In this document: positions 1 to 62,593 of the stretch, one piece after another
Layout of the letters: the number at the start of each line of letters is the position of its first letter
How positions within the stretch are numbered: position 1 is the first letter of the stretch
Virus record (IMG/VR): IMGVR_UViG_3300036785_000450
Span: 1-62,593 of that record
Reading direction: 5' to 3' (one strand)
Origin: a virus
Taxonomy: Duplodnaviria > Caudoviricetes
DNA: 62,593 bases
Position numbers and translations under genes: made by a program
The notes under the pieces: generated by a model
The model's input: only the letters and a program-made list of their open reading frames with translations
Databases searched by the model: none
Told to the model about the DNA's origin: nothing

Positions 1-290
1 GGCCAGGGTGGGTGGGCAAGTCAGGTGCGAACCGGTGCGGGCCAGGCTGGGTAGTCAGGTAGGGCTGGGGCGGGGCGGGTTGGGATGTCAGGAGGGGGTA
101 GGGGGGGACAGGAGAGGCGGGGAACGGCTCGTCAGGTGCGGGAGGGATGGGGTGGGAGCGGGGCGGGTTGGGATGTCAGGGCAGGAGCGGAATGGAGGGG
201 GCGGGGTAGTCAGGAACGGCAAGGAACGGCGCAGCACGGGGTGGCATGGCTAGTCAGGTATGGGATGGGGCGGCTCGGGCAGGGTAGTCA
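1..290. repeat. Structured pentamer array: GTCA delimiter followed by 6 or 8 GGNNN pentamers; truncated by the window edge
   Basis: GTCA at 20, 54, 87, 131, 175, 209, 253, 287 (spacings 34, 33, 44, 44, 34, 44, 34); 45 of 48 intervening pentamers start with GG; no credible ORF. Confidence 0.9.
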
Positions 291-782
291 TTCGTTGGCG
301 CTGAGAAAAATCCCTGCGATCTCCTCTTCGGAAAACACATCACGAACCAGGGTGGTCTCGTCCGGGATACGGTTGATCATGGTCTCGATCCTGACCGCCT
401 TCAGGTTCATGGTCCGGGCTCGTCGTTTATACATCCTGGCGACGTATTTCAGATCGGACTTGGTCATGTCCCCGATCCGGCGCTGGGTGTGGGAGGCGTC
501 GACCTCTTCGGTCACGTCGAAGGCGGATCGGTGCAGGACAGAACGCCGTTGCCGGTTCTGGGACCGTAGCTGGCCGATGAGCGTCTTCAGGGCGTCCAGA
601 GCGACTTGGTCACTCCACTCGGTCCACAGTTCCGTCCGCTCCGTCCGTAGCTGCTCCCGGATCTCCACGGCCAGCACCCCGGTGTGGTATTGCGCCCCGG
701 CCCCCTCCACCGCCTCCTTGACGTGGTTGCGGATCTCCTCAAACACATCGAAGTAGTCGTCCGAGAAGGAGGATGTGCTCAT
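288..782 (-). CDS. Hypothetical helical protein; its stop codon is the first delimiter of the pentamer array
   Basis: 164-aa ORF with coding-like composition; TATCAT -10 box 8 nt upstream of the ATG. Confidence 0.8.
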   Translation of the reverse strand: MSTSSFSDDYFDVFEEIRNHVKEAVEGAGAQYHTGVLAVEIREQLRTERTELWTEWSDQVALDALKTLIGQLRSQNRQRRSVLHRSAFDVTEEVDASHTQRRIGDMTKSDLKYVARMYKRRARTMNLKAVRIETMINRIPDETTLVRDVFSEEEIAGIFLSANE

Positions 783-833
783 GGCCGGGGATGATACCAG
801 GGAAAATCCTGGCGGGTATCACCGCCAGCCTTT

Positions 834-1244
834 TCAGCTTTTGTCCCCGCCACCGCCTTGGATCAGCCGTAGCTGGCCGTCGATCAGGGTGTAACGGGCG
901 CCCTGGCGCAGATCCAGTTCATCCCAGTCGGGGTGCTCCTTGCGCCAGTGCAGGACCGCCTTCTGAGCCATCGGCACCGTCCACAGCACACCCGACCACA
1001 GCAGTCTCTGTCTCTCATCAACATCAGCTATCCCCATGAGGGTGCCGTGCACGTCGAAGGGAACGGCCGGATTGCGAAGGTGCTCTGGGAAGGTCGCGGC
1101 CACGTCCCGGCGGTACATCAGGTCGGTGGCAGTGGGGGGCCGGTAATGCTTGGGGTCGGCCTCGTACAGCTTCTGCTCCTGCTCCCGTATGATCTCCAGC
1201 AGCCCCGGGTACTTCTGCTCAATGTCGTCGGTGTCCTCAGCCAT
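834..1244 (-). CDS. Hypothetical protein
   Basis: 136-aa ORF, GAGGAG RBS. Confidence 0.75.
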   Translation of the reverse strand: MAEDTDDIEQKYPGLLEIIREQEQKLYEADPKHYRPPTATDLMYRRDVAATFPEHLRNPAVPFDVHGTLMGIADVDERQRLLWSGVLWTVPMAQKAVLHWRKEHPDWDELDLRQGARYTLIDGQLRLIQGGGGDKS

Positions 1245-1286
1245 GTCTCCTCGGTGTGGTAGCAGTGTTTTTTCTGCGGCCTGTGC

Positions 1287-1517
1287 TCATCCTGCCTGGA
1301 ACTCATCCACGCTGTGGGAGGCACTGATTTCAGGTCGGGCCAGGTGCCAGTGCGGAGGGACAGTGAAGGTACTGAACTGGGACAGGATGTGCTCCTGGAA
1401 GGCTTTGACAGCGGCCTGAGCCTCGGGCAGAGATTGGGCCTGGAAGGTAGCGGCGAGGGTGACGCTCAGGTCCACGCTGGTCAGGTAGGTCTTCGGTGCG
1501 GTGTTCTCTGTGCTCAC
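1287..1517 (-). CDS. Hypothetical protein
   Basis: 76-aa ORF, GAGGAG RBS, GTGA overlap with the upstream gene. Confidence 0.7.
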   Translation of the reverse strand: MSTENTAPKTYLTSVDLSVTLAATFQAQSLPEAQAAVKAFQEHILSQFSTFTVPPHWHLARPEISASHSVDEFQAG

Positions 1518-1930
1518 GTCGTCTCCTCGTCTGGCGGTGTGACACCGCTACGACGCAATATTCCTCTCGCCAGGTCCATGACATCGGGGAAGTACCGGAA
1601 GATCGGCCTCCACTCCAGCCATAGCACGGAGTACTCGACCGTCATGACGACCTGATCCATCTCCAGCAGCCTGAGGTAACCGCTCTGAGGACGGCCGTTA
1701 CCTCTACGGATCAGGGACACAGCGGCCCACAGCGGTCCCCGAGAGTCCAAGCTGCCCTGACGGAGCATGAAGCCGGAGGCCGACCGCATCATCTGCTCCC
1801 AGTAACCAGGACCGTAGTTGGTGTGCTGGCGCAACCAGGAACAGTCGCTCCAGCAGGCCCGGCCGTAGGCGGTGATGACGGGCTCCAGTACCAGGGGCAG
1901 ATCCTGGGCCTGCAACAACAGGATGCTCAT
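1514..1930 (-). CDS. Hypothetical protein
   Basis: 138-aa ORF, GGAGGAG RBS. Confidence 0.7.
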   Translation of the reverse strand: MSILLLQAQDLPLVLEPVITAYGRACWSDCSWLRQHTNYGPGYWEQMMRSASGFMLRQGSLDSRGPLWAAVSLIRRGNGRPQSGYLRLLEMDQVVMTVEYSVLWLEWRPIFRYFPDVMDLARGILRRSGVTPPDEETT

Positions 1931-2035
1931 GTAGCTCCTCCCTGTCGGCTCTCAGGCCAACCTGTAGGTGTTCAGCTTCTGTATCTCTGAACTGCGGCCA
2001 GTATGCCGGTCGTGTGCGGCCGCTGCAAGCCCCTG

Positions 2036-2182
2036 CTAGCTCTCGGTCGGCTCCTCAGGGAAGAGCTTGCCCCAGGAGTTGTCCCAGTCCTCCTGGGTGT
2101 CGAGCGGCTTGCCCATATCACAGAAGCCACAGTCAGGGTCGGTGCCGTCGCAGTACAGACAGTGTTCGGGTGCCTTGCCCAT
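2036..2182 (-). CDS. Small CxxC/CxxC zinc-finger-like protein (48 aa, MGKAPEHCLYCDGTDPDCGFCD...)
   Basis: Manually translated; below the ORF-track cutoff; starts directly after the tRNA 3' end. Confidence 0.55.
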   Translation of the reverse strand: MGKAPEHCLYCDGTDPDCGFCDMGKPLDTQEDWDNSWGKLFPEEPTES

Positions 2183-2183
2183 G

Positions 2184-2251
2184 CGCTAGGCCCAGGAGTC
2201 GAACCCGGCCCGACGGTTTTGGAGACCGTCTCCCGCCCAGCGGCGCCTAAC
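2184..2251 (-). tRNA. tRNA-Trp(CCA)-like gene with a shrunken D-loop
   Basis: Acceptor GTTAGGC/GCCTAGC plus G73; anticodon stem ACGGT/ACCGT with loop CTCCAAA; T-arm CCGGG-TTCGACT-CCTGG; D-stem CCGC/GCGG with a 3-nt loop; no encoded CCA. Confidence 0.7.
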
Positions 2252-2966
2252 CAGTGCCGGTCAGGATAGCACTTCTCTCAACTCCCGGTTATCTGTATTC
2301 ATGACGGCTCCAGCCGGTCGCTGCAACTGTATCGGAGCCAGATAGCCTGTCCGATTTGTCCCTACACCTGCGTTGACCTGCTGTTATACCCCCATTACCC
2401 CGTCAGAGCCCTCCCAGACCCCCCATGAACTGGTACTACGAGCCCGTACAGGTACTACACGCTCATCTCACCACCAATCGAGCGTGAGTCAGGTACTACT
2501 CCTCCCTCTCCCACCTACGTGAAAGTCAGTGCTGGTCCCTCCTCTGCCACCGTAGGTGGCTGATGGTGGGGGGTCGTTATGCACTGTTTGCTGGTCACAG
2601 CCTGTCCTATGCGGCTGTAGCTTGACGTAATGGCTGTTATCGGCTCAAACAACCGTTGCTACACAACGGTTTCTGCTACCAGGCTGGTGTGTTGAGCACA
2701 GTCAGTGCTCACTGCATGGCTATGCACTGGTTATGCAGTCATGTACTGCTCCTGACCGGTGCTGACTGATGTTGGTGACTGTCTGTGGTGGTGGCCCCAG
2801 GTACAACACCAGGGTCAGCCAGGCATGAGTTGGTCACCGATGGCTGTCTCAGTGACCTCTCTGGTGCTGGCATGCGACTGGATGCGTGCAGTGGCTCAGT
2901 CCCTGGTTCATGGGCTCAGCCCGTAGTAGTCCTGGGGAACAGGCGCAATCCGGCTACGGTCGGCAG

Positions 2967-3143
2967 ATGCAGGAGGAGGGCGAACACGCCGACAGCCACG
3001 AACGGCTGGAGCGATTGAGGGAGGCGTACGAGACAGCCCGGACCGACTACCGGGTGGCCCTGAGAGTCCACCTGGAGGAGGGGCACGATCTGGTCGTGGG
3101 CCGGAAAGACCCTGAGCGGGTACACCGTGAGACACATCGGTGA
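2967..3143 (+). CDS. Hypothetical protein
   Basis: Start re-called to the ATG 6 nt after a TACGGT -10 box (leaderless). Confidence 0.55.
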   Translation: MQEEGEHADSHERLERLREAYETARTDYRVALRVHLEEGHDLVVGRKDPERVHRETHR

Positions 3144-3153
3144 GGAGGCCGGA

Positions 3154-3249
3154 ATGGACGTCGTGATCCTGCTGCTGGCCCTGGTGCAGTTCCTGCTCGG
3201 GCTGTGGGTCGGGTGGTGGCTCTGCCGGTTGTCCCAGAACGACTCCTGA
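3154..3249 (+). CDS. Small membrane peptide (31 aa)
   Basis: GAGGAGG RBS; MDVVILLLALVQFLLGLWVGWWLCRLSQNDS is a single hydrophobic segment. Confidence 0.55.
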   Translation: MDVVILLLALVQFLLGLWVGWWLCRLSQNDS

Positions 3250-3342
3250 GGCCTCTGTGCGGTCACTGGCGGTCCCTGAGAGCAGAGAGCAGGGGGTGGC
3301 GCCATGTGGGCTCCTGGCGCCGTACAGGGGCCCCTGTGACAT

Positions 3343-3369
3343 GAAGAAGCCCCCCTGTCGAGGGGGGCT
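3343..3369 (-). terminator. Intrinsic terminator downstream of the SNF2 helicase
   Basis: AGCCCCCCT/AGGGGGGCT 9-bp stem with a 4-nt loop, followed by TCTTC on the minus strand. Confidence 0.65.
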
Positions 3370-3433
3370 CCTGTGCTGGCTTAGGTTGTCAGGACCGGGT
3401 AGGTCTTGGGGCGGGGTGGCAGGGGTGGTCAGG

Positions 3434-4927
3434 TCAGATCGTACCCTCCTCCCCCTGAGGGAAGCGGCCTTCGCCGTACTTGGACAGCAGGTGGGCCGCC
3501 AGGCGGTCCATCATCACCTTCTGGATGTCGGCCACCTCACCCTCGGCAATGGTGCCGTCGATGGCCGCTTTGAAGGTGTCCCACTTGGCTGCGATCAGGT
3601 CGGCCAGCCACACGTCCACCGTGCCAGGGACGACCAGGGTATGGGCGAACACGGCCTCGGCCTGGCGACCGATGCGGTTGATGCGATCCTCGGCCTGGGT
3701 GACGGCCCCAGGATGCCATGGGCTCTCCACGAACAGGCAGTCGGTGACGTTGTGCCCATTGCCCACCAGCGTGTGGCCGAAGCCGTGAGCCTTGAGCGAG
3801 CACACAATCACCTGGGCTGAGCCCTCATTGAAGCGGGCCTTGGCGACCTCGATGTCCTTGGCCCCCTTCAGGTAGATGGCCTCGATCCCGGCGGCGTTCA
3901 GGGCGTCGGTGATGCCCTGCTGGGTGGCGACGTGATCGGCCCAGACCACCAGCTTCTTGCCCGGGTTGTCAGCCAGGAAGTCGGTGATCCAGTCGACCGC
4001 AGCCGGGATCTTGCACTGGCTGACCGACAGCCGCAGGGCGTTCAGCAACTCCAGCATGAAGGACTGGTCGTTCTTGGCGACGAAGTTCTTCTCGACGTCC
4101 CAGTAGGGGTCGAGGTCACCGTTCAGGCTGAGGTCGACCTGCACCCGGTGAGTCTCGGACATGTCCAGCACCTCGTTGCGGAGGCGGCGGATCAGGAACT
4201 CATTCCTGGCCTTGTTGTTGAGCAGGTCGAGGCGGCTGGCCCCTTTGAACTCCCAGCCATGCCCGTTGTTCTTGGGGTCACAAAAAGTGAACATGAAAGA
4301 ATAGGCGTAGTCCCTCTCAGTGGGCTGAGCGGCCCGGGGGCGAGGGGCGATGTCTTCCAGCCGACCCATCATCTGAAGCTGGGTGACAAGCTCGACCGGC
4401 CGGTTCAGGATGGGGGTGCCGGTCAGCAGCAGCACCAGACCCTTGCGGCTGCGGACGTCGGCCGCGATCTTCAGGGCAGCCTTGGTCTGCTGCGCCTTGG
4501 GGTCCTTGACGTTGTGGCTCTCGTCCACGATGAGCGAGGTGAACCCCTCAGCCACCAGGGCGTCAGCCCACTTGGACAGCAGGTTGAAGGAGATGATTGC
4601 CACCTTGGCCGTCAACTCGTAGGGGCGGGTGCCGTTCAGCACCTGCACGTCCCACTCGGGGGCGAAACGGGCGATCTCTTTGGCCCAGTTGGCCTTGATC
4701 GAGGCCTTGACCACGATGAGCACCTTGGGGTCGAGGGAGTGGGCGGCGGCGTGGACCTTGGTGGTCACGATGGCCTGGGCCGTCTTGCCCAGGCCCTGCT
4801 CGTCACCGATGAGGCAGCCCTTGCCGTCGTTGGTCTGGAAGATGGAGTAAGCCACCCCCACATGCTGGAAGGGGAGGAGGTGCTGCCCGTCCGGGAGGTA
4901 GGAGTCGAAGTTGACGGTGGTAGCCAT
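3434..4927 (-). CDS. SNF2-family (SMARCAL1-like) helicase/translocase
   Basis: Motifs GDEQGLGKT, DESH, LTGTP, QAEDRINRIG; start re-called to MATT 7 nt after TACCAT. Confidence 0.93.
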   Translation of the reverse strand: MATTVNFDSYLPDGQHLLPFQHVGVAYSIFQTNDGKGCLIGDEQGLGKTAQAIVTTKVHAAAHSLDPKVLIVVKASIKANWAKEIARFAPEWDVQVLNGTRPYELTAKVAIISFNLLSKWADALVAEGFTSLIVDESHNVKDPKAQQTKAALKIAADVRSRKGLVLLLTGTPILNRPVELVTQLQMMGRLEDIAPRPRAAQPTERDYAYSFMFTFCDPKNNGHGWEFKGASRLDLLNNKARNEFLIRRLRNEVLDMSETHRVQVDLSLNGDLDPYWDVEKNFVAKNDQSFMLELLNALRLSVSQCKIPAAVDWITDFLADNPGKKLVVWADHVATQQGITDALNAAGIEAIYLKGAKDIEVAKARFNEGSAQVIVCSLKAHGFGHTLVGNGHNVTDCLFVESPWHPGAVTQAEDRINRIGRQAEAVFAHTLVVPGTVDVWLADLIAAKWDTFKAAIDGTIAEGEVADIQKVMMDRLAAHLLSKYGEGRFPQGEEGTI

Positions 4928-4979
4928 GTCCCCCATGGTAGCGGATGGCATGAGTGTGTGAACGTCAGCATGCGTGATT

Positions 4980-5135
4980 TCAAGCATTCCCTCCCTCCAA
5001 CAAGTCTCTGGCCTCTTCCTCGTCTAGCCCGTACTTCATGGCAAACTCCAAGACCGTGTCGTCCCAGAGGGATTCACACTTCCTCTCGTACTCGTCCTGT
5101 ACGTCAGCGATCTCTCTTCTGGTCGGCATCATCAT
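4980..5135 (-). CDS. Small acidic hypothetical protein (51 aa)
   Basis: Manually translated; ATGA overlap with the upstream gene. Confidence 0.55.
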   Translation of the reverse strand: MMMPTRREIADVQDEYERKCESLWDDTVLEFAMKYGLDEEEARDLLEGGNA

Positions 5136-6079
5136 GGCAGGATCTCGGCCAGCATCAGCACGAAGGCGGCGGGCAGATTCTCAGGCTTGCCGCACCGGCT
5201 CACGGCGTTCAGGACGGTGGCGATGTCAGCCTGGGCCAGGCCCGAGGCGTCAGTCGCCCCCAGGGCGGCTCCTGCCGCCTCACAGACCTTCACGGCCTCA
5301 GGGCTGACGTTCAGCTTGAAGGTGCGGGCGAAGGCCAGCACCTGGGGCGAGGGGTTGGCCGAGTTGGCGTACAGCGAGCGCACGAAGGCACGACCAGGCA
5401 GAGCCCGCACGGCGTCACTGGCGGGCTGCCCAGGAGCGGTCAGGGCGGTCTTGATCACGATGCGGCCATCGGTGCCCAGCCAGATCTGGTAGTCGACCTT
5501 GGGGGCAGCCGGGGTGACAGGAGTGGCAGTCAGCAGAGCCTGGGCGGCAGGCGAGATGGTGAAGTCGTGCTCATTCACGAACACCTCGACCTGGGGTGAG
5601 GCGTCGACCACGTTGACCCTGCGGTTGGCGTCCCAGCGGCGACCAGGCAGAGCCTGCACCAGGGGGAGGAAGGTGCTGAAGTCAGGGTCACCAGATGCCC
5701 AGCGGATGCCCAGGCGACCATCCGCCACGTCAATGGTGCGGGCGGCGAGGTGCTTGGCCCTCTTCTCATACGCCCTGGCGTCGTTGCGAGCGGCGTGGTT
5801 GGTGCTGCGGCTCACGGCCTCCTTCACCACGTCCAGAGTGGACACGTCAGTGCCCGTGTACCGGAGGATCTGCTCGCGGTACTTGTTGGCGATGCGGGCG
5901 CACTCAGCCTTGACGTCGTCAGTCCAGGCCGAGAAGGGGACAGAGGCGACACGGCGACCGTAGTGCGTGTCCTGCCCATCGAATCCCACGTAGTCGAGGG
6001 AGCGGGCACCGTCACAGTGGGCGGCGACGGCCACGATGCCCTGGTAGACCTGCTCATTCTGCTCTTCAGTGGTAGCCAT
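5132..6079 (-). CDS. Protein with two HARP-like repeats, resembling the N-terminal region of phage SNF2 helicases
   Basis: CDGA..D..GF..D N-terminal motif; VQALPGRRWD and VRALPGRAF repeats; leaderless TATCCT promoter. Confidence 0.65.
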   Translation of the reverse strand: MATTEEQNEQVYQGIVAVAAHCDGARSLDYVGFDGQDTHYGRRVASVPFSAWTDDVKAECARIANKYREQILRYTGTDVSTLDVVKEAVSRSTNHAARNDARAYEKRAKHLAARTIDVADGRLGIRWASGDPDFSTFLPLVQALPGRRWDANRRVNVVDASPQVEVFVNEHDFTISPAAQALLTATPVTPAAPKVDYQIWLGTDGRIVIKTALTAPGQPASDAVRALPGRAFVRSLYANSANPSPQVLAFARTFKLNVSPEAVKVCEAAGAALGATDASGLAQADIATVLNAVSRCGKPENLPAAFVLMLAEILP

Positions 6080-6227
6080 GGGGTCAGGATACCTGACGGG
6101 GACATGGATGTGTGGTCAGATGCATGTGTTTTCTTGGCTGACCCCAACTTATGCCGGGGGTGCCCTGATCTCGGAGTCCCACTGGGGTCACGCCTGTGAT
6201 GGTACCACAGCTACATGCTGTAGTGAG

Positions 6228-6261
6228 CAGCACCATGCCAGATTCCTCTGGCATGGTGCTG
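6228..6261. other. Perfect 15-bp inverted repeat (hairpin, terminator or operator)
   Basis: CAGCACCATGCCAGA-TTCC-TCTGGCATGGTGCTG. Confidence 0.6.
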
Positions 6262-6306
6262 GTATGGCTACCGTGCTCACTCCCACGGGACGTGGTGGTT
6301 CCTCCT

Positions 6307-6600
6307 TCACCAGTCCCAGCGGCTGACGGCCTCCCAGCGCTGCTGGCAGCAGAGCCGGTTGGCCTCGACCTCGACGGCCTCCTGCACCACGGTGTCGTAC
6401 ACCTCGCTGTGGCCCTTGCCGTCGGCCTGGTAGGCCACGTACTTGAGCCCCAGGCGGATGCGCTCAGGCAGGCTGGCCCTGGTCACCTGGCCCATGCGGA
6501 CCTCGGCCTCGACCATGCGGAGCACCCGCTGCACGGCGATGTCCCCCTCATCGGAGTACATGCCGTAGCGGGGGAAGTCACGCGACCAGCGCCTGGTCAT
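6307..6600 (-). CDS. Hypothetical protein
   Basis: MTRRWSRDFPRYGMYSDEGD...; TGATG coupling to the upstream gene. Confidence 0.7.
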   Translation of the reverse strand: MTRRWSRDFPRYGMYSDEGDIAVQRVLRMVEAEVRMGQVTRASLPERIRLGLKYVAYQADGKGHSEVYDTVVQEAVEVEANRLCCQQRWEAVSRWDW

Positions 6601-6863
6601 CAGAACGCCTCGACCTTGAGGGTGGTGAAGTTGGTGCCCTCCTGCCAGTCGGGGGCGGCGTGGCGGGGGCAGGCGACGGCGACGTGGATCTCCGGTGACT
6701 TGCCAGCTTGGCGATCCTCGGCGTAGACCCAAGTGTCCTGGGTCAGGCGGCGGGTGGCCCGGTTGAAGCAGCCACCACGACCGGTGGAGACGCAGCACTG
6801 GCGCCCCTCACGGCGGTTCTTCTCCGACCGCTCGTATTGCTCCTGGCTGATGCTGTAGCCCAT
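6600..6863 (-). CDS. Hypothetical Cys-containing protein
   Basis: 87 aa; TGATG coupling on both sides. Confidence 0.7.
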   Translation of the reverse strand: MGYSISQEQYERSEKNRREGRQCCVSTGRGGCFNRATRRLTQDTWVYAEDRQAGKSPEIHVAVACPRHAAPDWQEGTNFTTLKVEAF

Positions 6864-7093
6864 CAGACTGTCTCAGCGTTCAGCCGGTCGGCCTCTTCAG
6901 CCGCCTGGAGCAGTTGCAGGGCCAGCTTACGGGCATCAGCCGGGGTCCAGTACGTGTGGGAGAAGTCACTGGCGACGTACAGGCTGACCTTGGCAGAACC
7001 GTGCGGACAGTGGCGGGTGTCGTTGACCTCGGCCTTGGCGCACTCCTTGGCGTAGGTGCTGTTGTCAACGAAGAGGTCGCTGGGAATGGACAT
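6863..7093 (-). CDS. Hypothetical protein
   Basis: 76 aa, AAGGAG RBS. Confidence 0.7.
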   Translation of the reverse strand: MSIPSDLFVDNSTYAKECAKAEVNDTRHCPHGSAKVSLYVASDFSHTYWTPADARKLALQLLQAAEEADRLNAETV

Positions 7094-7128
7094 CGGGTGC
7101 TCCTTGGTGTGGTAGGTGGTCTAGAAGG

Positions 7129-7175
7129 ATGGTACCGCATCCACATGCCTGCGTGGTGGCAGGTATGTGGATTAT
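7129..7175 (-). promoter_or_regulatory. Early-type promoter with palindromic CATG operator
   Basis: ATCCACATGCCTGC/GCAGGTATGTGGAT inverted repeat (13 of 14 match); extended -10 TGCGG-TACCAT; resembles the 10405 and 12950 sites. Confidence 0.6.
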
Positions 7176-7176
7176 C

Positions 7177-7467
7177 TCAGAGGTTGTCGGCCCCGTGGTT
7201 GTGACCACCGCACTGGCACTCACAGTCAGGACCGGTGGCACCCGTGCAGCGAGCGTCGCACTTGCGGGCATCGGAGTAGCGGCCAGACACCCGCCGCCAG
7301 ACGTACAGCCCGCAGCCACAGCTACGGCAAGAGCGGTGAGCCTGGTGGCCTCCACCACGTACCGAGGTGAGGTAGAGGAACTCGGAGGCGTAACCGTCAC
7401 TGGCGATATCCTCGGCATGGCCCGTCTTGCACCTCGGGCACCTGGCGACGTAGCGGATCTCAGCCAT
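7177..7467 (-). CDS. Cys-rich zinc-binding protein
   Basis: CPRC, CRSCGC and KCDARCTGATGPDCECQCGGHNHG; TGATG coupling. Confidence 0.75.
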   Translation of the reverse strand: MAEIRYVARCPRCKTGHAEDIASDGYASEFLYLTSVRGGGHQAHRSCRSCGCGLYVWRRVSGRYSDARKCDARCTGATGPDCECQCGGHNHGADNL

Positions 7468-7784
7468 CAGACCGTCACCTCCACGATGACCTTGCCAGCC
7501 TCGATGGGCAGCAGCTTGGCCCCCAGGCGCAGGCAACGGGTCTTCACCAGGGAGGAGGCGGAATGGGCGTAGCCCACGATCTCGGTTCCCCTCACCAGGG
7601 CGTAGGGGGCACCGGAGCGGGTCTTCAGGATGACGGTGTGAACCGCCTTGGCAGGGACAGAGGGGTCGGTGTGCTCAGCACACTCGGCGTACACCTCACC
7701 ATTGCGACCGGTGAAGGTGGTGACGGCAGGCTTGCCGCACAGGCCAGTGGCGAAACGGACGGTGCAGGTGAGGTCGGTGGTCAC
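7467..7784 (-). CDS. Hypothetical protein
   Basis: 105 aa, GAGAGGA RBS, C/C/CxxH residues. Confidence 0.7.
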   Translation of the reverse strand: MTTDLTCTVRFATGLCGKPAVTTFTGRNGEVYAECAEHTDPSVPAKAVHTVILKTRSGAPYALVRGTEIVGYAHSASSLVKTRCLRLGAKLLPIEAGKVIVEVTV

Positions 7785-7817
7785 GGCAGATCCTCTCAGG
7801 TTGCGGTAGCTGGTGTC

Positions 7818-7868
7818 ACCTTACCGCATGACCACATGAGAGTGTGAGCACCCCCATGTGGTCATGCG
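7818..7868 (-). promoter_or_regulatory. Early-type promoter with a perfect 14-bp inverted repeat
   Basis: CGCATGACCACATG-N16-CATGTGGTCATGCG; minus-strand TGCGG-TAAGGT -10 box. Confidence 0.55.
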
Positions 7869-7885
7869 TCACAGCAATGTAGCGG

Positions 7886-8773
7886 TCAGTCGAGCACCTC
7901 AGCCAGCAGAGCCTGGGCCTGGGCCAGGTTGCGAGCGCTCTTGGCGGCGGTGTCAGCCACCTGCTCAGCGGTCAGTTGGTGGGCGTAGGGGTTGGGCTTG
8001 GCCTGCTCCTTGGCGACCTTGGCGACGGCGTTGGTGGCTGAGCGCTGCCAGTCGACACCAGCGGCGTTCAGGGCGGGCACCAGGCGGCGCACGGCGGCGG
8101 CGAAGTCACTGGGGTGATCCAGGCCGTACCAGGCCAAGGACTGGAATGCCTGGCTCAGGGCATTGCGGGCGGCGACCTTGGTGGCGATGACGCCGTACTC
8201 ACCCCGCAGGGGCGAGCCGTCCACGTCGGTGATGCCCTTGGCGTCCTTGTCAGCCTGCTTGGCTGCCTTCTCAGCCGCCTTGGCCTCAGCGGCCTCGCGG
8301 TCGATGCGGGCGGGCCGGTGGAAGTTGGGGTTGGTCGGGGCGGTGGGGAAGCACACGGTGCATGCCCTCTCACCCCACTCCTCGATCATGGCGGCCTCGT
8401 CACAGTCGGCCAGGTCGACCAGCCAGGAGTACTCAGTGGTGTGGAAGCAGGTGGTGCAGTCCAGGCCACGGTGGACATGACCATTGGCGTTGGTGACGAG
8501 GAAGTAGCGGTTCCAGGGGCGGCGGTTGTACTCAAGCTGGAGAGGAGCGGCCTGGGTGATCAGGGCGTCAACCTCAGCCCGGTAGCCCTCGACCTCAGTG
8601 GTGGTCCGGTTGATCAGATCCCAGTAGGGGCTGGCCGTCTTGCGGTTCTTCAGGTGCTCGATGTAGGCGACACCCTGGCGGATCTGACCCCAGAGCTTGG
8701 CCTGCTGGTCGTAGTTGGTGGCGAGGACGGTGTCGATCTCGACAGGGGTCTGGGTGCTGGGGTCGGTAGCCAT
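7886..8773 (-). CDS. Hypothetical protein with a H/C-rich metal-binding motif
   Basis: GHVH...CTTC...CTVCFP; leaderless TACGCT-N6-ATG. Confidence 0.8.
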   Translation of the reverse strand: MATDPSTQTPVEIDTVLATNYDQQAKLWGQIRQGVAYIEHLKNRKTASPYWDLINRTTTEVEGYRAEVDALITQAAPLQLEYNRRPWNRYFLVTNANGHVHRGLDCTTCFHTTEYSWLVDLADCDEAAMIEEWGERACTVCFPTAPTNPNFHRPARIDREAAEAKAAEKAAKQADKDAKGITDVDGSPLRGEYGVIATKVAARNALSQAFQSLAWYGLDHPSDFAAAVRRLVPALNAAGVDWQRSATNAVAKVAKEQAKPNPYAHQLTAEQVADTAAKSARNLAQAQALLAEVLD

Positions 8774-8892
8774 GAGGACAGCGTACAGGATAGGGACATG
8801 CCTGTGTGAGCATTGACGTGTGACATGAGTCACCGCATGATTTCGCTCTCCCCGACATGCACTCCCACTCCAGGGGAGGTACAGTGGCTCCC

Positions 8893-9276
8893 ATGGCTAC
8901 CAACGACATCCCCGAGAGCATCAAGAGCCTCTACCGCCAGCCCAGCGCCGACCACGTCATCTGCGTGCAGGTGCGCCGGGGTGATCCGCCCCAGCACGTC
9001 GCTGACGACATCGAAGACCTGCTGGAGCGCTCCTCACGGTTCTGGGGCGGCGAGCAGTGCGATAGCTGCGGCTGCCACTCCTACGTCATCGAGCGCAACC
9101 CGCACTTCCCCAGCGATCTGGTGCAGGGCTGGCAGGTGCGCTGCTGCGGTGACGCAGACGAGGCGCAGCGCTGGCAGGGCGAGGGCGCTGAGCCTGCGTC
9201 GGTCGAGGCCATCCGCACCGGCTGCGGCGCTGTCTACAACCTGCGCTGGGAGCATGAGGATCGGGTGTGCTTCTGA
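8893..9276 (+). CDS. Hypothetical Cys-rich protein
   Basis: Leaderless TACAGT-N7-ATG; CDSC, CC and GCG motifs. Confidence 0.75.
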   Translation: MATNDIPESIKSLYRQPSADHVICVQVRRGDPPQHVADDIEDLLERSSRFWGGEQCDSCGCHSYVIERNPHFPSDLVQGWQVRCCGDADEAQRWQGEGAEPASVEAIRTGCGAVYNLRWEHEDRVCF

Positions 9277-9431
9277 TGGCGCCTGACCGACTCGGCAACC
9301 TCATCGCCCAGGAAGGCTGCGACCGCTGCTTCTGCGGCTGCAAGTACTGGGAGCACGACCGTTGCGTCGACTGCGGCACCCACATCAGCATCGTCCTGGC
9401 ATCATCCGACAACCCCAACCGAGAAAGCTGA
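9276..9431 (+). CDS. Small Cys-rich protein (51 aa)
   Basis: Manually translated: GCDRCFCGCKYWEHDRCVDC; TGATG coupling. Confidence 0.65.
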   Translation: MAPDRLGNLIAQEGCDRCFCGCKYWEHDRCVDCGTHISIVLASSDNPNRES

Positions 9432-9442
9432 GCTACCACACC

Positions 9443-9607
9443 ATGAGCACGTACGAGATCTACATCGACCGCCAGACCGGCACCTGGGGCGATGCGAACG
9501 ACATCGTCATCCGAGAGATCCCCATGGAAGAGGTCAACGCCATGGAAGAGATGTCCGACAGCCAACTGATCCAGTTGGCCTACCAGTGGGAGGAGAAAAA
9601 CCGATGA
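9443..9607 (+). CDS. Small acidic hypothetical protein
   Basis: MSTYEIYIDRQ...; ATGA coupling downstream. Confidence 0.65.
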   Translation: MSTYEIYIDRQTGTWGDANDIVIREIPMEEVNAMEEMSDSQLIQLAYQWEEKNR

Positions 9608-9786
9608 GTGCCGATTCTGTAAATGTGGAGATCCACTCCGACTGGCCGAGACTGGTCGAGGCGATCCGCAACAGGGAGAGGCTCCGTGCGATGGCCTACG
9701 CCAGGGTGATCGGGAAGGGTCACGGCGTGAAGTCGTCCTATGTGTACATGCTGGCTGAGCGCCAGATCGAGGAGAAGAACCGATGA
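9604..9786 (+). CDS. Hypothetical protein
   Basis: GAGGAG RBS, ATGA overlaps. Confidence 0.65.
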   Translation: MSADSVNVEIHSDWPRLVEAIRNRERLRAMAYARVIGKGHGVKSSYVYMLAERQIEEKNR

Positions 9787-10403
9787 GCACCACCGGACCT
9801 TTCTCGACCGGCTACATCGGCGCCCACCGCTGGGCCGTTTTCGGCCCCCCTGGGGCCTACGACTGGGCCTGCGGATGTGGCGAGCACGGGCGGGTGGCGG
9901 GCAACCTGGCCTTCCTGTACGAGTGCTTCGGGCGGCACGCCCAGGAGAAGCTCCAGCAGGCTGCTGTCAGCCTGCTGCTGGCTCCTCTGCCTCATACCAA
10001 GCAGATGGCGCTGAGCTTGCTGCGGCAGTCTCATCGAGCCAAGGAGGCAGGTGAGGGGGACAAGCAGAACATCCTGGCCTTGGCTGCCGTCACGATCACC
10101 CAGGAGCGTCATCAGACCCGGGAGGCCAGCTTCCAGGCCCTGGAATGGGCCAACCCCTGGCCTGACTGTGGACGCCCGGGGCTCACGTCCTCCGACTACC
10201 AGGACGGGGAGAACCGGTTCTGGCTGGAAGTCGAACCCAGTGGCAAGACGTGGGACTGGGCCACCTGGCGCACTGACTACGACGGGGACAACGAGGCCCA
10301 GATCGGCGGCGGATCCAGCCCCACCCTGGCTGAGGCCCAGCGGGCTGCCTGGGATGCCCTGATGACCTATCAGGAAGAGCAGGAGGACCAGGAACCGTTC
10401 TGA
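9783..10403 (+). CDS. Hypothetical protein
   Basis: 206 aa, GAGGAG RBS, ATGA overlap. Confidence 0.75.
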   Translation: MSTTGPFSTGYIGAHRWAVFGPPGAYDWACGCGEHGRVAGNLAFLYECFGRHAQEKLQQAAVSLLLAPLPHTKQMALSLLRQSHRAKEAGEGDKQNILALAAVTITQERHQTREASFQALEWANPWPDCGRPGLTSSDYQDGENRFWLEVEPSGKTWDWATWRTDYDGDNEAQIGGGSSPTLAEAQRAAWDALMTYQEEQEDQEPF

Positions 10404-10404
10404 A

Positions 10405-10457
10405 AATATCCGCATGCCTGACCTCACAAGGGCATGCGGGTGCGGTACACTTACCTC
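10405..10457 (+). promoter_or_regulatory. Early-type leaderless promoter with CGCATGCC...GGCATGCG palindrome
   Basis: AAATATCCGCATGCCTGAC-N9-GCATGCGGGTGCGG-TACACT-N6-ATG. Confidence 0.65.
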
Positions 10458-11567
10458 ATGGCTACCACATCGAAGTCCAAGCCCAAGACCAAGGTCCAGC
10501 ACGACGGCCGTGTCACCCGACGCGACGTCTTCGCTGAGACCACCGCCAAGTTCGTCGCCGCCCTCAAGGCTGCCCTCGCTGGTGGTGTCATCCCCTGGCA
10601 CAAGCCCTGGAAGGTCACCGGCCTGGGCGGCGCACCTCGCTCGCTCGCCACCGGCAAGCTGTACCGGGGCATCAACGTCCTGATCCTCATGCTGGAGGCC
10701 ATGGAGAAGGGCTACGGCTCCAACCTCTGGGGCACCTACAACCAGATGGCCGAACTGGCTGGCCTGGTCAAGAACGTCGATGTCAAGACCAAGCGCACAT
10801 GGTTCACCTCGCCCGAGTTGGCCGATGGCACCCCCGACCCCACCCCCCGTGGCGTGCGCCGGGGCGAGAAGTCCACCAGCGTGGTGTGGGCGGGCAAGAT
10901 CACCGTGCCCGAGAAGGACGCCCAGGGCAACATCGTCATGGTGGACGGCAAGCCCAAGCTGAAGACCATCCACCCGCTCAAGTTCTTCCCGCTGTTCAAC
11001 CTCGACCAGTGCTCCTTCCCCGAGGGCAGCAAGGGCGCCAAGCTCCTGGCTGCCGCCGCTGCCAAGCCTGAGGTGACCCCGCTGGAGCGGGACCAGGCCG
11101 CTGAGGCGCTGGTGGCTGAGTACCTGGCGGATGGCCCCTCGCTGGGTCACGGGGGCAACAGCGCCCACTACGTGCCCGCCGCCGACCACGTCCAGATGCC
11201 CAACCTGGCTGACTTCGACTCCACCGCCCACTACATGTCCACGCTGTACCACGAACTGACCCACTCGACCGGCCATGACTCCCGGCTGAAGAGGGAGGGC
11301 ATCGCCCAGGGCACGTTCGGCGGGTTCGGCTCCAAGGTGTACAGCGAGGAGGAGTTGGTGGCCGAGATCGGCGCCGCCATGCTGTGCGCCATCGCGGGCA
11401 TCGACCAGGCTGCCGTCTTCGACAACAGCGCCGCCTACGTCGCCCACTGGATCTCCAAGCTGGAGAACGACAACAAGCTGATCTACCGGGCTGCCCGTGA
11501 CGCTCAGAAGGCCATCGACTGCATCCTGGGCACCACGTTCGACAACGACGAGGAAGGCGAGGGCTGA
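10458..11567 (+). CDS. ardC: ArdC-like antirestriction protein (ssDNA-binding domain plus zincin-like MPTase)
   Basis: PWHKPW, YRGINVLIL, WGTYNQ, VRRGEKST, FNLDQ, HELTHSTGH..RL.R, YSEEELVAE. Confidence 0.9.
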   Translation: MATTSKSKPKTKVQHDGRVTRRDVFAETTAKFVAALKAALAGGVIPWHKPWKVTGLGGAPRSLATGKLYRGINVLILMLEAMEKGYGSNLWGTYNQMAELAGLVKNVDVKTKRTWFTSPELADGTPDPTPRGVRRGEKSTSVVWAGKITVPEKDAQGNIVMVDGKPKLKTIHPLKFFPLFNLDQCSFPEGSKGAKLLAAAAAKPEVTPLERDQAAEALVAEYLADGPSLGHGGNSAHYVPAADHVQMPNLADFDSTAHYMSTLYHELTHSTGHDSRLKREGIAQGTFGGFGSKVYSEEELVAEIGAAMLCAIAGIDQAAVFDNSAAYVAHWISKLENDNKLIYRAARDAQKAIDCILGTTFDNDEEGEG

Positions 11568-11572
11568 GTCAC

Positions 11573-11800
11573 ATGAACAGCATCGAAAGAGCCATGCACA
11601 TGCTGGACTGCCGGGACAATGTCGAGCGAGCCATCGTCAACTGGATGGGAGTGATGGAGTGCTCCCGCCTGGAGGCGGCTGAGCGTGTCTTCCGAGACAC
11701 CCAGGATCCCGAGACGCAGCCGGTGGGATACAACCACCCCTGGCCCGATCCCGACCTGGTGGAGGCGGCTGGCAAGGCGTACCGCAAGGCGCAGAGGTGA
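11573..11800 (+). CDS. Hypothetical protein
   Basis: 75-aa ORF in the operon. Confidence 0.65.
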   Translation: MNSIERAMHMLDCRDNVERAIVNWMGVMECSRLEAAERVFRDTQDPETQPVGYNHPWPDPDLVEAAGKAYRKAQR

Positions 11801-11802
11801 CC

Positions 11803-11952
11803 ATGAGCCTGACCGGTTGGCTGGATCTCGGTGAGGACACCAGGGTGGAGATTGAGATCCTGGGCCGCACACGGTGGCCTGGCGCCCAGCGAGACAACTC
11901 CCAGGAGATCTGGCGTATCCGCCTGATCGACAACAACAAGGAGGAAGCATGA
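11803..11952 (+). CDS. Small hypothetical protein (49 aa)
   Basis: Manually translated; GAGGT RBS; ATGA coupling. Confidence 0.55.
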   Translation: MSLTGWLDLGEDTRVEIEILGRTRWPGAQRDNSQEIWRIRLIDNNKEEA

Positions 11953-12314
11953 GCATCGACCCAACCGAGAACATCCGCCGCAACCTGATCGACAGCGGTC
12001 AGCCTCACGCTGACCTGGCCGCTGAGGCGGCGGTTTGCCGACACTGCGCTGTACCCATCGAGCACCGTGAAGGCAGCTTCGGACTGACGTGGTACCACAC
12101 CGACACCACGCACCATCAGTGCGCCGGTACGAACGATCATCCAACCTTCGCAGAACCGGCCCCCACCTGGGACACCAAGGCTCTCCAGGCCGAGTTTCAG
12201 GTGATCGGCTTCGCCGCCCCCTTCGTGGTGGTGCGGCGGCGCTCAGACGGTGTCAAGGGCACCCTGGAGTTCACCCACCAACCAAGAACATATTTTTCGT
12301 TTCAGGCCGACTGA
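11949..12314 (+). CDS. Hypothetical phage protein
   Basis: AGGAGG RBS; C-terminal F.VIGFAAPFVVVRRRSDGVKGTLEFTHQPR.YF. Confidence 0.75.
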   Translation: MSIDPTENIRRNLIDSGQPHADLAAEAAVCRHCAVPIEHREGSFGLTWYHTDTTHHQCAGTNDHPTFAEPAPTWDTKALQAEFQVIGFAAPFVVVRRRSDGVKGTLEFTHQPRTYFSFQAD

Positions 12315-12757
12315 TGAGCATGACGCCGCACTTCGACAAGTACGAGGACTGGGTGGAGCACCACCAGGGGACCGAGTGCGCCCTGTGCTACGGGCGGGGC
12401 TGGGTGATGCAAGAGGACAGCGCTGGCATGCCCACCCATGAGATCGCTTGTCCCTACTGCCACGGTCAGCGCAGTGCGGGCTGGGTGGTGGAGCGCCGCC
12501 AGAGCAAGTTCAACGCCTGGGACAAGCGCCGCAACCTGCTGATCATCGCCACCGTCGCCGCCTTCGTCTGGCCCTACCTGGGCCTGTTCGTGATCGCAGG
12601 CTGGGTGGCCTACTGGATCAACCGTCGCCCGAAGGAGGAGAAGCCCGGCTACCACTCCAAGCACGCTCCTGGGTTCACCGATGAGCGGGAGCAGACTGCC
12701 CTGGGCATCTTCGCCGCAGGGGTGGGCATCCGCAGCCTGTTCGGGAGGAAACGATGA
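12314..12757 (+). CDS. Membrane protein with a DnaJ-type CxxCxGxG zinc finger
   Basis: CALCYGRG and CPYCHG, followed by a hydrophobic hairpin. Confidence 0.7.
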   Translation: MSMTPHFDKYEDWVEHHQGTECALCYGRGWVMQEDSAGMPTHEIACPYCHGQRSAGWVVERRQSKFNAWDKRRNLLIIATVAAFVWPYLGLFVIAGWVAYWINRRPKEEKPGYHSKHAPGFTDEREQTALGIFAAGVGIRSLFGRKR

Positions 12758-12966
12758 GCACTGCACCAAAGACCAAGACACTCCTGTTCGCTCTGATCGT
12801 GCCGACCGCCAATCCCGAGAGGGATGATCCCGAGATCCTCGCTCACGTCTTCACCACGATCATCAACGAAGAACGAGAGCGCAACTGGCCCGAGAACCCC
12901 CAGCCCGTGCGCCTCAGCGCCATCCCTACCCCCCAATGGATGTGGGAAGAAATACCGCATACCTGA
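12754..12966 (+). CDS. Hypothetical protein
   Basis: GGAGG RBS, ATGA overlap. Confidence 0.65.
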   Translation: MSTAPKTKTLLFALIVPTANPERDDPEILAHVFTTIINEERERNWPENPQPVRLSAIPTPQWMWEEIPHT

Positions 12967-12996
12967 CACCAAGTAAGCATGCGGATGAGCTACACT
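12949..12996 (+). promoter_or_regulatory. Early-type promoter (same motif family)
   Basis: AAATACCGCATACCTGAC-N10-GCATGCGGATGAGC-TACACT. Confidence 0.6.
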
Positions 12997-13034
12997 GCTA
13001 CTGTCAACCCGCTACCACAACAAGGAGCTATCGC

Positions 13035-13295
13035 ATGGGATTCATCATCCTCGCAGTCGGAGGTTTCCTGGTCTGGAAGAACTGGGACAAGATCTCCGGC
13101 CTGCTGAAGAACAACCTGAGCGGCGCTGGACCCATGTCCTCGCCCCGCCCCTCGCCCGAGGAGGAAGGTGCCATGTTCCTCCAGCACCGGGCCAGCCAAG
13201 CCGCCATGTACTCCCTCAGGGACCAGCATCACGAGGAGTACGACCGCTACGTGCAGGGCTGGATTGAGGCGCACCAGTCTGGAGCACAGTCATGA
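13035..13295 (+). CDS. Protein with an N-terminal membrane anchor
   Basis: AAGGAG RBS; MGFIILAVGGFLVW. Confidence 0.7.
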   Translation: MGFIILAVGGFLVWKNWDKISGLLKNNLSGAGPMSSPRPSPEEEGAMFLQHRASQAAMYSLRDQHHEEYDRYVQGWIEAHQSGAQS

Positions 13296-13552
13296 CCAAG
13301 CTGACCGCCCGCCAGAAGGACAAGCTGATCGAGGCCGCTCAGACCGCCATCACCTTCACCGTCGAGGGCAAGAACGACTTCCCATTCGACATGCTGCGCT
13401 ACGACCTGTGCTGGCCCGCCAGCGAGTCAGACTCCAGCCTCATCTCTTTCTCAATCACCCAACCGGGACGGGAGCGCACCATCAAGCTGAAGGGTCTGAC
13501 CGGCCCCACCCCTCGCCGCTGGGCCAGCTTCGGCTGGACCGTGGTGGCGTGA
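13292..13552 (+). CDS. Hypothetical phage protein
   Basis: FTVEG..FPFDMLRYD.CWP...PT..RW.SFGW.V. Confidence 0.75.
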   Translation: MTKLTARQKDKLIEAAQTAITFTVEGKNDFPFDMLRYDLCWPASESDSSLISFSITQPGRERTIKLKGLTGPTPRRWASFGWTVVA

Positions 13553-13722
13553 TGGTCGAACTGACCGACAAAGAGGTTACCGTGCTGATCGACTCGCTGG
13601 CGTTCATGCGTGACCACCTGGAGGGACAGGGGAGTCCCGCTCCCAACGTCAAGAGTGCGCTGGACAAGATCCTCTCGCTCATGACGCCTAGCACCTATGG
13701 GCTACGCATCGAGACCCTATGA
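13552..13722 (+). CDS. Hypothetical protein
   Basis: MVELTDKEV...; TGATG coupling. Confidence 0.6.
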   Translation: MVELTDKEVTVLIDSLAFMRDHLEGQGSPAPNVKSALDKILSLMTPSTYGLRIETL

Positions 13723-14150
13723 CGCCCAGGCAGCAACTGGTCGCTCACCTCGCCACCCAACACGGTGAGCACATCCACCGGGGCACCCACCAGCAACTGA
13801 TCGTGCGCCACAAGAATCTCCACAAGGCGCACCTGACGCACAGTCATCGCCCAGACGGGTGGACCCTGGGGGGCGATCAGATCAGGTTCCGCATCTTCCT
13901 GTCACCGCCCAGGAACCCGAACAGCACCAAGAACGAGGACCGCAACTGGATCCTCAACGTCGCCAACGACTTCACCGGCTGGCGTCGCCCGCTACCAGCC
14001 ACCTGGGCGGGCAACATCACTGGCGCCAAGTGCGCCGCCGACAAGCTCCTGGGCTACCAGGCCAACTGGGTGGCCGTGGGCTGGGGCTGGAAGGTCGAGG
14101 CGATCCCTCCCCCCGATGACGACTTCAAGGCCGAGATGCAGCAGTGGTGA
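13719..14150 (+). CDS. His-rich hypothetical protein
   Basis: 143 aa, ATGA coupling. Confidence 0.7.
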   Translation: MTPRQQLVAHLATQHGEHIHRGTHQQLIVRHKNLHKAHLTHSHRPDGWTLGGDQIRFRIFLSPPRNPNSTKNEDRNWILNVANDFTGWRRPLPATWAGNITGAKCAADKLLGYQANWVAVGWGWKVEAIPPPDDDFKAEMQQW

Positions 14151-14635
14151 GCGACAATGTCGTCGTATTCTATGACGACGAACGTCGCTTGTGCATCCAG
14201 TTCTTGGACACCGGCAACGTGTACCTCTACCACCCAAAGGAGAAAAGCGTGACCGACATCAGAAGTGAGTCATGCCAGCAATGTCCCTATCGCAAAGACG
14301 TACCCAGTGGCGTGTGGGCTGCCAACGAATACGAGAAGCTGGCCCAGTACGACGGGTACACCTCTGAGCAGCCCCTGGGGGCCTTCCACTGCCATGCCAC
14401 GCCCGAGGTCATCTGTCACGGCTGGACGGTCGTACACGGCCGTCAGGACCACGCTCATGAGCCCATGGCGTTTCGCATGTGGGGCATCGACCCCACCACG
14501 GTCGAGGAGCACACCCCGCTGTTCTCCTCGGGCACCGAGGCGTGCGAGCACGGCAAGCGTGACATCGAGCACCCCTCCCAGGAGGCCAGGGACGTGGTCG
14601 CTCGCCTCCAGGGCAAGTACGACCGGTTGCGCTGA
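14144..14635 (+). CDS. DUF6283-like Cys-rich protein (start uncertain)
   Basis: CQQCPYRKDVPSGVW..EYEKL..YD...FHCH...ICHGW; family assignment from recall. Confidence 0.65.
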   Translation: MVSDNVVVFYDDERRLCIQFLDTGNVYLYHPKEKSVTDIRSESCQQCPYRKDVPSGVWAANEYEKLAQYDGYTSEQPLGAFHCHATPEVICHGWTVVHGRQDHAHEPMAFRMWGIDPTTVEEHTPLFSSGTEACEHGKRDIEHPSQEARDVVARLQGKYDRLR

Positions 14636-14637
14636 TC

Positions 14638-14826
14638 ATGACCGACCAGAACGCCGAATATGTGCGCGTTCCTCGCATCTATGTCAGATGCCCGATCTGC
14701 GGCGCGCTTGCTCTCCAACTACGCCACGCCGACGGGCTCGTCCGCCGCGAGGTATGGCGTGAACTCCTGCAACACCTCTCGGAGGTTCACGGCGAACAGA
14801 TCGACAGTTCTGGAGCGCAGTCATGA
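14638..14826 (+). CDS. Small C2H2-like zinc-finger protein
   Basis: CPIC...HLSEVH. Confidence 0.65.
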   Translation: MTDQNAEYVRVPRIYVRCPICGALALQLRHADGLVRREVWRELLQHLSEVHGEQIDSSGAQS

Positions 14827-14981
14827 CCAGCGATCAACTGCGGGAAGAGGTGCGCCGGTTCCTGGCCGACATCTTCAGGGTCAGAATCGTGGACATCGAG
14901 GACTCCGAACTGGAGCGCCTGGCCCAGGAGTTGCGCCGACACGAACTCATGTTGATCGACCGGTCGGCAACATTTTCTTGA
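14823..14981 (+). CDS. Small hypothetical protein (52 aa)
   Basis: Manually translated; ATGA coupling. Confidence 0.55.
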   Translation: MTSDQLREEVRRFLADIFRVRIVDIEDSELERLAQELRRHELMLIDRSATFS

Positions 14982-15011
14982 CACCTGGGGGCGCAAGGCT
15001 CCTTGAGATAG

Positions 15012-15443
15012 GTGATGATCAAGAACCCACAAGTCGGAGACATCGTCAGGGTGCGTTCCACTGACCGCAACAACCTGGCCGTGCTCTTCGACACCACCAA
15101 TCGCAAGTACGTGCAGGGCCTCCTCCTGCACACCGCCCCTGAGCTAGCCACCGACATGGACGTGGTGCTAGCCCAGGGCACCGTCACCCCCTACCCGCTG
15201 GTGCTGTGCTGCGATCTCTACGGGGCGTTCTTGCGCTCCCAGATCGACCGTCACATCGCCCACATCGACGGCTTCCCCGTGGGCCACCCACTCTTCAACC
15301 CGGCCAAAGTTGCAAAGGCCCTGGGTGGTTACCGAGGCCTGCCCATTTTCCGGGGCACCGAGCGCTGGACCGAGAAGGAGCGGCTCCTGGAGGAGGAGCT
15401 ACATCCTCTCATTCGTCCCTTCTGGCACGGATTCCGCTGGTAG
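15012..15443 (+). CDS. Hypothetical protein
   Basis: 143-aa ORF. Confidence 0.7.
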   Translation: MMIKNPQVGDIVRVRSTDRNNLAVLFDTTNRKYVQGLLLHTAPELATDMDVVLAQGTVTPYPLVLCCDLYGAFLRSQIDRHIAHIDGFPVGHPLFNPAKVAKALGGYRGLPIFRGTERWTEKERLLEEELHPLIRPFWHGFRW

Positions 15444-15566
15444 GGATGAAGGGCCACACGATCCCAAAGGGCGGGGCCGTCCAATCATGACAGGCAGGAC
15501 AATAACCATCCTCCAGATCACGGGGGCTGTAGTTGACCTCATTGCACCTGGGGCATGTGAAGGCGC

Positions 15567-16655
15567 TCATCGGTAGGCGGCACGGTTGAACTCCACTGAG
15601 GACTCGTAGGGTTCAGGCAGGACAACACCCCTCAGCCACTCGATCAAGTGCTTGCCACGGTCCCTGTGGTCGGTGTACCAGGCACTGATGGACTGCTCAT
15701 AGGCGGCCCGCCATTCAGTGGCGGTCACGTCCACGAACAGACCGTCAGGGACGGGTTTGATACTGCCGGGCTGAGCCCAACAGTGCCGGAAGGCCATGTC
15801 TGCCGCCTCGTAGGCCAGCGTCCACTGCTCCGTGGTGCGGTAGTGCTCAGCCAGGGCCACCAGGGGCTCTGCTCGTACCGGACGCATGCCCCAAGCCCGC
15901 CACAGGTGTCCACACCCGGCCTCAGGGTCGCTCCCCAGCAGGCAGGCCCCCAGCCGGTAGCGGGCGTAGAAGCTCTCCTCTTCCCAGCCTGGCATGGTCA
16001 GGCGGCGTCGGTACCACTCGACGGCCCGAATCGTGTCTCCGACGTCGTCATAGGTGCGAGCGGTGTAGAAGGCGGTGCGGGCGTTGGTGGGATCCTCATT
16101 CCACTCCTCCTCCAGTAGGCCGAGATCACGCCCGAACTTGTCACCCCTGGTGCCACCGTCGCCGTGGTGAACCACCGTGAAGGCACGACTCCTGACTGGG
16201 TTACCCACCATGGGACTGGACAGGTATTCATGTGCCCGGCCCGTCCAGGTGAAACCTCGATTAGAGCGGAACAGACGTGGCTTCCAGAACCGCAGCGATC
16301 CGTTGATCTCCTCGATGTCGATCCAGTCAGCGTCGAGGATCTCGATAGAGCCATCGAGCACCTCATCGGCGTCCATCCACAGCAGCCAGTCGGTGTGTAA
16401 CTCGGCCAGATGGAGGGCCACGTTCTTGGAAGGGCCAAAGCCCCGCCACTCATCATGGATGAACTGGCCCGGAAGGCCGGTGAACGCCTCCTGCGCTAAC
16501 GCCTCAGTGTTGTCGGTGCTGCCGGTGTCCACGATGGTCCAGTAGTCGATCTTCCACTTCAGATTGTCGTCCATCAAGCTGTTGGTCAGACGAGGCAGGG
16601 TCTTCTCCTCGTCCTTCACGATCATCATCAGGCCGACGGTCTGTCCTGTGGTCAT
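15567..16655 (-). CDS. GT2-family glycosyltransferase with a C-terminal TPR region
   Basis: MIVKDEE..L, IVDTGSTDNT, WLLWMDADE, HE; TPR-like helices; start could be further upstream, up to 16721. Confidence 0.88.
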   Translation of the reverse strand: MTTGQTVGLMMIVKDEEKTLPRLTNSLMDDNLKWKIDYWTIVDTGSTDNTEALAQEAFTGLPGQFIHDEWRGFGPSKNVALHLAELHTDWLLWMDADEVLDGSIEILDADWIDIEEINGSLRFWKPRLFRSNRGFTWTGRAHEYLSSPMVGNPVRSRAFTVVHHGDGGTRGDKFGRDLGLLEEEWNEDPTNARTAFYTARTYDDVGDTIRAVEWYRRRLTMPGWEEESFYARYRLGACLLGSDPEAGCGHLWRAWGMRPVRAEPLVALAEHYRTTEQWTLAYEAADMAFRHCWAQPGSIKPVPDGLFVDVTATEWRAAYEQSISAWYTDHRDRGKHLIEWLRGVVLPEPYESSVEFNRAAYR

Positions 16656-16805
16656 GTTCACCAGGTGCGATGACGCAGAGTCTCCCATAAACGGTGCCAC
16701 CATCGATAGCGAACGACCCATCCGTGGCTCAGGGTCCAGTGGTCAGCCATTGCGATTGAGATTCCTCTCTGAGGATGCACAGGGTATGGACGAGTCTGGG
16801 GATAA

Positions 16806-17438
16806 CTAGCTCGACTTGATCTCCTGGATCGAGTTGAGGGAGTAGCGGATTTCCTCCCTGTCGTCCAGGACGAGGTAGGTGGGGGCAGACGTCGGGTGAT
16901 TGACCACCCTGGTCAGGATGCCGGTGACCGGTGGCTTGGCGATGAAGACCAGGGTCACCCGGGCGCCGATGAGGTTGTGGGCGTCGGCCGCACTGGGCTG
17001 GCCCAGGGAGGACCGTGCCTCAGAAATGAAGGCGTTCTGGTAGATCGGGTCGGACAGGTTTTTTGCGCCGCTCCTGCGGGCCTGTGGGGGCCTCTCAGTG
17101 GTTTCTACATGCACAGGCGAGCGTGTGGATGTGACCTCGACGTCAGGCACCCTCTCCAGGTGCTGACCCAGGGCGGTGACCGCAGCATGCAGGTAGGTGT
17201 TGGTGGCGACCTCCTGCCAGAACTGGGGATCGTTCTCCAGCCCCAGACTGCGGGCAGCGACCAGTACGGGAGAGGATTTTTCCCAGTTGGGCTCACTACC
17301 GTCTTCTGCTTCCACGACATCCTCCAGTTCACCCATGGCTGACCAGAACCCATCGGACAGGTCGTTCTTCTCATGCCGGTCTTCCTGATGCCAGGACGTC
17401 ACCACTCTCCGAGCGGCGTCCCACAGCGGGTCGGTCAC
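16806..17438 (-). CDS. Hypothetical protein
   Basis: GTGA coupling to the upstream gene. Confidence 0.7.
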   Translation of the reverse strand: MTDPLWDAARRVVTSWHQEDRHEKNDLSDGFWSAMGELEDVVEAEDGSEPNWEKSSPVLVAARSLGLENDPQFWQEVATNTYLHAAVTALGQHLERVPDVEVTSTRSPVHVETTERPPQARRSGAKNLSDPIYQNAFISEARSSLGQPSAADAHNLIGARVTLVFIAKPPVTGILTRVVNHPTSAPTYLVLDDREEIRYSLNSIQEIKSS

Positions 17439-17839
17439 GAGAACGCCACATCTTGGCGCCACATGGCGGCGGTACGCAACCCTCTGATGAACTGCTGGGT
17501 CAGCAGCGCCCAGCCCAGGTTCATGCCCGGGGCCGACAGGACGTGCTCCAACTGCTCCAGGCGGTCAGCCAGGTAGTTAGCGTGGCCCCACTGGATCCGA
17601 CCGGAGCGCTCGCTATGCACCAGGAGGATGAGCAGCGGGTCATCCGGCGCCCCGTTGGGCCAGTCGCCCGCCATGTCCTCGTCGCTGAAGGCGCCGATGT
17701 CGATCCTGGGCATGAGCGGTCCACCCTGGTTGCGGAAGTCGTAGATCCCATACCCCGCCGCCTCGGACCACATGCAACGCAGGGCGTCGAACTGGGCCTC
17801 GGTGCCGCAGTAGCAGCCATGGTCAACGTCGACGCTCAT
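17435..17839 (-). CDS. Hypothetical protein
   Basis: GGAGCAGGT RBS; DDPLLILLVHS..SG.I motif. Confidence 0.7.
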   Translation of the reverse strand: MSVDVDHGCYCGTEAQFDALRCMWSEAAGYGIYDFRNQGGPLMPRIDIGAFSDEDMAGDWPNGAPDDPLLILLVHSERSGRIQWGHANYLADRLEQLEHVLSAPGMNLGWALLTQQFIRGLRTAAMWRQDVAFS

Positions 17840-18488
17840 ACCTGCTCCAGTCCTCGCCTGGTAGCTGTAGCTGCTCGTAGTGAGGCAGGGGCAGGATGTT
17901 GATCCGTGACCGGGAGGCGGTGGGGCCACTCTGGTTCTGGTAGTGGCTGTTGCGCGAGGGGTGACCGTAGGCCCACTCGCTGGGTCTGGACATGGTCCAG
18001 AACTTCATCTGGGCGACGATCAGCCCCGGCCACAGCTTGACCGGCACCGGGCTCAGGTTACTGATCTCCAGGGTGGCTGTGCCGCTGAAGCCGGGATCGA
18101 AGAAGCCTGCGGTGCTGTGGACCTGGATGCCCAGACGCCCGATGGAGGACTTCCCGGTCAGTTCCCCGGCCAGGTCAGAGGGGAAGGTGAAGGTCTCGAT
18201 GGAGCTACCCAGGATGAACTCGCCCGGCCGCAGCAGGTAGTAGCCAGCGTCGTACCAGGGCTGCTCGTCGTCATCGATGTTCACCAGCCGGGTGTAGTCC
18301 CTGACGTCGAGCGGGTCGATCACCTCCACCAGGGGATCGAAGATACGGAACTGGGAGGCCAGGGCGATCTCATAGCTGCCCGGTTGCAGCCGCTCCTTGC
18401 CCCAAGGATCGATGCCCAGAGCCAGGGCTCCCTTGTGGTTGATGCGACGGTCGAAGATATCCGCACTCTCCAAGAGACCGGCGATCAC
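17823..18488 (-). CDS. dcd: dCTP deaminase
   Basis: LQPGSYE, LRPGEFILGSSIE, GKSSIGRLG, TAGFFDPGFSG..TLEISN, YQNQSGPTASR. Confidence 0.95.
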   Translation of the reverse strand: MIAGLLESADIFDRRINHKGALALGIDPWGKERLQPGSYEIALASQFRIFDPLVEVIDPLDVRDYTRLVNIDDDEQPWYDAGYYLLRPGEFILGSSIETFTFPSDLAGELTGKSSIGRLGIQVHSTAGFFDPGFSGTATLEISNLSPVPVKLWPGLIVAQMKFWTMSRPSEWAYGHPSRNSHYQNQSGPTASRSRINILPLPHYEQLQLPGEDWSRYERRR

Positions 18489-18709
18489 AGTGCGACCCCG
18501 GCCTTGACCGCCACGCTGACGATCTGGTTGGCCGGGATGTACTCCCAGCCATGGGACGTCCTGATGTGGTACACGCCCTGGTTGAGGCCACCGGGCATAC
18601 CTGCCGCCAGGGCCGTGACGCTGGACGGGAGATTGGCAGCCGTGACCGAGAAGCTGATGCCCTGGATGATCCTGCCGTCAGTGGTTCGGAGTGTGACCAG
18701 TGTGCTCAT
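18485..18709 (-). CDS. Hypothetical protein
   Basis: 74 aa, GAAAGG RBS, GTGA coupling. Confidence 0.65.
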   Translation of the reverse strand: MSTLVTLRTTDGRIIQGISFSVTAANLPSSVTALAAGMPGGLNQGVYHIRTSHGWEYIPANQIVSVAVKAGVAL

Positions 18710-18726
18710 TGGTTTTTTCCTTTCGA

Positions 18727-21162
18727 TTAGGCAACCGAATAGTGAGTGGCTATCTCACTGGCACTGAGGGCGCGACTGTATATGGCGACATGGGCGATAT
18801 CCCCGCTGTAATAGCCACCGCCAAAGTAGGTGTGAGCAATCCGCCAGTAACGGCTCCCACCAGTGGATCCACCATTGGTAGCGCTGTTTACCAACCTGCC
18901 GTCCCGATAGAGAGACAAGGTGAGTGAACCATCAAAACTAAACACGGCGTGATGCCAGTTGCCATCGTTGGTATTGATTGTGTCAGTAGCGACCTGGCCT
19001 GTCCCGCCAAAGCTGTAGCCACGCAAAATCTGACCGTTGAGCAGATATAGGGTGGGGGTATAAGTGCCAGAGGGCGCTACCCCAGGGGCAGACGAGTTGT
19101 GCTCGACCATACCTCCTGGCGGTGTAACACTGGTGCGATACAAGCACTCGATTGCCCAGGCTGTGGGCTGGCTGTACGGATTTGATGCCACGATCTCACC
19201 CGTACTCCCGTCAAAGTTGACTGCGCCGGGTTGCCCCCAAGGGTCAGTAACACCGAAAGTAACTCCACCGTAGAACTGACCCAGGTTATTAGCTATTAGC
19301 TCAGAGGCCGCACCCGGATTCGCTGGGTCGTTCAGGGGCCAGTAGAGAACCGGTGAGGAAGCCATTACTGCCGCCCGATAGTTGCTGGGAGAGGGGGTGA
19401 CAGGAACAACGGTCATACCTGCGTTCGCGCTCAGGGACACACCGCTGCCGGGCTGCGCCTCAGCGATCATGGTGGTCACGGCCCCCATGCCTACCGTGGC
19501 GTAGTCAAAGGCCTGGGTGGTGGCGTCGATGTCCAGATCAGCCTGGGTGTCGAGCATCCACACCCCGGGTCTGGGATCATCGGCGTTGACGATCATGGTG
19601 CTGGTCACGCCCATCCAGACAGCAGGGCTCAACTGAGGGGGCAGCACACTCACGCCGACGATGATGTTGTCCCAGTAGGTGGCGCCCAGTTCGCTGGCTA
19701 GCGCGATATACGGGCTGAGTGGCGGGCCGATTGGGATGGAGTAGACGAAGACGCCGTCGACGGTCAGGGTCAGGGTGGTGGCAGACACGCTGACCGCAAT
19801 GGTGTGCCAGGTGTTGGGCGTGGATGCGCTAGGCCCGCCATAGAAACTTGAGAACGCTGCACCCCAGCCGGTGGTCGTGCCGATCCCGTTCTGGCTACCG
19901 CTACGGGTGTCGACCCGGGCGAAGTAGCCGACCCCGGCCGAGTTGCAGCCGAAGTACAGGTCAGCAATGTATCCGGTCGGCACCCAGACATCGGCGCTGT
20001 AGGTGGTCAGGACTCCGACGTTGCGGGTGGCCTGCACGTTGTTCGGCACGTTGTAGCTAGGGGTCGGATTGCCTTGGGCGACAGTCGAAACAAAACCGGA
20101 GCCGGTTGCGGCCCAGGCGCTCGCCGTCAAACCGGTGTCGAAGATGGTGGTTGTCGTGACTGGAGGCGTGACAGGGGGTGGGCGGGGGGTGTAGCTCTCG
20201 GGCACGAAGTTGAGATACCAGGACGTGTCCCAGGTGTCGCCCGCAGCGATGACCGGTGGCGGTCCCTGCCCTGCCACGGTGTAGGTCACCTGGAGACCCA
20301 GGTCGATGAGGGTCGCGCCGTCAGCGGCGAAGGTCTGGTTGTTGGGGACGTTGAAGGTGATCGGGGAGCCAGGAGTGCGGGGAATATCCAGCACGATCTG
20401 CTGCTCACCGTCCAGGGGGCCACCCTGAAGCATCAGCTTGACGTAACCGGAGTCCCCGAACTTGCACAGCGTCTCGCCGGTCATTCCCACTACACCGAAG
20501 AACCACTTGCCGTTTCGGTAGTTTGAGGCCACCTGGGCGGCGGTGAGGGCGAAGTCGTAGACGGCGACCTCGTCAATCACCCCGGCGAAATAACTGGCGC
20601 CGCCCGAGGAGTGAGCCTCCTGACCGACAGTCAATACAGCCGTCGTTGACATCGCCCCGAACTGAGCATCAGTCACGTTTGACGTGACGTCCACCCCGTT
20701 TAGGTAGAGATGGTTGATAGCTGCGCTCTTAGTCCATACGCCGTGATAGGTGGTGTTGGGCACGATGACAGTCGTGCCCGAGTTACAAATATTGGCTACG
20801 TATGAGGCTAAGGCTGCTAACTGGTTGCCATTCAACCGTAAAACCGGCTCGCCGGAGTCGAGACTGATCAAGGCCTGAGCACCGGCCACCGTCGATGCCC
20901 GGAACCAACACTCCAGTGTAAAGGTATTAGGGTCACTCGTAGTAATATGCGGACCCAGGCCGATACCGGTCGTGCCGTCGAAGCTCACCGCCGGATCTGC
21001 GTCGCTGTTCAACAACGAGGGCTGCTGAAGGATGACACCACCACTGTAGGAGCCGTTGCGACCGTGCCCAGACGTGTCGGTCATGACTCCCGGCTGTGAG
21101 TCATCAAGACGGTAGTAGACCAACGGTTGCAAGGACAGCACGCCATCGGAGTACAAACTCAT
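18727..21162 (-). CDS. Virion-associated LamG/concanavalin A-like multidomain protein
   Basis: Two LamG-like domains (YYRLDD...FTLECWF...IDEVAVYDFAL; YWPLND...WHHAVF...HVAIYSRAL) plus a central beta-sandwich; leaderless TACGCT-N7-ATG. Confidence 0.85.
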   Translation of the reverse strand: MSLYSDGVLSLQPLVYYRLDDSQPGVMTDTSGHGRNGSYSGGVILQQPSLLNSDADPAVSFDGTTGIGLGPHITTSDPNTFTLECWFRASTVAGAQALISLDSGEPVLRLNGNQLAALASYVANICNSGTTVIVPNTTYHGVWTKSAAINHLYLNGVDVTSNVTDAQFGAMSTTAVLTVGQEAHSSGGASYFAGVIDEVAVYDFALTAAQVASNYRNGKWFFGVVGMTGETLCKFGDSGYVKLMLQGGPLDGEQQIVLDIPRTPGSPITFNVPNNQTFAADGATLIDLGLQVTYTVAGQGPPPVIAAGDTWDTSWYLNFVPESYTPRPPPVTPPVTTTTIFDTGLTASAWAATGSGFVSTVAQGNPTPSYNVPNNVQATRNVGVLTTYSADVWVPTGYIADLYFGCNSAGVGYFARVDTRSGSQNGIGTTTGWGAAFSSFYGGPSASTPNTWHTIAVSVSATTLTLTVDGVFVYSIPIGPPLSPYIALASELGATYWDNIIVGVSVLPPQLSPAVWMGVTSTMIVNADDPRPGVWMLDTQADLDIDATTQAFDYATVGMGAVTTMIAEAQPGSGVSLSANAGMTVVPVTPSPSNYRAAVMASSPVLYWPLNDPANPGAASELIANNLGQFYGGVTFGVTDPWGQPGAVNFDGSTGEIVASNPYSQPTAWAIECLYRTSVTPPGGMVEHNSSAPGVAPSGTYTPTLYLLNGQILRGYSFGGTGQVATDTINTNDGNWHHAVFSFDGSLTLSLYRDGRLVNSATNGGSTGGSRYWRIAHTYFGGGYYSGDIAHVAIYSRALSASEIATHYSVA

Positions 21163-21280
21163 ACCCGCGAGCGTACCGAGCACCACCCCCACCTCGTGGA
21201 CACCTGACGATCCTCTCCTCCCGGGAGAAAATCGTCACGGCCCCTCCCTCAGTCAGGGTGGCTCTGCCAGGATCGAGCCC

Positions 21281-21607
21281 ATGACTGCCTACGACGACGA
21301 CCAGCCCAAGTACATCGTGTTCAAGCTGGAGGAGTGGAACAGGTGGGAAGCATCCTGGGACTGGAAAGGCGGCAGGCCCACTGAACAGCACCCTGCCCCA
21401 CTAGACGACGCCGTGGTCATCCGGCTCAAGGATCCCTTCGCCGCTACTGCTCTGGACACCTATGCCCACACGATCCTGAACGGTATCGAGAACTGGGGTG
21501 ACTTCTGGCCCGCAAAAGAGTGCGCCCGGATGCTAGAGATCGCTGACTACTTCCACAACCAGGCCATGGAGTCACAGAAGATCAAGGGCAAGCGCCTTCC
21601 CGATTAG
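21281..21607 (+). CDS. Hypothetical phage protein
   Basis: KYIVFK...DAVVIRLKDPFA..AL..YA. Confidence 0.75.
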   Translation: MTAYDDDQPKYIVFKLEEWNRWEASWDWKGGRPTEQHPAPLDDAVVIRLKDPFAATALDTYAHTILNGIENWGDFWPAKECARMLEIADYFHNQAMESQKIKGKRLPD

Positions 21608-21756
21608 TTGCCGAGATCATGTCGACCGACCCGCCGACGCTTGCCGAGCCGACGTAGCTCACGGAACGGTGTACGCCCGGCGTCGCCATTACCGGCGTGC
21701 TTCCAGGGCTTGCATATCTGGCAACCCTTCCAGCGTCGGTTTGCTGTCCTCGCCAT
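21604..21756 (-). CDS. Small basic CxxC protein (50 aa)
   Basis: GGAGGAG RBS; MARTANRRWKGCQICKPWKH...; manually translated. Confidence 0.65.
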   Translation of the reverse strand: MARTANRRWKGCQICKPWKHAGNGDAGRTPFRELRRLGKRRRVGRHDLGN

Positions 21757-21769
21757 TGCGCTCCTCCAG

Positions 21770-21904
21770 TCAGGTCAGCAACCGCACCACCAAGGCGATG
21801 GTGAGGACGACGGCGACAAGGAACAGGGCCAACAAGACCAAAATGACGCAGCCGTCCGATGGTAGGTCATCACCCTCTTCACTGCATGGTTCGTCGGATG
21901 ACAT
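21770..21904 (-). CDS. Small single-pass membrane protein (44 aa)
   Basis: Acidic N-terminus followed by VILVLLALFLVAVVLTIALVV; manually translated. Confidence 0.5.
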   Translation of the reverse strand: MSSDEPCSEEGDDLPSDGCVILVLLALFLVAVVLTIALVVRLLT

Positions 21905-23318
21905 CCTCTGCCTTATCAGGATCGACTCGCCGCAGCGTCTCGGTTCTGGCCTCCCCGAACAGCTTGCTCAGGACACCAGTCTGCGCTCGTCCCTCGACCG
22001 TCACCTTGAGGAAGTCCCGGTTGTCCTGAATGTCCTTGACAGACCGGGTCATGGACATGAACCGGTCCAACTCTGACGACAGGTTGGCGTCAGGGTACCC
22101 ACCTTGTAGCTGCTCAGCCAGGAAGGTGAACTGGAGGCGCTGGCCCTGCATCTCCAGCAGGCTGTACAGGACGCCCAGTAGTTGGTCACGGTTACGGATC
22201 TCCATCGGGATCCGGTACTTGCAAGAGGAGCCCGCCTCGTACAGGGAGCAGACCACGGCTAGGGCGCAGGAGTCACATTTCCGCAGGTCAGCCGTCCCCA
22301 TGTGGGCGACCAGGCTCGTCACGGCAGTGGTGCCGGGACCATCCGGGTTGGCGATGGTGGAAGTTACCGGCCGGTAATCGAAGACCGGCAGTGGCTGGCG
22401 CCCGTCACCGTCTGCGAGCACTTCGGCATGATCGTGACCAACTAACTCCACCGCCGTCGAGCCGTTGTCGGAGACTCGCCCGTTACCTTCGGGAGTTGAT
22501 CCCACTCGCTCAGGAGCCTCCAGATGGGCCTCCATCTGCCGCCAGGCCCAGATGGTGTAGCGAGACACCTCAGTACCAGCATCGGCCAGGATGGCGTCGG
22601 CGTTAAAGCCCATCTGGGTGAAGTGCTGGCGATGCCGGGTGCGGATCTTGTCCTTCTCATCGGCCGGGTAGCGCCGCAGGCGGTTCTGGTCCCAGATGAC
22701 GGTCTCCCCGAATCTCGTTGGCGAGATCCAGGAGGAGCTAAGTAGCGTGGAGTACAAGCCGCCAGGCGCATCATACGGATGGCTGAAGGACAGCCCGTGC
22801 AGGTTGAGTCTTGTGCGTCTGACTAGGGAGGATAGGACGTTCTGAGTCCGTATGGCGACTGGCGGCACACCCAGATTGCTGTAGTGCTCCGCTATCTCCC
22901 TAAGCGCAGGGCCACCCTGGTACTCATGCCAAATGGGCACGAACTTGTCGTCAGCCAGACCAGCCCATACCGCCCGCTGTGTGGATAGCCAGTCCTGACC
23001 CAGGCTCACGGCGTCGTACTCGGTGAAGAAGGTCAGCCGCTCCAGGTTCTGCTGGACGAAGTCCACGTAGTCGGACAGGAACTCCTCGTGCTGGCTGACA
23101 GTCCATCCCTTCTTCTCGGTGCTCGTAGCACCCGACACCAGGAAGATCTTCTGATCATCAGGGAAGTGATCGGCCAGCAGCCACTGCTTTTTCGGTAGCC
23201 GTGGCTTCAGGTGCAGATAGTTGATCGCCACATGGGGGACATGCTCTTGCACCAGCAGCTTGCGCCAGGCAGGCACCTCAGCCCCGGCAAAGTACAACTC
23301 CAACTTGCGTAGGTTCAT
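21879..23318 (-). CDS. Degenerate queuine tRNA-ribosyltransferase (TGT/DpdA)-like TIM barrel fused to a Cys-rich and helical C-terminal domain
   Basis: LYFAG, IFLVSGA, FVPIWH, LHGL, SSSW...RFG; CDSC...C...C; ATGA overlap with whiB defines the start. Confidence 0.6.
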   Translation of the reverse strand: MNLRKLELYFAGAEVPAWRKLLVQEHVPHVAINYLHLKPRLPKKQWLLADHFPDDQKIFLVSGATSTEKKGWTVSQHEEFLSDYVDFVQQNLERLTFFTEYDAVSLGQDWLSTQRAVWAGLADDKFVPIWHEYQGGPALREIAEHYSNLGVPPVAIRTQNVLSSLVRRTRLNLHGLSFSHPYDAPGGLYSTLLSSSWISPTRFGETVIWDQNRLRRYPADEKDKIRTRHRQHFTQMGFNADAILADAGTEVSRYTIWAWRQMEAHLEAPERVGSTPEGNGRVSDNGSTAVELVGHDHAEVLADGDGRQPLPVFDYRPVTSTIANPDGPGTTAVTSLVAHMGTADLRKCDSCALAVVCSLYEAGSSCKYRIPMEIRNRDQLLGVLYSLLEMQGQRLQFTFLAEQLQGGYPDANLSSELDRFMSMTRSVKDIQDNRDFLKVTVEGRAQTGVLSKLFGEARTETLRRVDPDKAEDVIRRTMQ

Positions 23319-23590
23319 CCTGCCCTCTGATCGATCCTGAAGGGAGACTGGGTCAGCGTGTGACGAGTCCCCGTCCACGATAGACGCAGAGGACGCCGCT
23401 CCCGCTCCGAGGTACCGCCCCAGATGCCCCAGCGCTCGTTGGTCGAGATGGCGTACTCCAGACACGTCTGGCGCACCGGACAGTGGGAGCACACCGCCTT
23501 GGCGGCATCGACGTACTCCCCCCGCTCAGGGAAGAACATATCCACGGCCATACCAGCGCAAGCGGCGTCTTTCCGCCACTCATGGTTCAC
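23315..23590 (-). CDS. whiB: WhiB-family transcription factor
   Basis: W...AAC, FFP, AKAVCSHCPVRQTCLEYA, GIWGGTSERER. Confidence 0.95.
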   Translation of the reverse strand: MNHEWRKDAACAGMAVDMFFPERGEYVDAAKAVCSHCPVRQTCLEYAISTNERWGIWGGTSERERRPLRLSWTGTRHTLTQSPFRIDQRAG

Positions 23591-23781
23591 TTGACCATGA
23601 AGGCGAGGAAGCCGAAGGCAAGTCCGACGCAGAGGAGGGTAGCCCAGTAGGGGACAGTCCTCCAGGTGAAGGCCGCTACTGCCGCAAACGCCAAAAAGAT
23701 GACACAGACGATCAGAAAGGCCAGGTTTGCGCCGTCAGGCTTGTTGGCGAGATAGGTCGATGCTGCGGCGAGAACAGTCAC
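23587..23781 (-). CDS. Two-TM membrane protein
   Basis: AAGGAG RBS; two hydrophobic segments. Confidence 0.7.
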   Translation of the reverse strand: MTVLAAASTYLANKPDGANLAFLIVCVIFLAFAAVAAFTWRTVPYWATLLCVGLAFGFLAFMVK

Positions 23782-23802
23782 TTTGGTCTCCTTAGGACTT
23801 CG

Positions 23803-24246
23803 TTACTCATGCCGTTGAGCCTCCACTGACGGGCCGTAGTACCCGTACTCGTTCAAGTCATCTCCGGCGAAGCGGACGTGGTGGGCCGGTACCTGGGCCT
23901 TGATGGTGGGCAGATCCTGGGCCGGATCGGTCGGGTGCTTGGCGTGCTCAGCGGCGTAGCGACCCGACAGCGTGACCCAGTCTCCGGTGTTGATATGCTG
24001 TATACCCCTGGGGGCGGCTCGATAGACAGTCACTGGTCGTTCGGGCTGCCCCCGGACACGGCGCATCTGGCGGATCGACTCCTGGGGGTGCTCAGTGCCG
24101 GTGTAGTACTGCGGGTGCTCGTAAACGTCCAGCCCCTCCATAATGTTGCCCTTCTGGGTCATGTCGTGCAGGGGCGGGCCTTCCGGGTTGGGTTGATGGT
24201 GACCCCGGTACCCGAACTGATCCCCAGAGAGGGCGTCCCGACTCAT
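23803..24246 (-). CDS. ADP-ribosyltransferase-like protein (R-S-E-like) with LxxxQF tag
   Basis: VTVYRA, GDWVTLS..YA..HA, GDDLNEYGY; N-terminus MSRDALSGDQF. Confidence 0.65.
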   Translation of the reverse strand: MSRDALSGDQFGYRGHHQPNPEGPPLHDMTQKGNIMEGLDVYEHPQYYTGTEHPQESIRQMRRVRGQPERPVTVYRAAPRGIQHINTGDWVTLSGRYAAEHAKHPTDPAQDLPTIKAQVPAHHVRFAGDDLNEYGYYGPSVEAQRHE

Positions 24247-24518
24247 TGCTCCACCCGACGAACTACCCGGACTGGATGCTTGGTCCGACGAGATTCCAAT
24301 TCAGGGATGTGCGCCAAGGCAGGATCTGTCTCGTGCTCACCCAAAGGCTCAACCTCGTAGAGGTACCGTCCATAGTTCCCAGAGGTTGGCTCAGTTTGGT
24401 TACCAGCAAAATAGACGTGAGGATCTCTGCGGCCCTGGGGATCGAGTACCTGCCCCGGCTCAAAGACATGGGTTGAGCCGTGGAAGAACTGCTGAGGGCT
24501 CAGCACCTCGTGACTCAT
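24243..24518 (-). CDS. Arr-like ADP-ribosyltransferase with LxxxQF tag
   Basis: FFHGS...PG..L, HVYF, YEVEP.G..E.DP, S.R...P.RVV; N-terminus MSHEVLSPQQF. Confidence 0.75.
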   Translation of the reverse strand: MSHEVLSPQQFFHGSTHVFEPGQVLDPQGRRDPHVYFAGNQTEPTSGNYGRYLYEVEPLGEHETDPALAHIPELESRRTKHPVRVVRRVEQ

Positions 24519-24655
24519 CAGTTCGGCCCCTGCCCCACGTCCTCGTCCTCCTTCTCCGGTATGACGTTCTGGGGATCGGGGGAGTCGATGGACTTCTCTG
24601 CGGGCAGATCGGTCACACCTGCGAACTGCTGACTGGACAGGACTTGGTGACTCAT
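24518..24655 (-). CDS. 45-aa acidic peptide with LxxxQF tag
   Basis: MSHQVLSSQQFAGVTDLPAEKSIDSPDPQNVIPEKEDEDVGQGPN; ATGA and TGATG coupling at its ends; absent from the ORF track. Confidence 0.75.
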   Translation of the reverse strand: MSHQVLSSQQFAGVTDLPAEKSIDSPDPQNVIPEKEDEDVGQGPN

Positions 24656-25053
24656 CGGATCTCTACACCCAGATCTCGTAGGTGACTCTCAGCTTCAGGC
24701 ACCGTGGGCTGACGGCGTTTGGGCAACCGGTCACCAGTGGAGCGAGCCCAAGCCTCACCGGCTTCGGTGCGGTCGGGGGAGTGCCGAGGCGGGCGCACAC
24801 CACGGGTCTCCCCGGCGATCCGGCGAGCCTCACCCAACAGACTGGTGGCGACACCCTGGCGGCGCACCTCGGACAGCACCTCGATGTTGCCGATCTCACC
24901 GGTCTTGTGGTGCCACATGATGCTGCCGATGGACATCGGGGCGCCTCCACCGTAGACCCGAAGCTCGTGATGGGGGCGGCTCTCCATCTCCTTCGGCTTG
25001 GCCTGGCGGAAGGCGTAGGTGAACTGCTGAGGGTTGAGCGCTCGCTGACTCAT
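24652..25053 (-). CDS. GNAT acetyltransferase with LxxxQF tag
   Basis: IEV..EVRRQGVATSLL (acetyl-CoA motif A), HS..RT.AG.AWA; N-terminus MSQRALNPQQF. Confidence 0.8.
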   Translation of the reverse strand: MSQRALNPQQFTYAFRQAKPKEMESRPHHELRVYGGGAPMSIGSIMWHHKTGEIGNIEVLSEVRRQGVATSLLGEARRIAGETRGVRPPRHSPDRTEAGEAWARSTGDRLPKRRQPTVPEAESHLRDLGVEIR

Positions 25054-25403
25054 CAGTCCTCTGGCCTCTCCGGGAAGTCCTCCACGTCGTGCTCTCGTAC
25101 CACCCGCATCGGGTGGAGGCTACGAACAGATCCCTTCCCTCCTAGTGTGGGGTCAGCCTCGATGGGGCCAGTCGGCTCGACCTCATAGATCCGAGGATTG
25201 CCACCGTACTTCCGGGATCCACCACCGGCATACTGAGCGTACGTCCGTGCCCAGCCACGCTGTGAGGTGGCGTAGACATGCTCATGCCGCATGACATGGA
25301 CAGGCTCATGACCGGGTTCCACATGCTCACCGGGCTTGAGGTCGGCTCCCGTGCCATGGAAGTACGGTCCAAACTGCTCGTCGTTGAGAGCCTCATGACT
25401 CAT
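25053..25403 (-). CDS. Arr-like ADP-ribosyltransferase with LxxxQF tag
   Basis: PYFHGT.ADLKPG, HVYAT, PRIYEVEPTGPIEADP, S.RS.HPMRVV; N-terminus MSHEALNDEQF; ATGA overlap. Confidence 0.8.
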   Translation of the reverse strand: MSHEALNDEQFGPYFHGTGADLKPGEHVEPGHEPVHVMRHEHVYATSQRGWARTYAQYAGGGSRKYGGNPRIYEVEPTGPIEADPTLGGKGSVRSLHPMRVVREHDVEDFPERPED

Positions 25404-26401
25404 GAACGCCACTGCTTGCCCAGCAGAGCGCTACCTGGCTGCTCAGTGCTGAAGGCGAAGACGTGCTTCTGCTGACCCCCTGCGGTGGTGTAGCTAGTCC
25501 GAAAAGTCTTCTCCCGGTCGGGATATAGCTCCTCAAAGGCTTTCCCCCGCCGAGGATCAGCCTGCGACCACCCAGGGCCTTCACCCTTGTCGAACTGCTC
25601 ATGCAGTCCCTGCTGACGGCCCTGGGGTGCTGACCCAGATGACCAGCGCTCCTTGATCTTCTCCTCGGTGTGCTCAGGGGCCTTCTTGGCTGCCCAGGCG
25701 ATCAGGGGGTGGACCTTCTCACCCCGCTGCTGAGCGGCCTGCACCATCTCCCGGTGGGTGGACAAGAAGCCCTTGCGCTGGGGCGCCCCGACCGAGATCG
25801 AACCGGCATTCTCGACCTTGTTCTCGTAGAGGTAGCCGGTGGTACGGCCTCCATAGGACTGGCCTCCCCAGGAGCCATATCGGGTAGGACCAAGCTCTCG
25901 GTGCCTGGTGACATCGGGCTGCAAGTTTTCGGGGCCTTCCACCGGACCAGTGATCCGCAGAGGATACATGTGACCAGCCATGCCCTCCTTGAGGCCCCGA
26001 CGCTTGATGTTGGCCCCTACGCGCTGGCGGGCCGCAGCCTCGGTACCGGCGTGGAAGCCTTCACCCCTCCCTACCCCACTACCACCCAGGCGACCCTGAG
26101 GGCCACCCTTGGTCACCCGGCCATGCCACCACGTCCGGGGATCGGCGGCGAACTGGTCCGGTGTCTGCTGGTGGGCCTCCATGGCCGGGATCTTCTCTGG
26201 GTCGAACAGTTGCCCCTGGCTCTGTCCCTGGGGCTTATCTAACAGACCGTGACCGTGATATTGAGCCCATGGCGTGTCAGGATGGCCCTTTGCCCAGGCC
26301 AAGTCAGCGTCTCTCTTGGGCTGCTCATGCCGTACCCTGGCCTCTTCCGGCCCACCCGTAAACCCATGAAACTGGGCGCCGAGGGACTCCTGGGCGCTCA
26401 C
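25400..26401 (-). CDS. ADP-ribosyltransferase-like protein (polyvalent-protein type) with variant QF tag
   Basis: WWHG, GFHAGT..AA..R, MYPLRI, YENKVENAGSIS; N-terminus MSAQESLGAQF; internal QGQLF. Confidence 0.6.
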   Translation of the reverse strand: MSAQESLGAQFHGFTGGPEEARVRHEQPKRDADLAWAKGHPDTPWAQYHGHGLLDKPQGQSQGQLFDPEKIPAMEAHQQTPDQFAADPRTWWHGRVTKGGPQGRLGGSGVGRGEGFHAGTEAAARQRVGANIKRRGLKEGMAGHMYPLRITGPVEGPENLQPDVTRHRELGPTRYGSWGGQSYGGRTTGYLYENKVENAGSISVGAPQRKGFLSTHREMVQAAQQRGEKVHPLIAWAAKKAPEHTEEKIKERWSSGSAPQGRQQGLHEQFDKGEGPGWSQADPRRGKAFEELYPDREKTFRTSYTTAGGQQKHVFAFSTEQPGSALLGKQWRS

Positions 26402-26637
26402 TCCTCACCCTCTCCCATCCCCTCCTCCTCACCACCACCAGGACGGCCCTGACCGAAGGCGGTGCCAGAGGGCATGGCACGAACGGCGGTGAGATCGTGA
26501 GAGAAGGACGGCTTGAAGACGTTGGCGGTCATGTTCTGCACACCCCGCACCCGGGTCGCCAACTCGTCCATGTTGCCCTGCTCCAAGATGCTGCGTTCGG
26601 TGTTGAACTGCTGGTTCGACAACACATTGCTGCTCAT
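26398..26637 (-). CDS. Small protein with LxxxQF tag
   Basis: MSSNVLSNQQF; acidic C-terminus; coupled stop and start codons. Confidence 0.75.
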   Translation of the reverse strand: MSSNVLSNQQFNTERSILEQGNMDELATRVRGVQNMTANVFKPSFSHDLTAVRAMPSGTAFGQGRPGGGEEEGMGEGEE

Positions 26638-27068
26638 GATCTCACCTTCCTAGCCTGATATCGGCGCTGTGCTTCCCGGTTACAGACTCGACATACTCGT
26701 ATCGGTCCTCTGCCAGTCACATACTCGTAGACGTTCTCTGGCGTACGAGGATGACCGTTACGGCAGGCCAGGGTGCGAGACCGGAACACGTTGACTTGGT
26801 GCGTAACCGCTTCCAGATGGTTTGGATTGGCACAGTGCGGGTGACGGCAGAGATGGTCAAGTTCCAGGTCTTCCGGTATCTCTCCGATGAACATCTGGTA
26901 GGCCCACCTATGCACTTTTTGCATCGGCTCTCTCGTAACTGGACGAAACTTGGCATAGCCATCAGGAGAGAGCGGTCCCTGCCAGAGCCAACAACCATCC
27001 TCTGTCACGAGGATTTTTGACCAGAACCGTTGGAGCGGCGTGCCAAGGTAACCGGGGTAGACAGTCAA
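26634..27068 (-). CDS. HNH homing endonuclease
   Basis: CWLWQG, VHRWAY, DHLCRHPHCANPNHLEAV, C-terminal CRNGH..CRVC. Confidence 0.9.
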   Translation of the reverse strand: MTVYPGYLGTPLQRFWSKILVTEDGCWLWQGPLSPDGYAKFRPVTREPMQKVHRWAYQMFIGEIPEDLELDHLCRHPHCANPNHLEAVTHQVNVFRSRTLACRNGHPRTPENVYEYVTGRGPIRVCRVCNREAQRRYQARKVRS

Positions 27069-27586
27069 CTTCGATCAGGCTCCTGTTCAAAAAGCCTTGG
27101 GTCGGTAGCCTTCAACTCCCTCTGGCGAGTTATTTCCTCGTCAATCTGCTCCCAGGGACGGGGCAGTCTTTTCTTGTCGGGGCGGTACTCGGCCCACCGG
27201 TAGCTGGGGTTGGTGAACAGCAGGGCGGGGACACCCAGTTCGGTCACGATGAGGACGGTGGCCGGGTCAGCGGACACGATCAGACCCAGGTCATGGCCCT
27301 CACGACGCAGGTAGCTAGCCTGCTCAGCCCTGACCACCGAATCGGACATATCCGCCCATTCCGGCTCACGCACCAGCAGCCGGGTGTAGAAGGCGGGGCT
27401 GGTCATGCCGTTGACCAGGAGCCAGTGCTCAGTGGCGTGCTGGTCGAGGCTGACCGTCCCGAAGGTCAGGTTGTAGCCGGTGCGGAGGGCGTGAGCCAGC
27501 TTGACCCCGTCCGGGATGGGGTAGAACCCGGCCAGAGTGGAGTGGTCCCCGAGCACTCCCTCGATGCACACCAGGGCCGTGCTCAT
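27065..27586 (-). CDS. HAD-superfamily-like protein, probably lacking the catalytic DxD
   Basis: ALVCIEGVL, PIPDG..L, EHWL..NG, IVSADP; start re-called to MSTAL. Confidence 0.55.
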   Translation of the reverse strand: MSTALVCIEGVLGDHSTLAGFYPIPDGVKLAHALRTGYNLTFGTVSLDQHATEHWLLVNGMTSPAFYTRLLVREPEWADMSDSVVRAEQASYLRREGHDLGLIVSADPATVLIVTELGVPALLFTNPSYRWAEYRPDKKRLPRPWEQIDEEITRQRELKATDPRLFEQEPDRS

Positions 27587-27588
27587 GG

Positions 27589-27813
27589 CTAACTGCTGTA
27601 CTGACTGGCCCTGGAGCCCTTGTTGGTCATCTGATCCGGTGCGTGCGGATAAGGCTGGGTCTGGCCGAAGTGCGTCACCCAGGACTGCCGGAGCAAGCTG
27701 GGCCACTGCCCAGGGTCACGGGAGCCATTACTGGAGTCGTAGAAGGTCGACCAGTTGGTGGCCTTGGGGGAGCGACCTGGGGAGGAACGCACGACTTTTC
27801 GTGCGATGCTCAC
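27589..27813 (-). CDS. Small hypothetical protein
   Basis: 74 aa, GTGA coupling. Confidence 0.65.
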   Translation of the reverse strand: MSIARKVVRSSPGRSPKATNWSTFYDSSNGSRDPGQWPSLLRQSWVTHFGQTQPYPHAPDQMTNKGSRASQYSS

Positions 27814-28079
27814 CGGACCACCCTGACCGGCATCTTGGTAGCCCCCGACTCCAAGGCCCCGCCATACCGATGATGACCGTCGATCATGCGATACCTTCCC
27901 TGGTAGGGAGCCACTAGGGGAGGGGTACCGTCACTGGCCCCCCGTCGAGCGATGTCCATAACCTTGGCGTGATCGAGATGAAGCTGGGTGGCATCGATCC
28001 TGTCCAGGCGCACTGAACGAATAGGCATTTTCGGGTTGGGCTTTTTTGCGAACTGGGCTGTAGACAGGGGCACGCTCAC
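27810..28079 (-). CDS. ParB/Srx-like N-terminal-domain protein with LxxxQF tag
   Basis: ATQ, PPLV, MIDGHHR; N-terminus MSVPLSTAQF; leaderless TAGGCT-N6-GTG. Confidence 0.8.
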   Translation of the reverse strand: MSVPLSTAQFAKKPNPKMPIRSVRLDRIDATQLHLDHAKVMDIARRGASDGTPPLVAPYQGRYRMIDGHHRYGGALESGATKMPVRVVR

Positions 28080-28135
28080 GACCCAAGCCTAGGTGTCGGC
28101 CAGTGGCCCCCCTGGGCCATCTAGGCTGGTCCCTG

Positions 28136-28435
28136 ATGTCGGACACCAACCTCCTAGGCGGGTTCTGCTACCTGTGCAACACCAGCATCGAAGCTGACGT
28201 CCAGGCGCATTTTGCCCAGGAGCACCAGACGTCGGCGCGCAAGCCCAAGGTGCCCATCATGGCCTGGGAGCACCGGATCCAGAACGTCCTGGGCGAGCTA
28301 GCCGAGGTACTGGACAGCCAGGACCGGAACCGCCAGATCGATCTGCTCGACAACGTGGTTCAGGAGCTATACCTCGTTCGGGCCAAGGTGGCCCAACTGA
28401 AGGGCACACCCGTCATGCGAGTGAAAGAAGGATGA
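28136..28435 (+). CDS. C2H2-like zinc-finger protein
   Basis: CYLC...HFAQEH; TAGGCT-N8-ATG. Confidence 0.65.
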   Translation: MSDTNLLGGFCYLCNTSIEADVQAHFAQEHQTSARKPKVPIMAWEHRIQNVLGELAEVLDSQDRNRQIDLLDNVVQELYLVRAKVAQLKGTPVMRVKEG

Positions 28436-28436
28436 C

Positions 28437-28721
28437 ATGGGCGTCGTAGATTGGCGGGCTTGGACGGCACAGGGCGGCGGTCAGATGCCGACTGCCCCCA
28501 ACCCGCCTGGCACCCCGTACGTGCCGAATACCCCGTTCCCTGGGGTGAATCCGATCACCGACCTGATCAACATGACCACGTCGGTCCCGCCCTACCCGAG
28601 CCTGTCCAGCCCCGGCAACTGGGTCACGGTCAAGCCGGTCGACCCCTTCGGAGGCTGGACCGACCAGCAGGAGACCCTCAACAAGACGATGCGCCCGGTA
28701 GTTGCTGGCCTGACCTCGTAG
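28437..28721 (+). CDS. Pro-rich hypothetical protein
   Basis: 94 aa, GAAGGA RBS. Confidence 0.7.
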   Translation: MGVVDWRAWTAQGGGQMPTAPNPPGTPYVPNTPFPGVNPITDLINMTTSVPPYPSLSSPGNWVTVKPVDPFGGWTDQQETLNKTMRPVVAGLTS

Positions 28722-28722
28722 C

Positions 28723-29259
28723 ATGCCCAGCGAGTCCCTCCGGGCCGAGGCGGCCAGGACGGGCCAGACCCTCTATCAGGTCCGTATGTCGCGCCTGCGG
28801 GGGACGGATACGGCCAGCTTCCGGCAGCGGCGGGAGGAGCGCTTCCGCCAGCAGCGCATCCGAACCAAGCGGGCCGAGGAGGGCTTCAGCCACATCCCGT
28901 CACCGGTCGAAGCAGGCTGGGAGGAGCTAGGCCCTGGCTTCCCCCTGACCTCAGAGGAGACGCCCCACGGCGCTCAAGGCCCGTTCGGGCCGAGCCCGGA
29001 CCCGGCCTGGGACTTCTACTGGCCGACCAGGACGATCAACCCGCCCCGGCCCAGGACGCTCCAGGCCCGCTACTCCCGCAACGTCCAGGAGCTACAGGTC
29101 ATCTTCCGAGACGGCACCCCCTGGACCTACTTCGGAGTCCCTCCCAACATCTGGCAGCGGTTCAAGCGCACCGAGTCACCGGGCAAGTACATCAACAACG
29201 TGCTCAACGGCTACGACTACAGCCGGGGTGGATGGGGCAGCATCGTAGGCGAAGGGTGA
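28723..29259 (+). CDS. KTSC-domain protein
   Basis: ARYSRNVQELQVIFRDGTPWTYFGVPPNIWQRFKRTESPGKYINNVL. Confidence 0.8.
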   Translation: MPSESLRAEAARTGQTLYQVRMSRLRGTDTASFRQRREERFRQQRIRTKRAEEGFSHIPSPVEAGWEELGPGFPLTSEETPHGAQGPFGPSPDPAWDFYWPTRTINPPRPRTLQARYSRNVQELQVIFRDGTPWTYFGVPPNIWQRFKRTESPGKYINNVLNGYDYSRGGWGSIVGEG

Positions 29260-29263
29260 GACT

Positions 29264-29458
29264 GTGGCGGCGGAACCCACGAAGGAGCCGTCGAAGCTAC
29301 CGTCCAAGATTGACCAGATCCTGGACGAGATCGACCAGGCCCTAGAGGAGAACGACAAGGTCTTGGATGGAGATCTACCCCGACGACTACGACGACCCCG
29401 AGGAGCGAGAAAATCAGTGGGTACTACCCAGCCTCCCGGACCCTGCCCTCGTTCCTGA
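29264..29458 (+). CDS. Pup-like peptide lacking the C-terminal GGE/Q
   Basis: IDQILDEIDQALEEN resembles the Pup core DDLLDEIDDVLEEN. Confidence 0.55.
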   Translation: MAAEPTKEPSKLPSKIDQILDEIDQALEENDKVLDGDLPRRLRRPRGARKSVGTTQPPGPCPRS

Positions 29459-29729
29459 CAACACCAAGTCATGCTGGATTTTCTACGCCTGGCGAGGTGA
29501 GCCACGACAGGGCCAGTGGCCCGTCACGGTCGCAGTAACCAGGGAGATCACGGCCCCTTGGCGGCGGGGGCTGGGTATCATGCTCAGGAGAAAAGATCGT
29601 GCCAGTGCGGTCGGTGTCTGGATGCGTGGGAAGCCTCCCCGTATCCTGAGTGACGCACCGGCCGAGCAGGACTGGCACGACGTCGTCACCAGAGCGAACG
29701 ACTTGGAGCGAGGACTTGAGCACAACTGA
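29367..29729 (+). CDS. Hypothetical protein
   Basis: 120 aa; T.EITAPWRRG motif. Confidence 0.65.
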   Translation: MEIYPDDYDDPEERENQWVLPSLPDPALVPDNTKSCWIFYAWRGEPRQGQWPVTVAVTREITAPWRRGLGIMLRRKDRASAVGVWMRGKPPRILSDAPAEQDWHDVVTRANDLERGLEHN

Positions 29730-30564
29730 GGCTTGGCAGAAGATCTGCGGGGCTACCAAACTGGGCCGGGCAGGAGTGATCCCCGTCTACGACGGCGAGA
29801 CCTGGCGGCTTTTCCGCAACACCGTGACGATCTGGCCGGGCATGGAGACCGCCGCCGACCCTGACAAGGTCGACAGGCTGCGGGAAAATGTCACCAGCTT
29901 GATGGGGCGCTACGCCGAGACCCTTCCTCAACTGGAGAAGCTGGGGATCCGGGTCAAGACCCTGCTGAACCGGCAGATCAAGACCCACGCCGACGTGGTG
30001 ACCTGGGCTGAGTCCATCTTCAACGTCGGGCCATCCACCGGACTGCTGGTCCATGTGGAAGACGCCCTCGCCATGGCCTACGACGACCTCAAGATCCAGG
30101 TCCAGATGGGGCGGCATCCAGCCTTCGTGCTCCCGGCGGCAGCCCGAGGAGCCGGGGTCAGGCAAACGGTGGACTACACCGTGCCCGGGTCCAAGCTCCG
30201 GTACGGCCCCAGGCATGAGTACACCAAGACGGCCTTCTCTCTACAGGCCCCAGGAGCCGCTCAGAGCCACACAGAGGCGACAAGGCGGGCTCAGGCCCAG
30301 GATGTCCTGAGCGGGGCTGTGCGGGGCCGTGGCAGGCCCAGGAAGGACGGTCTGATGCCCGGCTCCAGGGAGGCCAAAGCAGCCGACCGCAAGAAGCGAG
30401 AGCAGGCCAGGACCAGGCAGCAGCGAGAGCGAGCCGTTCGTTCAATTCCCCCCACACGGGGGGAATTGAGCGAGTCAGAGGAAGAGCTAGCCACCATCAC
30501 CGAGCTTCCCCCTCAGCGTCGGGTACTGGCCCGAGTGGGCAACTCTGTCAATGTCAGTTCTTAG
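29716..30564 (+). CDS. AT-hook-containing protein
   Basis: RGRGRPRK; TTG start with GAGGA RBS. Confidence 0.7.
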   Translation: MSTTEAWQKICGATKLGRAGVIPVYDGETWRLFRNTVTIWPGMETAADPDKVDRLRENVTSLMGRYAETLPQLEKLGIRVKTLLNRQIKTHADVVTWAESIFNVGPSTGLLVHVEDALAMAYDDLKIQVQMGRHPAFVLPAAARGAGVRQTVDYTVPGSKLRYGPRHEYTKTAFSLQAPGAAQSHTEATRRAQAQDVLSGAVRGRGRPRKDGLMPGSREAKAADRKKREQARTRQQRERAVRSIPPTRGELSESEEELATITELPPQRRVLARVGNSVNVSS

Positions 30565-30799
30565 GGAGTGGCGACGGGACAGACGCGACACCGGCTACTG
30601 GAAGAAGGCCAGAGAACGCTCAGGGTCCATGCGAGAGGCTGAGATCGTCTCCGAGATCGACCTGGCCCTCATGGGCGGCGGTCTGATCATCACCCGGTAC
30701 CGGAGCAGTGATCGGAAGACCCAGCTTGACCAACTGAAGGAGCTACGTCTCAGCCTGGAGGCGTGCCTGGGCATGCTGGAGAACGTCCTACCTGAGTGA
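30551..30799 (+). CDS. Hypothetical helical protein
   Basis: 82-aa ORF. Confidence 0.7.
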   Translation: MSVLREWRRDRRDTGYWKKARERSGSMREAEIVSEIDLALMGGGLIITRYRSSDRKTQLDQLKELRLSLEACLGMLENVLPE

Positions 30800-30836
30800 C
30801 GCAAGGGCAGGGTTGGAGCGAACCTAGCGTTGGGGT

Positions 30837-31292
30837 GTGCTCAGTCCTCGACAGTTCGGTGGCCTCAGCGGTGAGTTGCGGAGCAAGGGTGGCTTCACGG
30901 TCAACGTCCACACTGGCGAGCGGCCTACCAGCGGGTACGTGGTGGCTGACCTCCAGGGCGAGAGGAAGATGCCCTTGCGTGGCACCACCGGGCGGGACAT
31001 CCAGGCATATGCCGAGACCAAGGGAGGGAAGCGGCTCACTGGCCCCCACCGGTACCTGGGCGGCTGGGCTGACAAGGGGGCCAAGCCTCAGCAGGCCGTG
31101 CTCGACCGCTCCACCCACTACCCAGAGACACCTTGGGGCCAGAGCAAGTCGTACGTCAGGATGGTGGCGAACTTCCAGAAGGCTGCCTACCACGTCACCA
31201 GCGCCACCAGCGGCACCGACATCGATAACCCGGCACACATGGACGACCCGGTCAAGCGGATGCGGCGGTTCCGGGGAGAGAATGTCGGGTAG
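30837..31292 (+). CDS. Hypothetical protein (GGFT...GY.V...LGGW...LD.S...Q.A pattern) with LxxxQF tag
   Basis: N-terminus MLSPRQF; leaderless TAGCGT-N6-GTG. Confidence 0.75.
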   Translation: MLSPRQFGGLSGELRSKGGFTVNVHTGERPTSGYVVADLQGERKMPLRGTTGRDIQAYAETKGGKRLTGPHRYLGGWADKGAKPQQAVLDRSTHYPETPWGQSKSYVRMVANFQKAAYHVTSATSGTDIDNPAHMDDPVKRMRRFRGENVG

Positions 31293-31479
31293 CTTCCTCG
31301 TAGAGGCGCTTAGCCTCCTCCCGCTGTGCCGCTGACATCGACGGTTCACGCTTGAACTGGTGGCTGTCATACTCGGCTTGCTCAGCCGGGGACATCTGGT
31401 CCCGCCCACGCCAACCATTGTGCGTCAGCCTCTTCCAGACGATGTACCTGTCGTAGCGGGCTGTCTCTTCCTCGTTCAT
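31252..31479 (-). CDS. Hypothetical protein
   Basis: Leaderless TACCTT-N7-ATG. Confidence 0.6.
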   Translation of the reverse strand: MNEEETARYDRYIVWKRLTHNGWRGRDQMSPAEQAEYDSHQFKREPSMSAAQREEAKRLYEEATRHSLPGTAASA

Positions 31480-31498
31480 GTTATTCAAGGTACTACCT

Positions 31499-31807
31499 TC
31501 ACGGACGGGATCTCCTCACCAGTTTTCTGACCGGCTTCTGCTCTGGCGGCTCATGGCTGGACCAGTAGGTCTGGCGGAATGCCTCGACGGCACGCAGGTA
31601 GGCCCGAGAGAAGGCCATGGTGCTCCTGACCGGGAACCGGCGCCTGGCCTCAGCCTCCAGTAGTTCCCACACGGCCTGGAAGGCGCCGTTGTCAAGCTCC
31701 ACGGTGTAGGTGGGCTTGGTGGTGTCGTGCAGCTTCTTGCCCGAGTAGTTGGGCACGGGCGGGGGGCCGAGATCCTTGGGGAAGAGATCCTCGTAGGTCT
31801 CAGCCAT
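31499..31807 (-). CDS. Hypothetical protein
   Basis: GGAG RBS; start re-called to MAETYE. Confidence 0.65.
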   Translation of the reverse strand: MAETYEDLFPKDLGPPPVPNYSGKKLHDTTKPTYTVELDNGAFQAVWELLEAEARRRFPVRSTMAFSRAYLRAVEAFRQTYWSSHEPPEQKPVRKLVRRSRP

Positions 31808-31988
31808 CGGCTGGCTCCACGTCAGGCTCAGGCCAATCGGGATCACCGACCGGACAGACACAATCGCCTTTGAGTCCCCACAGCTTGCCGCACTTACGGC
31901 AGCGGACATAGTGAGTGACCTTCAGTGGGTTCGGATTAACGACGAGTCTGCGTTTACGCCCGTCAGGGAAGGTGTTCTGTTCGGTCAT
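31800..31988 (-). CDS. Small zinc-finger protein
   Basis: CRKC...CVC; GAGGAG RBS. Confidence 0.65.
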   Translation of the reverse strand: MTEQNTFPDGRKRRLVVNPNPLKVTHYVRCRKCGKLWGLKGDCVCPVGDPDWPEPDVEPADG

Positions 31989-31991
31989 GAG

Positions 31992-32522
31992 TCACTCCTC
32001 ACCCTTGAACTCCCGGATCTTCTGGAGGAAGTGATACCGCAGGGCGGTGCTGTCCATCCAGAGGTACTCACTGTCGTCATAGCTCCAGCCCCGGCCCGAT
32101 GTCTTGCGGGCGAAGCGGGGGGCGCCGCCACTGACGGCCAGGGCCAGGTAGTGAAGATACCCGGCGAAGTCCTGGGGCTCCCCGTACTTGGCCTTCAGGG
32201 CGTCGATCTTCTTGGTCAGGCGGCGCAGCGTCTTGACCATGGACTCGGCCCGGCGCACATCCAGGCTGAAGATCTCACGGTACTCCAGGGGCTCACCACA
32301 GTAGAAGTCGCCACTGCTGCTGCCCTTGTCGAGCCAGCCGACCACCTTGAGGTCGGCGTACTCGGCACCACGGTCTCCAAGCCAACTCCACTGACAGTTT
32401 CGGATCTTGTCGTCCTCGATGATGACGGGGTAGACGGTGGCGTCCAGTCGGGTAGGGTCGTACTGGTTGGGGGCGACGTTCACGAGGAAGCGAACGTCCG
32501 GTGTGGTAGCTGTCGTTGCCAT
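31992..32522 (-). CDS. Hypothetical protein
   Basis: 176 aa; leaderless TATGCT-N6-ATG. Confidence 0.8.
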   Translation of the reverse strand: MATTATTPDVRFLVNVAPNQYDPTRLDATVYPVIIEDDKIRNCQWSWLGDRGAEYADLKVVGWLDKGSSSGDFYCGEPLEYREIFSLDVRRAESMVKTLRRLTKKIDALKAKYGEPQDFAGYLHYLALAVSGGAPRFARKTSGRGWSYDDSEYLWMDSTALRYHFLQKIREFKGEE

Positions 32523-32626
32523 GCCACCAGCATAGCAGAGTGAGCACTCTAGTGCGGGTCAGGTATTGTGACACCTGTCACAGGAACCCTGTCACATGAA
32601 CCGTGTCACTCTGCTATGCTTGTCGT
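32523..32626. promoter_or_regulatory. Back-to-back divergent leaderless promoters
   Basis: Identical TCACTCTGCTATGCT on both strands, each 6 nt before an ATG; TGTCAC/GTGACA repeats in between. Confidence 0.7.
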
Positions 32627-32854
32627 ATGACTACCACACAGACTGTCGAACAGTTCTGGCGAGAGGTCAACGGCGACCGCTGCCGTTGGCGCACCGCCCG
32701 CAAGCCTCAGTGGTGCGGACATCATCAGAACGGCCAACATGATGCCCAGCAACCAGCCATCCAGATAGGCGACCAGTACCTCGACACTGGTGAGGTAATC
32801 CAAACCTGGGCCACGGCCAAGTGCTGCGCCGACTGCGCCGTCAAGCCAGCATGA
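32627..32854 (+). CDS. Small Cys-containing protein
   Basis: RTARK...C...I.IGDQY...CCADC. Confidence 0.7.
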   Translation: MTTTQTVEQFWREVNGDRCRWRTARKPQWCGHHQNGQHDAQQPAIQIGDQYLDTGEVIQTWATAKCCADCAVKPA

Positions 32855-33516
32855 GGGATGACTTCGCCAAGGTGGCAGAATGGGTACGTCGGGAGAAGCT
32901 GGACATCATCAGACGTGTCCCTGAGGGAACGCCCCCGATTCTGAATGACTGCATCCTGTGCCTGCGCCGAGGTCAGCACCAGTACTCGGTCAAACCTGAC
33001 ATGGATAGTGATCACCCCTGGAGCGCCCTCACCTGGAGCACTGCTTGTCTTGGCTGTGACGAGTACTTCTGGCTCTCTGATGACGGGGAGCGGGTGGTGG
33101 TACAACGATTCACCCTGGGCGATGCCCACGTCGATGCAACGACCGGGTACCCCGTCGACCCCCCCTACCCCACCACCGCTTCCTACCACTACGAACAGCA
33201 GGGAACCACGGTCATCTGGGGCCATGTCTCCGACAAGGATGTGGAACGCTTTTCTTCTACCTGGGAACTCTGGCACGCCAGTCTGGCTGGCTGGAAGATA
33301 GAGAGCGGGACCATGCCTGATGTCATACAGGCACTGCGCCAGAAGGCGGTCAAGGAAGGAATGACTGCGAAGGACCGAGACCAAACGGAATACCAGGGAC
33401 GGGCTCGCTTCGTATCCACTTGCGAGGGTGTGAAGGCGGTCATGTGCAGCAACATGGCTGCGGCGGGACTGAATGCCCTGATCGCATTTCAGGATGGCGA
33501 GGCGTACCGGGCATGA
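32851..33516 (+). CDS. Hypothetical protein
   Basis: ATGA coupling; CILC and CLGC. Confidence 0.7.
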   Translation: MRDDFAKVAEWVRREKLDIIRRVPEGTPPILNDCILCLRRGQHQYSVKPDMDSDHPWSALTWSTACLGCDEYFWLSDDGERVVVQRFTLGDAHVDATTGYPVDPPYPTTASYHYEQQGTTVIWGHVSDKDVERFSSTWELWHASLAGWKIESGTMPDVIQALRQKAVKEGMTAKDRDQTEYQGRARFVSTCEGVKAVMCSNMAAAGLNALIAFQDGEAYRA

Positions 33517-33550
33517 CCATGTTCACTCACCCATGTGGTATACTACGACC

Positions 33551-34000
33551 ATGACCACATTGCTACCACGCCCTGACTACAGCCAGTACCTGCTGGACTC
33601 CCAGAACTACTGGTGCCAGGTCCGAGGCCAGCCCCAGCCACCCGCCCCCACCTACCGGATGGTGGATGGGGAGATGAAGTTGGGCCGGTACGTGGACCCC
33701 TACGGCGCCCTGGGCCTCATGCAGAACCAGAAGGACCGGTGGGCTCACTGGTACACGCGCTTCCTCATCGCAGCCGGATTCGGTGTCCTCATCTCCGGGG
33801 TGGACTTCGTCTTCCTCTTCGTGGCCCTACCCATCCTGGCGACGTGGTACCTCGTCAAGCGGAACCACCACCGCCTCCTCTACGACAGCTACTACAGCCT
33901 CCTCCAGGAGATCAACCAGGCCGGGGAGCCGGTGTGGGCGCCCTTCGACAAGGACCGGCTCGATCAGATCAACCGTCATCCTGCGGCGGTGTGGCCGTGA
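33551..34000 (+). CDS. Membrane protein
   Basis: Leaderless TATACT-N6-ATG; hydrophobic hairpin. Confidence 0.7.
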   Translation: MTTLLPRPDYSQYLLDSQNYWCQVRGQPQPPAPTYRMVDGEMKLGRYVDPYGALGLMQNQKDRWAHWYTRFLIAAGFGVLISGVDFVFLFVALPILATWYLVKRNHHRLLYDSYYSLLQEINQAGEPVWAPFDKDRLDQINRHPAAVWP

Positions 34001-34158
34001 CCGAACAGAACGCCGATTATGGCGTGATCGATCAGGACACGCTGAACAGCTACGACAGGGCGCTCGCACGACTACGAGACGCCCACGAGGACGAGTTCCG
34101 CAGCCTGCTCGCCGTGGAACGAGGCACGCAGATCGACAGTTCTGGTGGTGAGTCATGA
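33997..34158 (+). CDS. Small hypothetical protein
   Basis: GTGA and ATGA coupling. Confidence 0.6.
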   Translation: MTEQNADYGVIDQDTLNSYDRALARLRDAHEDEFRSLLAVERGTQIDSSGGES

Positions 34159-35147
34159 CCGAGGTCTACCGCCCCATCGACGTGCTCGACAAGCAGGCCC
34201 AGATGGTTCGCTGGTGGAAGACCAGCCAGTACCGGCACAGCTTCGCTGACGCCTTCGGCTACGCCGTCCAGAAGTACCGCAGCACCATGGGCGAGAGCGT
34301 AGACACCTTCATCGCCAGCCGACTCAACGATGCCGAGACCTTCTACGTCAGGTCCAACATCATCGACCGGCTCTGGCACTTCACCGACGTGTACGAGACC
34401 CATGGTCACGAGACCATCGAGTACCAGGACTTGCCCTGCCCCAGGGGATTCATCTTCCTGGAGCGGCCGATCCACATGATCGACGCCCGTGGTCGGGTGT
34501 GCTCGATCAAGATCATCCTGTGGTCCGAGGAGCGGGGCGGGGTGTCCATCGTGGAGTTCAGCGACGCCAAGGATCCCCTGGACGAGATCAACCACCTGGA
34601 CCGGCTGAAGACGGGCAAGCCGACCAGTGACATCACCGAGTACCCGCTCTTCCACATCATGCCCTGGGCCTGGGGCAAGAAGGTCCGCAACCTGACCGTC
34701 GCAGACTTCTCCGAGGACCAGCCCGGCGTCCCCGAAGATACTGAGGCTGACCGGCAGACCATCAGGGACAACATGCCGACTTCAGTCCAAAGCATGGACC
34801 GCTTCAACGGGTTCCTGCTCTCGCTGTGGGAGTTCGTGCAGGAGCAGGTGCCCTACCGCATGCGGGCCGACCGGTACATGCTGAAGCGGCTCCAGCGGGC
34901 GCACAGCCCCATCTCTGAGGTGACCGTCGTTGACCTGCGGCCCGTCGACCAGCCGCCCAAGCACACCGACCCGGACCACGTCCCTGAGACCGTGCTATGG
35001 AGTCACCGCTGGCGAGTGCGTGAGCACAAGCGTCGCTGGATCGACAAGCACGGCAACTACCGGGAGACCACCGTGTCAGCCTGCGTCAAAGGGCCGGAGT
35101 ACCTGCCCCTCATCGAGAAGGATCGGGTTTATCATGTCAAGCGTTAA
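34155..35147 (+). CDS. Hypothetical phage protein
   Basis: 330 aa; LP.P.GFI..E.P; C-terminal WSHRWRVR.H.R...VKGP..LP. Confidence 0.8.
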   Translation: MTEVYRPIDVLDKQAQMVRWWKTSQYRHSFADAFGYAVQKYRSTMGESVDTFIASRLNDAETFYVRSNIIDRLWHFTDVYETHGHETIEYQDLPCPRGFIFLERPIHMIDARGRVCSIKIILWSEERGGVSIVEFSDAKDPLDEINHLDRLKTGKPTSDITEYPLFHIMPWAWGKKVRNLTVADFSEDQPGVPEDTEADRQTIRDNMPTSVQSMDRFNGFLLSLWEFVQEQVPYRMRADRYMLKRLQRAHSPISEVTVVDLRPVDQPPKHTDPDHVPETVLWSHRWRVREHKRRWIDKHGNYRETTVSACVKGPEYLPLIEKDRVYHVKR

Positions 35148-35157
35148 GGAGAATCGT

Positions 35158-35364
35158 ATGGCCGGAGAAGTCACGCAGAGGATCGTCAGCCGAGTCAGGC
35201 TGGCCGACAATCGAGAGGTGAGGATCACCAGGATCCCGACAGGACTGGGCGAAGACCTGATCCGGGTGGGCCTCAACCTGTTGCCCAACGGAGAGAACAT
35301 GAGCGGGGCCGTCTTCCCGGAGTCCTTTGTGGACGAGGTCATCGCCGCTCTGGAGAAGGTGTGA
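35158..35364 (+). CDS. Hypothetical protein
   Basis: AAGGAG RBS. Confidence 0.65.
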   Translation: MAGEVTQRIVSRVRLADNREVRITRIPTGLGEDLIRVGLNLLPNGENMSGAVFPESFVDEVIAALEKV

Positions 35365-35678
35365 TGATGACAGTGGACTCTGACGAGCTACTGGAGATGC
35401 GATGCCGCTGCTGCGGTGTCTTCCTTGGCTACCGTCGCCGCATAGGGCGGTTCGTGTTCTGGTGCAGCGAGGACTGCGCCGACACGCCCATGGCGAAGTG
35501 GGAGGAGTCCCAGCCCAGGGACGAGATGATCGTGGAACTGTACCTCCAGGGCTACGGGGTCATGGAGATCTCGCGCCTGCTGGGCGACTGGCCCTACCAG
35601 TACGTCCAGCAGACCCTGAGTCGCCGGGGCCTCCAAGAGTTCCTGGACAAGTACCACCCGATCCCCAACCTGGCATGA
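35361..35678 (+). CDS. Zinc-finger plus HTH-like protein
   Basis: CRCC...WCSEDC; IVELYLQGYGVMEISRLL. Confidence 0.7.
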   Translation: MMMTVDSDELLEMRCRCCGVFLGYRRRIGRFVFWCSEDCADTPMAKWEESQPRDEMIVELYLQGYGVMEISRLLGDWPYQYVQQTLSRRGLQEFLDKYHPIPNLA

Positions 35679-35731
35679 GTCTGGTACAGTGGCGAGTGCG
35701 GTAGACACATGGTGTGGTAGCCATGGTTCGG

Positions 35732-35766
35732 CAGGAGGCCCTCTTCAAGGGGGCCTCCTGTTTTTT
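35732..35766 (+). terminator. Rho-independent terminator
   Basis: CAGGAGGCCCTC/GGGGGCCTCCTG stem followed by T6. Confidence 0.85.
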
Positions 35767-36023
35767 CAGGCCATCTGACCCACAGGCCCCTCGTCCACCC
35801 GTTCCACTGGGTTTTTGCCAGTGCCGATGGCGCCCATGGCTGCGTGGACCACCTTCCCGCCAATCGACCCCAGGATCTGTGCGCCAGGGATGTCGTTGAA
35901 GTCCTTCAGCATGCCGGGCAGGCCACCACCGGCACCAGCTTCGGCTCCAGCAGCCCCGGCTCCAGCCGCACCTGCTTCTCCAGCACCGGCCTCTAATGCT
36001 GCTGCTGCTGCTATCGGTGGCAT
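35766..36023 (-). CDS. Ala/Gly-rich small protein
   Basis: Leaderless TAGGCT-N6-ATG. Confidence 0.65.
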   Translation of the reverse strand: MPPIAAAAALEAGAGEAGAAGAGAAGAEAGAGGGLPGMLKDFNDIPGAQILGSIGGKVVHAAMGAIGTGKNPVERVDEGPVGQMA

Positions 36024-36035
36024 AGTACGAGCCTA

Positions 36036-36341
36036 GTGTGTGACTGGCGAGAGCCCTGTGACTGGCCGGATGCCTTCCTGATCGACCGCCGCCCCGAGCC
36101 GCCCGTGCGGGCCTGCTTCCGACACCTGGGGGTGCTGGTCTTCAGCCCGGGGGTGAACTGGCCGCTCAACCTGGCCTGGCTGGGGGGACCGGCCCTGCCT
36201 CAGGGCCTGGTCATGGCCCGGATCCGCAACTCCTGCATTATCCAGCCCTTCATGGAGACATCCCCACCGTGGATTTTCGGGGTGGTCGAGGAGGATCCCT
36301 GGGGTGACACGGGGGGGCAGGAGGCGGTGGGTAAAACTTAG
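36036..36341 (+). CDS. Hypothetical protein
   Basis: 101-aa ORF with weak support. Confidence 0.45.
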   Translation: MCDWREPCDWPDAFLIDRRPEPPVRACFRHLGVLVFSPGVNWPLNLAWLGGPALPQGLVMARIRNSCIIQPFMETSPPWIFGVVEEDPWGDTGGQEAVGKT

Positions 36342-36344
36342 GGC

Positions 36345-36812
36345 ATGGCAGAAGAACTAGAGGGGTACCAGGCCAACACCGTGGAGGAGCTTCGGGACGA
36401 GCTTCGGTCCAGAGATCTCCCCATCTCGGGTCACAAGGACGAGTTGGTGGCCCGACTGGAAGAGGATGACGCCGCCACCGCCACTGAGGAAGAGCCGAGC
36501 CAGGAGGTCGCTGTCAGAGAGGATGAGGCAAAGGCAGCGGAGGAGAACCCCGACCCGGCCAAGAGGGTCTACAGCCCCTACGAGCTTCCGGCCAATACCG
36601 CCGCCGCCCAGGCGTTCATCGACACCCACCCCGATGCCGTCGATGAGACCGTCGTCCTGCCTGATGAGCAGGTCGCTGCGGCCCAGGCCACCATCCAGGA
36701 CCACGTTGATGCCATGGCTGCGGTGGGCGTCACGGTCGAAGACCCTCGCCTGGAGGGCTACAGCCCACCAGCGCCAGAGCCGCAGGAAGAGCCTGAGAAG
36801 GAGAGTGCGTAA
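36345..36812 (+). CDS. SAP-domain acidic protein
   Basis: TVEELRDELRSRDLPISGHKDELVARL. Confidence 0.8.
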   Translation: MAEELEGYQANTVEELRDELRSRDLPISGHKDELVARLEEDDAATATEEEPSQEVAVREDEAKAAEENPDPAKRVYSPYELPANTAAAQAFIDTHPDAVDETVVLPDEQVAAAQATIQDHVDAMAAVGVTVEDPRLEGYSPPAPEPQEEPEKESA

Positions 36813-37348
36813 TGCCCCCCTACAACCCGCTCGCCAACCCCTACACCATGACCGCCAGGGAGTTGCCCAGCAACCCGGTTGCGGCTGCTGCCGTCCCGAA
36901 GTGGAACACCATCGACCCTGCAACCGGTGTCGCCTACTCCCCTGCCTCCTGGGCCGCTTCCCCCCTCGCCACCCCGAACTGGGGCGTCCAGGTGGGCACC
37001 ACCCCGGGCACGGCAGGCGCCCAGGCCACCAGCCCGGTCTGCACCGCTTCTGTCACCTGGCCCGACGCCCTCGTCGCTGACCGTCAGGCGGCGAAGATAC
37101 CCACGGTCACGGGCCTCAGCCTTGCCACCACTCTCCATGGAGTCGCCGTCCCGGTCACCATCACCGGCTACGGCTTCACCGGAGCCACGGCCGTGAACAT
37201 CGGCGGCGCCTGCACCTCCGTGGTGGTGGTCAACGACAGCACCATCACCTGTGTCACGCCTGCGGCGTCAGTGGCGGGCGTTGCCAGCGTGGTGGTGACC
37301 ACACCGGCAGGTGCTGGCACCCTGACCGGCGCCATGACCTACACCTAG
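36812..37348 (+). CDS. IPT/TIG-domain virion protein
   Basis: PTVTGLS...VTITGYGFTGATAV.IGG...VVNDSTITCVTPA. Confidence 0.8.
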   Translation: MPPYNPLANPYTMTARELPSNPVAAAAVPKWNTIDPATGVAYSPASWAASPLATPNWGVQVGTTPGTAGAQATSPVCTASVTWPDALVADRQAAKIPTVTGLSLATTLHGVAVPVTITGYGFTGATAVNIGGACTSVVVVNDSTITCVTPAASVAGVASVVVTTPAGAGTLTGAMTYT

Positions 37349-37545
37349 TGGTCCAGCGGGGCATCATCACCTCCCAGGTACTACATCCCTCAGGGCGTAG
37401 CTTCCTGGTGGAAGACGCCAGCGGTCCTCCCTGTTACCGGGACCGCTGGGGGGAGTGGGTCTGTGGTCACGACCACAACCCCTCAGTGGGCCTGGAGGAC
37501 GCCTACCAGCTACTTGAGGGCTGGACCGCCCAGAGCGGGCTGTAG
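37348..37545 (+). CDS. Hypothetical protein
   Basis: 65 aa, TAGTG coupling. Confidence 0.5.
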   Translation: MVQRGIITSQVLHPSGRSFLVEDASGPPCYRDRWGEWVCGHDHNPSVGLEDAYQLLEGWTAQSGL

Positions 37546-37570
37546 GGGGTCACAGACCGCTACAGCGACT

Positions 37571-37846
37571 CTAGAGGCCCTCAGGGGCCTCTTCCGCCGC
37601 CTGGTTATCAGCCACCTGACGAGCTAGCTGATGCTGGAAGCTCAAAATAGCCTCGGCCGTCTTGAGGCCCTGAAAATCAGCCAGCACGTTGGCACAGGCC
37701 GGGTAGATGTCCTTGGGACTGGCCTCCCGCTGAGCCACGAACCGCTGAGCCGGGTTCAAGATGGCGCGTGAGGAGCCGTCGAGGTCCACGACCACGATGA
37801 ACAGGCACAGCACCTGCTCCGGCTCCGGGTCGGATCCGTTCATCAT
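37571..37846 (-). CDS. Hypothetical protein
   Basis: 91 aa, TGATG coupling. Confidence 0.7.
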   Translation of the reverse strand: MMNGSDPEPEQVLCLFIVVVDLDGSSRAILNPAQRFVAQREASPKDIYPACANVLADFQGLKTAEAILSFQHQLARQVADNQAAEEAPEGL

Positions 37847-38412
37847 CAGTCAGTCTCGCCTGGCTGACGGTCATAGATCCCCAGAGCCAATCGCTGGGCT
37901 GTTTTCACCGAAGAGGCTACTGGACAAAAATCGCAGAGGTAGACGTTCCTACCCTTCCAGTCATGGGGGGTGACCCGCCGGTAGTCGGCCTGCCAGTCGA
38001 TGCAGTCAGCCCCTTGGGGACGACGGTGCAGGTTGTAGCACCGCATGGCGTCCTCTTGGAAGGTGTCCTTGGTGGCGTAGAACTCAGGGTCAAAGCCGGT
38101 CCAGCGCTCCCCCAGGCCCTTCAGGATGTCGTCGCGGTGACCCTCCCAGAAGGTGTGTCGACCCTGAACCCTTGGGCGGCTCGCCACCGATGCACCCCTC
38201 AGGTCCACCATCTTCTTCTCGTCACAGGTGCAGGGATCCTCTGACGCCACCAGGAGAGCGGCAGCGTCAGGCCGCATGGCGCCGTGCTTCTGGACGTGGC
38301 GACGCACCACGTTGTCCAGGATGGGATCCTGAGCCTCTAGCTCCTTGGGACCGTCATAGAGGGGGAGTTCCTCGATGGTCTGGCACTCCCGGCATACGAG
38401 CAGTCTCGGAAT
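37846..38412 (-). CDS. Cys-rich protein; likely non-canonical ATT start
   Basis: Frame is open 34 codons upstream of the track's GTG (IPRLLVCRECQTIEELP); C...H.RP...C.DW and YLCDFCPV. Confidence 0.7.
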   Translation of the reverse strand: MPRLLVCRECQTIEELPLYDGPKELEAQDPILDNVVRRHVQKHGAMRPDAAALLVASEDPCTCDEKKMVDLRGASVASRPRVQGRHTFWEGHRDDILKGLGERWTGFDPEFYATKDTFQEDAMRCYNLHRRPQGADCIDWQADYRRVTPHDWKGRNVYLCDFCPVASSVKTAQRLALGIYDRQPGETD

Positions 38413-38661
38413 CTAGATCATCTCCCCACCAGGAGCGAACCCGGCGTCATGGGCGAAGCGGCCGTCCGGGGTGCGCTTCTGAGCGGCCTCGGCCACGCCG
38501 TAGCCACCGTAGCCATGGTTCAGCGCCACCCTGTCAGCCCGCTGAAGGCGCCGATCAGGGTCGGGGTAGTTGGATCGATCACGAACGATGCGCTTGTAGG
38601 TGCCGTCCACCATGCCTTCCAGCAACTCGGCGTTCATCGAGCGGTCTCGGAATGTAGCCAT
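38413..38661 (-). CDS. Hypothetical protein
   Basis: AGGAG RBS; RSMNAELLEG..DG.YK. Confidence 0.75.
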   Translation of the reverse strand: MATFRDRSMNAELLEGMVDGTYKRIVRDRSNYPDPDRRLQRADRVALNHGYGGYGVAEAAQKRTPDGRFAHDAGFAPGGEMI

Positions 38662-38670
38662 GTGAGTCTC

Positions 38671-39225
38671 CTAAGGGGTCCAACGCCGGAGGTCGGGATT
38701 CTTCCTGGAGGTCGTCGTCTGGGCCGTGCCGTAATCACCGGGACCAAACGGATCCTCGTTCCTAGGACGACGCTTGGGCGTGCCGACAATGCGACGGACG
38801 TAGTCCCGGTTCTCCTGGCCCGCCTGCTTGGCACGCTTTGCCGTCTCGATGTCTTCCAGATCCTGCTCCGAACCAGCAGGGGGAGCACCTTTCGGACCAC
38901 GAGGAGGACGAACGCCACCACCACCCCAAGGACCGCCAGGAGCACTGGGGCCACCCCGTGGAGGCTGAGATCTGCCAGGACCGAGCATCTTGCCCTGGAC
39001 CGCCCCCCCTATCGCGGGCACCTCGTCATCGTTGAAGTCCCGGACCTTTTCCCGGGCAGTAGCGGCCGCTCCGAGAAGAGGCGCACCGATGTCACCCAGG
39101 AGGTGAAGGGCAGGAGACAAGCCTACGATCCGGCCGGGACTGGGTCCAGGGGACGGGGCGAGGCTCTCGATGGGACCGACCCCGGTGGGCGTTCCTGAGT
39201 AGCTGCGAAAAATTGTCGCTGCCAT
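38671..39225 (-). CDS. Pro/Gly-rich hypothetical protein
   Basis: AGGAG RBS. Confidence 0.7.
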   Translation of the reverse strand: MAATIFRSYSGTPTGVGPIESLAPSPGPSPGRIVGLSPALHLLGDIGAPLLGAAATAREKVRDFNDDEVPAIGGAVQGKMLGPGRSQPPRGGPSAPGGPWGGGGVRPPRGPKGAPPAGSEQDLEDIETAKRAKQAGQENRDYVRRIVGTPKRRPRNEDPFGPGDYGTAQTTTSRKNPDLRRWTP

Positions 39226-39240
39226 GGCTCTCCTACCTCG

Positions 39241-39627
39241 TCACCATACGTCCGCGACACCCACGTTACGCGCTGCCCCCTGCCAGCCAGCAACACCGCC
39301 GGAGAGGTCGTAGCGCCGGGTCTGGAACACCCGCTGAGCGTCGAGCACCTGATCCATGTCGGACTGGCGCTCCTGGTAGCTGGGGAACCCCCACCGGGGT
39401 GGGAAGGGCATGCCCAGGGTGGCGATGCGGGGGCGCACATCAGCCACTAGCTCCTGCCCAGGGATCATGGCCGTCCTCAGGGCAGCGGTGACCAGTAGCT
39501 CCTGGGAGGAATAGTTGGGACCAAGTTCCTGGTAAATATCCCCACTAGACATCAACCGCTGGTTGGAAGACGGCAGCACCGGCATGACCGGCAGACTGCC
39601 AAGTGTTCGATCAGCCGAAAGGCTCAT
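39241..39627 (-). CDS. Hypothetical protein
   Basis: Start re-called to MSLSADR. Confidence 0.7.
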   Translation of the reverse strand: MSLSADRTLGSLPVMPVLPSSNQRLMSSGDIYQELGPNYSSQELLVTAALRTAMIPGQELVADVRPRIATLGMPFPPRWGFPSYQERQSDMDQVLDAQRVFQTRRYDLSGGVAGWQGAARNVGVADVW

Positions 39628-39637
39628 GGTCGTCTTT

Positions 39638-42406
39638 CTATGATGAGGTGGCCGGGCCGATGTCCTCGACCCAGATACTGGTACCGCCAGCCGCTGAGAC
39701 AGTGTTCCCACTGACCTGTTGAGCCACCCCAAGGCCGATAGTCCAACTATGACTGGCGGAATCGGTGGTAGTGATGATTCCGTAAATGGTAAGCGCCAAG
39801 TATCTGGTCGACCCCGCATATATCGAAGCTTGGGAACCAGTGAGAACGGTTGCGGTACTGCTGTCCTGGCAGATGGTACAACGTGATTCTGCCCCCACGA
39901 CCGTGGCAGCGACCAGACAACTGGCCGTAATCTTGAGTCGTCGGTTGGGCACTGTCTGGCATGACACGGTGGTACCAGGGATCAGGGTCAGGGTGGTCCC
40001 GATTGATCCGCTGTTGGCGCCCAGGATAGCGTAGGGGACACTGGGTGACAGCGGCTGGCCCCATGCCACCAGCCACGGCTGTGGCGAACCTGCTGGACCC
40101 TGCGGTCCGGTGGCTCCTGTCGCTCCTGTCGTCCCAGTTGGTCCGGTCGCTCCGGTTGCTCCTGCCGGACCTTGTGGTCCGGTCGGTCCTGTCGGTCCAG
40201 TTACACCTTGAATCCCTTGCAGTCCTGTCGTCCCGGTCGCCCCAGTGGGGCCTGTCGGTCCAGGGACAGTGGAGGCTGCCCCTGTCGGTCCGGTCGGTCC
40301 GGTTGCCCCTGTCGGTCCTATGGCTCCCGAAGCCCCTGTCGGACCGGGAACGACGGAGGCTGCCCCTGTCGGTCCAGTCGGTCCTATGGCTCCCGTGGGG
40401 CCTGTCGGACCAGGAATAACAGAAGCTGCCCCTGTCACTCCGGTTGGTCCGGTTGGCCCTGTCGGTCCGGTCAGACCGATGGCCCCTGTCGATCCAGTAG
40501 GGCCAACCGGACCTCCACCACCGACGAGGTCGATGGTCAGGTAGGTATTTAACGTGTTGACGGTGCAACTAAGGGCAGCTTGCGCCCACGCTTGGCAACT
40601 GATGGTGTCTCCAGCGTTGCACTGAAGGGTGTCAACCGCCTGCGCCCACAGGAACTCACTTGCAGCAGTCGAATACGCAGAATAGTTCTGGACAGAAGCC
40701 ACACCATTATGGACAATGTAAAGACAAAGTACTTGGTTGGCGGCGGTGCTTGAAGCCGCGATCTGGAAGACCACAGCGTACCGGCCACCACGAGGCACGG
40801 TGTAGACACCAGCACTGAAGCCGGAGTCGGTATCCCAGTCCACCGTGTCCATGACAAAGGACGTGGCAACCGTAGGCATGGTGTAGAAAGCAGTGCGGTG
40901 AGCACGCAGGTTAACAGTGGGTGTAGCCGTGCCTGGTAGACCGGCTGACCCCGTCGGACCGGTTGGTCCGGTAGCGCCGGTAGCGCCGGTAGCGCCTGTT
41001 CCAGGTGGTCCTGTGGCGCCGGTTGGACCAGTAGGTCCGGGCACTGAGGACGCCGCCCCAGTTGGTCCGGTAGCGCCTGTAGTTCCAGTCGCACCAGTTG
41101 GCCCAGTGGGACCAATAGGTCCGACAGGACCGCCACCCCCGACCAGATCAATGGTAGCAAAGGAACTATTACCGCTGTTATTGAGAGTAAGACCAGCAAC
41201 ATTCGATGCACACTGGAAAGCAATGGTGTCACCAGCATTGCAGGTAAGGGTGTCGACAACACGGGCATTCAACCATATGCTGGTAGTACTTGACGAGTAC
41301 GAGGAAAAACCCTGTGCTGTAACCGTACCGTTCTTAAGAATAGAGACGGCGGCGTAGTTACTAATGGCCGCACCAGAACCGGTGAATATCTGGAACACGA
41401 CTTTGTACCGACCAGCACTGGGGATAGTGATGACACCAGTACCAGTATTGAGCATGGAGTTGGTGTCCCAATCGGCTGTGTCCATCGGGAGCGTGGACGC
41501 AGCGGGACTGGACAAGGGGTAAGCGGCAGCACGGTGAGCCCGTAGGTTGATGGTAGGTGTAGCCGTACCCGGTAGACCGGTAGGTCCGGTAGGTCCCGCC
41601 GGTCCGACTGGTCCTGTTGCCCCGGATGCTCCGGGTGGTCCTGTCGTCCCTGGTGCTCCTGTTGATCCAGGAATCCCTTGAGCACCCGCTGGACCGGCAG
41701 GCCCAACCGATAACAGATCGATGGCGATGTAGGTGTTCGCACCGCCGGGTTCGCCAGGGATGGCAGGAGTAGACCACGCTGTAGTAGAGAGCGTGTCTCC
41801 GACCTGACAATCGACCGTGTCAACGACCTGCGCCCAGATGTACTCCAGCGTTGTGGTTGTCGAGTAGGCCGAGTAGTTCTGCGAACAGCCCACTCCGTTG
41901 TGCTGAAGGTAAATACCTATCGAGGCATTTGCCACATTAGATGCACCGGACACCTGATACACGACTTGGTATTTACCGGCCTGAGGGCAGGTATAGACAC
42001 CCGTGCTGGAGTTATAGCGACTGTCGGTATCCCAGTCGACAGTATTGAGACTGAAAGGCGCATTAGGGGTGGTACTGAGCGTCCAGTCAAGGGAGCGGTG
42101 TGCCCGCATGCTGACGATGCTTGAACCTGCACCACCGCCACCGCCCCCACCCCCACCTGACTGAGGAAAGTACGTGGGGTAGGAGGGATCACCACCCTGG
42201 AAAATGCACCAGACGGTGTCACCCACCTTGGGCTGCGGCGCAGACGACTGGAGGGAGGGTGCCCAGATGCGGACTGGTTGAGAGCCGAAGATCTGGGGGA
42301 TCCACATCTGGATGCGGCCCTGATTCCCGGGGTCATTGATGGCGTAGACCTTGGCGGCGTATACACCAGCGTAGGTGGACGTAGTCGGGGGCGAGCTAAG
42401 AGACAT
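39638..42406 (-). CDS. Baseplate spike (gpV/gp5 OB-fold) fused to three C1q-like domains and collagen-like repeats
   Basis: YAGVY.AKV...NDP..GRI...IPQIFG...[18 protein letters not shown]; three RAHR...DWDT...G.Y.V domains; long GxT/GPT runs. Confidence 0.85.
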
Positions 42407-43586
42407 CGAAGTTGCTCTGGGAGGCGGCCCGCCAGCGCCTGTTGATCAGTCGGGTGGCGGGCGCATTTATGATGGAGTAGGCGAAGGGATTCTGGGGACT
42501 GTAGGCCACCCCGGGCGCCTGGGTGGGAAGGCGGCCGGTGTCCCCCAGAGAGTCACGCCCGAGGCACACGTCCATGGCGTAGCCCTCCGAGAGGATCTTG
42601 TGCGTGACCTCCTGGACCCACCACATGCCGTCGTGGCTGGTGTCGATTCCCTGGAGCACGATGGGCATGCCCTGGCGCACTGAGGTTCTTCCACTGAGCG
42701 TCGCCGTGGCCTGGTAGTGGAACCGGTTGGCCTGGGTCATACCAGCCAGGATCGTCTGGGCGTGCGCTTGGCTGGTCACCACCTGATCCGAGATCTGCTG
42801 GCCGAAGAAGGGGTAGGTCGAACTCTGACCTAGCTGGCTGGGCAGACTGCTTCCATCATCCACGGCACCGATGATCTGACCTGATGAGTCCAGGCCAGAG
42901 AGCCTGCGGATGGCCTTCTGATGGCCGGGGATGGGCAGCGCCTCACCCTGGACAGTGCTGAACCGGGTGATGGACTGGTCGGAATATGCTGGGGCGCTGT
43001 TTCGGGTATGGAAGACCTGCATACCTGACCAGTACTGCCGCAAGCCGAAGTCAGCAGAAGTGAAACGGATCTGACTCTTGTTGCACGCAAGGCTGTAGCC
43101 CACCTTTGCCGCTAGCTGGGACAGGAAGCTCCAGGCGGAATCACCAGGGCTGGCGAGTGACGGCCAGAAGTCGTCGTCATCCTCCACCAGAGTGGAGAGG
43201 AAGTACTGCTTTGCCACCTGTTTCACGACCGATGAGGCTTGGATGTTGGTCCAGGCGCCGACGAACGGATCCTTGAGGGCATAGCTCACCCCCATGCAGA
43301 TCACGTCCTCGTACGTGACACCGGTCGTGACGGCACGGTCATAATGGTTCTCGACATGATCAATGTAGCCGTAGAACATCTCCACATCCATCGGATGCCA
43401 GCCGTACTGCATGACCACCGGGATGCCAGGCTGTAGCTCTGGTACATCCAGCGGCTCATTCCGCAGGGTGATCAGAGCCGTGTCATGCATGCCCTCCGAC
43501 ATCATGATCTTGACATGATGCACGATCTTCTGGGCGTTGATCCCACCAGGGTCAAAGGTCGGGTACGCACCGGGCGTGATCGTCAC
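42396..43586 (-). CDS. Baseplate hub (gp27/late control D-like)
   Basis: HD.A.I, QYGW...[25 protein letters not shown]; gene position. Confidence 0.75.
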
Positions 43587-43858
43587 GTCGGGATCCTGAT
43601 GATGGAGCCGACCACCAGGTCTTGCGGATACCAGACCTCCGGGTTGGCATCCGCGATGCGCCACCAGTAGCTGGAGCCACCGTAGACCTGGGCGGCGATG
43701 AGATCGAGACGATCCCCACTCTTCACGGTGTAGTAGGTGAAGGCGCTCGTCAACAGGTTGGGAAGCCCGGAGCGATAGACGGCTCGCGTCTTGGTGTTAT
43801 CACTGGTGGTCACCGCCACCACGGGATGACCGAAGTAGCGGGAGCCGGTGATGATCAT
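43583..43858 (-). CDS. LysM/tail X-like baseplate protein
   Basis: YTVKSGDRLDLIAAQVYG..WWRIADANP...IIRIP. Confidence 0.9.
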   Translation of the reverse strand: MIITGSRYFGHPVVAVTTSDNTKTRAVYRSGLPNLLTSAFTYYTVKSGDRLDLIAAQVYGGSSYWWRIADANPEVWYPQDLVVGSIIRIPT

Positions 43859-45375
43859 CCTCTGAACGCCTTCGGGTTGTTGAAGCCAGAAGGCTGTCCA
43901 GGAGCGAGAATGGTACCGCCCTGACCTTGCGGAAAGTTGTCTGGACCGTTGATCAAGGGGTTCATGATGTCAGCGCCCGCCAGGAAGGGCAGATACACCT
44001 TCATGACTCCGACGTCGCAGGTCGCCTCGATGGGGACCATATCCTTGGAGAACAGGGTGTAGTTGTAGTTGAAGGTGGAGATCAGGCCTTGGAACTGATA
44101 GGACTTGTCTCCCCCGAACACGACCTGAAGAGGCATTGCCTGAGGTGGCCGGGAACCGGCACCATTAATGCCCAGGCCAGCGTTTCCTGACAGCGTCTTG
44201 CTGTTGGGATACAACTGGTCAGCGTCATACATCCCCATCAGTCGCTCTATAGCCCTGATGTCCCAACGACACCCGATGTCAGAGGGACCAGGCCCACCGT
44301 CCTTGGGGTTCTTGTAGCCCCCCATGAATACCTCGTACATGCGGTTGAAGATCAGCGAGAAGCTGATGGACTGTTGCGACACCCAGTAGGGTCCGACCTG
44401 GAGCGCAGTGGGGTCAGTCTGGGATGGAGCAGTGGCGTCTGCGGTGATCGAGCAGTCAACCGAGATGTTCAGTGGGTTCATCATGAAGTAGCAGGCGAAT
44501 GGACCACCCTTACGTGCCTTGAAGGTGCCCTTCGACGGATCACCACTGCTGGAGGTGGTGTTGGTGTCGTACATCAGTTCCGACATCCCGCCCCGTATCA
44601 GAAGTTGATTGGGCATATACCCAAAACCGCCCGCCGCATTGCCCGCTGTCACCTTGCCTGCGAACTGAGGAGAGAACGGAAGATTGTTCCGAGGGTCAGG
44701 ATAATCCCAGGTACCGGCAGTCTGGGCAGCCTTCTTGCCCTCATCTGTGGTGAGGTCAGGGAGCTTGCCTACTGTCTGCTTGAAGTTCGGGAACGCCTTG
44801 CTGTAGCCGGTGCCGGTCGTGCTGTTGTTACTGGCACCGCTGCCACCGCCACCACCGCCGCCTCCTCCACCGGGACCGGTCGTACTACCCCCACCTGAGG
44901 CACGCTTGACCCCCCGGATAGGCTCCCTGCTGTCGCCCTGGAGATCCAAGCCAACAATCCTGACCACCTGACCGGTGTAGGGGGCCTCGATCATCTGCCC
45001 GCCCCCGGCGTACATCCTGACGTGAGCGTTCTCACCATCGTTCCCAGGAAGGAAGTAGAGGACGAGATCCCCCACCTCCAACTGGCTGGCGAGGTCGGCC
45101 GCACTAGGCTGGCCGGGTAGGGGGTTGACGGCGTCGTAGAGGGTGAACAGCGATGTCTGGTTGTTCCACTGATCAGTGGTGGTGCGCCCGATCTGCAAGT
45201 GCGGACCCTGGGCGTACGAGTAGACCATGAGACCGGAGCAGTCAAACGTGTTCGGTCCCTGAGACCCGTACACATAGGGTTTCCCCAACTGCTCCTGAGC
45301 TATCGCGAACGCCTGATCACCAGGCTTTCCAGTACCAACGTCGATGGCCGAGGTGGCGGTGGTGGCAGACATCAC
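43855..45375 (-). CDS. NlpC/P60 peptidase fused to a tube-initiator-like domain
   Basis: QLGKPYVYG..GP..FDCSGL, H..MYAG.G.MIEAP; C-terminal F.MNP..I...F.L.FNR. Confidence 0.85.
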   Translation of the reverse strand: MMSATTATSAIDVGTGKPGDQAFAIAQEQLGKPYVYGSQGPNTFDCSGLMVYSYAQGPHLQIGRTTTDQWNNQTSLFTLYDAVNPLPGQPSAADLASQLEVGDLVLYFLPGNDGENAHVRMYAGGGQMIEAPYTGQVVRIVGLDLQGDSREPIRGVKRASGGGSTTGPGGGGGGGGGGSGASNNSTTGTGYSKAFPNFKQTVGKLPDLTTDEGKKAAQTAGTWDYPDPRNNLPFSPQFAGKVTAGNAAGGFGYMPNQLLIRGGMSELMYDTNTTSSSGDPSKGTFKARKGGPFACYFMMNPLNISVDCSITADATAPSQTDPTALQVGPYWVSQQSISFSLIFNRMYEVFMGGYKNPKDGGPGPSDIGCRWDIRAIERLMGMYDADQLYPNSKTLSGNAGLGINGAGSRPPQAMPLQVVFGGDKSYQFQGLISTFNYNYTLFSKDMVPIEATCDVGVMKVYLPFLAGADIMNPLINGPDNFPQGQGGTILAPGQPSGFNNPKAFRG

Positions 45376-48300
45376 TGACTCCTGGCAGCGGTGAGAAGCT
45401 GGGGCTTGGAGATGGCCTTGACGAACTGGTTGGCGATGTCCTCCATCTGTGACTGGGTGGCGTTGGCCGGAACTTGCAGGACAACCGAACCAGCCCTGAA
45501 ATCCAGATGGACAGCGCCACTCCCACCCACCGCCCCGTTTTTGTTGTAGGGCATGGCGCTGTAGTTATCAGCAGCCGGAATCACAGCTTCACCACGGTGG
45601 AGCATGGCAAGCTGATTGCGGGCGATCAACTGGGTGCCACGGGCGTAGCTGGCTCCCTTGGATGCCAGAATGTTCTGAGCGTACTTGATCCGGTTCTGCA
45701 TCATGGGTATACCGGCCCGCTCAAACGAGGTCTGAAACGCAGTAGCCGCCGAGACCACATCGGTAGACGCTCTCAGAGCAGATAACGAGCCAGCCTCAGG
45801 CCCGGTAAGCTCCTGCCACAAATAATCCAGTTGCACACCGAGATCGCTCGTTGGTTTATTTTCCTGCTTAGCCAGAGCCGTAAGAGCCGTCCAGCGACTT
45901 CCTATCCACTGGGCGATGCCGCCCCCTGCCGTGGTGGGATCGACATGAGATTCCTGGACGAAGTTACCGACTACACCGGCAGCCTGGAAATCGGTAAGGC
46001 CCTTAGCCAGCAGAAAGTTGTACGCCTTCTGGGCATTACTGCTCCCTGTTGCGTTCGCCCCTCCTCCTGCTGATGCAGGACTACCAGCATTTGGGGTGCC
46101 ACCATTCCCACTAGACGTTTGAGTGGTGGACGATCCACCAGCGTACATCCAGGAAAGGTCAACAGCTTGATTCGTAGGGCGTTGATAGGTCCACTGATAG
46201 GCCGCTGATGTTTTCGGAGCACTAGGGGTCGTGGTGGCAGCAGCGGCCGGTGAGACACCGAAAAGCTGCTGCCCCAGACCACCAAGGGCGCTCCCGAGGC
46301 CACCCAGGAACCCACTGATCCCTCCCTTGTGAGATGAGGGCTGGGGACCGGTCTGCTTGGGGGCGGGCTGTTGATGTTGAGGTGTGGTGGGAGCCACTGG
46401 CTTCCCACCCCCAGGCCCAGTGGTGAGGGCCTCCAGGATCGAGCCCTTGGGTACCGGAGTGAGCAAACTGTAGAGGGCTGTGTCCTTGATGTCACTCAGC
46501 TTCTTGCTGAGTATTTCGATGGCGGTGTCCCCGCCCTTCTTGTGATGGCCGAACAGGCCCGTCACCCCATGCAGGAGCGAGCTACCCAGGTGCTCTGCGC
46601 CCTGGAACAGACTGCTGCCCCAGTGACCAACGGTGTGCGCTGCACCACTGACCCTATGCCCGGCGCCATGAACCAGTCCCTTGGCACCGCCGAAAATACT
46701 GCCGCCGAACAGGGCGCCGATGATCGGGACTTCCTTTAGCCAGTTCGTAATGTCATGCTTGGCGTGCTCCACCGTGCCCTTGGCAGCGCCGAAGACACTG
46801 CCACCAAAGAGAGCGCCGATGATGGGGATGTCCTTCAGCCAGTTGGTGATGTCGTGCTTGGCGTGCTCACCGGCACCCATCACATCGCCACCAATACGAC
46901 GACCGAACCTGTCCACCGCCCCAAAAGCCTTACCGGGGATATTGCCGACGTCTTTTCCCCATTGCCCTACGTCCTCACCCCATTGCCCTATGTCCCCACC
47001 TACACGTCCAAGAAGACCAGCGCCAGGTATCGAACCTACGGAAGGCATATGGATGCCACCGAGCAGATGCTTGAAGAACCCACCAACGTCACCGAGGACA
47101 TTACCGATACTACCGAGACCGGGGAAGCCGCCGAACCCTTTGCCACAGCCACAACTACCACCGAGAGACGACTGACCTTCGGCCCCCATTCCTGGGGTGA
47201 TGACCCGCTCCCCACCATGGACGATGGCGAGCATGGCCTTGTTGAGAGGACCATCCACTGTTCCACCCGACTGGAACTTACCGCCAGTGAAGAGCTTCAG
47301 AATGTCGTTGACCGGACCCAACATCTTGCTGGCCCCGCCAATGGCTCCACCGAAAAGACTGCCTAGTGGACCAACAATCTTGAGCAGAGAAGCAGCGGCC
47401 TGATTCAGGTTCTTGGCAGCCTGTGCGAGTCCAGGCTCTGCCCTGGACTCCAACTGTGACTTCGCTGACTGAGCCTGTAGCTGGGACATGTACGGGGTGT
47501 TGAGGCCAGCCGCTGAGACGCCCGCAGCAGTGCCGACATCAACCATGCTCTTACCCTGCTTCTGCATACCTAGCCTGGTGAGGGAGTACTGCATGAATCC
47601 TAAGTACTGATCACTACCCGGGGTATATCCGAGAGAAGCCAGGTTCACCTGGCCGGGACCACCGGGCGCCATCATGGCTTCAAAGGTCTTAGCGTCGACC
47701 TTGCCGCCCATGGTCAGCCGGTTGAAGATCTGGGCGTACTGCTGTTCAGGCGTCTGAAGCTGACCACCTGGGCGCAGGTTCAGGCCCACAGCCAAAGCAG
47801 AGTTGATCGTCTGAGGCTGCTGCATGGCGTTCTGAGCCTGCATGGCGCCCTGGCGGCTCATGTTGGGCACCAGGGCCATCAACTGCTGTGCACCCTTCTG
47901 GACCGTGCTCCAGTTCGGGGTATTGGGGGCCACGCCCATGTTCATGGTGGCGTAGTAGTTGCTCAGGGCGTAGTCCTGGGGATTCTGGGCCAGCGTGCCA
48001 CCAGGGATGACGTACATGCTCTTGGGACTGACCCCGAAGGCAGGGGCGAGCATCTGGCCGATGGTGGCGCCCTGCACAGCGGCCGAGATCATGCTGCCGC
48101 CCGCACCCTGGGTGAACTTATCGGCAGCACCAGCCGCAGCCGAGACCATCGGCCAGGCCTTGTTCAACATGGAGCCACCCGGAGGCTTGTTGGGGCCTGC
48201 CGTACCGGTTGGTGGCTTGGGGAAGTTACCGGGGCCACCACCCGCTGTGCCCGGGGGCATACTCGGGGGAGCCCCTCCAGTCTTAGAGTCAGGCTTGGGC

Positions 48301-48656
48301 GCAGCGTCGATTGACCAACCCTGGGCGTTTAAAGCGTCGCCGGTCTGGCCGCTACTGGGCTGACTCCAAAAAGGTTGAGTCTGACCAGCGCCAGTACCAG
48401 GAGCACCACCCGGGGCACCACCACCTGGGGCACCACCGAACTGCGCTTGAGCCATGGCGCCCGACATGCCCTTGATCTTGCCCACCATGGCGTCAATGGC
48501 GCTGTTGATGTTAGCGAGATCTTTGGTCGCACTCTTACTGAGAGTATCGAAGCAGCCGGTGACCCCGGTCAGTGCATCACAGATCTTCTTGATGGCGGCA
48601 GCGAACTCAGTCGGCCCTTTGCTGTCGAAGAGACCTACGCCATATCCGTTCGCCAT
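45372..48656 (-). CDS. Tape measure protein with a C-terminal phage tail lysozyme domain
   Basis: Ala/Gly-rich, with internal repeats; AAGVVGNFVQES, GIAQW.GSRW, QLDYLWQEL; H.GE.V motifs. Confidence 0.85.
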   Translation of the reverse strand: MANGYGVGLFDSKGPTEFAAAIKKICDALTGVTGCFDTLSKSATKDLANINSAIDAMVGKIKGMSGAMAQAQFGGAPGGGAPGGAPGTGAGQTQPFWSQPSSGQTGDALNAQGWSIDAAPKPDSKTGGAPPSMPPGTAGGGPGNFPKPPTGTAGPNKPPGGSMLNKAWPMVSAAAGAADKFTQGAGGSMISAAVQGATIGQMLAPAFGVSPKSMYVIPGGTLAQNPQDYALSNYYATMNMGVAPNTPNWSTVQKGAQQLMALVPNMSRQGAMQAQNAMQQPQTINSALAVGLNLRPGGQLQTPEQQYAQIFNRLTMGGKVDAKTFEAMMAPGGPGQVNLASLGYTPGSDQYLGFMQYSLTRLGMQKQGKSMVDVGTAAGVSAAGLNTPYMSQLQAQSAKSQLESRAEPGLAQAAKNLNQAAASLLKIVGPLGSLFGGAIGGASKMLGPVNDILKLFTGGKFQSGGTVDGPLNKAMLAIVHGGERVITPGMGAEGQSSLGGSCGCGKGFGGFPGLGSIGNVLGDVGGFFKHLLGGIHMPSVGSIPGAGLLGRVGGDIGQWGEDVGQWGKDVGNIPGKAFGAVDRFGRRIGGDVMGAGEHAKHDITNWLKDIPIIGALFGGSVFGAAKGTVEHAKHDITNWLKEVPIIGALFGGSIFGGAKGLVHGAGHRVSGAAHTVGHWGSSLFQGAEHLGSSLLHGVTGLFGHHKKGGDTAIEILSKKLSDIKDTALYSLLTPVPKGSILEALTTGPGGGKPVAPTTPQHQQPAPKQTGPQPSSHKGGISGFLGGLGSALGGLGQQLFGVSPAAAATTTPSAPKTSAAYQWTYQRPTNQAVDLSWMYAGGSSTTQTSSGNGGTPNAGSPASAGGGANATGSSNAQKAYNFLLAKGLTDFQAAGVVGNFVQESHVDPTTAGGGIAQWIGSRWTALTALAKQENKPTSDLGVQLDYLWQELTGPEAGSLSALRASTDVVSAATAFQTSFERAGIPMMQNRIKYAQNILASKGASYARGTQLIARNQLAMLHRGEAVIPAADNYSAMPYNKNGAVGGSGAVHLDFRAGSVVLQVPANATQSQMEDIANQFVKAISKPQLLTAARSQ

Positions 48657-48813
48657 TATCTCGCCTGCTCCAACACGACGTCTATCCAGTGATGTCGTTC
48701 AGGGAACGACATGGACTTGATTTCCGACAGGGTCCAACCAGGGAACCGCTCTGCGATCCGTTGGTACTGTAGATAGAGGAGGTCGAAGGAGGTGAGGTCG
48801 TTAACGAAAAAGG
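48656..48813 (-). CDS. Tail assembly chaperone C-terminal extension, probably reached by frameshift
   Basis: FVNDLTSFDLLY.QY..I...FPGWTLSEIKSMSF.ER..W lies in the +1 frame after CTT TTT C. Confidence 0.6.
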
Positions 48814-49625
48814 TCCACCAGGGATACGGTGTAGTCCCCCTCTCGACCGCATTCCAGACATGCCACCTCCACCTCCTCCATGACGGGACCAGGCTGTCCA
48901 TCGGCCATGGCCTTAGTGACCGAGCGACGATCAGCCATGCTCATCTTCTGAGCCATGGGAGTGGTCACCGGCTGACCATCGATGGAGCGAAGGCTGCGGT
49001 TGATCGCAATGGTGATCTCTTCTGGACCCGTGCGGTTACCGTCACCCACCATCTCCAACTGCACAGCACCGCTCAGCAGATGCACCATGGCTAGATGACC
49101 GTTTCGCAACGACACCTCTACATCCTGGACCATCGGGTTCTCCAGCTTCTTGACCTTGATGCTGTCCAAGTCGATGATGGTGCCGAAGGTCTGACCACAG
49201 AACCGGCAGGGGAAGTCAGGCACCTCCCAGTCAGCACCGAAGGTCAGCATGCGGATCTTCAGCATGAGGTAGGCCCGGTCACCGGACAGCAGGTCAGCCA
49301 AGATGGCTGGCGGCACCGGGTCCATGGTGCCCACTGAGAGCACACAGCGCCTGAGGAGGAGGTCCACCACCTTGGGGACATTCACCGTGGGATTGCGTAG
49401 CTCCCGGGCCATGGCCTCTTCGTCCGACCCGTTGATCTCGCGGATGCGAGCGTCAGTATGCAGGAGACCGTCCTGATCCAGGTAACCACCGGGGAGCGTC
49501 ACCGTGTCGGCCGGAAGCGCCCCCATCAGCGGGATGGACGGCTTGGTGAGCTTGTTCGCCAGACTGGTGGCGAGTTCTGGCTGCCGGAGCGCCTCGATTA
49601 CCTCGACATCGGGAACATCACTCAT
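48801..49625 (-). CDS. Tail/baseplate assembly chaperone
   Basis: LPGGY, IREING.DEE, LLSGDR.YL..IR..TFG, CRFC and CLEC. Confidence 0.8.
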   Translation of the reverse strand: MSDVPDVEVIEALRQPELATSLANKLTKPSIPLMGALPADTVTLPGGYLDQDGLLHTDARIREINGSDEEAMARELRNPTVNVPKVVDLLLRRCVLSVGTMDPVPPAILADLLSGDRAYLMLKIRMLTFGADWEVPDFPCRFCGQTFGTIIDLDSIKVKKLENPMVQDVEVSLRNGHLAMVHLLSGAVQLEMVGDGNRTGPEEITIAINRSLRSIDGQPVTTPMAQKMSMADRRSVTKAMADGQPGPVMEEVEVACLECGREGDYTVSLVDLFR

Positions 49626-50236
49626 GGCATCTGCGAGCCACCGACGAAGGAGCCGGGATCCTGGCTGGCGGTGATGACGGCCCAGCCCTCATGGGCCAGG
49701 GTCAGGTTCTCGATGAAGACAGCGTTACCACCGGCCTCCAGGTCACTGAAGCTGTAGCCCATGGGCCAAGCGTTGTAGACCGCGAACCGTGCCTTGATGG
49801 GCGGGGTCTGATCCACACCGGCTGCCATGGCCCCACTGGTCATGGGATGCTCAAGGACGTCGATGGTGACACCCACCCGGAAGTCGGTGTTGTTCCCGAA
49901 GCCAGCCCCGATGGCGACACTGAAGATCTGGGTGAACCAATCGTAGATCTCGTGAGTACCGATGTTGGACGTGACACCGTTCTCTATGGGAGCGGCCATG
50001 AAACCACGGGTCATGGTCAAAGGTCCGAAGTCGGATTGACCGGGCATCTTCCGGGTCGTGGTGTTGTTGCCACCCTCACGGTAGGGGATGACCTCGTTGT
50101 TCACCGACAGACCAGACACCGCCATGAAACCAAAGCGAGCCAGATTCTTCAGTGAACTGTTGGGGTGGTTGATGGCGACCCGATAGCGAAAGTTCCGCAG
50201 GGGATCAGAGTTGAGTCCTCTATTGCTAGCAGCCAT
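49622..50236 (-). CDS. Tail tube protein (T4 gp19-like)
   Basis: DPLRNFRY.V, GF..VSGL, YREGG..T.RKMPG, YNAWP..Y.FSDL.A, E.LTLAHEGW. Confidence 0.93.
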   Translation of the reverse strand: MAASNRGLNSDPLRNFRYRVAINHPNSSLKNLARFGFMAVSGLSVNNEVIPYREGGNNTTTRKMPGQSDFGPLTMTRGFMAAPIENGVTSNIGTHEIYDWFTQIFSVAIGAGFGNNTDFRVGVTIDVLEHPMTSGAMAAGVDQTPPIKARFAVYNAWPMGYSFSDLEAGGNAVFIENLTLAHEGWAVITASQDPGSFVGGSQMP

Positions 50237-50245
50237 TCGTGCTCC

Positions 50246-51850
50246 TTAGGTGGTGACGGAAATAGTCTGACCGCCCGCCCACTGGCCGACGTGAATCACC
50301 ACGAACTCGGCGGGGAACTGCAAGGCCACACCCACTTCCACGTTGATGATGCCTTGCTGAATAGAAGACTGGGGGTTGTTGCTGTCATCACAGATCACAT
50401 AGAACGCCTGTGATCCACTCGACCCCTGGAGACCGCCGCTCTGCCAGAACATTGACAAAAACTGCGTGAGGACAGAAGTGATCTGATTCCGCAAGATCCA
50501 GTCGTTCGGTTCAAAGACAGCGAACTTCGTCAACGCCACCATCTGAGTGGACAGGTAGATCAGCGACCGCTCCGTCGACACGTACCGGGTGATGAGATAG
50601 GGCGACAGCGTGCGGGCACCCCAGACCACAATGCCAGAGCCAGGCACGGCGATGATGCAGTTGACATTGGCCTGGGTCAGGGTGCCCTGGTCAGTATTCG
50701 TGATGATCGTCTCCAGCCCATAGGCTCCAAGCAGGGAAGCACCGAGACCGGCAGGGGCCTTGGCGACTCCTCGACTGGAGTCAGTCGCCACGTACAACCC
50801 GGTGACGAACCCGCCCGGTGGCACCAGCCGGGTGACCCCAGGCTGAGGCGAGTACGGATCAGCGATCTGCACCTGGGGGTAGTACACCGCAGCCTGGGCA
50901 CTGGCCGGGAGACCTGAGGCACCCTGGACCCAGGACACCATGCTGGCCGGATTCAGGCCGGGCGGGCAGTCCACCACCACGAAGCCATTGCCACGCGACT
51001 GAGCGTAAGCGATCACGTTGGAGAGATCGGCCGCCGTCGTCATGCCTGGCATGTTGATGATGAACGGCTGATCAGGGTACTGGTCCAGTCCTGCGGTGAG
51101 GGCAGCCTGGATGTCACTGGAGGTGATAGGCGAGCCGTCAGAGCCCGCAGCTAACTGCTGAGAAGAAGCGGTAGGGCGAGGATTGTTCGCCGGAGCAGCC
51201 GTTGCTGAGTTGAGATCCTGGACGGTGATGTACCGAGAGCCGGAGAAGGTACTGTTGATCACGTTGGGGGCGTAGTTGTTCTGGCCCACGACATTGGACC
51301 CCTGAACCATCGACACGTCCTGCCACCGCTCGACAATGTTCTGCGGGCCATTGCCCTGGTACTTGACCACGACGGTGAAGCTCAGGACATTCTGGAGGGC
51401 ATCCTTGATGGTACCGGGCAGGATGTCAATGTAGATGTTGTTGCCCCACGCTCCTGGGTTGGCAGCGGAAATCTTGAGGGTGGGAACACCACCCACCGGG
51501 CTGGTGGCCTGGTCATTGAAGGAGAAGGTGGCAACCACCGGACCTGAAGCGTCCTGACGAGCGGCCCGGATAACGGTGGCGCTACTGCCACCGGCCGAGA
51601 AGTAACAGAAGACGGCCAGCTTGAGAGGGCTAGGAGGGTAGGCGGTCTCAAAGCCACCGAACTGAGCGACGAAGTCCCGCCAGGAGTCAACGATGGTGGG
51701 CGTCACCCCGTACTTAGTGGTCCCTACGGTGCAGGGACCACGATTCATCGGCCCACAGAAACATGCCGCCGCCGTACCCGGTGTGGCACTGATATAGGTG
51801 GGGAACGACGACGTGTCCACATAGACGCCGGGACGAGTGAGGGTGGGCAT
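50246..51850 (-). CDS. Tail sheath protein
   Basis: RPGVYV, AVYYP, PPGG.V.G, KAPAG, VVWGARTL, FAVFEPN, VGVALQFPAEFV. Confidence 0.95.
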   Translation of the reverse strand: MPTLTRPGVYVDTSSFPTYISATPGTAAACFCGPMNRGPCTVGTTKYGVTPTIVDSWRDFVAQFGGFETAYPPSPLKLAVFCYFSAGGSSATVIRAARQDASGPVVATFSFNDQATSPVGGVPTLKISAANPGAWGNNIYIDILPGTIKDALQNVLSFTVVVKYQGNGPQNIVERWQDVSMVQGSNVVGQNNYAPNVINSTFSGSRYITVQDLNSATAAPANNPRPTASSQQLAAGSDGSPITSSDIQAALTAGLDQYPDQPFIINMPGMTTAADLSNVIAYAQSRGNGFVVVDCPPGLNPASMVSWVQGASGLPASAQAAVYYPQVQIADPYSPQPGVTRLVPPGGFVTGLYVATDSSRGVAKAPAGLGASLLGAYGLETIITNTDQGTLTQANVNCIIAVPGSGIVVWGARTLSPYLITRYVSTERSLIYLSTQMVALTKFAVFEPNDWILRNQITSVLTQFLSMFWQSGGLQGSSGSQAFYVICDDSNNPQSSIQQGIINVEVGVALQFPAEFVVIHVGQWAGGQTISVTT

Positions 51851-51854
51851 TTTT

Positions 51855-52586
51855 CTACTCCCTTGGTGTCACTTGGGATTGGCCGGGGATGCTGCGGTCG
51901 AGAGAGGAGGTGTTCGGGATGGCCTGCATCACGCCTGGTCCCCACAGCGTCGTCCTGCTGTACCTGTCCAGGATGGTCAGGACGACGTGGCGCACCCTGG
52001 TGGTCAGCAGTGAGACCGGGTCCTCGATCTCGGTGGGGATCCGAAGGTGGTAGATCTGGCGGAAGAGCCGCTTGTCGGTCTCCATGCTGTTGGTGCGGGT
52101 CACCCCCATGACGGTGATCCGTCGCACCGTGCCACCCGGGCAGGTCATCTGGGCGAACCGGGGGTGCAGCGGACCCATCGCCAGGGCGTACGACATCTGC
52201 GAGATGTGCTGGTTGATCCGAGAACTGGCCGTGACGGTGTAGTCGAAGTCCAGCGGGATGGGGTACTCCATGGAGGGTGGGGGATCAGGGAGGGGGATGT
52301 TCTGGAGGTACCGATATCCCACCGGTACGTACCCCCGATGCTCACGCTCGTGAGCCACCCGCTCACCCATGAAGTTGATCACGATGTTGGGGTAGGTGAT
52401 CCGGCGCTCTTCCCGCTCCGGGTTGTGGAACCACACCGGCACCGCCCGGGGCGTGTTGGCGCTGGCGTTCAGGTCGGTGACGGTGATCCCCTGGAGCAGG
52501 TTCTTCAGCCCCATGTCCTCCTCGACGTACAGCCCCAGGAAGGGGGAGTTGACGTCAGTGTCGTAGGGCGGGCTGACCAGGGTCAC
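51855..52586 (-). CDS. Putative tail terminator/completion protein
   Basis: Position upstream of the sheath; VPVWF.NP, TYP.I, P.P.D.DY. Confidence 0.6.
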   Translation of the reverse strand: MTLVSPPYDTDVNSPFLGLYVEEDMGLKNLLQGITVTDLNASANTPRAVPVWFHNPEREERRITYPNIVINFMGERVAHEREHRGYVPVGYRYLQNIPLPDPPPSMEYPIPLDFDYTVTASSRINQHISQMSYALAMGPLHPRFAQMTCPGGTVRRITVMGVTRTNSMETDKRLFRQIYHLRIPTEIEDPVSLLTTRVRHVVLTILDRYSRTTLWGPGVMQAIPNTSSLDRSIPGQSQVTPRE

Positions 52587-52966
52587 GCCGACACCTTCTG
52601 AAGCTCCTGGAGGAAGCGCTGCTCGATGTCCCCGGCCTGCTTCGCCAGGTCGTGGGTCACGTCGCTCAACTGGAAGATGCTGTGCATGGTCTCGGTCTGA
52701 GCCATGACGGGGCTGCCAGGAGGGATGCCCACGACGACGTTGTTCTCGTCCTCAAAGACGGTGATCTCGCCAGCTACCGCCTGGTGATCACGAAGGCTCG
52801 ACTCCCCCTCGATCATCCGCTTCATCGGCTCGACCATCTGCCCGCCAGCGACACGAGCCGCCACCTTGACGACAGCGAGGTCAGCCATCTTGCCGTACTT
52901 CTTGGCTACCGAGTTCAAGGTAGCCAGATCCTCTGACTTGACACAGTTGAATAAAGAGGAGGGCAT
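52583..52966 (-). CDS. Hypothetical virion protein
   Basis: GAGG RBS; start re-called to MPSSLF; GTGA coupling. Confidence 0.65.
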   Translation of the reverse strand: MPSSLFNCVKSEDLATLNSVAKKYGKMADLAVVKVAARVAGGQMVEPMKRMIEGESSLRDHQAVAGEITVFEDENNVVVGIPPGSPVMAQTETMHSIFQLSDVTHDLAKQAGDIEQRFLQELQKVSA

Positions 52967-53088
52967 TTTCCTCAGTCGTTCTAGGCATTTTTCGGCGGAA
53001 CTGCACACCGACGTTGGCGGGTCGGATAACAGCAATCGTAGGTCAGGGTGTCGCGCCCCCTGTGACCACCCGGACATAGCCTGGACCT

Positions 53089-54258
53089 GTGTCGATGAAT
53101 CAGTCGGGCCAGAGCGGCATGGGCGTGCTCGCCACCACCACCACGCCTGGCACCACGGTGGTGTCCGGGCTACCCAACCCCTACGACATCACCGCAGGCC
53201 AGCCAGGACAGTACCCCGACACCGACCAGGGGCTGCCCTACCCCCCGGTCGACCCCTCTTCGACCCAGCGGATCGCGCAGCTAGCACGGCTCCGACTGCG
53301 GGACCTGCCCCGGCCGTTCCTGTGCCGTCAGACGTGCTCCGGGGCAGCCTGGCGCTTTGAGCTACCGGTGGAGAACGTGTCGGCCGCCAACCTCCAGGTG
53401 GTGCTGACCGACACCACCCAGGGGGGTACTACCGGCCTCACGCTGGGCAACGACTACGTCCTGGACGAGCATGGCGGCACCTTGGTCTTCAGCGCAGCCC
53501 CTCCTGGGGGGCTGCTCATGGTGGCGCAGGGCACCTACTACCGGGACTTCCTGCCTGCCGAGCTTGACCTATACGTGCGGACCGCATATATACAGCACAC
53601 CTACGGGACCGACCCGCCCGAGCACATCGACCAGGGCTTCCCACCCGCACCAGGGCCTCCACCCCTGGGCACCACCGGCCAGCCCGTCAGCTACGGCACC
53701 CCGGCGCCCATGATGATCAGCGAGGTGGAGGAGTACCCCATCTCCATCCTGGTCACCATCATGGCCCTGTGGGACATCGCCGTGGGATTGGCCCAGCAGC
53801 ACGACGTCCACACCCCCGATGGCGTCACCATCCCGCTCAGCCAGACCTTCAATCAGGTCACCAGCATGATCGGCCAGCTTCAGCAGCAGTACCTGATGCT
53901 GTCGAGCGCCCTGGGCGTGGGACTGTACCGCATCACCCAGTCGAGGCTGCGGCGCATGTCCCGCACCACAAAGCGGCTGGTGCCGATTTTCCGGTCGAAG
54001 GAGTACGACGACATCACCTGGCCCCAGCGGGAACTCCCACCTGTTGATGTCACCCAGAAGATGTACACCTACCGAGGCACCTGGGATCCCGAGGCCAACT
54101 ACCAGGCCCAGGATCTCATCGATTTTGAAAATCATCGGTACGTGGCGCTCCAACCCAGCACGAATATCGACCCCACCAGAGACGTGGATCCCAAGACCGG
54201 GCAGGGCTACTACTGGCAGTGGACCACTCTGAATACCGGATGGGTTGGCTGGTGGTGA
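53089..54258 (+). CDS. Putative head-tail adaptor/neck protein
   Basis: R.RLRD, VEEYP..IL...ALW, TPDGVTIP, LRR.SRTT.RLVP; function inferred from context. Confidence 0.6.
   Translation: MSMNQSGQSGMGVLATTTTPGTTVVSGLPNPYDITAGQPGQYPDTDQGLPYPPVDPSSTQRIAQLARLRLRDLPRPFLCRQTCSGAAWRFELPVENVSAANLQVVLTDTTQGGTTGLTLGNDYVLDEHGGTLVFSAAPPGGLLMVAQGTYYRDFLPAELDLYVRTAYIQHTYGTDPPEHIDQGFPPAPGPPPLGTTGQPVSYGTPAPMMISEVEEYPISILVTIMALWDIAVGLAQQHDVHTPDGVTIPLSQTFNQVTSMIGQLQQQYLMLSSALGVGLYRITQSRLRRMSRTTKRLVPIFRSKEYDDITWPQRELPPVDVTQKMYTYRGTWDPEANYQAQDLIDFENHRYVALQPSTNIDPTRDVDPKTGQGYYWQWTTLNTGWVGWW
54240..54256 (+). repeat. 17-bp direct repeat, left copy, flanking the HNH-JAB insert
   Basis: ATGGGTTGGCTGGTGGT, identical to 55482-55498. 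Confidence 0.8.
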
Positions 54259-54292
54259 CCATGATGGTAACCTTCTGTGCTAGAGTCCGACC

Positions 54293-55477
54293 ATGTTCGG
54301 TCAACGATTCAACCGCTGGGAAGTCATCGACGGGCCTGATCTCAGCAACCCAACCCATCCAAAGTGGCTCTGTGAGTGCGAGTGCGGCACCACACGCTGG
54401 GTGCAAGCCCAACTTCTTCGTAGCGGGCGATCCCAGTCCTGCGGGTGCCACAGAAAAGAACAGGCTACGACTCACGGACAGTCCAAGACCAAGCTCTACC
54501 GTGTCTGGGACACGATGTGGGCACGCTGTACCAATCCAAGCAACCATCGCTACAAACACTACGGAGCACAAGGGATCGAGGTCTGTGAGGAATGGAGCCA
54601 GTTCTCCACCTTCTGGGAATGGGCAAAAAAGTCTGGCTACCAGGATGGCCTCACCATCGAGCGCAGTGACAACGATGGTGACTACACCCCGGAGAACTGC
54701 ACCTGGATCCCCAAGCGCAGCCAGCAGCGCAACACCCAGAAGAGCCTACGTGTCACCGCCTGGGGCGAAACCAAGGTGCTGCCCGAGTGGATCGAGGATG
54801 ACCGCTGCTCGATCAAGTACCACACGCTCTACGCCCGCCTACAGCATGGCTGGACCCCTGAGGACGCCATCGGTCTGCCCTACGGAGCTAGAGGGCGTGT
54901 GCCCGTGAGTCGGAACGCCTTGAACTCCGGGCAGTTTCTCCAGGGGCCGAACGAGACAAGCACCATCTCTAATGTCGTCAATCACCTACAGAACCGTCTT
55001 GGACCGCAGCACGGTGAAGAACACTTCGTGGTGCAGTCCGGTTCTGGACGCATCCTGTCACGCCTCAAAGGCCGTCCTGGCGCAGGCGAGATCGATACCG
55101 GCAAGATCCCGACCAAGAGGTTGGCAGGAAACATCTCGGTCCATAATCATCCTGGTGTCTCTAAGGGTGCCTTGTGCCCTCATTCCGAGAACGACCTGAC
55201 AAATGCTCTTGCTGTTGGGGAACGACGATCCATCGTGGTTACAAAGCCAGGTGTTCACACTGTCGAGGTACGTCATCCGACAGATGAACGTGATCATCCA
55301 GACTTTGAACGACTCCTCGACAAGGCTGAGAGACTTGAACAAGATCTGCCTATTCGGCCTACTCCTCATAACGAAAAACAATACGGACAAGCTGTGCATG
55401 GAAGACTTGGACAACTGGCGCAAGAGCATTCACGGTGGATGTCTTACCATTTTGAACCTCACGAAAGTGAAGTCTGA
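54293..55477 (+). CDS. HNH endonuclease in frame with a JAB/MPN-like domain; probable internal start at 54905
   Basis: WLCECECG, SCGC, RCTNP...YG.QGI.VC.EW, IER.DNDGDY.PENC.W; then VSRNALNSGQF...VHNHP...HSEND. Confidence 0.8.
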   Translation: MFGQRFNRWEVIDGPDLSNPTHPKWLCECECGTTRWVQAQLLRSGRSQSCGCHRKEQATTHGQSKTKLYRVWDTMWARCTNPSNHRYKHYGAQGIEVCEEWSQFSTFWEWAKKSGYQDGLTIERSDNDGDYTPENCTWIPKRSQQRNTQKSLRVTAWGETKVLPEWIEDDRCSIKYHTLYARLQHGWTPEDAIGLPYGARGRVPVSRNALNSGQFLQGPNETSTISNVVNHLQNRLGPQHGEEHFVVQSGSGRILSRLKGRPGAGEIDTGKIPTKRLAGNISVHNHPGVSKGALCPHSENDLTNALAVGERRSIVVTKPGVHTVEVRHPTDERDHPDFERLLDKAERLEQDLPIRPTPHNEKQYGQAVHGRLGQLAQEHSRWMSYHFEPHESEV

Positions 55478-55481
55478 TGAC

Positions 55482-55498
55482 ATGGGTTGGCTGGTGGT
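55482..55498 (+). repeat. 17-bp direct repeat, right copy
   Basis: ATGGGTTGGCTGGTGGT, identical to 54240-54256. Confidence 0.8.
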
Positions 55499-55516
55499 AG
55501 ATCAGATGGTGGTGAC

Positions 55517-56149
55517 ATGAGCCACAGCGCCCTCAACGGTGAGCAGTTCCATGACCACGTCCACCCCCACCAGCTAGCCCTGCCCGGCATGGAGCACCTG
55601 GCTCACCCCTGGGCCGGTCCCCTATCCCGTGGCTACATGCTGGGCTTTGAGTCAAGCGCTTCTGAGCACCACCTGCGGGCGGTGGACGTGTCCCATCCGA
55701 AGTACCCGACAGAAGCAGCGGAACTGGACTGGAAGAGGAAGAAGTCCCAGCACCCCGGCGAAGTCGCCATGGTGATCAACCTCCAAGGAAGCTATGGAGT
55801 CGATAAGGCAGAACGAGCCAGGGGCTTGGCCCCAGCGCTCTTCCACTCGGCTCACTACTTCAACTTCGGCCAGGAGACCGTGCCCATCCACTCACCGTTG
55901 CGGTCTGAGGAGGGGGAGCACTTCGCCAACAAGGTGCGCCCCGATCTCAAGCCCGACGTCTGGCACAACTACGTGACCGGGGTTGAGCAACGCCAGGCTG
56001 GAAAACCTAGAGGCGAACCCGCTGCCTGGGAGGGCGTGCATTACGGCCTCCATCCCTTTGAGCGAGCCGAGCAGGCGAAGCAGGAGCAGACCAGGAAGAA
56101 GCAGTCAGGCAAGTTGCAGTCTCGATCCTCACAGGGACGCCTGTTCTGA
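55517..56149 (+). CDS. GNAT-like protein with LxxxQF tag and C-terminal QGRLF
   Basis: MSHSALNGEQF; GEV...ERARGLAPALF and HS.LRS.EGE.FA parallel the 24652-25053 GNAT. Confidence 0.65.
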   Translation: MSHSALNGEQFHDHVHPHQLALPGMEHLAHPWAGPLSRGYMLGFESSASEHHLRAVDVSHPKYPTEAAELDWKRKKSQHPGEVAMVINLQGSYGVDKAERARGLAPALFHSAHYFNFGQETVPIHSPLRSEEGEHFANKVRPDLKPDVWHNYVTGVEQRQAGKPRGEPAAWEGVHYGLHPFERAEQAKQEQTRKKQSGKLQSRSSQGRLF

Positions 56150-56655
56150 TGCCCCTCTACACCTCGGGCTGGGAACAGAAGAACCAGATGCTCCGCATGA
56201 ATGAGATCATGCGGAACTACGGCCGCTACTGGGGCGAGAACGTGCTGTGGGCCGAGTACAACGCCATGGCCTCCACCAAGCACCGGGTCTACGACGAGGG
56301 ACCGTCACGAGCCTGGTATCCGCCCGTGGTGCTGCCGGTCATCTTCCTCGACTTCCGCCAGGACGACCCCATCGACTCGGAGGAGGGCTTCTACGTCCTG
56401 TCCACGGCCAGCATCGTCTTCCAGATCACTGAGGCCAACGACCGGTTCCGCACCAGCCCACTCCAGACAGCGGCGCACTTCCGGGACCGCTTCAGCTACG
56501 ACAACGTCGTCTATCGGGTGTCCAAGTACGAGAAGCAGGGCTTTGTCCACGGTCAGTATCTCACCGTGAGTGCCCTGGGCGAGCAGGTCAAGGCCGAAGA
56601 GGTTGTCAATGATACCCAACAACAGGATTTCTTTGTACAACAGATGACATGGTAG
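56149..56655 (+). CDS. Putative head closure/neck protein
   Basis: VYDEG..W.PP..LPV, GFY, DRF.YD..VY.V; function inferred from context. Confidence 0.6.
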   Translation: MPLYTSGWEQKNQMLRMNEIMRNYGRYWGENVLWAEYNAMASTKHRVYDEGPSRAWYPPVVLPVIFLDFRQDDPIDSEEGFYVLSTASIVFQITEANDRFRTSPLQTAAHFRDRFSYDNVVYRVSKYEKQGFVHGQYLTVSALGEQVKAEEVVNDTQQQDFFVQQMTW

Positions 56656-56679
56656 TGAAGAACATGTTATCATCCACCC

Positions 56680-57285
56680 ATGGGAGAGACCTACGGATGG
56701 TGGACAGTGGTGTCTGACGAGATCGAGGGGAAGGGATCACTTCGTACCTTGCTCTGCGAATGTCGTTGCGGAACACGAAAGCGTGTCTACTTGAACAGCC
56801 TGAGATCAGGCAGTTCAAAGTCCTGCGGAGCATGTGGGAGCAAAGGGAGGCCGAAAACTCACGGCCACACCCTTCAGGGACACCAATCGAAGCTATACGC
56901 AGTCTGGGTCGCCATGAAGCAGCGATGCGAGAATCCTCAGAACAAGAACTACGACCGCTATGGCGGTGACGGCATCCTGGTCTGTGAGGAGTGGCACGAC
57001 GCCGCCATTTTTATCGACTGGGCGCTATCCCATGGTTATGAGGAAGGTCTGACACTGGACCGTACCGACAACGACGGGGACTACGAGCCAAGTAACTGCC
57101 GCTGGGTTACTCGCTCCGAGCAGATGCGAAACATGAAAAAGACAGTGTTCATCACCGCCTGGGGAGAAACGAAGCCTTTTTCGGTCTGGCTTGAAGACCC
57201 AAGATGTCTGGTGAAGCGGGCTACGATCAGGCATCGCCTCAAGGTTGGCTGGTCTCCAGAGCCTGCCATGTCCACACCGACGTGA
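56680..57285 (+). CDS. HNH homing endonuclease (paralog of the 54293 HNH)
   Basis: LCECRCG, MKQRCENP...YGGDGI.VCEEW, LDRTDNDGDYEPSNCRW, ITAWGETK. Confidence 0.9.
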   Translation: MGETYGWWTVVSDEIEGKGSLRTLLCECRCGTRKRVYLNSLRSGSSKSCGACGSKGRPKTHGHTLQGHQSKLYAVWVAMKQRCENPQNKNYDRYGGDGILVCEEWHDAAIFIDWALSHGYEEGLTLDRTDNDGDYEPSNCRWVTRSEQMRNMKKTVFITAWGETKPFSVWLEDPRCLVKRATIRHRLKVGWSPEPAMSTPT

Positions 57286-57292
57286 GGGAGCG

Positions 57293-57742
57293 ATGACGAC
57301 CGCTCAGTACGACTTCTACTGCAACGCCGGGGCTGACTTCCAGAAGGTCATCCGCATGCGGGACAACATCACCGGCCACCTGGTGGCGCTACTCAACGCC
57401 GTCATGGAGATCCGCAACCAGAACCACATCCTGGTCATGCGGCTCGACGCCAACAGCGGCCGGTGCCTCATCGCTGCGGACGGCGCCACCATCCAGCTTC
57501 ACATCACCGCCAACGACAGCCTGGAAGCCTTCCAGTGGGGCAACTTCCCCGGGTCGGTCCAGGCCGTGGGGTACTGGGGTATCGGGCGCTCCTACCTCTA
57601 CGACATGTTCGTCACCTACGTGAACGGGCCGATGGACCGGATCCTGCGAGGGTTTTTCTACGTGGACCCCAACATCACCGAGCCGCACAACCCGGCGCTC
57701 AACCCGGCCCTTGCCATCGGACTGAGAGGCAACTATGAGTGA
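57293..57742 (+). CDS. Putative tail fiber-associated Ig-like protein
   Basis: GADF...MEIR...I.LHIT...YLYDM...RIL.G.F.V.PNIT; GAGGGAG RBS. Confidence 0.65.
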   Translation: MTTAQYDFYCNAGADFQKVIRMRDNITGHLVALLNAVMEIRNQNHILVMRLDANSGRCLIAADGATIQLHITANDSLEAFQWGNFPGSVQAVGYWGIGRSYLYDMFVTYVNGPMDRILRGFFYVDPNITEPHNPALNPALAIGLRGNYE

Positions 57743-58526
57743 CGTCACCGTCATTACTACCGCCCCTGACGTCATCGAGATCCTGACGCCCGGACTGCCG
57801 GGGCCGCCAGGAGTACCAGGCCCTGCTGGTGGTCAGGGGGCGCAGGGCAGCGTCGGTCCCCCAGGTCCAGTCGGTGGTGTCGGACCACAGGGACCTCCTG
57901 GTGGCTTCGTGGTTGCGGCCGTGGTGACCGACCCCAGCTACCTGCCTGCGGTCCCCACCGAGGAGCAGGCGGGCATGGTGTGGCTGGTGGGCACGACGAG
58001 CTACGTCGTCTACTACTACAACACCCAGACCGGCTGGCAGATCCTGAACATCGCCAGCGGTCCCCAGGGACCACCAGGCGCCGCCGGAGCCACCGGGTTG
58101 ACCGGGCCGCAGGGCGTGCCCGGAGGTACGGGGCCGCAGGGACCGGTCGGACCCCAGGGCATCCCCGGGAACATGGGCACACTGGTGCAGCCCTCCTGGC
58201 ATGATGCCACCAGCCTGCTCGCCAGTCCCTGGGTGGCCGTGGTCGGGTCCACCCTCTCCTATCTGATCGATGCCTGGGGCCGGTGCCAGTTGCGGGGCGA
58301 GATCTTCTACTCCAGTGGCAACCCGGTCGACGGCACCACCATGATGGCCTGTCCCCCTGGTACTACACCGACCAAGACCGTCTCTCTGCCAGCCATCGAA
58401 GACGTCATCCCAGCCCGGGTGTACCGAGTCGACGTAAGCACCGATGGCAACATCTACCTACGGTCCCCCGCCCTGAACACCACCGGGCAACTCTTCCTCG
58501 ACAACCTCAGTTGGATGACCCAATAG
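57735..58526 (+). CDS. Collagen-like tail fiber protein
   Basis: Two Gly-X-Y tracts; C-terminal GRCQLRG...P.G..P beta domain. Confidence 0.8.
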
Positions 58527-58533
58527 GAGATCG

Positions 58534-58737
58534 ATGACCACCACCAAACCCCCTGAGCCGCAAGCCGATCCCGCTGAGGAACCACATGAGGACTCCGAAT
58601 GGCACCTGTTGCCGAGCCCGGAGCGCTTGCGGGAGATGACCCCTGAGCAACGGGCCGAGATACGGGCGCAGGTCGCTGACTGGGAGGGTGACCTTGTCGA
58701 GCGGTGGCAGGAACGGGTGGGAGAGGAGTTCGACTGA
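58534..58737 (+). CDS. Small acidic protein
   Basis: AGGAG RBS. Confidence 0.65.
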   Translation: MTTTKPPEPQADPAEEPHEDSEWHLLPSPERLREMTPEQRAEIRAQVADWEGDLVERWQERVGEEFD

Positions 58738-58745
58738 TGGCGCTA

Positions 58746-59195
58746 TCAAGCGGACCTGCGACGTGCCCGCAACATCCGCTGATACTCACGCCGACATCTC
58801 ATGCACTGCCGCCATCCATCCGGCGCAACGTATGTGTTCGCTTCGTCATAAGGATGCCCAAGCGGGCAGTGGGTCTTTCTGGCGTTGATCGCTGTCGGGG
58901 CCATGCCTCGCAACGTGTTCTCTCGGTGCGACACCAACTCAAGATGCTTGGGGTTGACGCAGGCTCGGTTGCGGCAGAGATGATCGCACTCCAGTCCTTC
59001 GGGGATGGGACCGTTGTAAATCGTCCACATGACACGGTGTGCCCGCAACATCGTCCCCGGTCGTGCTGGCGGTCCTGCGCTGATCGCCCCATACCCATTA
59101 GTCCTAGCACCCTGCCAGACCCAGCAGTCGTTCGGAGCGCCCTTCGTGACGAAACGCCAGATCCGCTCTTCAACAGGAAGGGGTTTCTGTGCCAT
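58746..59195 (-). CDS. HNH homing endonuclease (paralog of 26634-27068)
   Basis: CWVWQG, AHRV.W, GPIPEGLECDHLCRNRACVNPKHLE, THCPLGH..CMRC. Confidence 0.9.
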   Translation of the reverse strand: MAQKPLPVEERIWRFVTKGAPNDCWVWQGARTNGYGAISAGPPARPGTMLRAHRVMWTIYNGPIPEGLECDHLCRNRACVNPKHLELVSHRENTLRGMAPTAINARKTHCPLGHPYDEANTYVAPDGWRQCMRCRREYQRMLRARRRSA

Positions 59196-60058
59196 TGCAG
59201 AGGATAGCATATCCCAGTCCCAACTACTCCAGTCGGGGCGGATCGGGTGTGCGCCTGGCGGTGGTACACACCGCCCAGGGCAGCACCACCATCGAGAGCT
59301 TGGGAAACTTTTTCGCCAGTTCCTCCAGCGGCGTCAGTTCCCACACCGGAATCGATGACAAGGCCGGGATCATCGGAGAGTACGTCAGGCGGGACTACAA
59401 GGCTTGGACAGCGGCAAACGCCAATCCCTACAGCGTGCAGACCGAGATCTGTGGCTTCGCTGAGTGGACCCCAGCACAGTGGGACGCCCACCCCAACATG
59501 CTATCCAACTGCGCTGCCTGGCTGGGCGAGGAGTGCGCCCATTTCGGCATCCCCCTGGTCAAGCTGACCGCAGCCCAGGCTCAGGGTGGAGTGGCCGGAG
59601 TATGCGGCCATGTGGATCTGGGTTCAGCAGGCGGCGGGCACTGGGATCCAGGCCCGTCGTTTCCATGGGACCGAGTTATGGCAATGGCAACAGGTACGCA
59701 GATGGCTGCCGCTCGTTTCGGCAGCGGACAGGAGGACGCAAACGTGGCACTGATAACCGGACCGAGCGGGGAGCGGGTTGATCTGCTGTTTGTGGCCATC
59801 AACGGCGCCGTGCATCACTGGTGGGCCAACAGCCCGGCCGAGATGTCCAATCCCGGCACCACCCGAGCGGGCGAGATATTGGATGGCCGTGTCCGCCCCG
59901 GCGGCGGGGTATCGGGTGGCTGGACAGCCGACGGCCGCACGTTCGTGGCGGTGTGTGAGGGGGTCGACAACCGCCCGTACATGAACTACCAGGACGGCGT
60001 CCGCTGGTCAGGCTGGTTCCCGATCGGTGACGCCGACATGCTGCGCACCCCCGCCTAG
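59189..60058 (+). CDS. Endolysin, N-acetylmuramoyl-L-alanine amidase (Amidase_2)
   Basis: SPNYSSR, VVHTA, SSH, AWTA..ANP.S.Q.E, GVCGH, HWDPG.FPWD. Confidence 0.92.
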   Translation: MPLQRIAYPSPNYSSRGGSGVRLAVVHTAQGSTTIESLGNFFASSSSGVSSHTGIDDKAGIIGEYVRRDYKAWTAANANPYSVQTEICGFAEWTPAQWDAHPNMLSNCAAWLGEECAHFGIPLVKLTAAQAQGGVAGVCGHVDLGSAGGGHWDPGPSFPWDRVMAMATGTQMAAARFGSGQEDANVALITGPSGERVDLLFVAINGAVHHWWANSPAEMSNPGTTRAGEILDGRVRPGGGVSGGWTADGRTFVAVCEGVDNRPYMNYQDGVRWSGWFPIGDADMLRTPA

Positions 60059-60062
60059 GGCT

Positions 60063-60251
60063 GTGCCCTGGACACTGAAGCGGGAGATCTACCTGATCCT
60101 GATCGGCGTGATCGTCTTGGTCCTGGCGATCATCATCCTGCTTCGTAACCGAAACATTGACACCGACCTGCTGGCCGTGATCGGACTGCTGGGTGGACTC
60201 GCCATTGTGATTGTGTCCCTGCCTATCAACGGCAATGGGAAAGAAAAATGA
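60063..60251 (+). CDS. Putative holin (two TM segments)
   Basis: Two hydrophobic segments, charged C-terminus, directly after the endolysin. Confidence 0.65.
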   Translation: MPWTLKREIYLILIGVIVLVLAIIILLRNRNIDTDLLAVIGLLGGLAIVIVSLPINGNGKEK

Positions 60252-60254
60252 CGC

Positions 60255-62593
60255 TCACTCCGAGTCACTCACCAGGCGAGTGGTGAAGATGTCGTCCAGG
60301 TAGCCGGTCGCGCCCACCATGAGCGGATCCTCGCCCTCCAGGGCGGCGATCTGGTCGAAGAGGGTGGACACCTTGTGCCGTATGTCAGCCTCCACCATCA
60401 GACCGCTGTGTACTGCCATGGCGACACGGGTGATCTCAGTCACTGCTGCGTTCACCGTCATCGAGGTAGTGGCCGAAAACTCAGGTGAGACACCGATGAC
60501 CATCTGAGACTGGACCATGAGTGATGTTACCGCCGAGAGATCCACATTGCCGACCACCGAGGAGAGGGCCTGCATCGAGGCCAACGCCGACATGGTCACC
60601 TGGCCCTGGATGATGCTCCAAGTCTTGGCAACCAGGGTCAGACCAGCTACCGCCGCCAGAGAGACGGTGGCAAAGGCGAGATCTTGACCGACGATCTGAA
60701 GCGAGGCTGACGCCGACAGAGCCACCTGTGCCTGGATAATGCTCCAGGTCCGGGCCACCAGGGTCAGCCCAGCCACCGGGGTCATGCTGACGACGGCCAA
60801 TGCCTGATACGTCGCAGTGACCGAGAGCGAGGCGACACCGGTCATGGTGACAGTGGCGGCGTTAAAACCTCCAGGCGAGACGAGCAGACTCGCCGTGGCG
60901 ACAGCCACGAAGGCAGCCAGTTCCTGAACGGTGCCAGCCACCACAACACCCGCCAAGGCCGACAGCGCTATGACACCGATCTCCTGGATCGTGGCTGTCA
61001 CTGCCAGACTCGCAGTCCCACTGAGAGCCACGCTGGCCTGCGGGGCAGTCAGACCATTGACCACCATGGTGGCTACGGCTGCCAGGGCTACGGTGCCAGT
61101 CACGCCGCCCAAGGTCGACACAGTCAGTGCCGCCGTGCCTGACATGGCTACCGTGAAGATGTAGGTCGGCACCCCGGTCGCTGTCAGCGTCGTTGTAGCT
61201 ACCAGGGTCACGGCGCTGAACTGCTGCACCTTGGCAGCCGCACTCAGACCGGCTATAGCCGAAAGAACTACGGAAGCCACCTCAGTCACCGAGTAGGTGC
61301 CGACACTGAGAGCGCCAGTGGCGGTGAGACTGGCTGTGCCAGTATCAATCGCAGACAGGGCGATGAGCATGTTTGACTGGGCAGACTCGGTGACGGCACC
61401 GAAGACCTGCGCCTGACCGGCGACTGCGAGGCCACTGGTACCGACCAGTGCGACCGTGGAAAGCTGAACCCGGGTACCAGTGGTGATCAGGGAGGTACTG
61501 GCAGTCAAGGCCGCACTGGCGACCTCAGTGGCCGACGAAGCGACGGTGAGACTGACGGCGCCAGCAAGGGTGACCGTTGCGTACTGAGTTCGGGTAGCGG
61601 CCACGGTCAGAGACGTCGAGCCAAGCAGACTGACTGAGGCGACCTCTGTGACAGCAGCGGTGAGAGCGAGTGAAGAGCTTGCCGACTCAGACACACTGGC
61701 AAGCTCAGTTACCAGACCCGAAAGGTTCAGGGCCGCACCACCAGCCAAGGTGACTGCTGCTAGCTGCTGGGCTGTTGCGGTAACCGTCATTCCAGCGAGA
61801 GCTACCTCTGTGACCGTCGTGACCCCGGCAGTCAAGCCAGTGACGGCCATGGCGGCGGTGGCCGCCTCGGTCACCGCACCCACCTCGGTGACCGCCCCGG
61901 TGACCGTCAGACCAGCGCTACCTGCCTGGGCGACGGCGCCAACAGCGGTGCGGGCGCCGATGACAGTCAGCGATGCCGAGGCTGTCTCGGTCACTACGGC
62001 TCGCTCGGTCACTGAGCCGGTGATGGTCAAACCTGCGACTGCCGATTCTGATACGCCTCCGCTCACCAAGACGACGCCGACGAACATGCCACTGGCGCTG
62101 ACGTGCTCGACTACTGTCGCCACCTCCAGGACCAAGGCGGCGAGTGTCAGTCCGGCGGTAGCAGCGCCCGCAAATACGCCAGGTACTACCGCCCCGGTGC
62201 TACTCCCTCCCTGGTAATGAGCAAGCACCTGCGCAGCAGTGAGTACGTAGTTGTAGACCGCTGGCTTGGAGATAGAGCCCTGGAAGTACGCCGAAGTACC
62301 GACGCCTTGGTCATGGCGCTGACCGATGCGAAATTCATGGATTGAATAGCTAGGTGGCCCGCCCGGCGTCGTTTGCAAGAGCACACCGTTTTTGTATAGG
62401 CGCAGATTCGTACCGTCGTAAGTGCCAACAACATGGAACCACTGGTTCAATGCAAGCGGCACATCGGTGCAGACAGTCCATCCCGGTGACGGGGCGTAGA
62501 AACCAAAGCTCAGATTGTTTCCACCGTCGTTGACGCCGTTTCCGATTTCATAGCCCACGGTATCTGACACATACGCGTTGGAGCATACGTAGC
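60255..62593 (-). CDS. LamG-domain virion protein with a long Ala/Val/Thr beta-repeat stalk (5' partial)
   Basis: QWFHVVGTYDG..LRLYKNG...FQGSI..PAVY; frame stays open to the window edge. Confidence 0.8.
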   Translation of the reverse strand, partial: YVCSNAYVSDTVGYEIGNGVNDGGNNLSFGFYAPSPGWTVCTDVPLALNQWFHVVGTYDGTNLRLYKNGVLLQTTPGGPPSYSIHEFRIGQRHDQGVGTSAYFQGSISKPAVYNYVLTAAQVLAHYQGGSSTGAVVPGVFAGAATAGLTLAALVLEVATVVEHVSASGMFVGVVLVSGGVSESAVAGLTITGSVTERAVVTETASASLTVIGARTAVGAVAQAGSAGLTVTGAVTEVGAVTEAATAAMAVTGLTAGVTTVTEVALAGMTVTATAQQLAAVTLAGGAALNLSGLVTELASVSESASSSLALTAAVTEVASVSLLGSTSLTVAATRTQYATVTLAGAVSLTVASSATEVASAALTASTSLITTGTRVQLSTVALVGTSGLAVAGQAQVFGAVTESAQSNMLIALSAIDTGTASLTATGALSVGTYSVTEVASVVLSAIAGLSAAAKVQQFSAVTLVATTTLTATGVPTYIFTVAMSGTAALTVSTLGGVTGTVALAAVATMVVNGLTAPQASVALSGTASLAVTATIQEIGVIALSALAGVVVAGTVQELAAFVAVATASLLVSPGGFNAATVTMTGVASLSVTATYQALAVVSMTPVAGLTLVARTWSIIQAQVALSASASLQIVGQDLAFATVSLAAVAGLTLVAKTWSIIQGQVTMSALASMQALSSVVGNVDLSAVTSLMVQSQMVIGVSPEFSATTSMTVNAAVTEITRVAMAVHSGLMVEADIRHKVSTLFDQIAALEGEDPLMVGATGYLDDIFTTRLVSDSE

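Follow-up and report, generated by a model that had tools for sequence, protein, structure and literature searches.

VIPR has been described as a phage system for RNA-guided DNA silencing or recognition that uses a gapped pentamer code (bioRxiv 10.64898/2026.04.26.720920). In the available part of that text, a vrRNA comprises 9–16 GGY/NN pentamers and a structured 3′ tail, and Vipr is a stand-alone RAMP of ~20 kDa; seven VIPR types are distinguished, ‘staggered’ vrRNA arrays and alternative NNNGG, YNNNG and NNNNG vrRNAs are named, and some satellites encode vrRNAs of their own. For Vipr of Escherichia phage SUSP1, the accessible part of a second text (10.64898/2026.04.26.720927) assigns the reading of two guanines to H17, D177, R138 and W178, while R179 helps to form a pyrimidine pocket. 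A third text (bioRxiv 10.64898/2026.10.21.760802) reports, in the portion available, non-canonical 5-nt arrays of the forms GAC/NN, CAC/NN, WGT/NN and TGH/NN located beside Vipr-like folds.

A Delimited Pentamer Array at the Left End of the Contig

The window, by which we mean the whole stretch of DNA analysed, is one contig of 62,593 bases with a GC content of 62% and a right end cut inside an ORF. Its structural genes, including those for a tail sheath and tail fibres, are myovirus-like. The features discussed below are as follows:

1–290, + strand: truncated repeat array, G-rich strand, recognised from its parse, from shuffles and from the same architecture beside RAMP genes in relatives
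288–782, − strand: 164-aa accessory (vap-like) gene, with its TGA stop inside the first TGAC delimiter and with homologues at RAMP loci
809–828, − strand: terminator-like hairpin found by a scan, between the 136-aa ORF 834–1244 (−) and the 164-aa gene

Parsing of the left end of the contig (1–290, + strand) gave a 19-nt partial unit (1–19), followed by seven units that start with GTCA at positions 20, 54, 87, 131, 175, 209 and 253, and an eighth, closing GTCA at 287–290. In order, the units measure 34, 33, 44, 44, 34, 44 and 34 nt and consist of GTCA plus 6 or 8 GGNNN pentamers, with one unit 1 base short, just as the preliminary description had proposed. GG opens 44 of the 47 complete pentamers, or 45 of 48 if the 4-nt GGAT is counted, and positions 3–5 are mixed. 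The claim that GG is fixed and the last three bases vary thus stands, and the pattern lies far above shuffles. Position 3 is A in 12, C in 9, G in 20 and T in 6 pentamers, i.e., C or T in 15 of 47; the lack of a pyrimidine restriction, which the preliminary description had also remarked on, is a trait common to the whole clade presented below.

In 2000 mononucleotide shuffles of the array the eight copies of GTCA compared with 0.54 on average and 4 at most, the autocorrelation of GG at lag 5 was 54 vs. 25.1 ± 4.8 (maximum 43), and 38 pentamers lay within runs of at least four vs. 5.5 ± 4.1 (maximum 22). The density of GGNNN runs of that length is 131 per kb in the array, whereas the remaining contig has 0.34 per kb on one strand and 0.48 on the other. 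No second array of the same kind was found in the 62.6 kb, where other runs have 4–6 pentamers and no delimiters; an isolated run of six GGNNN without delimiters at 28583–28612 (−) is probably due to chance in GC-rich DNA. Since the repeats run off the left end of the contig, the array is incomplete. A CRISPR array is characterised by identical direct repeats of ~23–50 nt that alternate with unique spacers of similar length; here, a GG with a period of 5 nt and a delimiter of 4 nt are all that is constant. A search of positions 1–1500 against Rfam gave no match at E ≤ 1, and distant blastn of positions 1–8000 against a phage collection gave no match.

Read on the minus strand, the array is TGAC(NNNCC)n and has the sense of the accessory gene 288–782. 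The TCA of the final GTCA (288–290) is the TGA stop of this ORF, and the coordinates confirm the earlier statement that the repeats begin, on the gene strand, exactly at that stop codon.

A Stand-Alone Cas7-Like RAMP Family Beside Similar Arrays

IMG/VR was first scanned with a loose pattern, which matched 60 loci. Most of the matches were rejected as (GTCAG)n microsatellites or as canonical GGYNN arrays with GGTCA as an in-phase pentamer. (GTCAG)n pentanucleotide microsatellites were seen in L005, L011, L020 and L026, in the metagenome loci L149, L160 and L170, and in others; in L026 the tract adjoins a GGGAA-rich tract of period 6/7. Among the first-scan loci, only L001 and L038 resembled the window, sharing with it the GTCA delimiter, units of 34 nt and an unrestricted third base; L006 was intermediate. 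The latter locus has an array of GTCA-delimited 39-nt units at ~7015–7320 (+) and a RAMP gene at 8079–8909 (−), whose 276-aa product matches the canonical Vipr profile with E 2.2e-44, yet carries a G-x-G-A-S-R loop.

The arrays of L038 and L001 abut a gene for a protein of 226 aa that ends in GLGASRSQGFGRFEV and is split into two ORFs in L001. We found 345 homologues of this protein at E ≤ 0.001, no Pfam family, and nothing relevant by a sequence search of the PDB. A Foldseek search with its AF2 model (pLDDT 79.5) returned Cas7/Csm3 of type VII and III-A complexes, with a best E of 8.6e-7 and 120 matches at E ≤ 0.001.

A different family of ~200 aa, found beside GGYNN arrays, is present in 40 of the 60 first-scan loci, with adjacency where distances were checked. 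Its profile matches a 195-aa protein of SUSP1 (E 1.5e-46), whose gene is flanked by GGYNN runs and which has H17, R138, D177, W178 and R179, the residues named in the available text of 10.64898/2026.04.26.720927. On the grounds of the profile match, the flanking runs and the published residues, we took the ~200-aa family to be Vipr. Alignment of the RAMP family with the Vipr family by hhalign (92.5%, E 4.9e-7, 127 columns including the G-loop) shows the former to be a distant homologue of the published protein. The two differ in the loop itself. In the RAMP family it reads G-x-G-A-S-R in 22 of 27 members and has AT, TS, AA or SS in the other five, so that Arg alone is kept and the guanine-reading Asp and Trp are replaced in 27/27 aligned members. 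In canonical Vipr, D/E and W/F/Y occupy these places in 16 of 18 pattern-matching members.

Results of a tighter pattern scan of metagenome contigs (30 loci) included four with both a free third base and a RAMP-family match, and all four belong to the clade of the window. The closest analogue of the window is L164: a homologue of the accessory gene with its TGA stop inside TGAC is followed by an array of 22 units, 20 of them with GTCA and mostly of 29 to 49 nt (5n+4), then by a ribosome-binding site and a RAMP start codon 13 nt past the array. In L001 (12036–12829, −) and L164 (4529–5307, +), whose arrays are most like that of the window, the RAMP gene is split into two ORFs, which could reflect gene decay or assembly error next to repeats. 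In L038, a pentapeptide-repeat protein with ADLxx repeats is encoded at 5044–5709 (+), ~0.9 kb downstream of the RAMP gene.

Over the clade as a whole, the lengths of 282 units peak at 33, 38, 34 and 43 nt; 150 of them fit 5n+3 and 58 fit 5n+4. Among the delimiters there are 359 copies of GTCG and 49 of GTCA, and the window, L164 and L107 represent the minority type with GTCA and 5n+4. The third pentamer base is G, C, A and T at frequencies of 0.44, 0.23, 0.18 and 0.15, a pyrimidine share of 0.38 vs. 0.94 in canonical loci. Comparison of four pairs of related loci showed arrays that are 55–68% identical with 128–650 gap columns and flanking genes with 76–95% identity and 0–6 gap columns. Arrays turn over faster than their flanks.

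The RAMP gene was also found in 13 genome records, 11 of them from actinomycetes (e.g., Nocardiopsis, Streptomyces, Streptosporangium, Actinomadura, and Streptacidiphilus). Both genes, together with a visible array, are also present in one cultured phage, the cyanophage Microcystis phage Mae-JY09.

The 164-aa Accessory Gene

The product of ORF 288–782 is predicted to be mostly helical (AF2 pLDDT 87.8). It has no Pfam family, one weak PHROG match of unknown function, and only hypothetical viral clusters, none of them named, in the Atlas; a comparison with PDB folds gave none at E ≤ 0.001, the best being a MarR-type repressor at E 1.1. BLASTP detected homologues in 29 of 60 RAMP loci, with identities of 22–36%. 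A profile of the family (A3) matched 55 of 73 RAMP loci (60 viral, 12 genomic and one cultured phage, all fetched by their RAMP gene), always on the same strand as the RAMP gene, and had no hit among the 60 loci that the loose scan had returned. The upstream protein of L070, which looked homologous to the 164-aa ORF by eye, gives E 17 with it in pairwise BLASTP and was placed in the family only by the profile (E 1.9e-54 with A3, which includes the L070 protein). We found no profile similarity between this family and the accessory gene of canonical loci or the 146-aa protein of SUSP1. No intact locus with a closely related 164-aa gene turned up in IMG/VR or metagenome contigs.

Of the 55 matched loci, 53 have the accessory gene on the upstream side of the RAMP gene and two have it directly downstream. 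A strict detector located an array in the interval separating the two genes in 23 of the 53 upstream-type loci, always in C-rich strand sense. In 34 of the 73 loci the same detector saw no array up to 1.5 kb from the RAMP gene; some of these are misses, as Mae-JY09, which was scored blank though its array is visible by eye, and others may truly be without an array. By its profile matches and gene order, the 164-aa ORF is assigned as a conserved accessory gene of a stand-alone Cas7-like RAMP system.

Upstream of the gene, the sequence TATCAT (complement of 791–796) was noted by eye 8 nt before the ATG. Together with the hairpin at 809–828, it may mark the start of a separate unit that would run from the 164-aa gene through the array to the missing RAMP gene. 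One terminator-like site was found vs. 0.9 expected in shuffles, and scans for sigma-70 promoters found none in positions 1–2500 of the window, in L074 or in L131.

Several other genes of the contig were recorded. A tRNA-Trp (CCA) gene lies at 2183–2251 (−), separated by ~1.4 kb from the accessory gene. An SNF2-family helicase (3434–4987, −; Pfam E 1.3e-22) and an anti-restriction-like protein (10434–11567, +; PHROG E 1.4e-63) are encoded within 11 kb of the array, and no link of either to the RAMP system was seen in relatives. A 537-aa ORF at 21879–23492 (−) matches the PHROG ‘queuine tRNA-ribosyltransferase’ (E 2.2e-43). Enzymes of this kind are used by phages for 7-deazaguanine DNA modification, and one may be of interest in a phage that also has a G-rich guide array. 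The ORFs 32821–33516 and 34155–35147 weakly match ORFs of L001, have no Pfam family, and are presumed to be ordinary phage genes unrelated to the array. Those at 54293–55477 (+), HNH-endonuclease-like with E 8e-55, and 56680–57285 (+) both match the same ORFs of L015 and L119, and may be duplicated homing-type nucleases.

The Expected RAMP Gene and Alternative Explanations

Searches of the window by tblastn, phmmer and two profiles, covering 443 ORFs and 1180 six-frame pieces, found no RAMP gene, the best E values being 0.22–1.8. The preliminary description had already reported this absence, which truncation would explain: in relatives the RAMP gene lies on the side that is missing here. An independent Logan contig (from one DNA run that may be the source) breaks inside the array, ~20 nt beyond the left end of the window, and many contigs with RAMP homologues are only 1–2 kb long. 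As both assemblies stop in the array and homologue contigs are short, the RAMP gene is expected, by synteny with relatives, to the left of position 1. For annotation this means that such arrays break short-read assemblies and hide the RAMP gene when a single contig is inspected.

Alternatively, the phage could carry an orphan or decoy array, with an accessory gene and units and no RAMP gene of its own, and could borrow or soak up the RAMP of a co-resident element. The absence of the gene from 62.6 kb would fit this, as would the split RAMP genes beside the closest arrays, L001 and L164, and the satellites with vrRNAs of their own mentioned in the available text of 10.64898/2026.04.26.720920. 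However, the contig is cut exactly at the position of the RAMP gene in relatives, both assemblies stop within the repeats, and accessory and RAMP genes occur together on one strand in 55 of 73 loci, a set that was fetched by RAMP genes and does not sample accessory genes lacking one. We therefore consider an orphan array improbable.

The array could also act at the level of DNA, as a G-quadruplex or as protein-binding repeats that regulate replication or the expression of neighbours. The preliminary description had named a G-quadruplex role as an alternative, and the potential for it is present: positions 1–290 are 55% G on the + strand, runs of 3–7 G are closely spaced, and at least four runs of at least three G within a short span occur, e.g., at 61–84, which is a property of the sequence only. 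Folding of the array as RNA revealed no structure beyond shuffles on either strand (z 0.20 for the G strand and +2.0 for the C strand), as this explanation would also allow. A G-quadruplex, however, needs no strict 5-nt phase, no GTC(R) delimiters at 5n+3/5n+4 and no three free positions, nor does it predict a linkage to a Cas7-like protein with an RNA-binding G-loop. With the delimiters and the RAMP linkage unaccounted for, we regard a DNA-level element as very unlikely.

It is scarcely credible, and largely refuted, that the array is a repeat serving genome ends or packaging, or simply an unstable satellite on which assemblies break. In favour of this, such repeats terminate both the window and L001, many homologue contigs measure 1–2 kb and units are quickly gained and lost. 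Against it, the array lies inside the contig with a gene on either side in L038, in L164 and in no fewer than 23 further loci, its G-rich strand is directed inward in the window but outward in L001, and a satellite does not hold two positions constant while leaving three free.

Strand of the Putative Guide RNA

Returning to the array as a source of guide RNA, we somewhat favour the operon-sense, C-rich strand, 5′-UGAC(NNNCC)n, over the G-rich strand, because of the departures of the clade from canonical VIPR, including array orientation and the G-loop. Of the 39 RAMP loci with detected arrays, 33 have them in C-sense only, four in G-sense only and two in mixed orientation. In canonical Vipr loci the sense is G in 37 of 38; the sole exception, L006, is also the sole one with a G-x-G-A-S-R loop.

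Arrays inspected by eye in L071, L105 and L164 span the distance from the accessory stop codon to 13–20 nt before the RAMP ATG. As they reach the ribosome-binding site of the RAMP gene and leave no room for a promoter, the RAMP mRNA must contain array sequence. In Mae-JY09 the order is RAMP gene, C-rich array, hairpin. In L074, a strong 15-bp terminator with a T-run lies on the + strand directly before a downstream G-rich array. On the strand of L074, L079 and L082 that would yield C-rich RNA, the hexamers TTGCGS and TATCAT are both conserved at a distance of 16 nt, while the spacer between them varies; this putative minus-strand promoter is below the scan threshold (first hexamer 3/6), and the three loci are related. 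Just past the array end of the same loci (L074 ~1330–1350, L082 ~290–310, and L079) a hairpin GCCRC-CCTGAT-GYGGC is conserved with a compensatory change, G-C in L074 and L079 and A-T in L082. It could be a 5′ leader stem or the 3′ tail of the array transcript, and a tail of a G-rich RNA is equally possible. Analogy speaks against the C strand, in that the published Vipr reads GG and a CC repeat that mirrors the GG repeat would be a coincidence.

Comparison with Known Systems

The nearest counterpart is VIPR type II of Escherichia phage SUSP1, at least in the parts of the published texts available. Like it, the locus is phage-borne and built of tandem pentamers with fixed GG and free bases; the partner of the clade is a small, stand-alone, remotely homologous Cas7-like RAMP with a C-terminal G-loop; and the genes form a two-gene operon with an accessory gene, with long intergenic regions filled by arrays.

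Measured against the same texts, the differences are as follows. The third base, a pyrimidine in the GGY/NN rule, is free in the clade (Y 0.38 vs. 0.94). Units have 6–9 pentamers (6 or 8 in the window) instead of 9–16, and abut via a 3–4-nt GTC(R) with a phase shift of 5n+3 or 5n+4 in place of a structured 3′ tail. The loop has A-S-R in 22/27 members where SUSP1 has D177-W178-R179. The accessory family is a different one, and the arrays lie mostly upstream of the RAMP gene, in C-rich sense in 33/39 vs. 1/38 canonical loci, which is our own count and not a published criterion.

The ‘staggered’ arrays resemble the clade, as far as their available description goes, in that units abut, the end of one marking the start of the next, and in a relaxed pentamer consensus. 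Four canonical Vipr loci (L023, L031, L033, and L051) have GGYNN arrays split by GGCAG|G with a one-base phase shift, together with an accessory family of 150–200 aa and Vipr loops of E-G-R type, and may represent these published arrays. Their one-base shift is formally like the GTCA of the window, but the clade differs from these inspected loci in delimiter sequence, G-loop and orientation.

Similarly, the arrays in the available text of 10.64898/2026.10.21.760802 share with the clade a period of 5, a fixed motif other than GGY and a position next to Vipr-like folds; unlike the clade, they consist of ~10 repeats of a fixed trinucleotide plus NN, and GG/NNN or NNN/CC with GTC(R) delimiters is not named in that part of the text.

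The best structural matches of the modelled partner, Cas7 (Csm3-like) of CRISPR types III and VII, suggest a likeness in the logic of a filament on a guide. Unlike those types, the clade has no repeat–spacer array, its guide information being interleaved at a 5-nt period without a contiguous spacer, and the inspected loci showed no other cas gene adjoining the RAMP gene.

Judged from these sequence comparisons, the system is a variant clade of a known kind, with a repeat rule, a form of unit, a protein loop, an accessory gene and an array orientation that depart from the described systems. It is set apart from the published VIPR types by text descriptions only, and may already be one of the seven.

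Proposed Function and Implications

Taken together, the array at 1–290 is most probably a truncated guide array of a VIPR-like system. The preliminary description had guessed at a VIPR variant, and comparative genomics supports this through the RAMP-linked accessory gene, the matching arrays and the Vipr-homologous RAMP. The window would then hold the distal part of a guide array carried by a phage from soil, whose host is probably an actinomycete. The full locus would lead, on the minus strand, from the 164-aa accessory gene through an array of perhaps 10–25 units to a gene for a Cas7-like RAMP of ~225 aa. By analogy with the published VIPR, each unit of 33–49 nt would be cut out at its GTC(A/G) delimiter and loaded with one RAMP protomer per pentamer, i.e., 6–8 protomers on the units of the window. 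The protein would hold the fixed dinucleotide, and the variable bases would read the gapped DNA of a competing phage or mobile element, leading to its silencing.

Gapped targets were searched for with 12 rules, with skips of 0–3 nt and three choices of variable bases. The best matches equalled those of shuffled controls, both for the seven units of the window (in 2.4 Mb) and for 89 runs from all loci (in 1.2 Mb).

A bolder reading, which we offer as tentative, is that the clade mirrors VIPR: a RAMP without the guanine-reading Asp/Trp may be loaded with C-rich 5′-(U/C)GAC(NNNCC)n RNA, cut from its own mRNA leader into guides of 33–49 nt and 6–9 repeats, in a system widespread in actinomycete phages and prophages. 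If true, the pentamer code could be written with another fixed dinucleotide, and perhaps with three instead of two reading bases.

VIPR was described only in 2026, and the window leads to a sizeable clade, with 345 homologues and 60 IMG/VR loci. Cultured handles on it are Microcystis phage Mae-JY09 and two strains with prophage-like loci, Nocardiopsis tropica JCM 10877 and Streptacidiphilus carbonis NBRC 100919. The clade would provide a test of how a RAMP reads fixed bases and, if its guide strand or its number of reading bases differs, would widen the known design space of the code.

Follow-up and report, generated by a model that had tools for sequence, protein, structure and literature searches.

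A short N-terminal motif common to eleven small, mostly unrelated proteins of an uncultured phage

The stretch of DNA analysed here (the window, 62,593 bp) covers about 53% of the genome of an uncultured phage whose host, judging from the WhiB genes, is apparently an actinobacterium. It encodes eleven small, mostly unrelated proteins with a common 11-residue N-terminus, M-S-x-x-[AV]-L-[SN]-x-x-Q-F (the tag); all eleven of the N-termini listed in the original prediction were found at their start codons. Nine of the eleven genes share an operon with WhiB, DpdA and an HNH gene, far from structural genes, and two lie in an operon adjoining tail genes; the assignment of the genes around 54.9–56.1 kb to the neck could not be established, and no head genes were found in the window. 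The tagged genes are tightly coupled by 1-nt or 4-nt overlaps and are flanked by HNH genes, and the ParB-like members sit directly upstream of the DpdA gene in 7/7 DpdA-anchored loci scanned.

The minus-strand operon opens with the gene for t89 (27810..28079, 89 aa; TAGGCT, 6 nt, GTG), a weakly ParB-like protein (Pfam ParBc_2 E 0.006; ParB-like PHROG 1.9e-4) whose 10-residue variant of the tag (28050-28079) is kept in 6/6 orthologues. On the same strand, t79 (26398..26637, 79 aa; tag 26605-26637) has an acidic tail and represents the most widely kept tagged family, with 13 tblastn rows and 8 distinct members among 55 tagged proteins. The longest product, t333 (25400..26401, 333 aa), begins with a shifted form of the tag, S-L-G-A-Q-F (core 26369-26383), and is possibly ART-like, the Atlas leads to ART-PolyVal/PARP/Arr being weak (0.80–0.83 only); a Pfam search of its orthologues gave no match in 6/6. 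It also carries an internal L-H-E-Q-F (25592-25609) and, 2–6 residues from its C-terminus, a tag-like A-L-L-G-K-Q-W (25409-25429). These near-matches, to which a repeated docking or cleavage role had tentatively been ascribed, are conserved in part: the C-terminal A-L-L-x-K-Q-W in 5/6 orthologues and the internal copy in 3/6. Two Arr-like ADP-ribosyltransferases are 34% identical to each other, namely t116 (25053..25403, 116 aa; tag 25371-25403), in which the Arr-ms domain (PF12120, E 1.5e-12, 48 bits, over cut-off) begins at residue 14, directly after the tag, and t91 (24243..24518, 91 aa; tag 24486-24518), in which it begins at residue 12 and falls under the cut-off of 25 (E 1.1e-4, 22.8 bits). 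The remaining minus-strand products are a GNAT acetyltransferase, t133 (24652..25053, 133 aa; tag 25021-25053; PF00583 E 1.9e-4, 22.1 bits vs a cut-off of 20.7); an acidic peptide without a domain, t45 (24518..24655, 45 aa; tag 24623-24655), with orthologues in the loci of three relatives; and t147 (23803..24246, 147 aa), whose first 11 codons are the tag (24214-24246). The last has a minimal ART-type fold, with an AF2 model at pLDDT 84 (residues 1–17 under 50) and a VIA search that returned almost exclusively ARTs at low Z (3–5.5).

On the plus strand, t151 (30837..31292, 151 aa) carries a minimal 7-residue tag (30837-30857) that is kept in the related genomes G001 and G002. Two of the cargo domains recur within giant multidomain phage proteins. 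Both t151 and t147 correspond to C-terminal portions of longer proteins from phages, t151 at positions 303–412 of 433 in phrog_3170 (E 2e-6) and t147 at positions 340–470 of 472 in phrog_2579 (E 1e-30); the t147 domain is also found inside proteins of 650–1647 aa elsewhere. The gene for t190 (54905..55477, 190 aa; GTG start, tag 54905-54937) lies in frame behind an HNH ORF, and no homologue was found in any fetched relative. Its GC3 is 0.49, vs 0.59 (t91) to 0.84 for the other tagged genes; it has nonetheless the canonical tag and was probably acquired recently. The gene for t210 (55517..56149, 210 aa; tag 55517-55549) encodes a GNAT-type fold (AF2 pLDDT 81, residues 1–10 under 50), and the VIA rows are almost all GNATs, at Z 4.8–6.5. 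Most of its 31 homologues have the tag or a short form of it, and the family has a conserved C-terminal end, G-Q-G-x-L-F. On two different folds, t147 and t210, the tag is thus predicted to be flexible (AF2 pLDDT under 50). An untagged ArdC-N plus MPTase-PolyVal protein, noted for context only, is encoded at 10434..11567 on the plus strand (PF18818 E 4e-35; PF08401 E 6e-23), and its product is a zincin peptidase of the polyvalent-protein type.

The domain assignments of the original prediction stood in part. Among the four proteins called ART-like, t116 and t91 are Arr-ms by Pfam (t91 under cut-off), t147 is ART-like by a low-score fold match and t333 by the Atlas lead; the two GNAT assignments stood, t133 by Pfam and t210 by fold. 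What is left of ParB/Srx for t89 is a weak ParB likeness, and JAB/MPN for t190 is a motif (H-x-H...S-x-x-D) read from the sequence, with no match in Pfam, PHROG or PDB sequence searches. The cargo parts of the eleven proteins are unrelated save for the one clear pair t91/t116 and weak short matches between t133 and t210 and between t89 and t91, and each protein (45–333 aa) has at most one recognisable domain. The view of the tag as a modular element at the protein level was thereby borne out, since it sits on unrelated cargo, including that of the low-GC3 gene for t190, and on 14 cargo families in all. ART, GNAT, DdrB-like ParB, RadC and MPTase are described as polyvalent-protein domains in the available part of PMC5512222, which assigns DdrB-like ParB to phage-type, head-delivered proteins and RadC to those of conjugative elements. 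The window holds Arr-ms, GNAT, ART and GNAT folds, and MPTase-PolyVal with ArdC-N; ParB is weak and RadC/JAB unconfirmed. The cargo set is therefore shown to match the repertoire of delivered early effectors, i.e. polyvalent proteins, and to be effector-like.

The tag is far beyond chance. In six-frame translation of the window the core L-[SN]-x-x-Q-F occurs ten times, and all ten strict occurrences lie 0–7 codons after an ATG, GTG or TTG, although only 28.5% of six-frame positions are equally near a start codon. In 100 first-order Markov simulations of the window, the mean number of cores was 0.55 (maximum 4), and of cores near a start 0.17 (maximum 3). The real order of the motif gave 26 matches in G000–G003, vs 2–15 for scrambled-order versions, and strict motifs stood at starts in 10/10 cases in the window, 6/6 in G001 and 5/5 in G002 (21/21 in the three genomes), so that the enrichment at N-termini that had been expected for this phage and its relatives is confirmed. 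A position matrix was built from 35 distinct tags; among these, Q is invariant at position 10, and P or N predominates at position 8. Each of the eight canonical tags of the window lies at a start codon and scores between 24.9 and 36.1 bits. In G001–G003 no site outside the tags exceeds 15.5, and the top one turns out to be a diverged tag, likewise placed at a start codon.

As had been noted, the codons differ between copies. Over 42 instances, six codons are used for Leu6, and Ser7 is encoded by TCN (ten) or AGY (nine); synonymous codons thus vary, and selection therefore acts on the peptide. Ser2 is AGY in 42/42 instances, which is explained by the ATGA start/stop overlaps present at 5/7 cluster junctions, and Q10 is always CAG, the codon of 653/736 glutamines genome-wide. 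In ten homologues of the t133-type GNAT with 45–72% identity, M1, S2, A5, L6, Q10 and F11 are invariant. By this comparison the tag stays invariant while the cargo diverges, which shows that it is under purifying selection.

In IMG/VR only contigs of a small number of sample series were found to have the canonical tag; of these ten contigs, six are sheath or DpdA relatives, and the tagged set comprises 55 distinct proteins in 14 cargo families. In a more distant relative, G004, the proteins of a five-gene cluster have between 2 and about 30 residues ahead of the core motif. These variable prefixes and the C-terminal copy in t333 imply that the position of the motif is not fixed, which favours docking. 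When 596 billion bases of bacterial genomes were scanned for the exact pattern, seven matches emerged, about the chance level and none of them actinobacterial, so host proteins seem not to use the canonical form.

The preferred reading is that the tag is a short linear motif acting at the protein level, a modular docking element for a fast-changing set of effectors, whose most likely use would be loading into the virion; to this reading we give a probability of roughly one in three. The phage clade would attach the tag to small accessory enzymes (ARTs, GNATs and ParB-like proteins) and to acidic peptides, these being free-standing versions of modules that are strung together in the giant polyvalent effectors of other phages. 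One handling step would be shared by all of them, docking, as we infer, to a single common partner. The docked proteins would then be loaded at assembly into the lumen of the head or tail and enter the next host together with the DNA; a protease might remove the tag, although the scheme works without such a step. Virion loading of this kind would achieve non-covalently what the fusion of effectors into a single packaged polyprotein achieves.

The internal proteins IPI–III of T4 share an N-terminal capsid-targeting sequence, which a prohead protease cleaves at the motif L/I-x-E. As in T4, a modular N-terminal peptide of about 10 residues recurs on a number of small proteins of a single phage that otherwise differ, and where the T4 carriers have an early role in the next host, the same may hold here by analogy. 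Unlike the T4 sequence, the present tag lacks L/I-x-E, is a putative packaging signal and belongs to genes outside the late or head operon; its cargo is enzymatic and spans a much wider range (at least 14 families), and internal and C-terminal positions are tolerated. In G001 and G002 the tagged cluster lies tens of kb from the head module, no prohead protease was found by PHROG annotation in the head module of G002, nor any head protease or Prp homologue in the window and the relatives, and no tag was found on capsid, head or scaffold proteins of relatives. The idea of a sorting signal that loads the head therefore keeps its first half, a modular tag of sorting type, whereas loading into the head itself is a putative role. 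Against it stand the distance of nine of the eleven genes from structural genes and the lack of a detectable prohead protease in G002, while the two tagged genes beside tail genes count in favour of virion loading. In PVC and similar extracellular contractile injection systems, the payloads bear poorly conserved N-terminal signals of about 50 residues. These, too, are disordered N-termini on diverse effectors, loaded in that case into a contractile-tail machine; the tag differs in having 11 residues and an almost invariant core, and its machine is a DNA phage.

The likeness to polyvalent proteins (Iyer et al. 2017) lies in ART, GNAT, ParB and possibly RadC/JAB, with ArdC-N and MPTase nearby, in the presence of the t147 domain within giant proteins of this kind, and in the early-phase effector role proposed for both; the available text of PMC5512222 describes, however, 2–15 domains in one polypeptide that is later cut, as against the separate small tagged genes seen here. 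In encapsulins of family 2A, according to the accessible part of PMC8049743, the cargo has a disordered N-terminal targeting domain with the motif L-A-R-L-A-N-E-F-F-S, and such short motifs in disordered terminal segments direct unrelated cargo into an HK97-fold shell. The tag has something of the same L..N-E-x-F flavour, although the likeness is of a few residues and may be due to chance, and encapsulin shells form a compartment of the cell instead of a capsid filled with DNA. Somewhat more doubtful than the preferred reading is a peptide-addressed cargo system in which any protein with L-[SN]-x-x-Q-F would dock on some component of the virion and be injected along with the DNA. Anti-defence and takeover enzymes could then be exchanged by the phage one small gene at a time, and the tagged set would amount to non-covalent polyvalent proteins, a viral counterpart of the loading of encapsulin cargo on an HK97-fold shell.

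The best surviving alternative, itself rather improbable, is that the tag docks its carriers to one hub in the infected cell (the replisome, RNA polymerase, the ribosome or a phage protein), bringing several modifying enzymes to the same target with no packaging at all. The WhiB/DpdA operon, the ParB-like genes next to DpdA, the variable place of the motif in G004 and t333 and the disorder of the tag in the models of t147 and t210 all suit it. So does the second, C-terminal peptide motif of t210, which we take to resemble the Q-x-x-L-F type of sliding-clamp-binding peptide and which points to action inside the cell. Clamp-binding motifs are pentapeptides of the Q-L-x-L-F type (Q-x-x-L-F), usually at a terminus; the N-terminal tag was rejected as such a motif because its order is L...Q-F, not Q...L-F, and the clamp-binding form is found solely at the C-terminus of the t210 family. 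Against a hub stand the chance-level result of the bacterial scan and the acidic peptides of 45–79 aa without an enzyme domain, whose recruitment would be hard to explain.

Less probable again is processing: the tag would be a propeptide or a signal for cleavage at or beside Q-F, much as Prp cleaves the N-termini of L27 in Firmicutes and of two 80alpha proteins, capsid and scaffold. Such a cut would time activation or turnover, and if made ahead of F it would leave a destabilising Phe at the N-terminus. As far as the available parts of PMC9405229 and PMC5744158 go, the Prp site M-L-x-x-(D/N)-L-Q-(F/L)-F'A lies on short N-terminal extensions of variable length and is common to non-homologous phage proteins. 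The tag resembles it in ending an extension with L-N-x-Q/E-x-F, and the prefixes of G004 and the three motif copies of t333 would suit a propeptide. With the final F aligned to (D/N)-L-Q-(F/L)-F then A-(S/H)-K-K (PMC9405229, available part), however, only L, N and F agree, often with Q/E; P2, P4 and P1' differ, the residue after the tag being highly variable rather than A, and the tag was rejected as a Prp site. It sits, moreover, on accessory enzymes, not on structural proteins, and the relatives' capsid and scaffold proteins are untagged; in t333, cutting 2–6 residues short of the C-terminus would serve no purpose. Peptidase_Prp (PF04327) matched 0/4 clade genomes at E <= 1, whereas control genomes matched; with the lack of a prohead protease in the G002 head module, T4-style processing would thus have no visible enzyme. 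According to the accessible text of PMC9405229, Prp occurs in Firmicutes along with five further phyla; Actinobacteria, the apparent host group, are not named.

That the tag has no shared function, being a generic helix start (capping box) or a remnant of duplication or recombination at gene 5' ends, is very unlikely. In favour of it, helices classically begin with the N-cap pattern h-[SN]-x-x-[EQ]-h, which the tag fits; a helix-like stretch follows the tag pattern at the start of four proteins from Burkholderia (one truncated at 57 aa, the others 250 aa long), and the uniform AGY codon and the flanking HNH genes might suggest a remnant. Several members, however, have Gly or Pro right after the tag, so that no helix can continue, the AGY codon is accounted for by the overlaps, and neither the 21/21 placement at starts nor invariance at cargo identities down to 45%, with synonymous sites diverged, is expected of a functionless sequence. 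A nucleic-acid element at each cistron start, such as a translational repressor site or re-initiation signal, is the least credible reading of all, for although the coupled overlaps and the fixed AGY and CAG codons would suit it, CAG is the usual glutamine codon anyway, Leu6 uses six codons, Ser7 switches between TCN and AGY, and the motif also occurs at a C-terminus (t333) and behind long prefixes (G004).

All eleven proteins listed in the original prediction as beginning with the tag M-S-x-x-[AV]-L-[SN]-x-x-Q-F are present at their positions, eight on the minus strand (named by length in residues: t147, start 24246; t91, 24518; t45, 24655; t133, 25053; t116, 25403; t333, 26401; t79, 26637; t89, 28079) and three on the plus strand (t151, 30837; t190, 54905; t210, 55517). 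Gene starts are deduced from sequence; in the source annotation, t147 is called at 119 residues and lacks the tag. Six-frame translation of the window yields 10 copies of the strict core L-[SN]-x-x-Q-F, each 0–7 codons after a start codon, and only 28.5% of six-frame positions lie that near a start; the eleventh protein, t333, carries a variant displaced by one residue. The prediction was staked on the motif being commoner at N-termini than chance allows, and so it proved: in 100 first-order Markov simulations the core appeared 0.55 times on average, at any position, and at most 4 times. Across four genomes the true residue order has 26 matches, and the same residues in other orders have 2–15. 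Scored with a position matrix derived from 35 distinct tags, sites fall into two separate populations: the eight canonical tags of the window score 24.9–36.1 bits, every one at a start codon, and no other site in genomes G000–G003 exceeds 12 bits except start-proximal tag variants (13.3 and 15.5 bits).

A scan of related phages for N-terminal enrichment and cargo diversity, which had been proposed as a check, bore the pattern out. The strict motif lies at starts in six of six cases in one near-complete relative (G001) and five of five in another (G002), and a degenerate DNA pattern has 12 matches in G001–G003 and none for the reversed control. Further cargo with the same tag is found in IMG/VR at loci around DpdA and sheath homologues. 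With a stricter pattern, the whole of IMG/VR returns 13 stretches on 10 contigs, where about 0.7 chance matches are expected by our estimate; six of the ten belong to relatives recognised by sheath or DpdA, and the others derive from the same or similar sample series. The same pattern in 596 billion bases of bacterial genomes gives seven matches, about the chance level, four of them in one Burkholderia protein family, presumably PqqC. In total, 55 distinct tagged proteins in 14 cargo families were collected from the window, G001–G003 and the other loci, a count that includes orthologues, and hence not independent events, and omits the t333 family, which the regular expression misses. Megablast of the tagged cluster against 50,697 phage records gave no match, and tblastn of t116 against the same records found only two, both 'Acinetobacter phage' contigs annotated Arr. 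The full-text literature on capsid-targeting sequences, targeting peptides, encapsulins, ejection proteins and polyvalent proteins yielded no description of the tag; such literature is not searchable by peptide pattern, so this is only weak evidence that the tag is unpublished.

The canonical tag is absent from five complete relatives with 60–73% capsid identity. One of them, the more distant G004, has shortened variants: at 84.1–85.9 kb (L148:4100-5870, minus strand), five small clustered genes, including a t147 homologue and a ParB-like protein, have the core motif preceded by a prefix of between 2 and about 30 residues. Distant homologues in the t147 and t210 families likewise have shortened forms. 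In t333, a tag-like A-L-[LN]-x-K-Q-W stands 2–6 residues from the C-terminus in five of six orthologues and an internal L-H-E-Q-F in three of six, so that the near-matches noticed earlier in this protein are conserved in part. The G004 prefixes, the shortened forms and the t333 copies indicate that the six-residue core is the essential element, usually but not always near the N-terminus.

The best non-tag site of the matrix (12 bits) is V-L-R-F-E-Q-F-A in the N-arm of the capsid protein (G002 major head protein, L056:8150-9181, plus strand, residues 44–51). It was rejected as a tag: all 31 capsid proteins compared have the segment unchanged, those of the five relatives without the canonical pattern among them, and it therefore belongs to the fold. 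Its likeness to the tag is probably coincidence, and the tag may alternatively mimic the segment. Another tag-like string, W-A-L-L-T-Q-Q-F, lies 17 residues ahead of the stop of an untagged conserved 164-aa ORF (17435–17929, minus strand); it is kept in the window, G001 and G003, reads L-L-A-T-Q-Q-F in G002, and is probably a piece of a helix.

Without their first 11 residues the eleven proteins are mutually unrelated, apart from two Arr-like proteins (34% identity) and two further weak, short matches (t133 with t210, t89 with t91). The cargo folds proposed earlier held to different degrees. Firmest are the Arr-like pair (t116, which matches Pfam Arr-ms at 1.5e-12 from residue 14 onward; t91, 24243–24518, minus strand, Arr-ms at 1e-4, under the cut-off) and the GNAT assignment of t133, barely above the Pfam cut-off. 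AF2 models of t147 (pLDDT 84) and t210 (55517–56149, plus strand; pLDDT 81) have matches that are nearly all ADP-ribosyltransferases (VIA) and nearly all GNATs, respectively, at low Z (3–5.5 and 4.8–6.5); neither model had a Foldseek match in the PDB at E ≤ 0.001. The ParB-like reading of t89 is weak, as are the Atlas leads of t333 to ART families. The JAB reading of t190 (54905–55477, plus strand) found no family match, though its H-x-H...S-x-x-D motif can be read in the sequence, and t45 and t79 are small acidic proteins. No meaningful match came from PDB sequence searches with t190, t333 and a t147 profile, or from Pfam at E ≤ 1 with six t333 orthologues, t190, t151 and five tagged proteins of relatives.

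Some of this cargo is known from larger proteins. The t147 protein aligns to positions 340–470 of a 472-position PHROG profile and t151 to 303–412 of a 433-position one, and the t147 domain occurs elsewhere inside proteins of 650–1647 residues. The tag as a linker motif of such giant proteins was rejected, since no conserved L-[SN]-x-x-Q-F stands upstream of the t147-like domain in four of them (one has A-Q-F and another S-Q-L). The t190 gene has a GC3 of 0.49, against 0.59–0.84 for the other ten (t91, 0.59); in composition t190 and t91 are atypical for the genome, as would be expected of recent acquisitions. No homologue of t190 was found in any fetched relative, and yet it is canonically tagged; the tag thus seems to be added to newly acquired genes. 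An HNH ORF (PHROG E 1e-55, residues 3–194) reads stop-free into the t190 frame, forming a 394-aa ORF (54293–55477, plus strand), and translation of t190 may begin at a separate GTG (54905), or the protein may be made as an HNH fusion. Further HNH genes lie beside t79 (26634–27068) and at 56680–57285. A C-terminal motif common to the tagged proteins was not found: Q-x-x-L-F ends only the t210 family, where most of the 28 homologues aligned have G-Q-G-x-L-F right ahead of the stop, and one 418-aa protein of the related genome G005 (L151:4854-6110, minus strand; G-Q-Q-K-L-F). These ends resemble a sliding-clamp-binding pentapeptide.

The tag would best be read as a docking motif, by which many cargoes bind one common partner. 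Three points favour this reading: many unrelated effector-like proteins that are rapidly exchanged carry a six-residue motif that is disordered (pLDDT of the tag below 50 in both AF2 models), invariant and tolerant of position; the motif is grafted onto genes of foreign origin; and one member, t333, has it in several copies. The docked cargo may then be loaded into the virion and co-injected with the DNA, as the original prediction held. This is ranked first, with a probability of roughly 0.35, because other phages fuse the same cargo type into packaged polyproteins and because two members adjoin tail genes. It is also possible that the tag docks its cargo to a hub within the infected cell; most tagged genes lie in one operon with the WhiB and DpdA genes. 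A single co-folding job on the G002 capsid protein, scaffold and a tagged GNAT, all as alignments and without controls, scored 0.00, which counts neither for nor against docking, and a screen for the receptor by presence or absence of G002 genes in G000–G005 left far too many clade-specific genes to single one out. Mechanisms outside those considered here keep a minor share of the probability.

Known systems offer partial parallels. The T4 capsid-targeting sequence is closest to the tag in logic, and the Prp cleavage site, found on Firmicute L27 and on 80alpha capsid and scaffold proteins, is closest in sequence. The latter is given as M-L-x-x-(D/N)-L-Q-(F/L)-F'A in PMC9405229, and PMC5744158 places it on non-homologous phage proteins. 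When the two are aligned on the last F, they have L, N and F, and often Q/E, in common. The tag could accordingly be a propeptide or processing signal, which is rather unlikely: it differs from the Prp site at P2, P4 and P1', and none of four clade genomes has PF04327 (Peptidase_Prp). In family 2A encapsulins the cargo carries L-A-R-L-A-N-E-F-F-S in a disordered N-terminal targeting domain (PMC8049743); it offers a functional analogue with an HK97-fold shell, and the few common residues may be chance. 'Polyvalent proteins' are described in PMC5512222 as multidomain effectors of the early phase that are delivered along with phage or plasmid DNA, and the tagged cargo together with the window's MPTase-PolyVal/ArdC-N gene (10434–11567) has the domain repertoire reported there. 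That the tag serves no common function is very improbable.

Judging by the sequences, selection is acting on the tag peptide. M1, S2, A5, L6, Q10 and F11 are invariant in ten GNAT homologues (45–72% identity to the first row), and among 42 tag instances Leu6 uses six different codons and Ser7 both TCN (10) and AGY (9), which leaves hardly any room for an element acting at the nucleic-acid level. Gln10 is CAG in every instance, as are 653 of 736 Gln codons genome-wide. Ser2 is AGY in every instance; at five of seven cluster junctions start and stop overlap as ATGA or GTGA, and the other two read TGATG, so that an A at +4 is imposed by translational coupling.

Should the tag prove to be a signal for loading or docking, its 7–11 residues would serve as a minimal, portable address label that directs chosen proteins into phage particles or to one defined partner, and the injected or co-acting effector arsenal of a phage could be listed directly from sequence. 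The 'polyvalent protein' strategy would then be achievable by docking instead of fusion, and phage capsids would be linked to encapsulin-style cargo loading. Whatever the mechanism, the tag singles out 14 or more cargo families as candidate host-takeover or counter-defence proteins, and for several of them the fold is unknown.

The window is the entire virus record (62,593 bases, 62% G+C, about 53% complete according to CheckV). Genes for terminase, portal, scaffold and capsid are missing from it, as is the head module as a whole; relatives of 114–117 kb have these genes. PHROGs and Pfam recognize a contractile-tail sheath (50246–51850), a tail tube (49622–50236), a baseplate protein, a tape-measure-like protein with a lysozyme domain, an endolysin, three HNH endonucleases, a helicase and a WhiB-like regulator (23315–23590). 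They also recognize a DpdA-like transglycosylase (21879–23492), a dCTP deaminase and a glycosyltransferase, genes (15567–23492, minus strand) that suggest that the DNA of this phage is modified. In relatives, the DpdA gene has ParB-like tagged genes immediately upstream. The WhiB genes suggest that the host is an actinobacterium. At the protein level the near-complete relatives G001 (114.5 kb, 98%) and G002 (117.5 kb, 100%) are 56–76% identical to the window for the sheath, and for other core genes the figure reaches 79%. The head module of G002 runs large terminase, 145-aa protein, variable lysine-rich protein, portal, scaffold and major head protein, and is adjoined by a 1642-aa relative of two large window proteins (18727–21192 and 60255–62570, minus strand; 821 and 771 aa) that have Laminin_G_3/concanavalin-like domains and match a 'virion structural protein' PHROG. 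A 330-aa protein (34155–35147, plus strand) has ESM Atlas neighbours (0.97) that are annotated as the AcrVA2-like anti-CRISPR family, and it is not a capsid protein; a PDB sequence search gave nothing meaningful.

The operon with the WhiB and DpdA genes and the operon beside the tail genes both open with TAG-N-N-T, 6 nt and GTG, and expression timing is therefore not readable from their promoters. The −10-like hexamers TAGGCT, TAGCGT, TAGCCT or TAGAGT lie at 28050–28110, 30810–30840, 53060–53095 and 54270–54295, exactly 6 nt ahead of the start codons of t89, t151, a 389-aa gene and the HNH gene, a spacing that suggests leaderless transcripts. The gap between divergent operons in the window is just 11–23 bp.

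Follow-up and report, generated by a model that had tools for sequence, protein, structure and literature searches.

The locus described here raises the question of whether a small gene of an uncultured phage encodes a peptide that imitates Pup and, if so, what such a peptide could do in the host cell. The Pup-proteasome system corresponds in bacteria to ubiquitin-dependent degradation, and phage inhibitors of host proteases and unfoldases exist, for example T4 PinA, which is directed against Lon. The original prediction, made from the DNA sequence, had described the product of this gene as a phage-encoded Pup mimic that lacks the end needed for ligation, and had named ARC/Mpa, PafA and Dop as possible targets. 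We find that the gene is real and conserved, that its product resembles the central helix of Pup and that both ends of Pup are absent from it. Our preferred reading, which we put forward tentatively and short of calling it probable, is that the peptide is a Pup-helix mimic that can be neither ligated nor threaded and that acts as a receptor blocker by occupying ARC. Binding to ARC, competition at this receptor and a benefit to the phage are what we infer from these features.

The window, by which we mean the whole stretch of DNA analysed, is a 62,593-bp virus record from IMG/VR with an estimated completeness of 53% and a GC content of about 62%. A Pfam scan of 59 window proteins identified genes for the tail sheath, tail tube and baseplate, for a tail lysozyme and for an amidase; dop, pafA, prcB, prcA and arc families were not found among the same 59 proteins. 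The peptide is phage-encoded, as had been claimed. The window also contains a lone tRNA-Trp (CCA) gene (2183–2251, minus strand) and a gene for a 922-amino-acid tail protein (39638–42406, minus strand), in which a baseplate-spike OB domain is combined with C1q, BclA_C and collagen repeats.

The small gene (29264–29458, plus strand) was called as an open reading frame for 64 amino acids with a GTG start codon, and it has orthologues in 11 other contigs. A Shine–Dalgarno-like GAAGGG can be read from the sequence 7 nt before the GTG (29251–29256, plus strand), and in the relatives GGGGAG-type sites precede ATG starts. In its first 34 codons the gene has a GC3 of 0.88 and a GC2 of 0.26, values that are coding-like and similar to those of the surrounding genes. 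The 3′ part of the gene overlaps the next gene, which encodes a protein of 120 amino acids (p120), and in this stretch GC3 is 0.33 in the small frame versus 0.73 in the p120 frame. Minus-strand frames over the helix region reach a GC3 of at most 0.69 in all loci examined, and an antisense gene is therefore not indicated. The protein itself, which contains KIDQILDEIDQALEEN, consists of a disordered basic N terminus (residues 1–11), one helix (residues 12–36) and a basic, Arg/Pro-rich tail (residues 37–64). It is basic overall, whereas true Pup is acidic.

The neighbours of the small gene are phage genes without an assigned function. The upstream gene (28723–29259, plus strand) encodes a KTSC domain protein (Pfam KTSC, E 2.7e-12), is syntenic in all relatives and ends 4 nt ahead of the GTG. 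p120 (29367–29729, plus strand) follows in the +1 frame relative to the small gene, and after it comes a gene (29650–30564, plus strand) for a DUF6424 protein (Pfam DUF6424, E 5.7e-13) with an AT-hook-like RGRPRKDG sequence, which is likewise syntenic and belongs to the conserved block; p120 and the DUF6424 gene show an apparent overlap of about 50–80 nt. Together with p110, in which we noted a CxxC...H..H-like motif, and p94, these genes form a six-gene block (p110, p94, KTSC, small ORF, p120 and DUF6424; window 28103–30564) that is syntenic in 12 of 12 contigs. A promoter and terminator scan of positions 27700–31400 gave no signal above shuffles.

The 11 other contigs carrying the block were found by pattern scans of IMG/VR and belong to one myovirus clade; one of them is estimated to be 98% complete at 114.5 kb. 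Using the window peptide as the query, tblastn matched eight of the 11 at E ≤ 1e-3 and missed three (L003, L013 and L014), but direct translation revealed that the small frame is open and carries the same motif in all 12 contigs, with its stop codon at an unchanged position. Eight of the 12 genes start with ATG and four with GTG, mostly 2–5 nt past the stop codon of the KTSC gene; for L002 and L011 the start is uncertain because the frame stays open further upstream. The C terminus reads ...PCPRS in the window protein, and relatives end in LSS, LGS or PRS. Since the peptide of L006 is the same as that of L005, L006 was left out and the alignments hold 11 sequences. In this alignment I23, D24, L27, E29 and N30 do not vary, and D17 and L20 hardly do; these columns, which align with Pup, make up the core motif D17-x2-L20-x2-I23-D24-x2-L27-x-E29-N30 (29312–29353, plus strand). 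The invariant residues are encoded by two to four synonymous codons, and over a 17-codon helix block mean pN is 0.29 and mean pS 0.76, giving a pN/pS of 0.38 (55 pairs).

Further members of the family came from a search of 1.84 billion representative sequences with an HMM built from the 11 sequences, which gave 16 matches at E ≤ 1e-3. Ten of these are small proteins of 56–79 amino acids with the same build, and five are long repeat proteins; in the two that were inspected, ID..L.EN is part of BRC-like and GIMAP-like repeats. The remaining match, P0014, is a predicted 157-amino-acid protein with two true Pup units. It has a hydrophobic N terminus followed by the two units in tandem, the second ending in GGQ, and represents an unusual duplicated Pup. 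Relatives of the phage peptide have up to about ten extra N-terminal residues, and the tail motif P.RRLRRPRG..GTT is kept even in the most distant of them. A metagenome scan with the family pattern returned only a known contig and two genuine pup genes (tblastn E 4e-6 and 6e-6). Other searches were negative. Near and distant searches with the locus DNA found no match among 50,697 phage records; against the same records, tblastn of p120, the DUF6424 protein and true Pup found none either, and tblastn of the small protein gave only chance-level matches to Bacillus phages (E 4), so that no isolated phage in this collection has the family, nor Pup at E ≤ 0.01. No relative of the single small-protein sequence turned up among 5.8 billion proteins in a word-based search, the ESM Atlas gave no usable match, and PHROGs gave none for the small protein or p120. 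Viral scans with the KTSC protein alone and with the distant member P0010 were also without result, and the one obtained with the distant member P0016 (L017) was a spurious, off-frame match.

How strong is the likeness to Pup? It had been stated that the helix closely matches the conserved Pup helix, and this holds for the family better than for the single sequence. The Pfam Pup model (PF05639) matches the window protein with E 3.4e-4, and a six-frame scan of the whole record revealed it as the sole Pup match there; however, its 21.9 bits do not reach the curated cut-off of 27, nor do the 20.1 bits with TIGR03687 reach 41.45, and the Pfam cut-off is reached by none of 19 family members. In a related record (G004), a second, weak match to the Pup HMM was seen in a 234-amino-acid ORF with DEIDEVL (L022, 1141–1845, minus strand; E 0.01), which is probably due to chance. 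Nine of the 11 orthologues and 15 of the 19 family members match Pfam Pup at E ≤ 1, with a best value of 8.6e-5, and TIGR03687, matched by seven of the 11 orthologues, is the only NCBIfam family matched. When the window protein alone was compared with 177,635 PDB sequences using phmmer, four Pup chains came out on top with E values of just 0.11–0.8; with a profile of the 11 orthologues, the top six matches in the same set were all Pup chains, the best at E 1.4e-5. Lastly, an hhalign comparison of the 19 family members with 25 true Pups, in which family columns 9–38 were laid on Pup 24–53, gave a score of 53.0 (E 6.9e-11, probability 97%). The controls reached 29.7 (82%) with reversed Pup and 28.1 (75%) with the reversed phage family, and 200 column shuffles had a mean of 8.6, a standard deviation of 2.0 and a maximum of 17.5. 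Since even the reversed sequences gave probabilities of 75–82%, acidic amphipathic helices evidently align easily; as judged from these profile comparisons, the family-level match to Pup is well above this background.

The ease with which such helices align is also the basis of the rival explanation that survives best, namely that the peptide contains an unrelated amphipathic acidic helix of the IDEAL type (ID.AL.EN), which has another phage or host partner or associates with itself, and that the likeness to Pup is a short heptad convergence without functional meaning. We regard this as a real possibility, if a somewhat doubtful one. It would account for scores that stay under every curated cut-off and for reversed controls that climb to 28–30, and ID..L.EN does occur in the unrelated repeat proteins mentioned above. 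Pfam IDEAL (PF08858) matches the window protein as well as Pup does (E 3.3e-4; 20.7 bits, where the cut-off of 22 is not reached), and the position of the gene within a conserved six-gene block, in tight overlap with p120, suggests a role inside the block. On the other hand, the real hhalign score is nearly twice that of the reversed controls with a P-value lower by six orders of magnitude, Pup tops three independent libraries, and six of the seven conserved positions are invariant Pup residues, the E-N cap included. IDEAL, for its part, is matched by six of the 11 orthologues and seven of the 19 members at E ≤ 1, but by none of the 25 true Pups.

We therefore return to the reading of the peptide as a Pup-helix mimic, for which it matters which part of Pup has been kept. 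In the register of the alignment, window residue n corresponds to Pup residue n + 20, and D17, L20, I23, D24, L27, E29 and N30 align with Pup D37, L40, I43, D44, L47, E49 and N50; the central helix motif of Pup (D37, L40, I43, D44, L47 and N50) is thus present as D17, L20, I23, D24, L27 and N30, and of the seven positions that the phage family conserves, six correspond to Pup residues without variation among 25 Pups. The phage family has not retained the invariant D41, E42 and E48 of Pup, and it shows no likeness to the N-terminal half of the helix that Pup forms on Mpa. In the published account of the Mpa complex, Pup 21–51 forms one helix that lies antiparallel on the Mpa coiled coil, and the disordered N-terminal segment ahead of this helix, which in bound Pup faces the pore, threads into it (PMC8755798). 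In-cell NMR identified L39, E42, I43, D44, D45, L47, E49 and A51 as the Pup helix residues most affected by Mpa (PMC3769308). The Pup-like part of the phage peptide accordingly covers roughly the Mpa/ARC-binding helix.

The two ends of Pup are missing. Residue 1 of the phage peptide corresponds to about Pup 21, and the peptide thus begins approximately where the Pup helix begins and does not have the long N-terminal threader; the disordered stretch of about 20 residues that precedes the helix in Pup is absent, and in the structural model the phage helix begins at residue 12. At the other end, the alignment with Pup stops at about Pup 53 and is followed by unrelated basic sequence. Because the peptide diverges right past the end of the helix, it has neither the second helix nor GG[QE]: FV..YVQK is absent, as is the whole C-terminal segment A51, E52, F54, V55 and Y58–G63, all of which is invariant in the 25 Pups, and GG[QE] is absent from the window protein and its relatives, whereas 25 of 25 true Pups end in GGQ or GGE. 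The claim that the ligation end is missing is thus borne out. With both ends gone, the peptide should be neither ligatable by PafA nor pulled into the pore of the ATPase. Judged by the features that define the Pup family, the peptide is not a member, and a mimic reduced to the Pup helix describes it best.

The proposed mechanism is as follows. The small gene would give rise to a free, mostly disordered peptide, whose single helix imitates or descends from the central Pup helix, the one with which Pup lies on the coiled coil at the N terminus of the proteasomal ATPase ARC/Mpa. During infection, the peptide would sit on the coiled coils of the host ARC and compete with pupylated proteins for this receptor, and occupation of ARC would slow Pup-dependent degradation. 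An AlphaFold2 model of the small protein has one helix at residues 12–36 between disordered ends, with pLDDT values of 83–89 over residues 11–30. For the complex, residues 1–40 (with the family alignment) were combined with two copies of residues 1–100 of ARC_STRCO, the ARC of Streptomyces coelicolor, as a stand-in for that of the host. The predicted complex scored 0.57 (0.57, 0.59 and 0.52 in the individual runs), the best of three controls scoring 0.01, and the runs share at least 76% of their contacts with a partner pLDDT of at least 66. Of 157 solved complexes, 116 reach the mark passed here, as do two of 215 mismatched pairs; 18 of the 157 solved complexes and both of the passing mismatches reach it with scores of 0.60 or less. 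Since Pup–Mpa complexes have been solved, the result may merely restate the likeness to Pup or a memory of these structures, and we take it to lend weak support to binding of the ARC coiled coil. The idea that the peptide engages ARC/Mpa is partly supported: its conserved residues coincide with that half of the Pup helix which changes upon Mpa binding (PMC3769308), and the model, with its substitute receptor, adds the weak support just described.

As had been noted originally, the small gene overlaps p120 by 92 nt (29367–29458, plus strand), and this dual-coding stretch specifies the basic tail of the small protein in one frame and the acidic, disordered N terminus of p120 in the other, so that the same DNA encodes P.RRLRRPRG and PD.YDDPEE, respectively. 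p120 is composed of this N terminus, a small beta domain (residues ~30–90) and a C-terminal helix and matches no known family; the best fold match had a Z score of only 4.6, and no fold was assigned. Its first approximately 25 residues are predicted to be disordered, yet they are highly conserved. Where the p120 amino acid is conserved, the mean codon entropy at strict four-fold sites is 0.69 (n = 8) inside the overlap versus 1.38 (n = 20) outside (one-sided Mann–Whitney p 0.007), and with six-fold families included it is 0.72 (n = 10) versus 1.45 (n = 28; p 0.0017). Ten of 11 loci retain the rare codons GTA and CTA, whose nucleotides are read as G-T-T in the small frame. These codons are part of TGGGTACTACCCA (29418–29430, plus strand), a palindrome or small hairpin that encodes W-V-L-P in one frame and G-T-T in the other; it is present in 10 of the 11 aligned loci and has a single exact copy in the window, and the constraint on it could reflect a small hairpin in the RNA or a site bound by a protein instead of coding. 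At the end of the overlap, GTT CCT GA (29451–29458, plus strand) contains two T-ending four-fold codons of p120 which yield the last Ser and the TGA stop of the small gene, and both GTT and CCT are kept in 11 of 11 loci. Taken together, codon usage suggests that both frames of the overlap are constrained. The stop context UCC-UGA-C (window 29454–29459) is identical in 11 of 11 loci, and a +1 shift at this position would enter p120 at codon 31. The conserved overlap, with a basic and an acidic tail made from the same DNA, is in itself a neat case of overprinting.

This arrangement allows for a second rival explanation, according to which the peptide is an adaptor or built-in degron: the helix would dock on ARC and the basic tail would hold a cargo, possibly the acidic N terminus of p120, without pupylation, or else a +1 shift at UCC-UGA-C would fuse the peptide to the beta domain of p120. 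It would fit with a tail whose conservation extends to the most distant members, with the reduced synonymous variation of p120 and the retention of GTA, CTA and the stop-making GTT CCT in the overlap, with the +1 position of the p120 frame and with a p120 N terminus that is conserved despite its predicted disorder; moreover, linear Pup fusions are reported to be degraded by the Mpa-proteasome (PMC8755798). However, since the threader is missing, it is hard to see how the peptide, or a cargo on its C-terminal side, would get into the pore, and the constraint on GTA and CTA could serve the hairpin in TGGGTACTACCCA. A frameshift is not needed to make p120, since p120 has an ATG or TTG start codon of its own, no more than three codons away from the aligned site, in 11 of 11 aligned loci, and the HMM search revealed no in-frame fusion of the helix to p120. 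We therefore consider an adaptor function unlikely. The same holds, with similarly long odds against it, for the most far-reaching version of these ideas, in which the locus would be the first viral tool against the bacterial Pup-proteasome: the basic and the acidic tail would pair, or a +1 shift at UCC-UGA-C would fuse them, and the Pup-like helix would wire a pair of phage proteins onto the host ARC without any tagging enzyme.

PafA and Dop, which had been named as further targets, have lost ground. A helix that fills the Pup groove of PafA and/or Dop might block tagging or untagging, but both enzymes are described as gripping Pup as two short orthogonal helices (PMC8223512), and the phage peptide has neither the second helix nor the C terminus, so that inhibition of the pupylation enzymes strikes us as very unlikely. 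Equally improbable is the suggestion that the frame is what remains of a piece of pup once captured and now decaying, or a non-gene kept open by the composition of its neighbours, in spite of the GC3 of just 0.33 in the overlap and the failure of the word-based search to find a relative, because the ORF is kept with a start codon and a ribosome-binding site in 12 of 12 contigs, purifying selection is evident from the pN and pS values of the helix block, GC3 is 0.88 in the unique part and no higher than 0.69 on the minus strand, two unusual T-ending codons hold the position of the stop in 11 of 11 loci, the overlapped tail is constrained as well, and ten more representatives of the family exist.

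For the blocking of ARC by a Pup-helix mimic, which remains our preferred reading, the nature of the host is of importance. Judging from the relatives of its proteins, the phage probably infects an actinobacterium (Actinomycetota). The sheath is closest to those of Streptomyces phages of 112–116 kb (36.5–37.4% identity, 98% coverage), and the amidase lysin matched 419 phage records, every one of them from a phage of Mycobacterium, Gordonia, Rhodococcus, Nocardia or Tsukamurella. The helicase matched 316 records, 160 of which are from phages of Gordonia, Arthrobacter, Microbacterium or Rhodococcus, in a collection that is rich in actinophages. Other genes were uninformative in this respect: a scan of genome contigs with dCTP deaminase gave 463 relatives, all at 28–43% identity and mostly from alphaproteobacterial MAGs, and the ArdC-like protein encoded in this phage genome (10434–11567, plus strand; ArdcN and a zincin-like metallopeptidase domain) had broad matches among plasmids at 33–38% identity. 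No prophage or host match was obtained in a genome-contig scan with the DUF6424 alignment.

A literature search of a full-text index, covering listings and abstracts, found no paper on a phage Pup mimic or on a virus that interferes with the Pup-proteasome. Like Pup (PF05639, TIGR03687; 3m91_B, 3m9d_G and 7px9_G), the phage peptide has about 64 residues, is disordered except for one inducible helix and carries D-x2-L-x2-ID-x2-L-x-EN at the same spacing. Unlike Pup, it has neither GG[QE], nor the second helix with FV..YVQK, nor the threader of about 20 residues; its ends are basic instead of acidic, it scores below the curated cut-offs, and its gene is carried by a phage in which dop, pafA and prcBA are missing from the neighbourhood. 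With IDEAL (PF08858) it shares the ID.AL core, but it falls below the cut-off of that family too, and fewer members are matched by IDEAL than by Pup; as IDEAL is a short helical motif without a known function, it offers no mechanism. Closer to the proposed function are linear Pup fusions such as PupDHFR, for which it has been described that a genetically encoded Pup helix suffices for recruitment to Mpa without ligation (PMC8755798). These fusions keep the N-terminal threader of Pup, which the phage peptide does not have.

If our reading is correct, a natural helix-only copy of Pup would show that phages target the Pup-proteasome pathway, and it would define the Pup residues that are sufficient for docking. 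As a genetically encoded tool of minimal size, it could also serve to probe or inhibit the ARC/Mpa receptor. In its proposed role the peptide resembles T4 PinA, in that a small phage protein would neutralize an ATP-dependent protease of the host, albeit with a different fold and directed against a different target.
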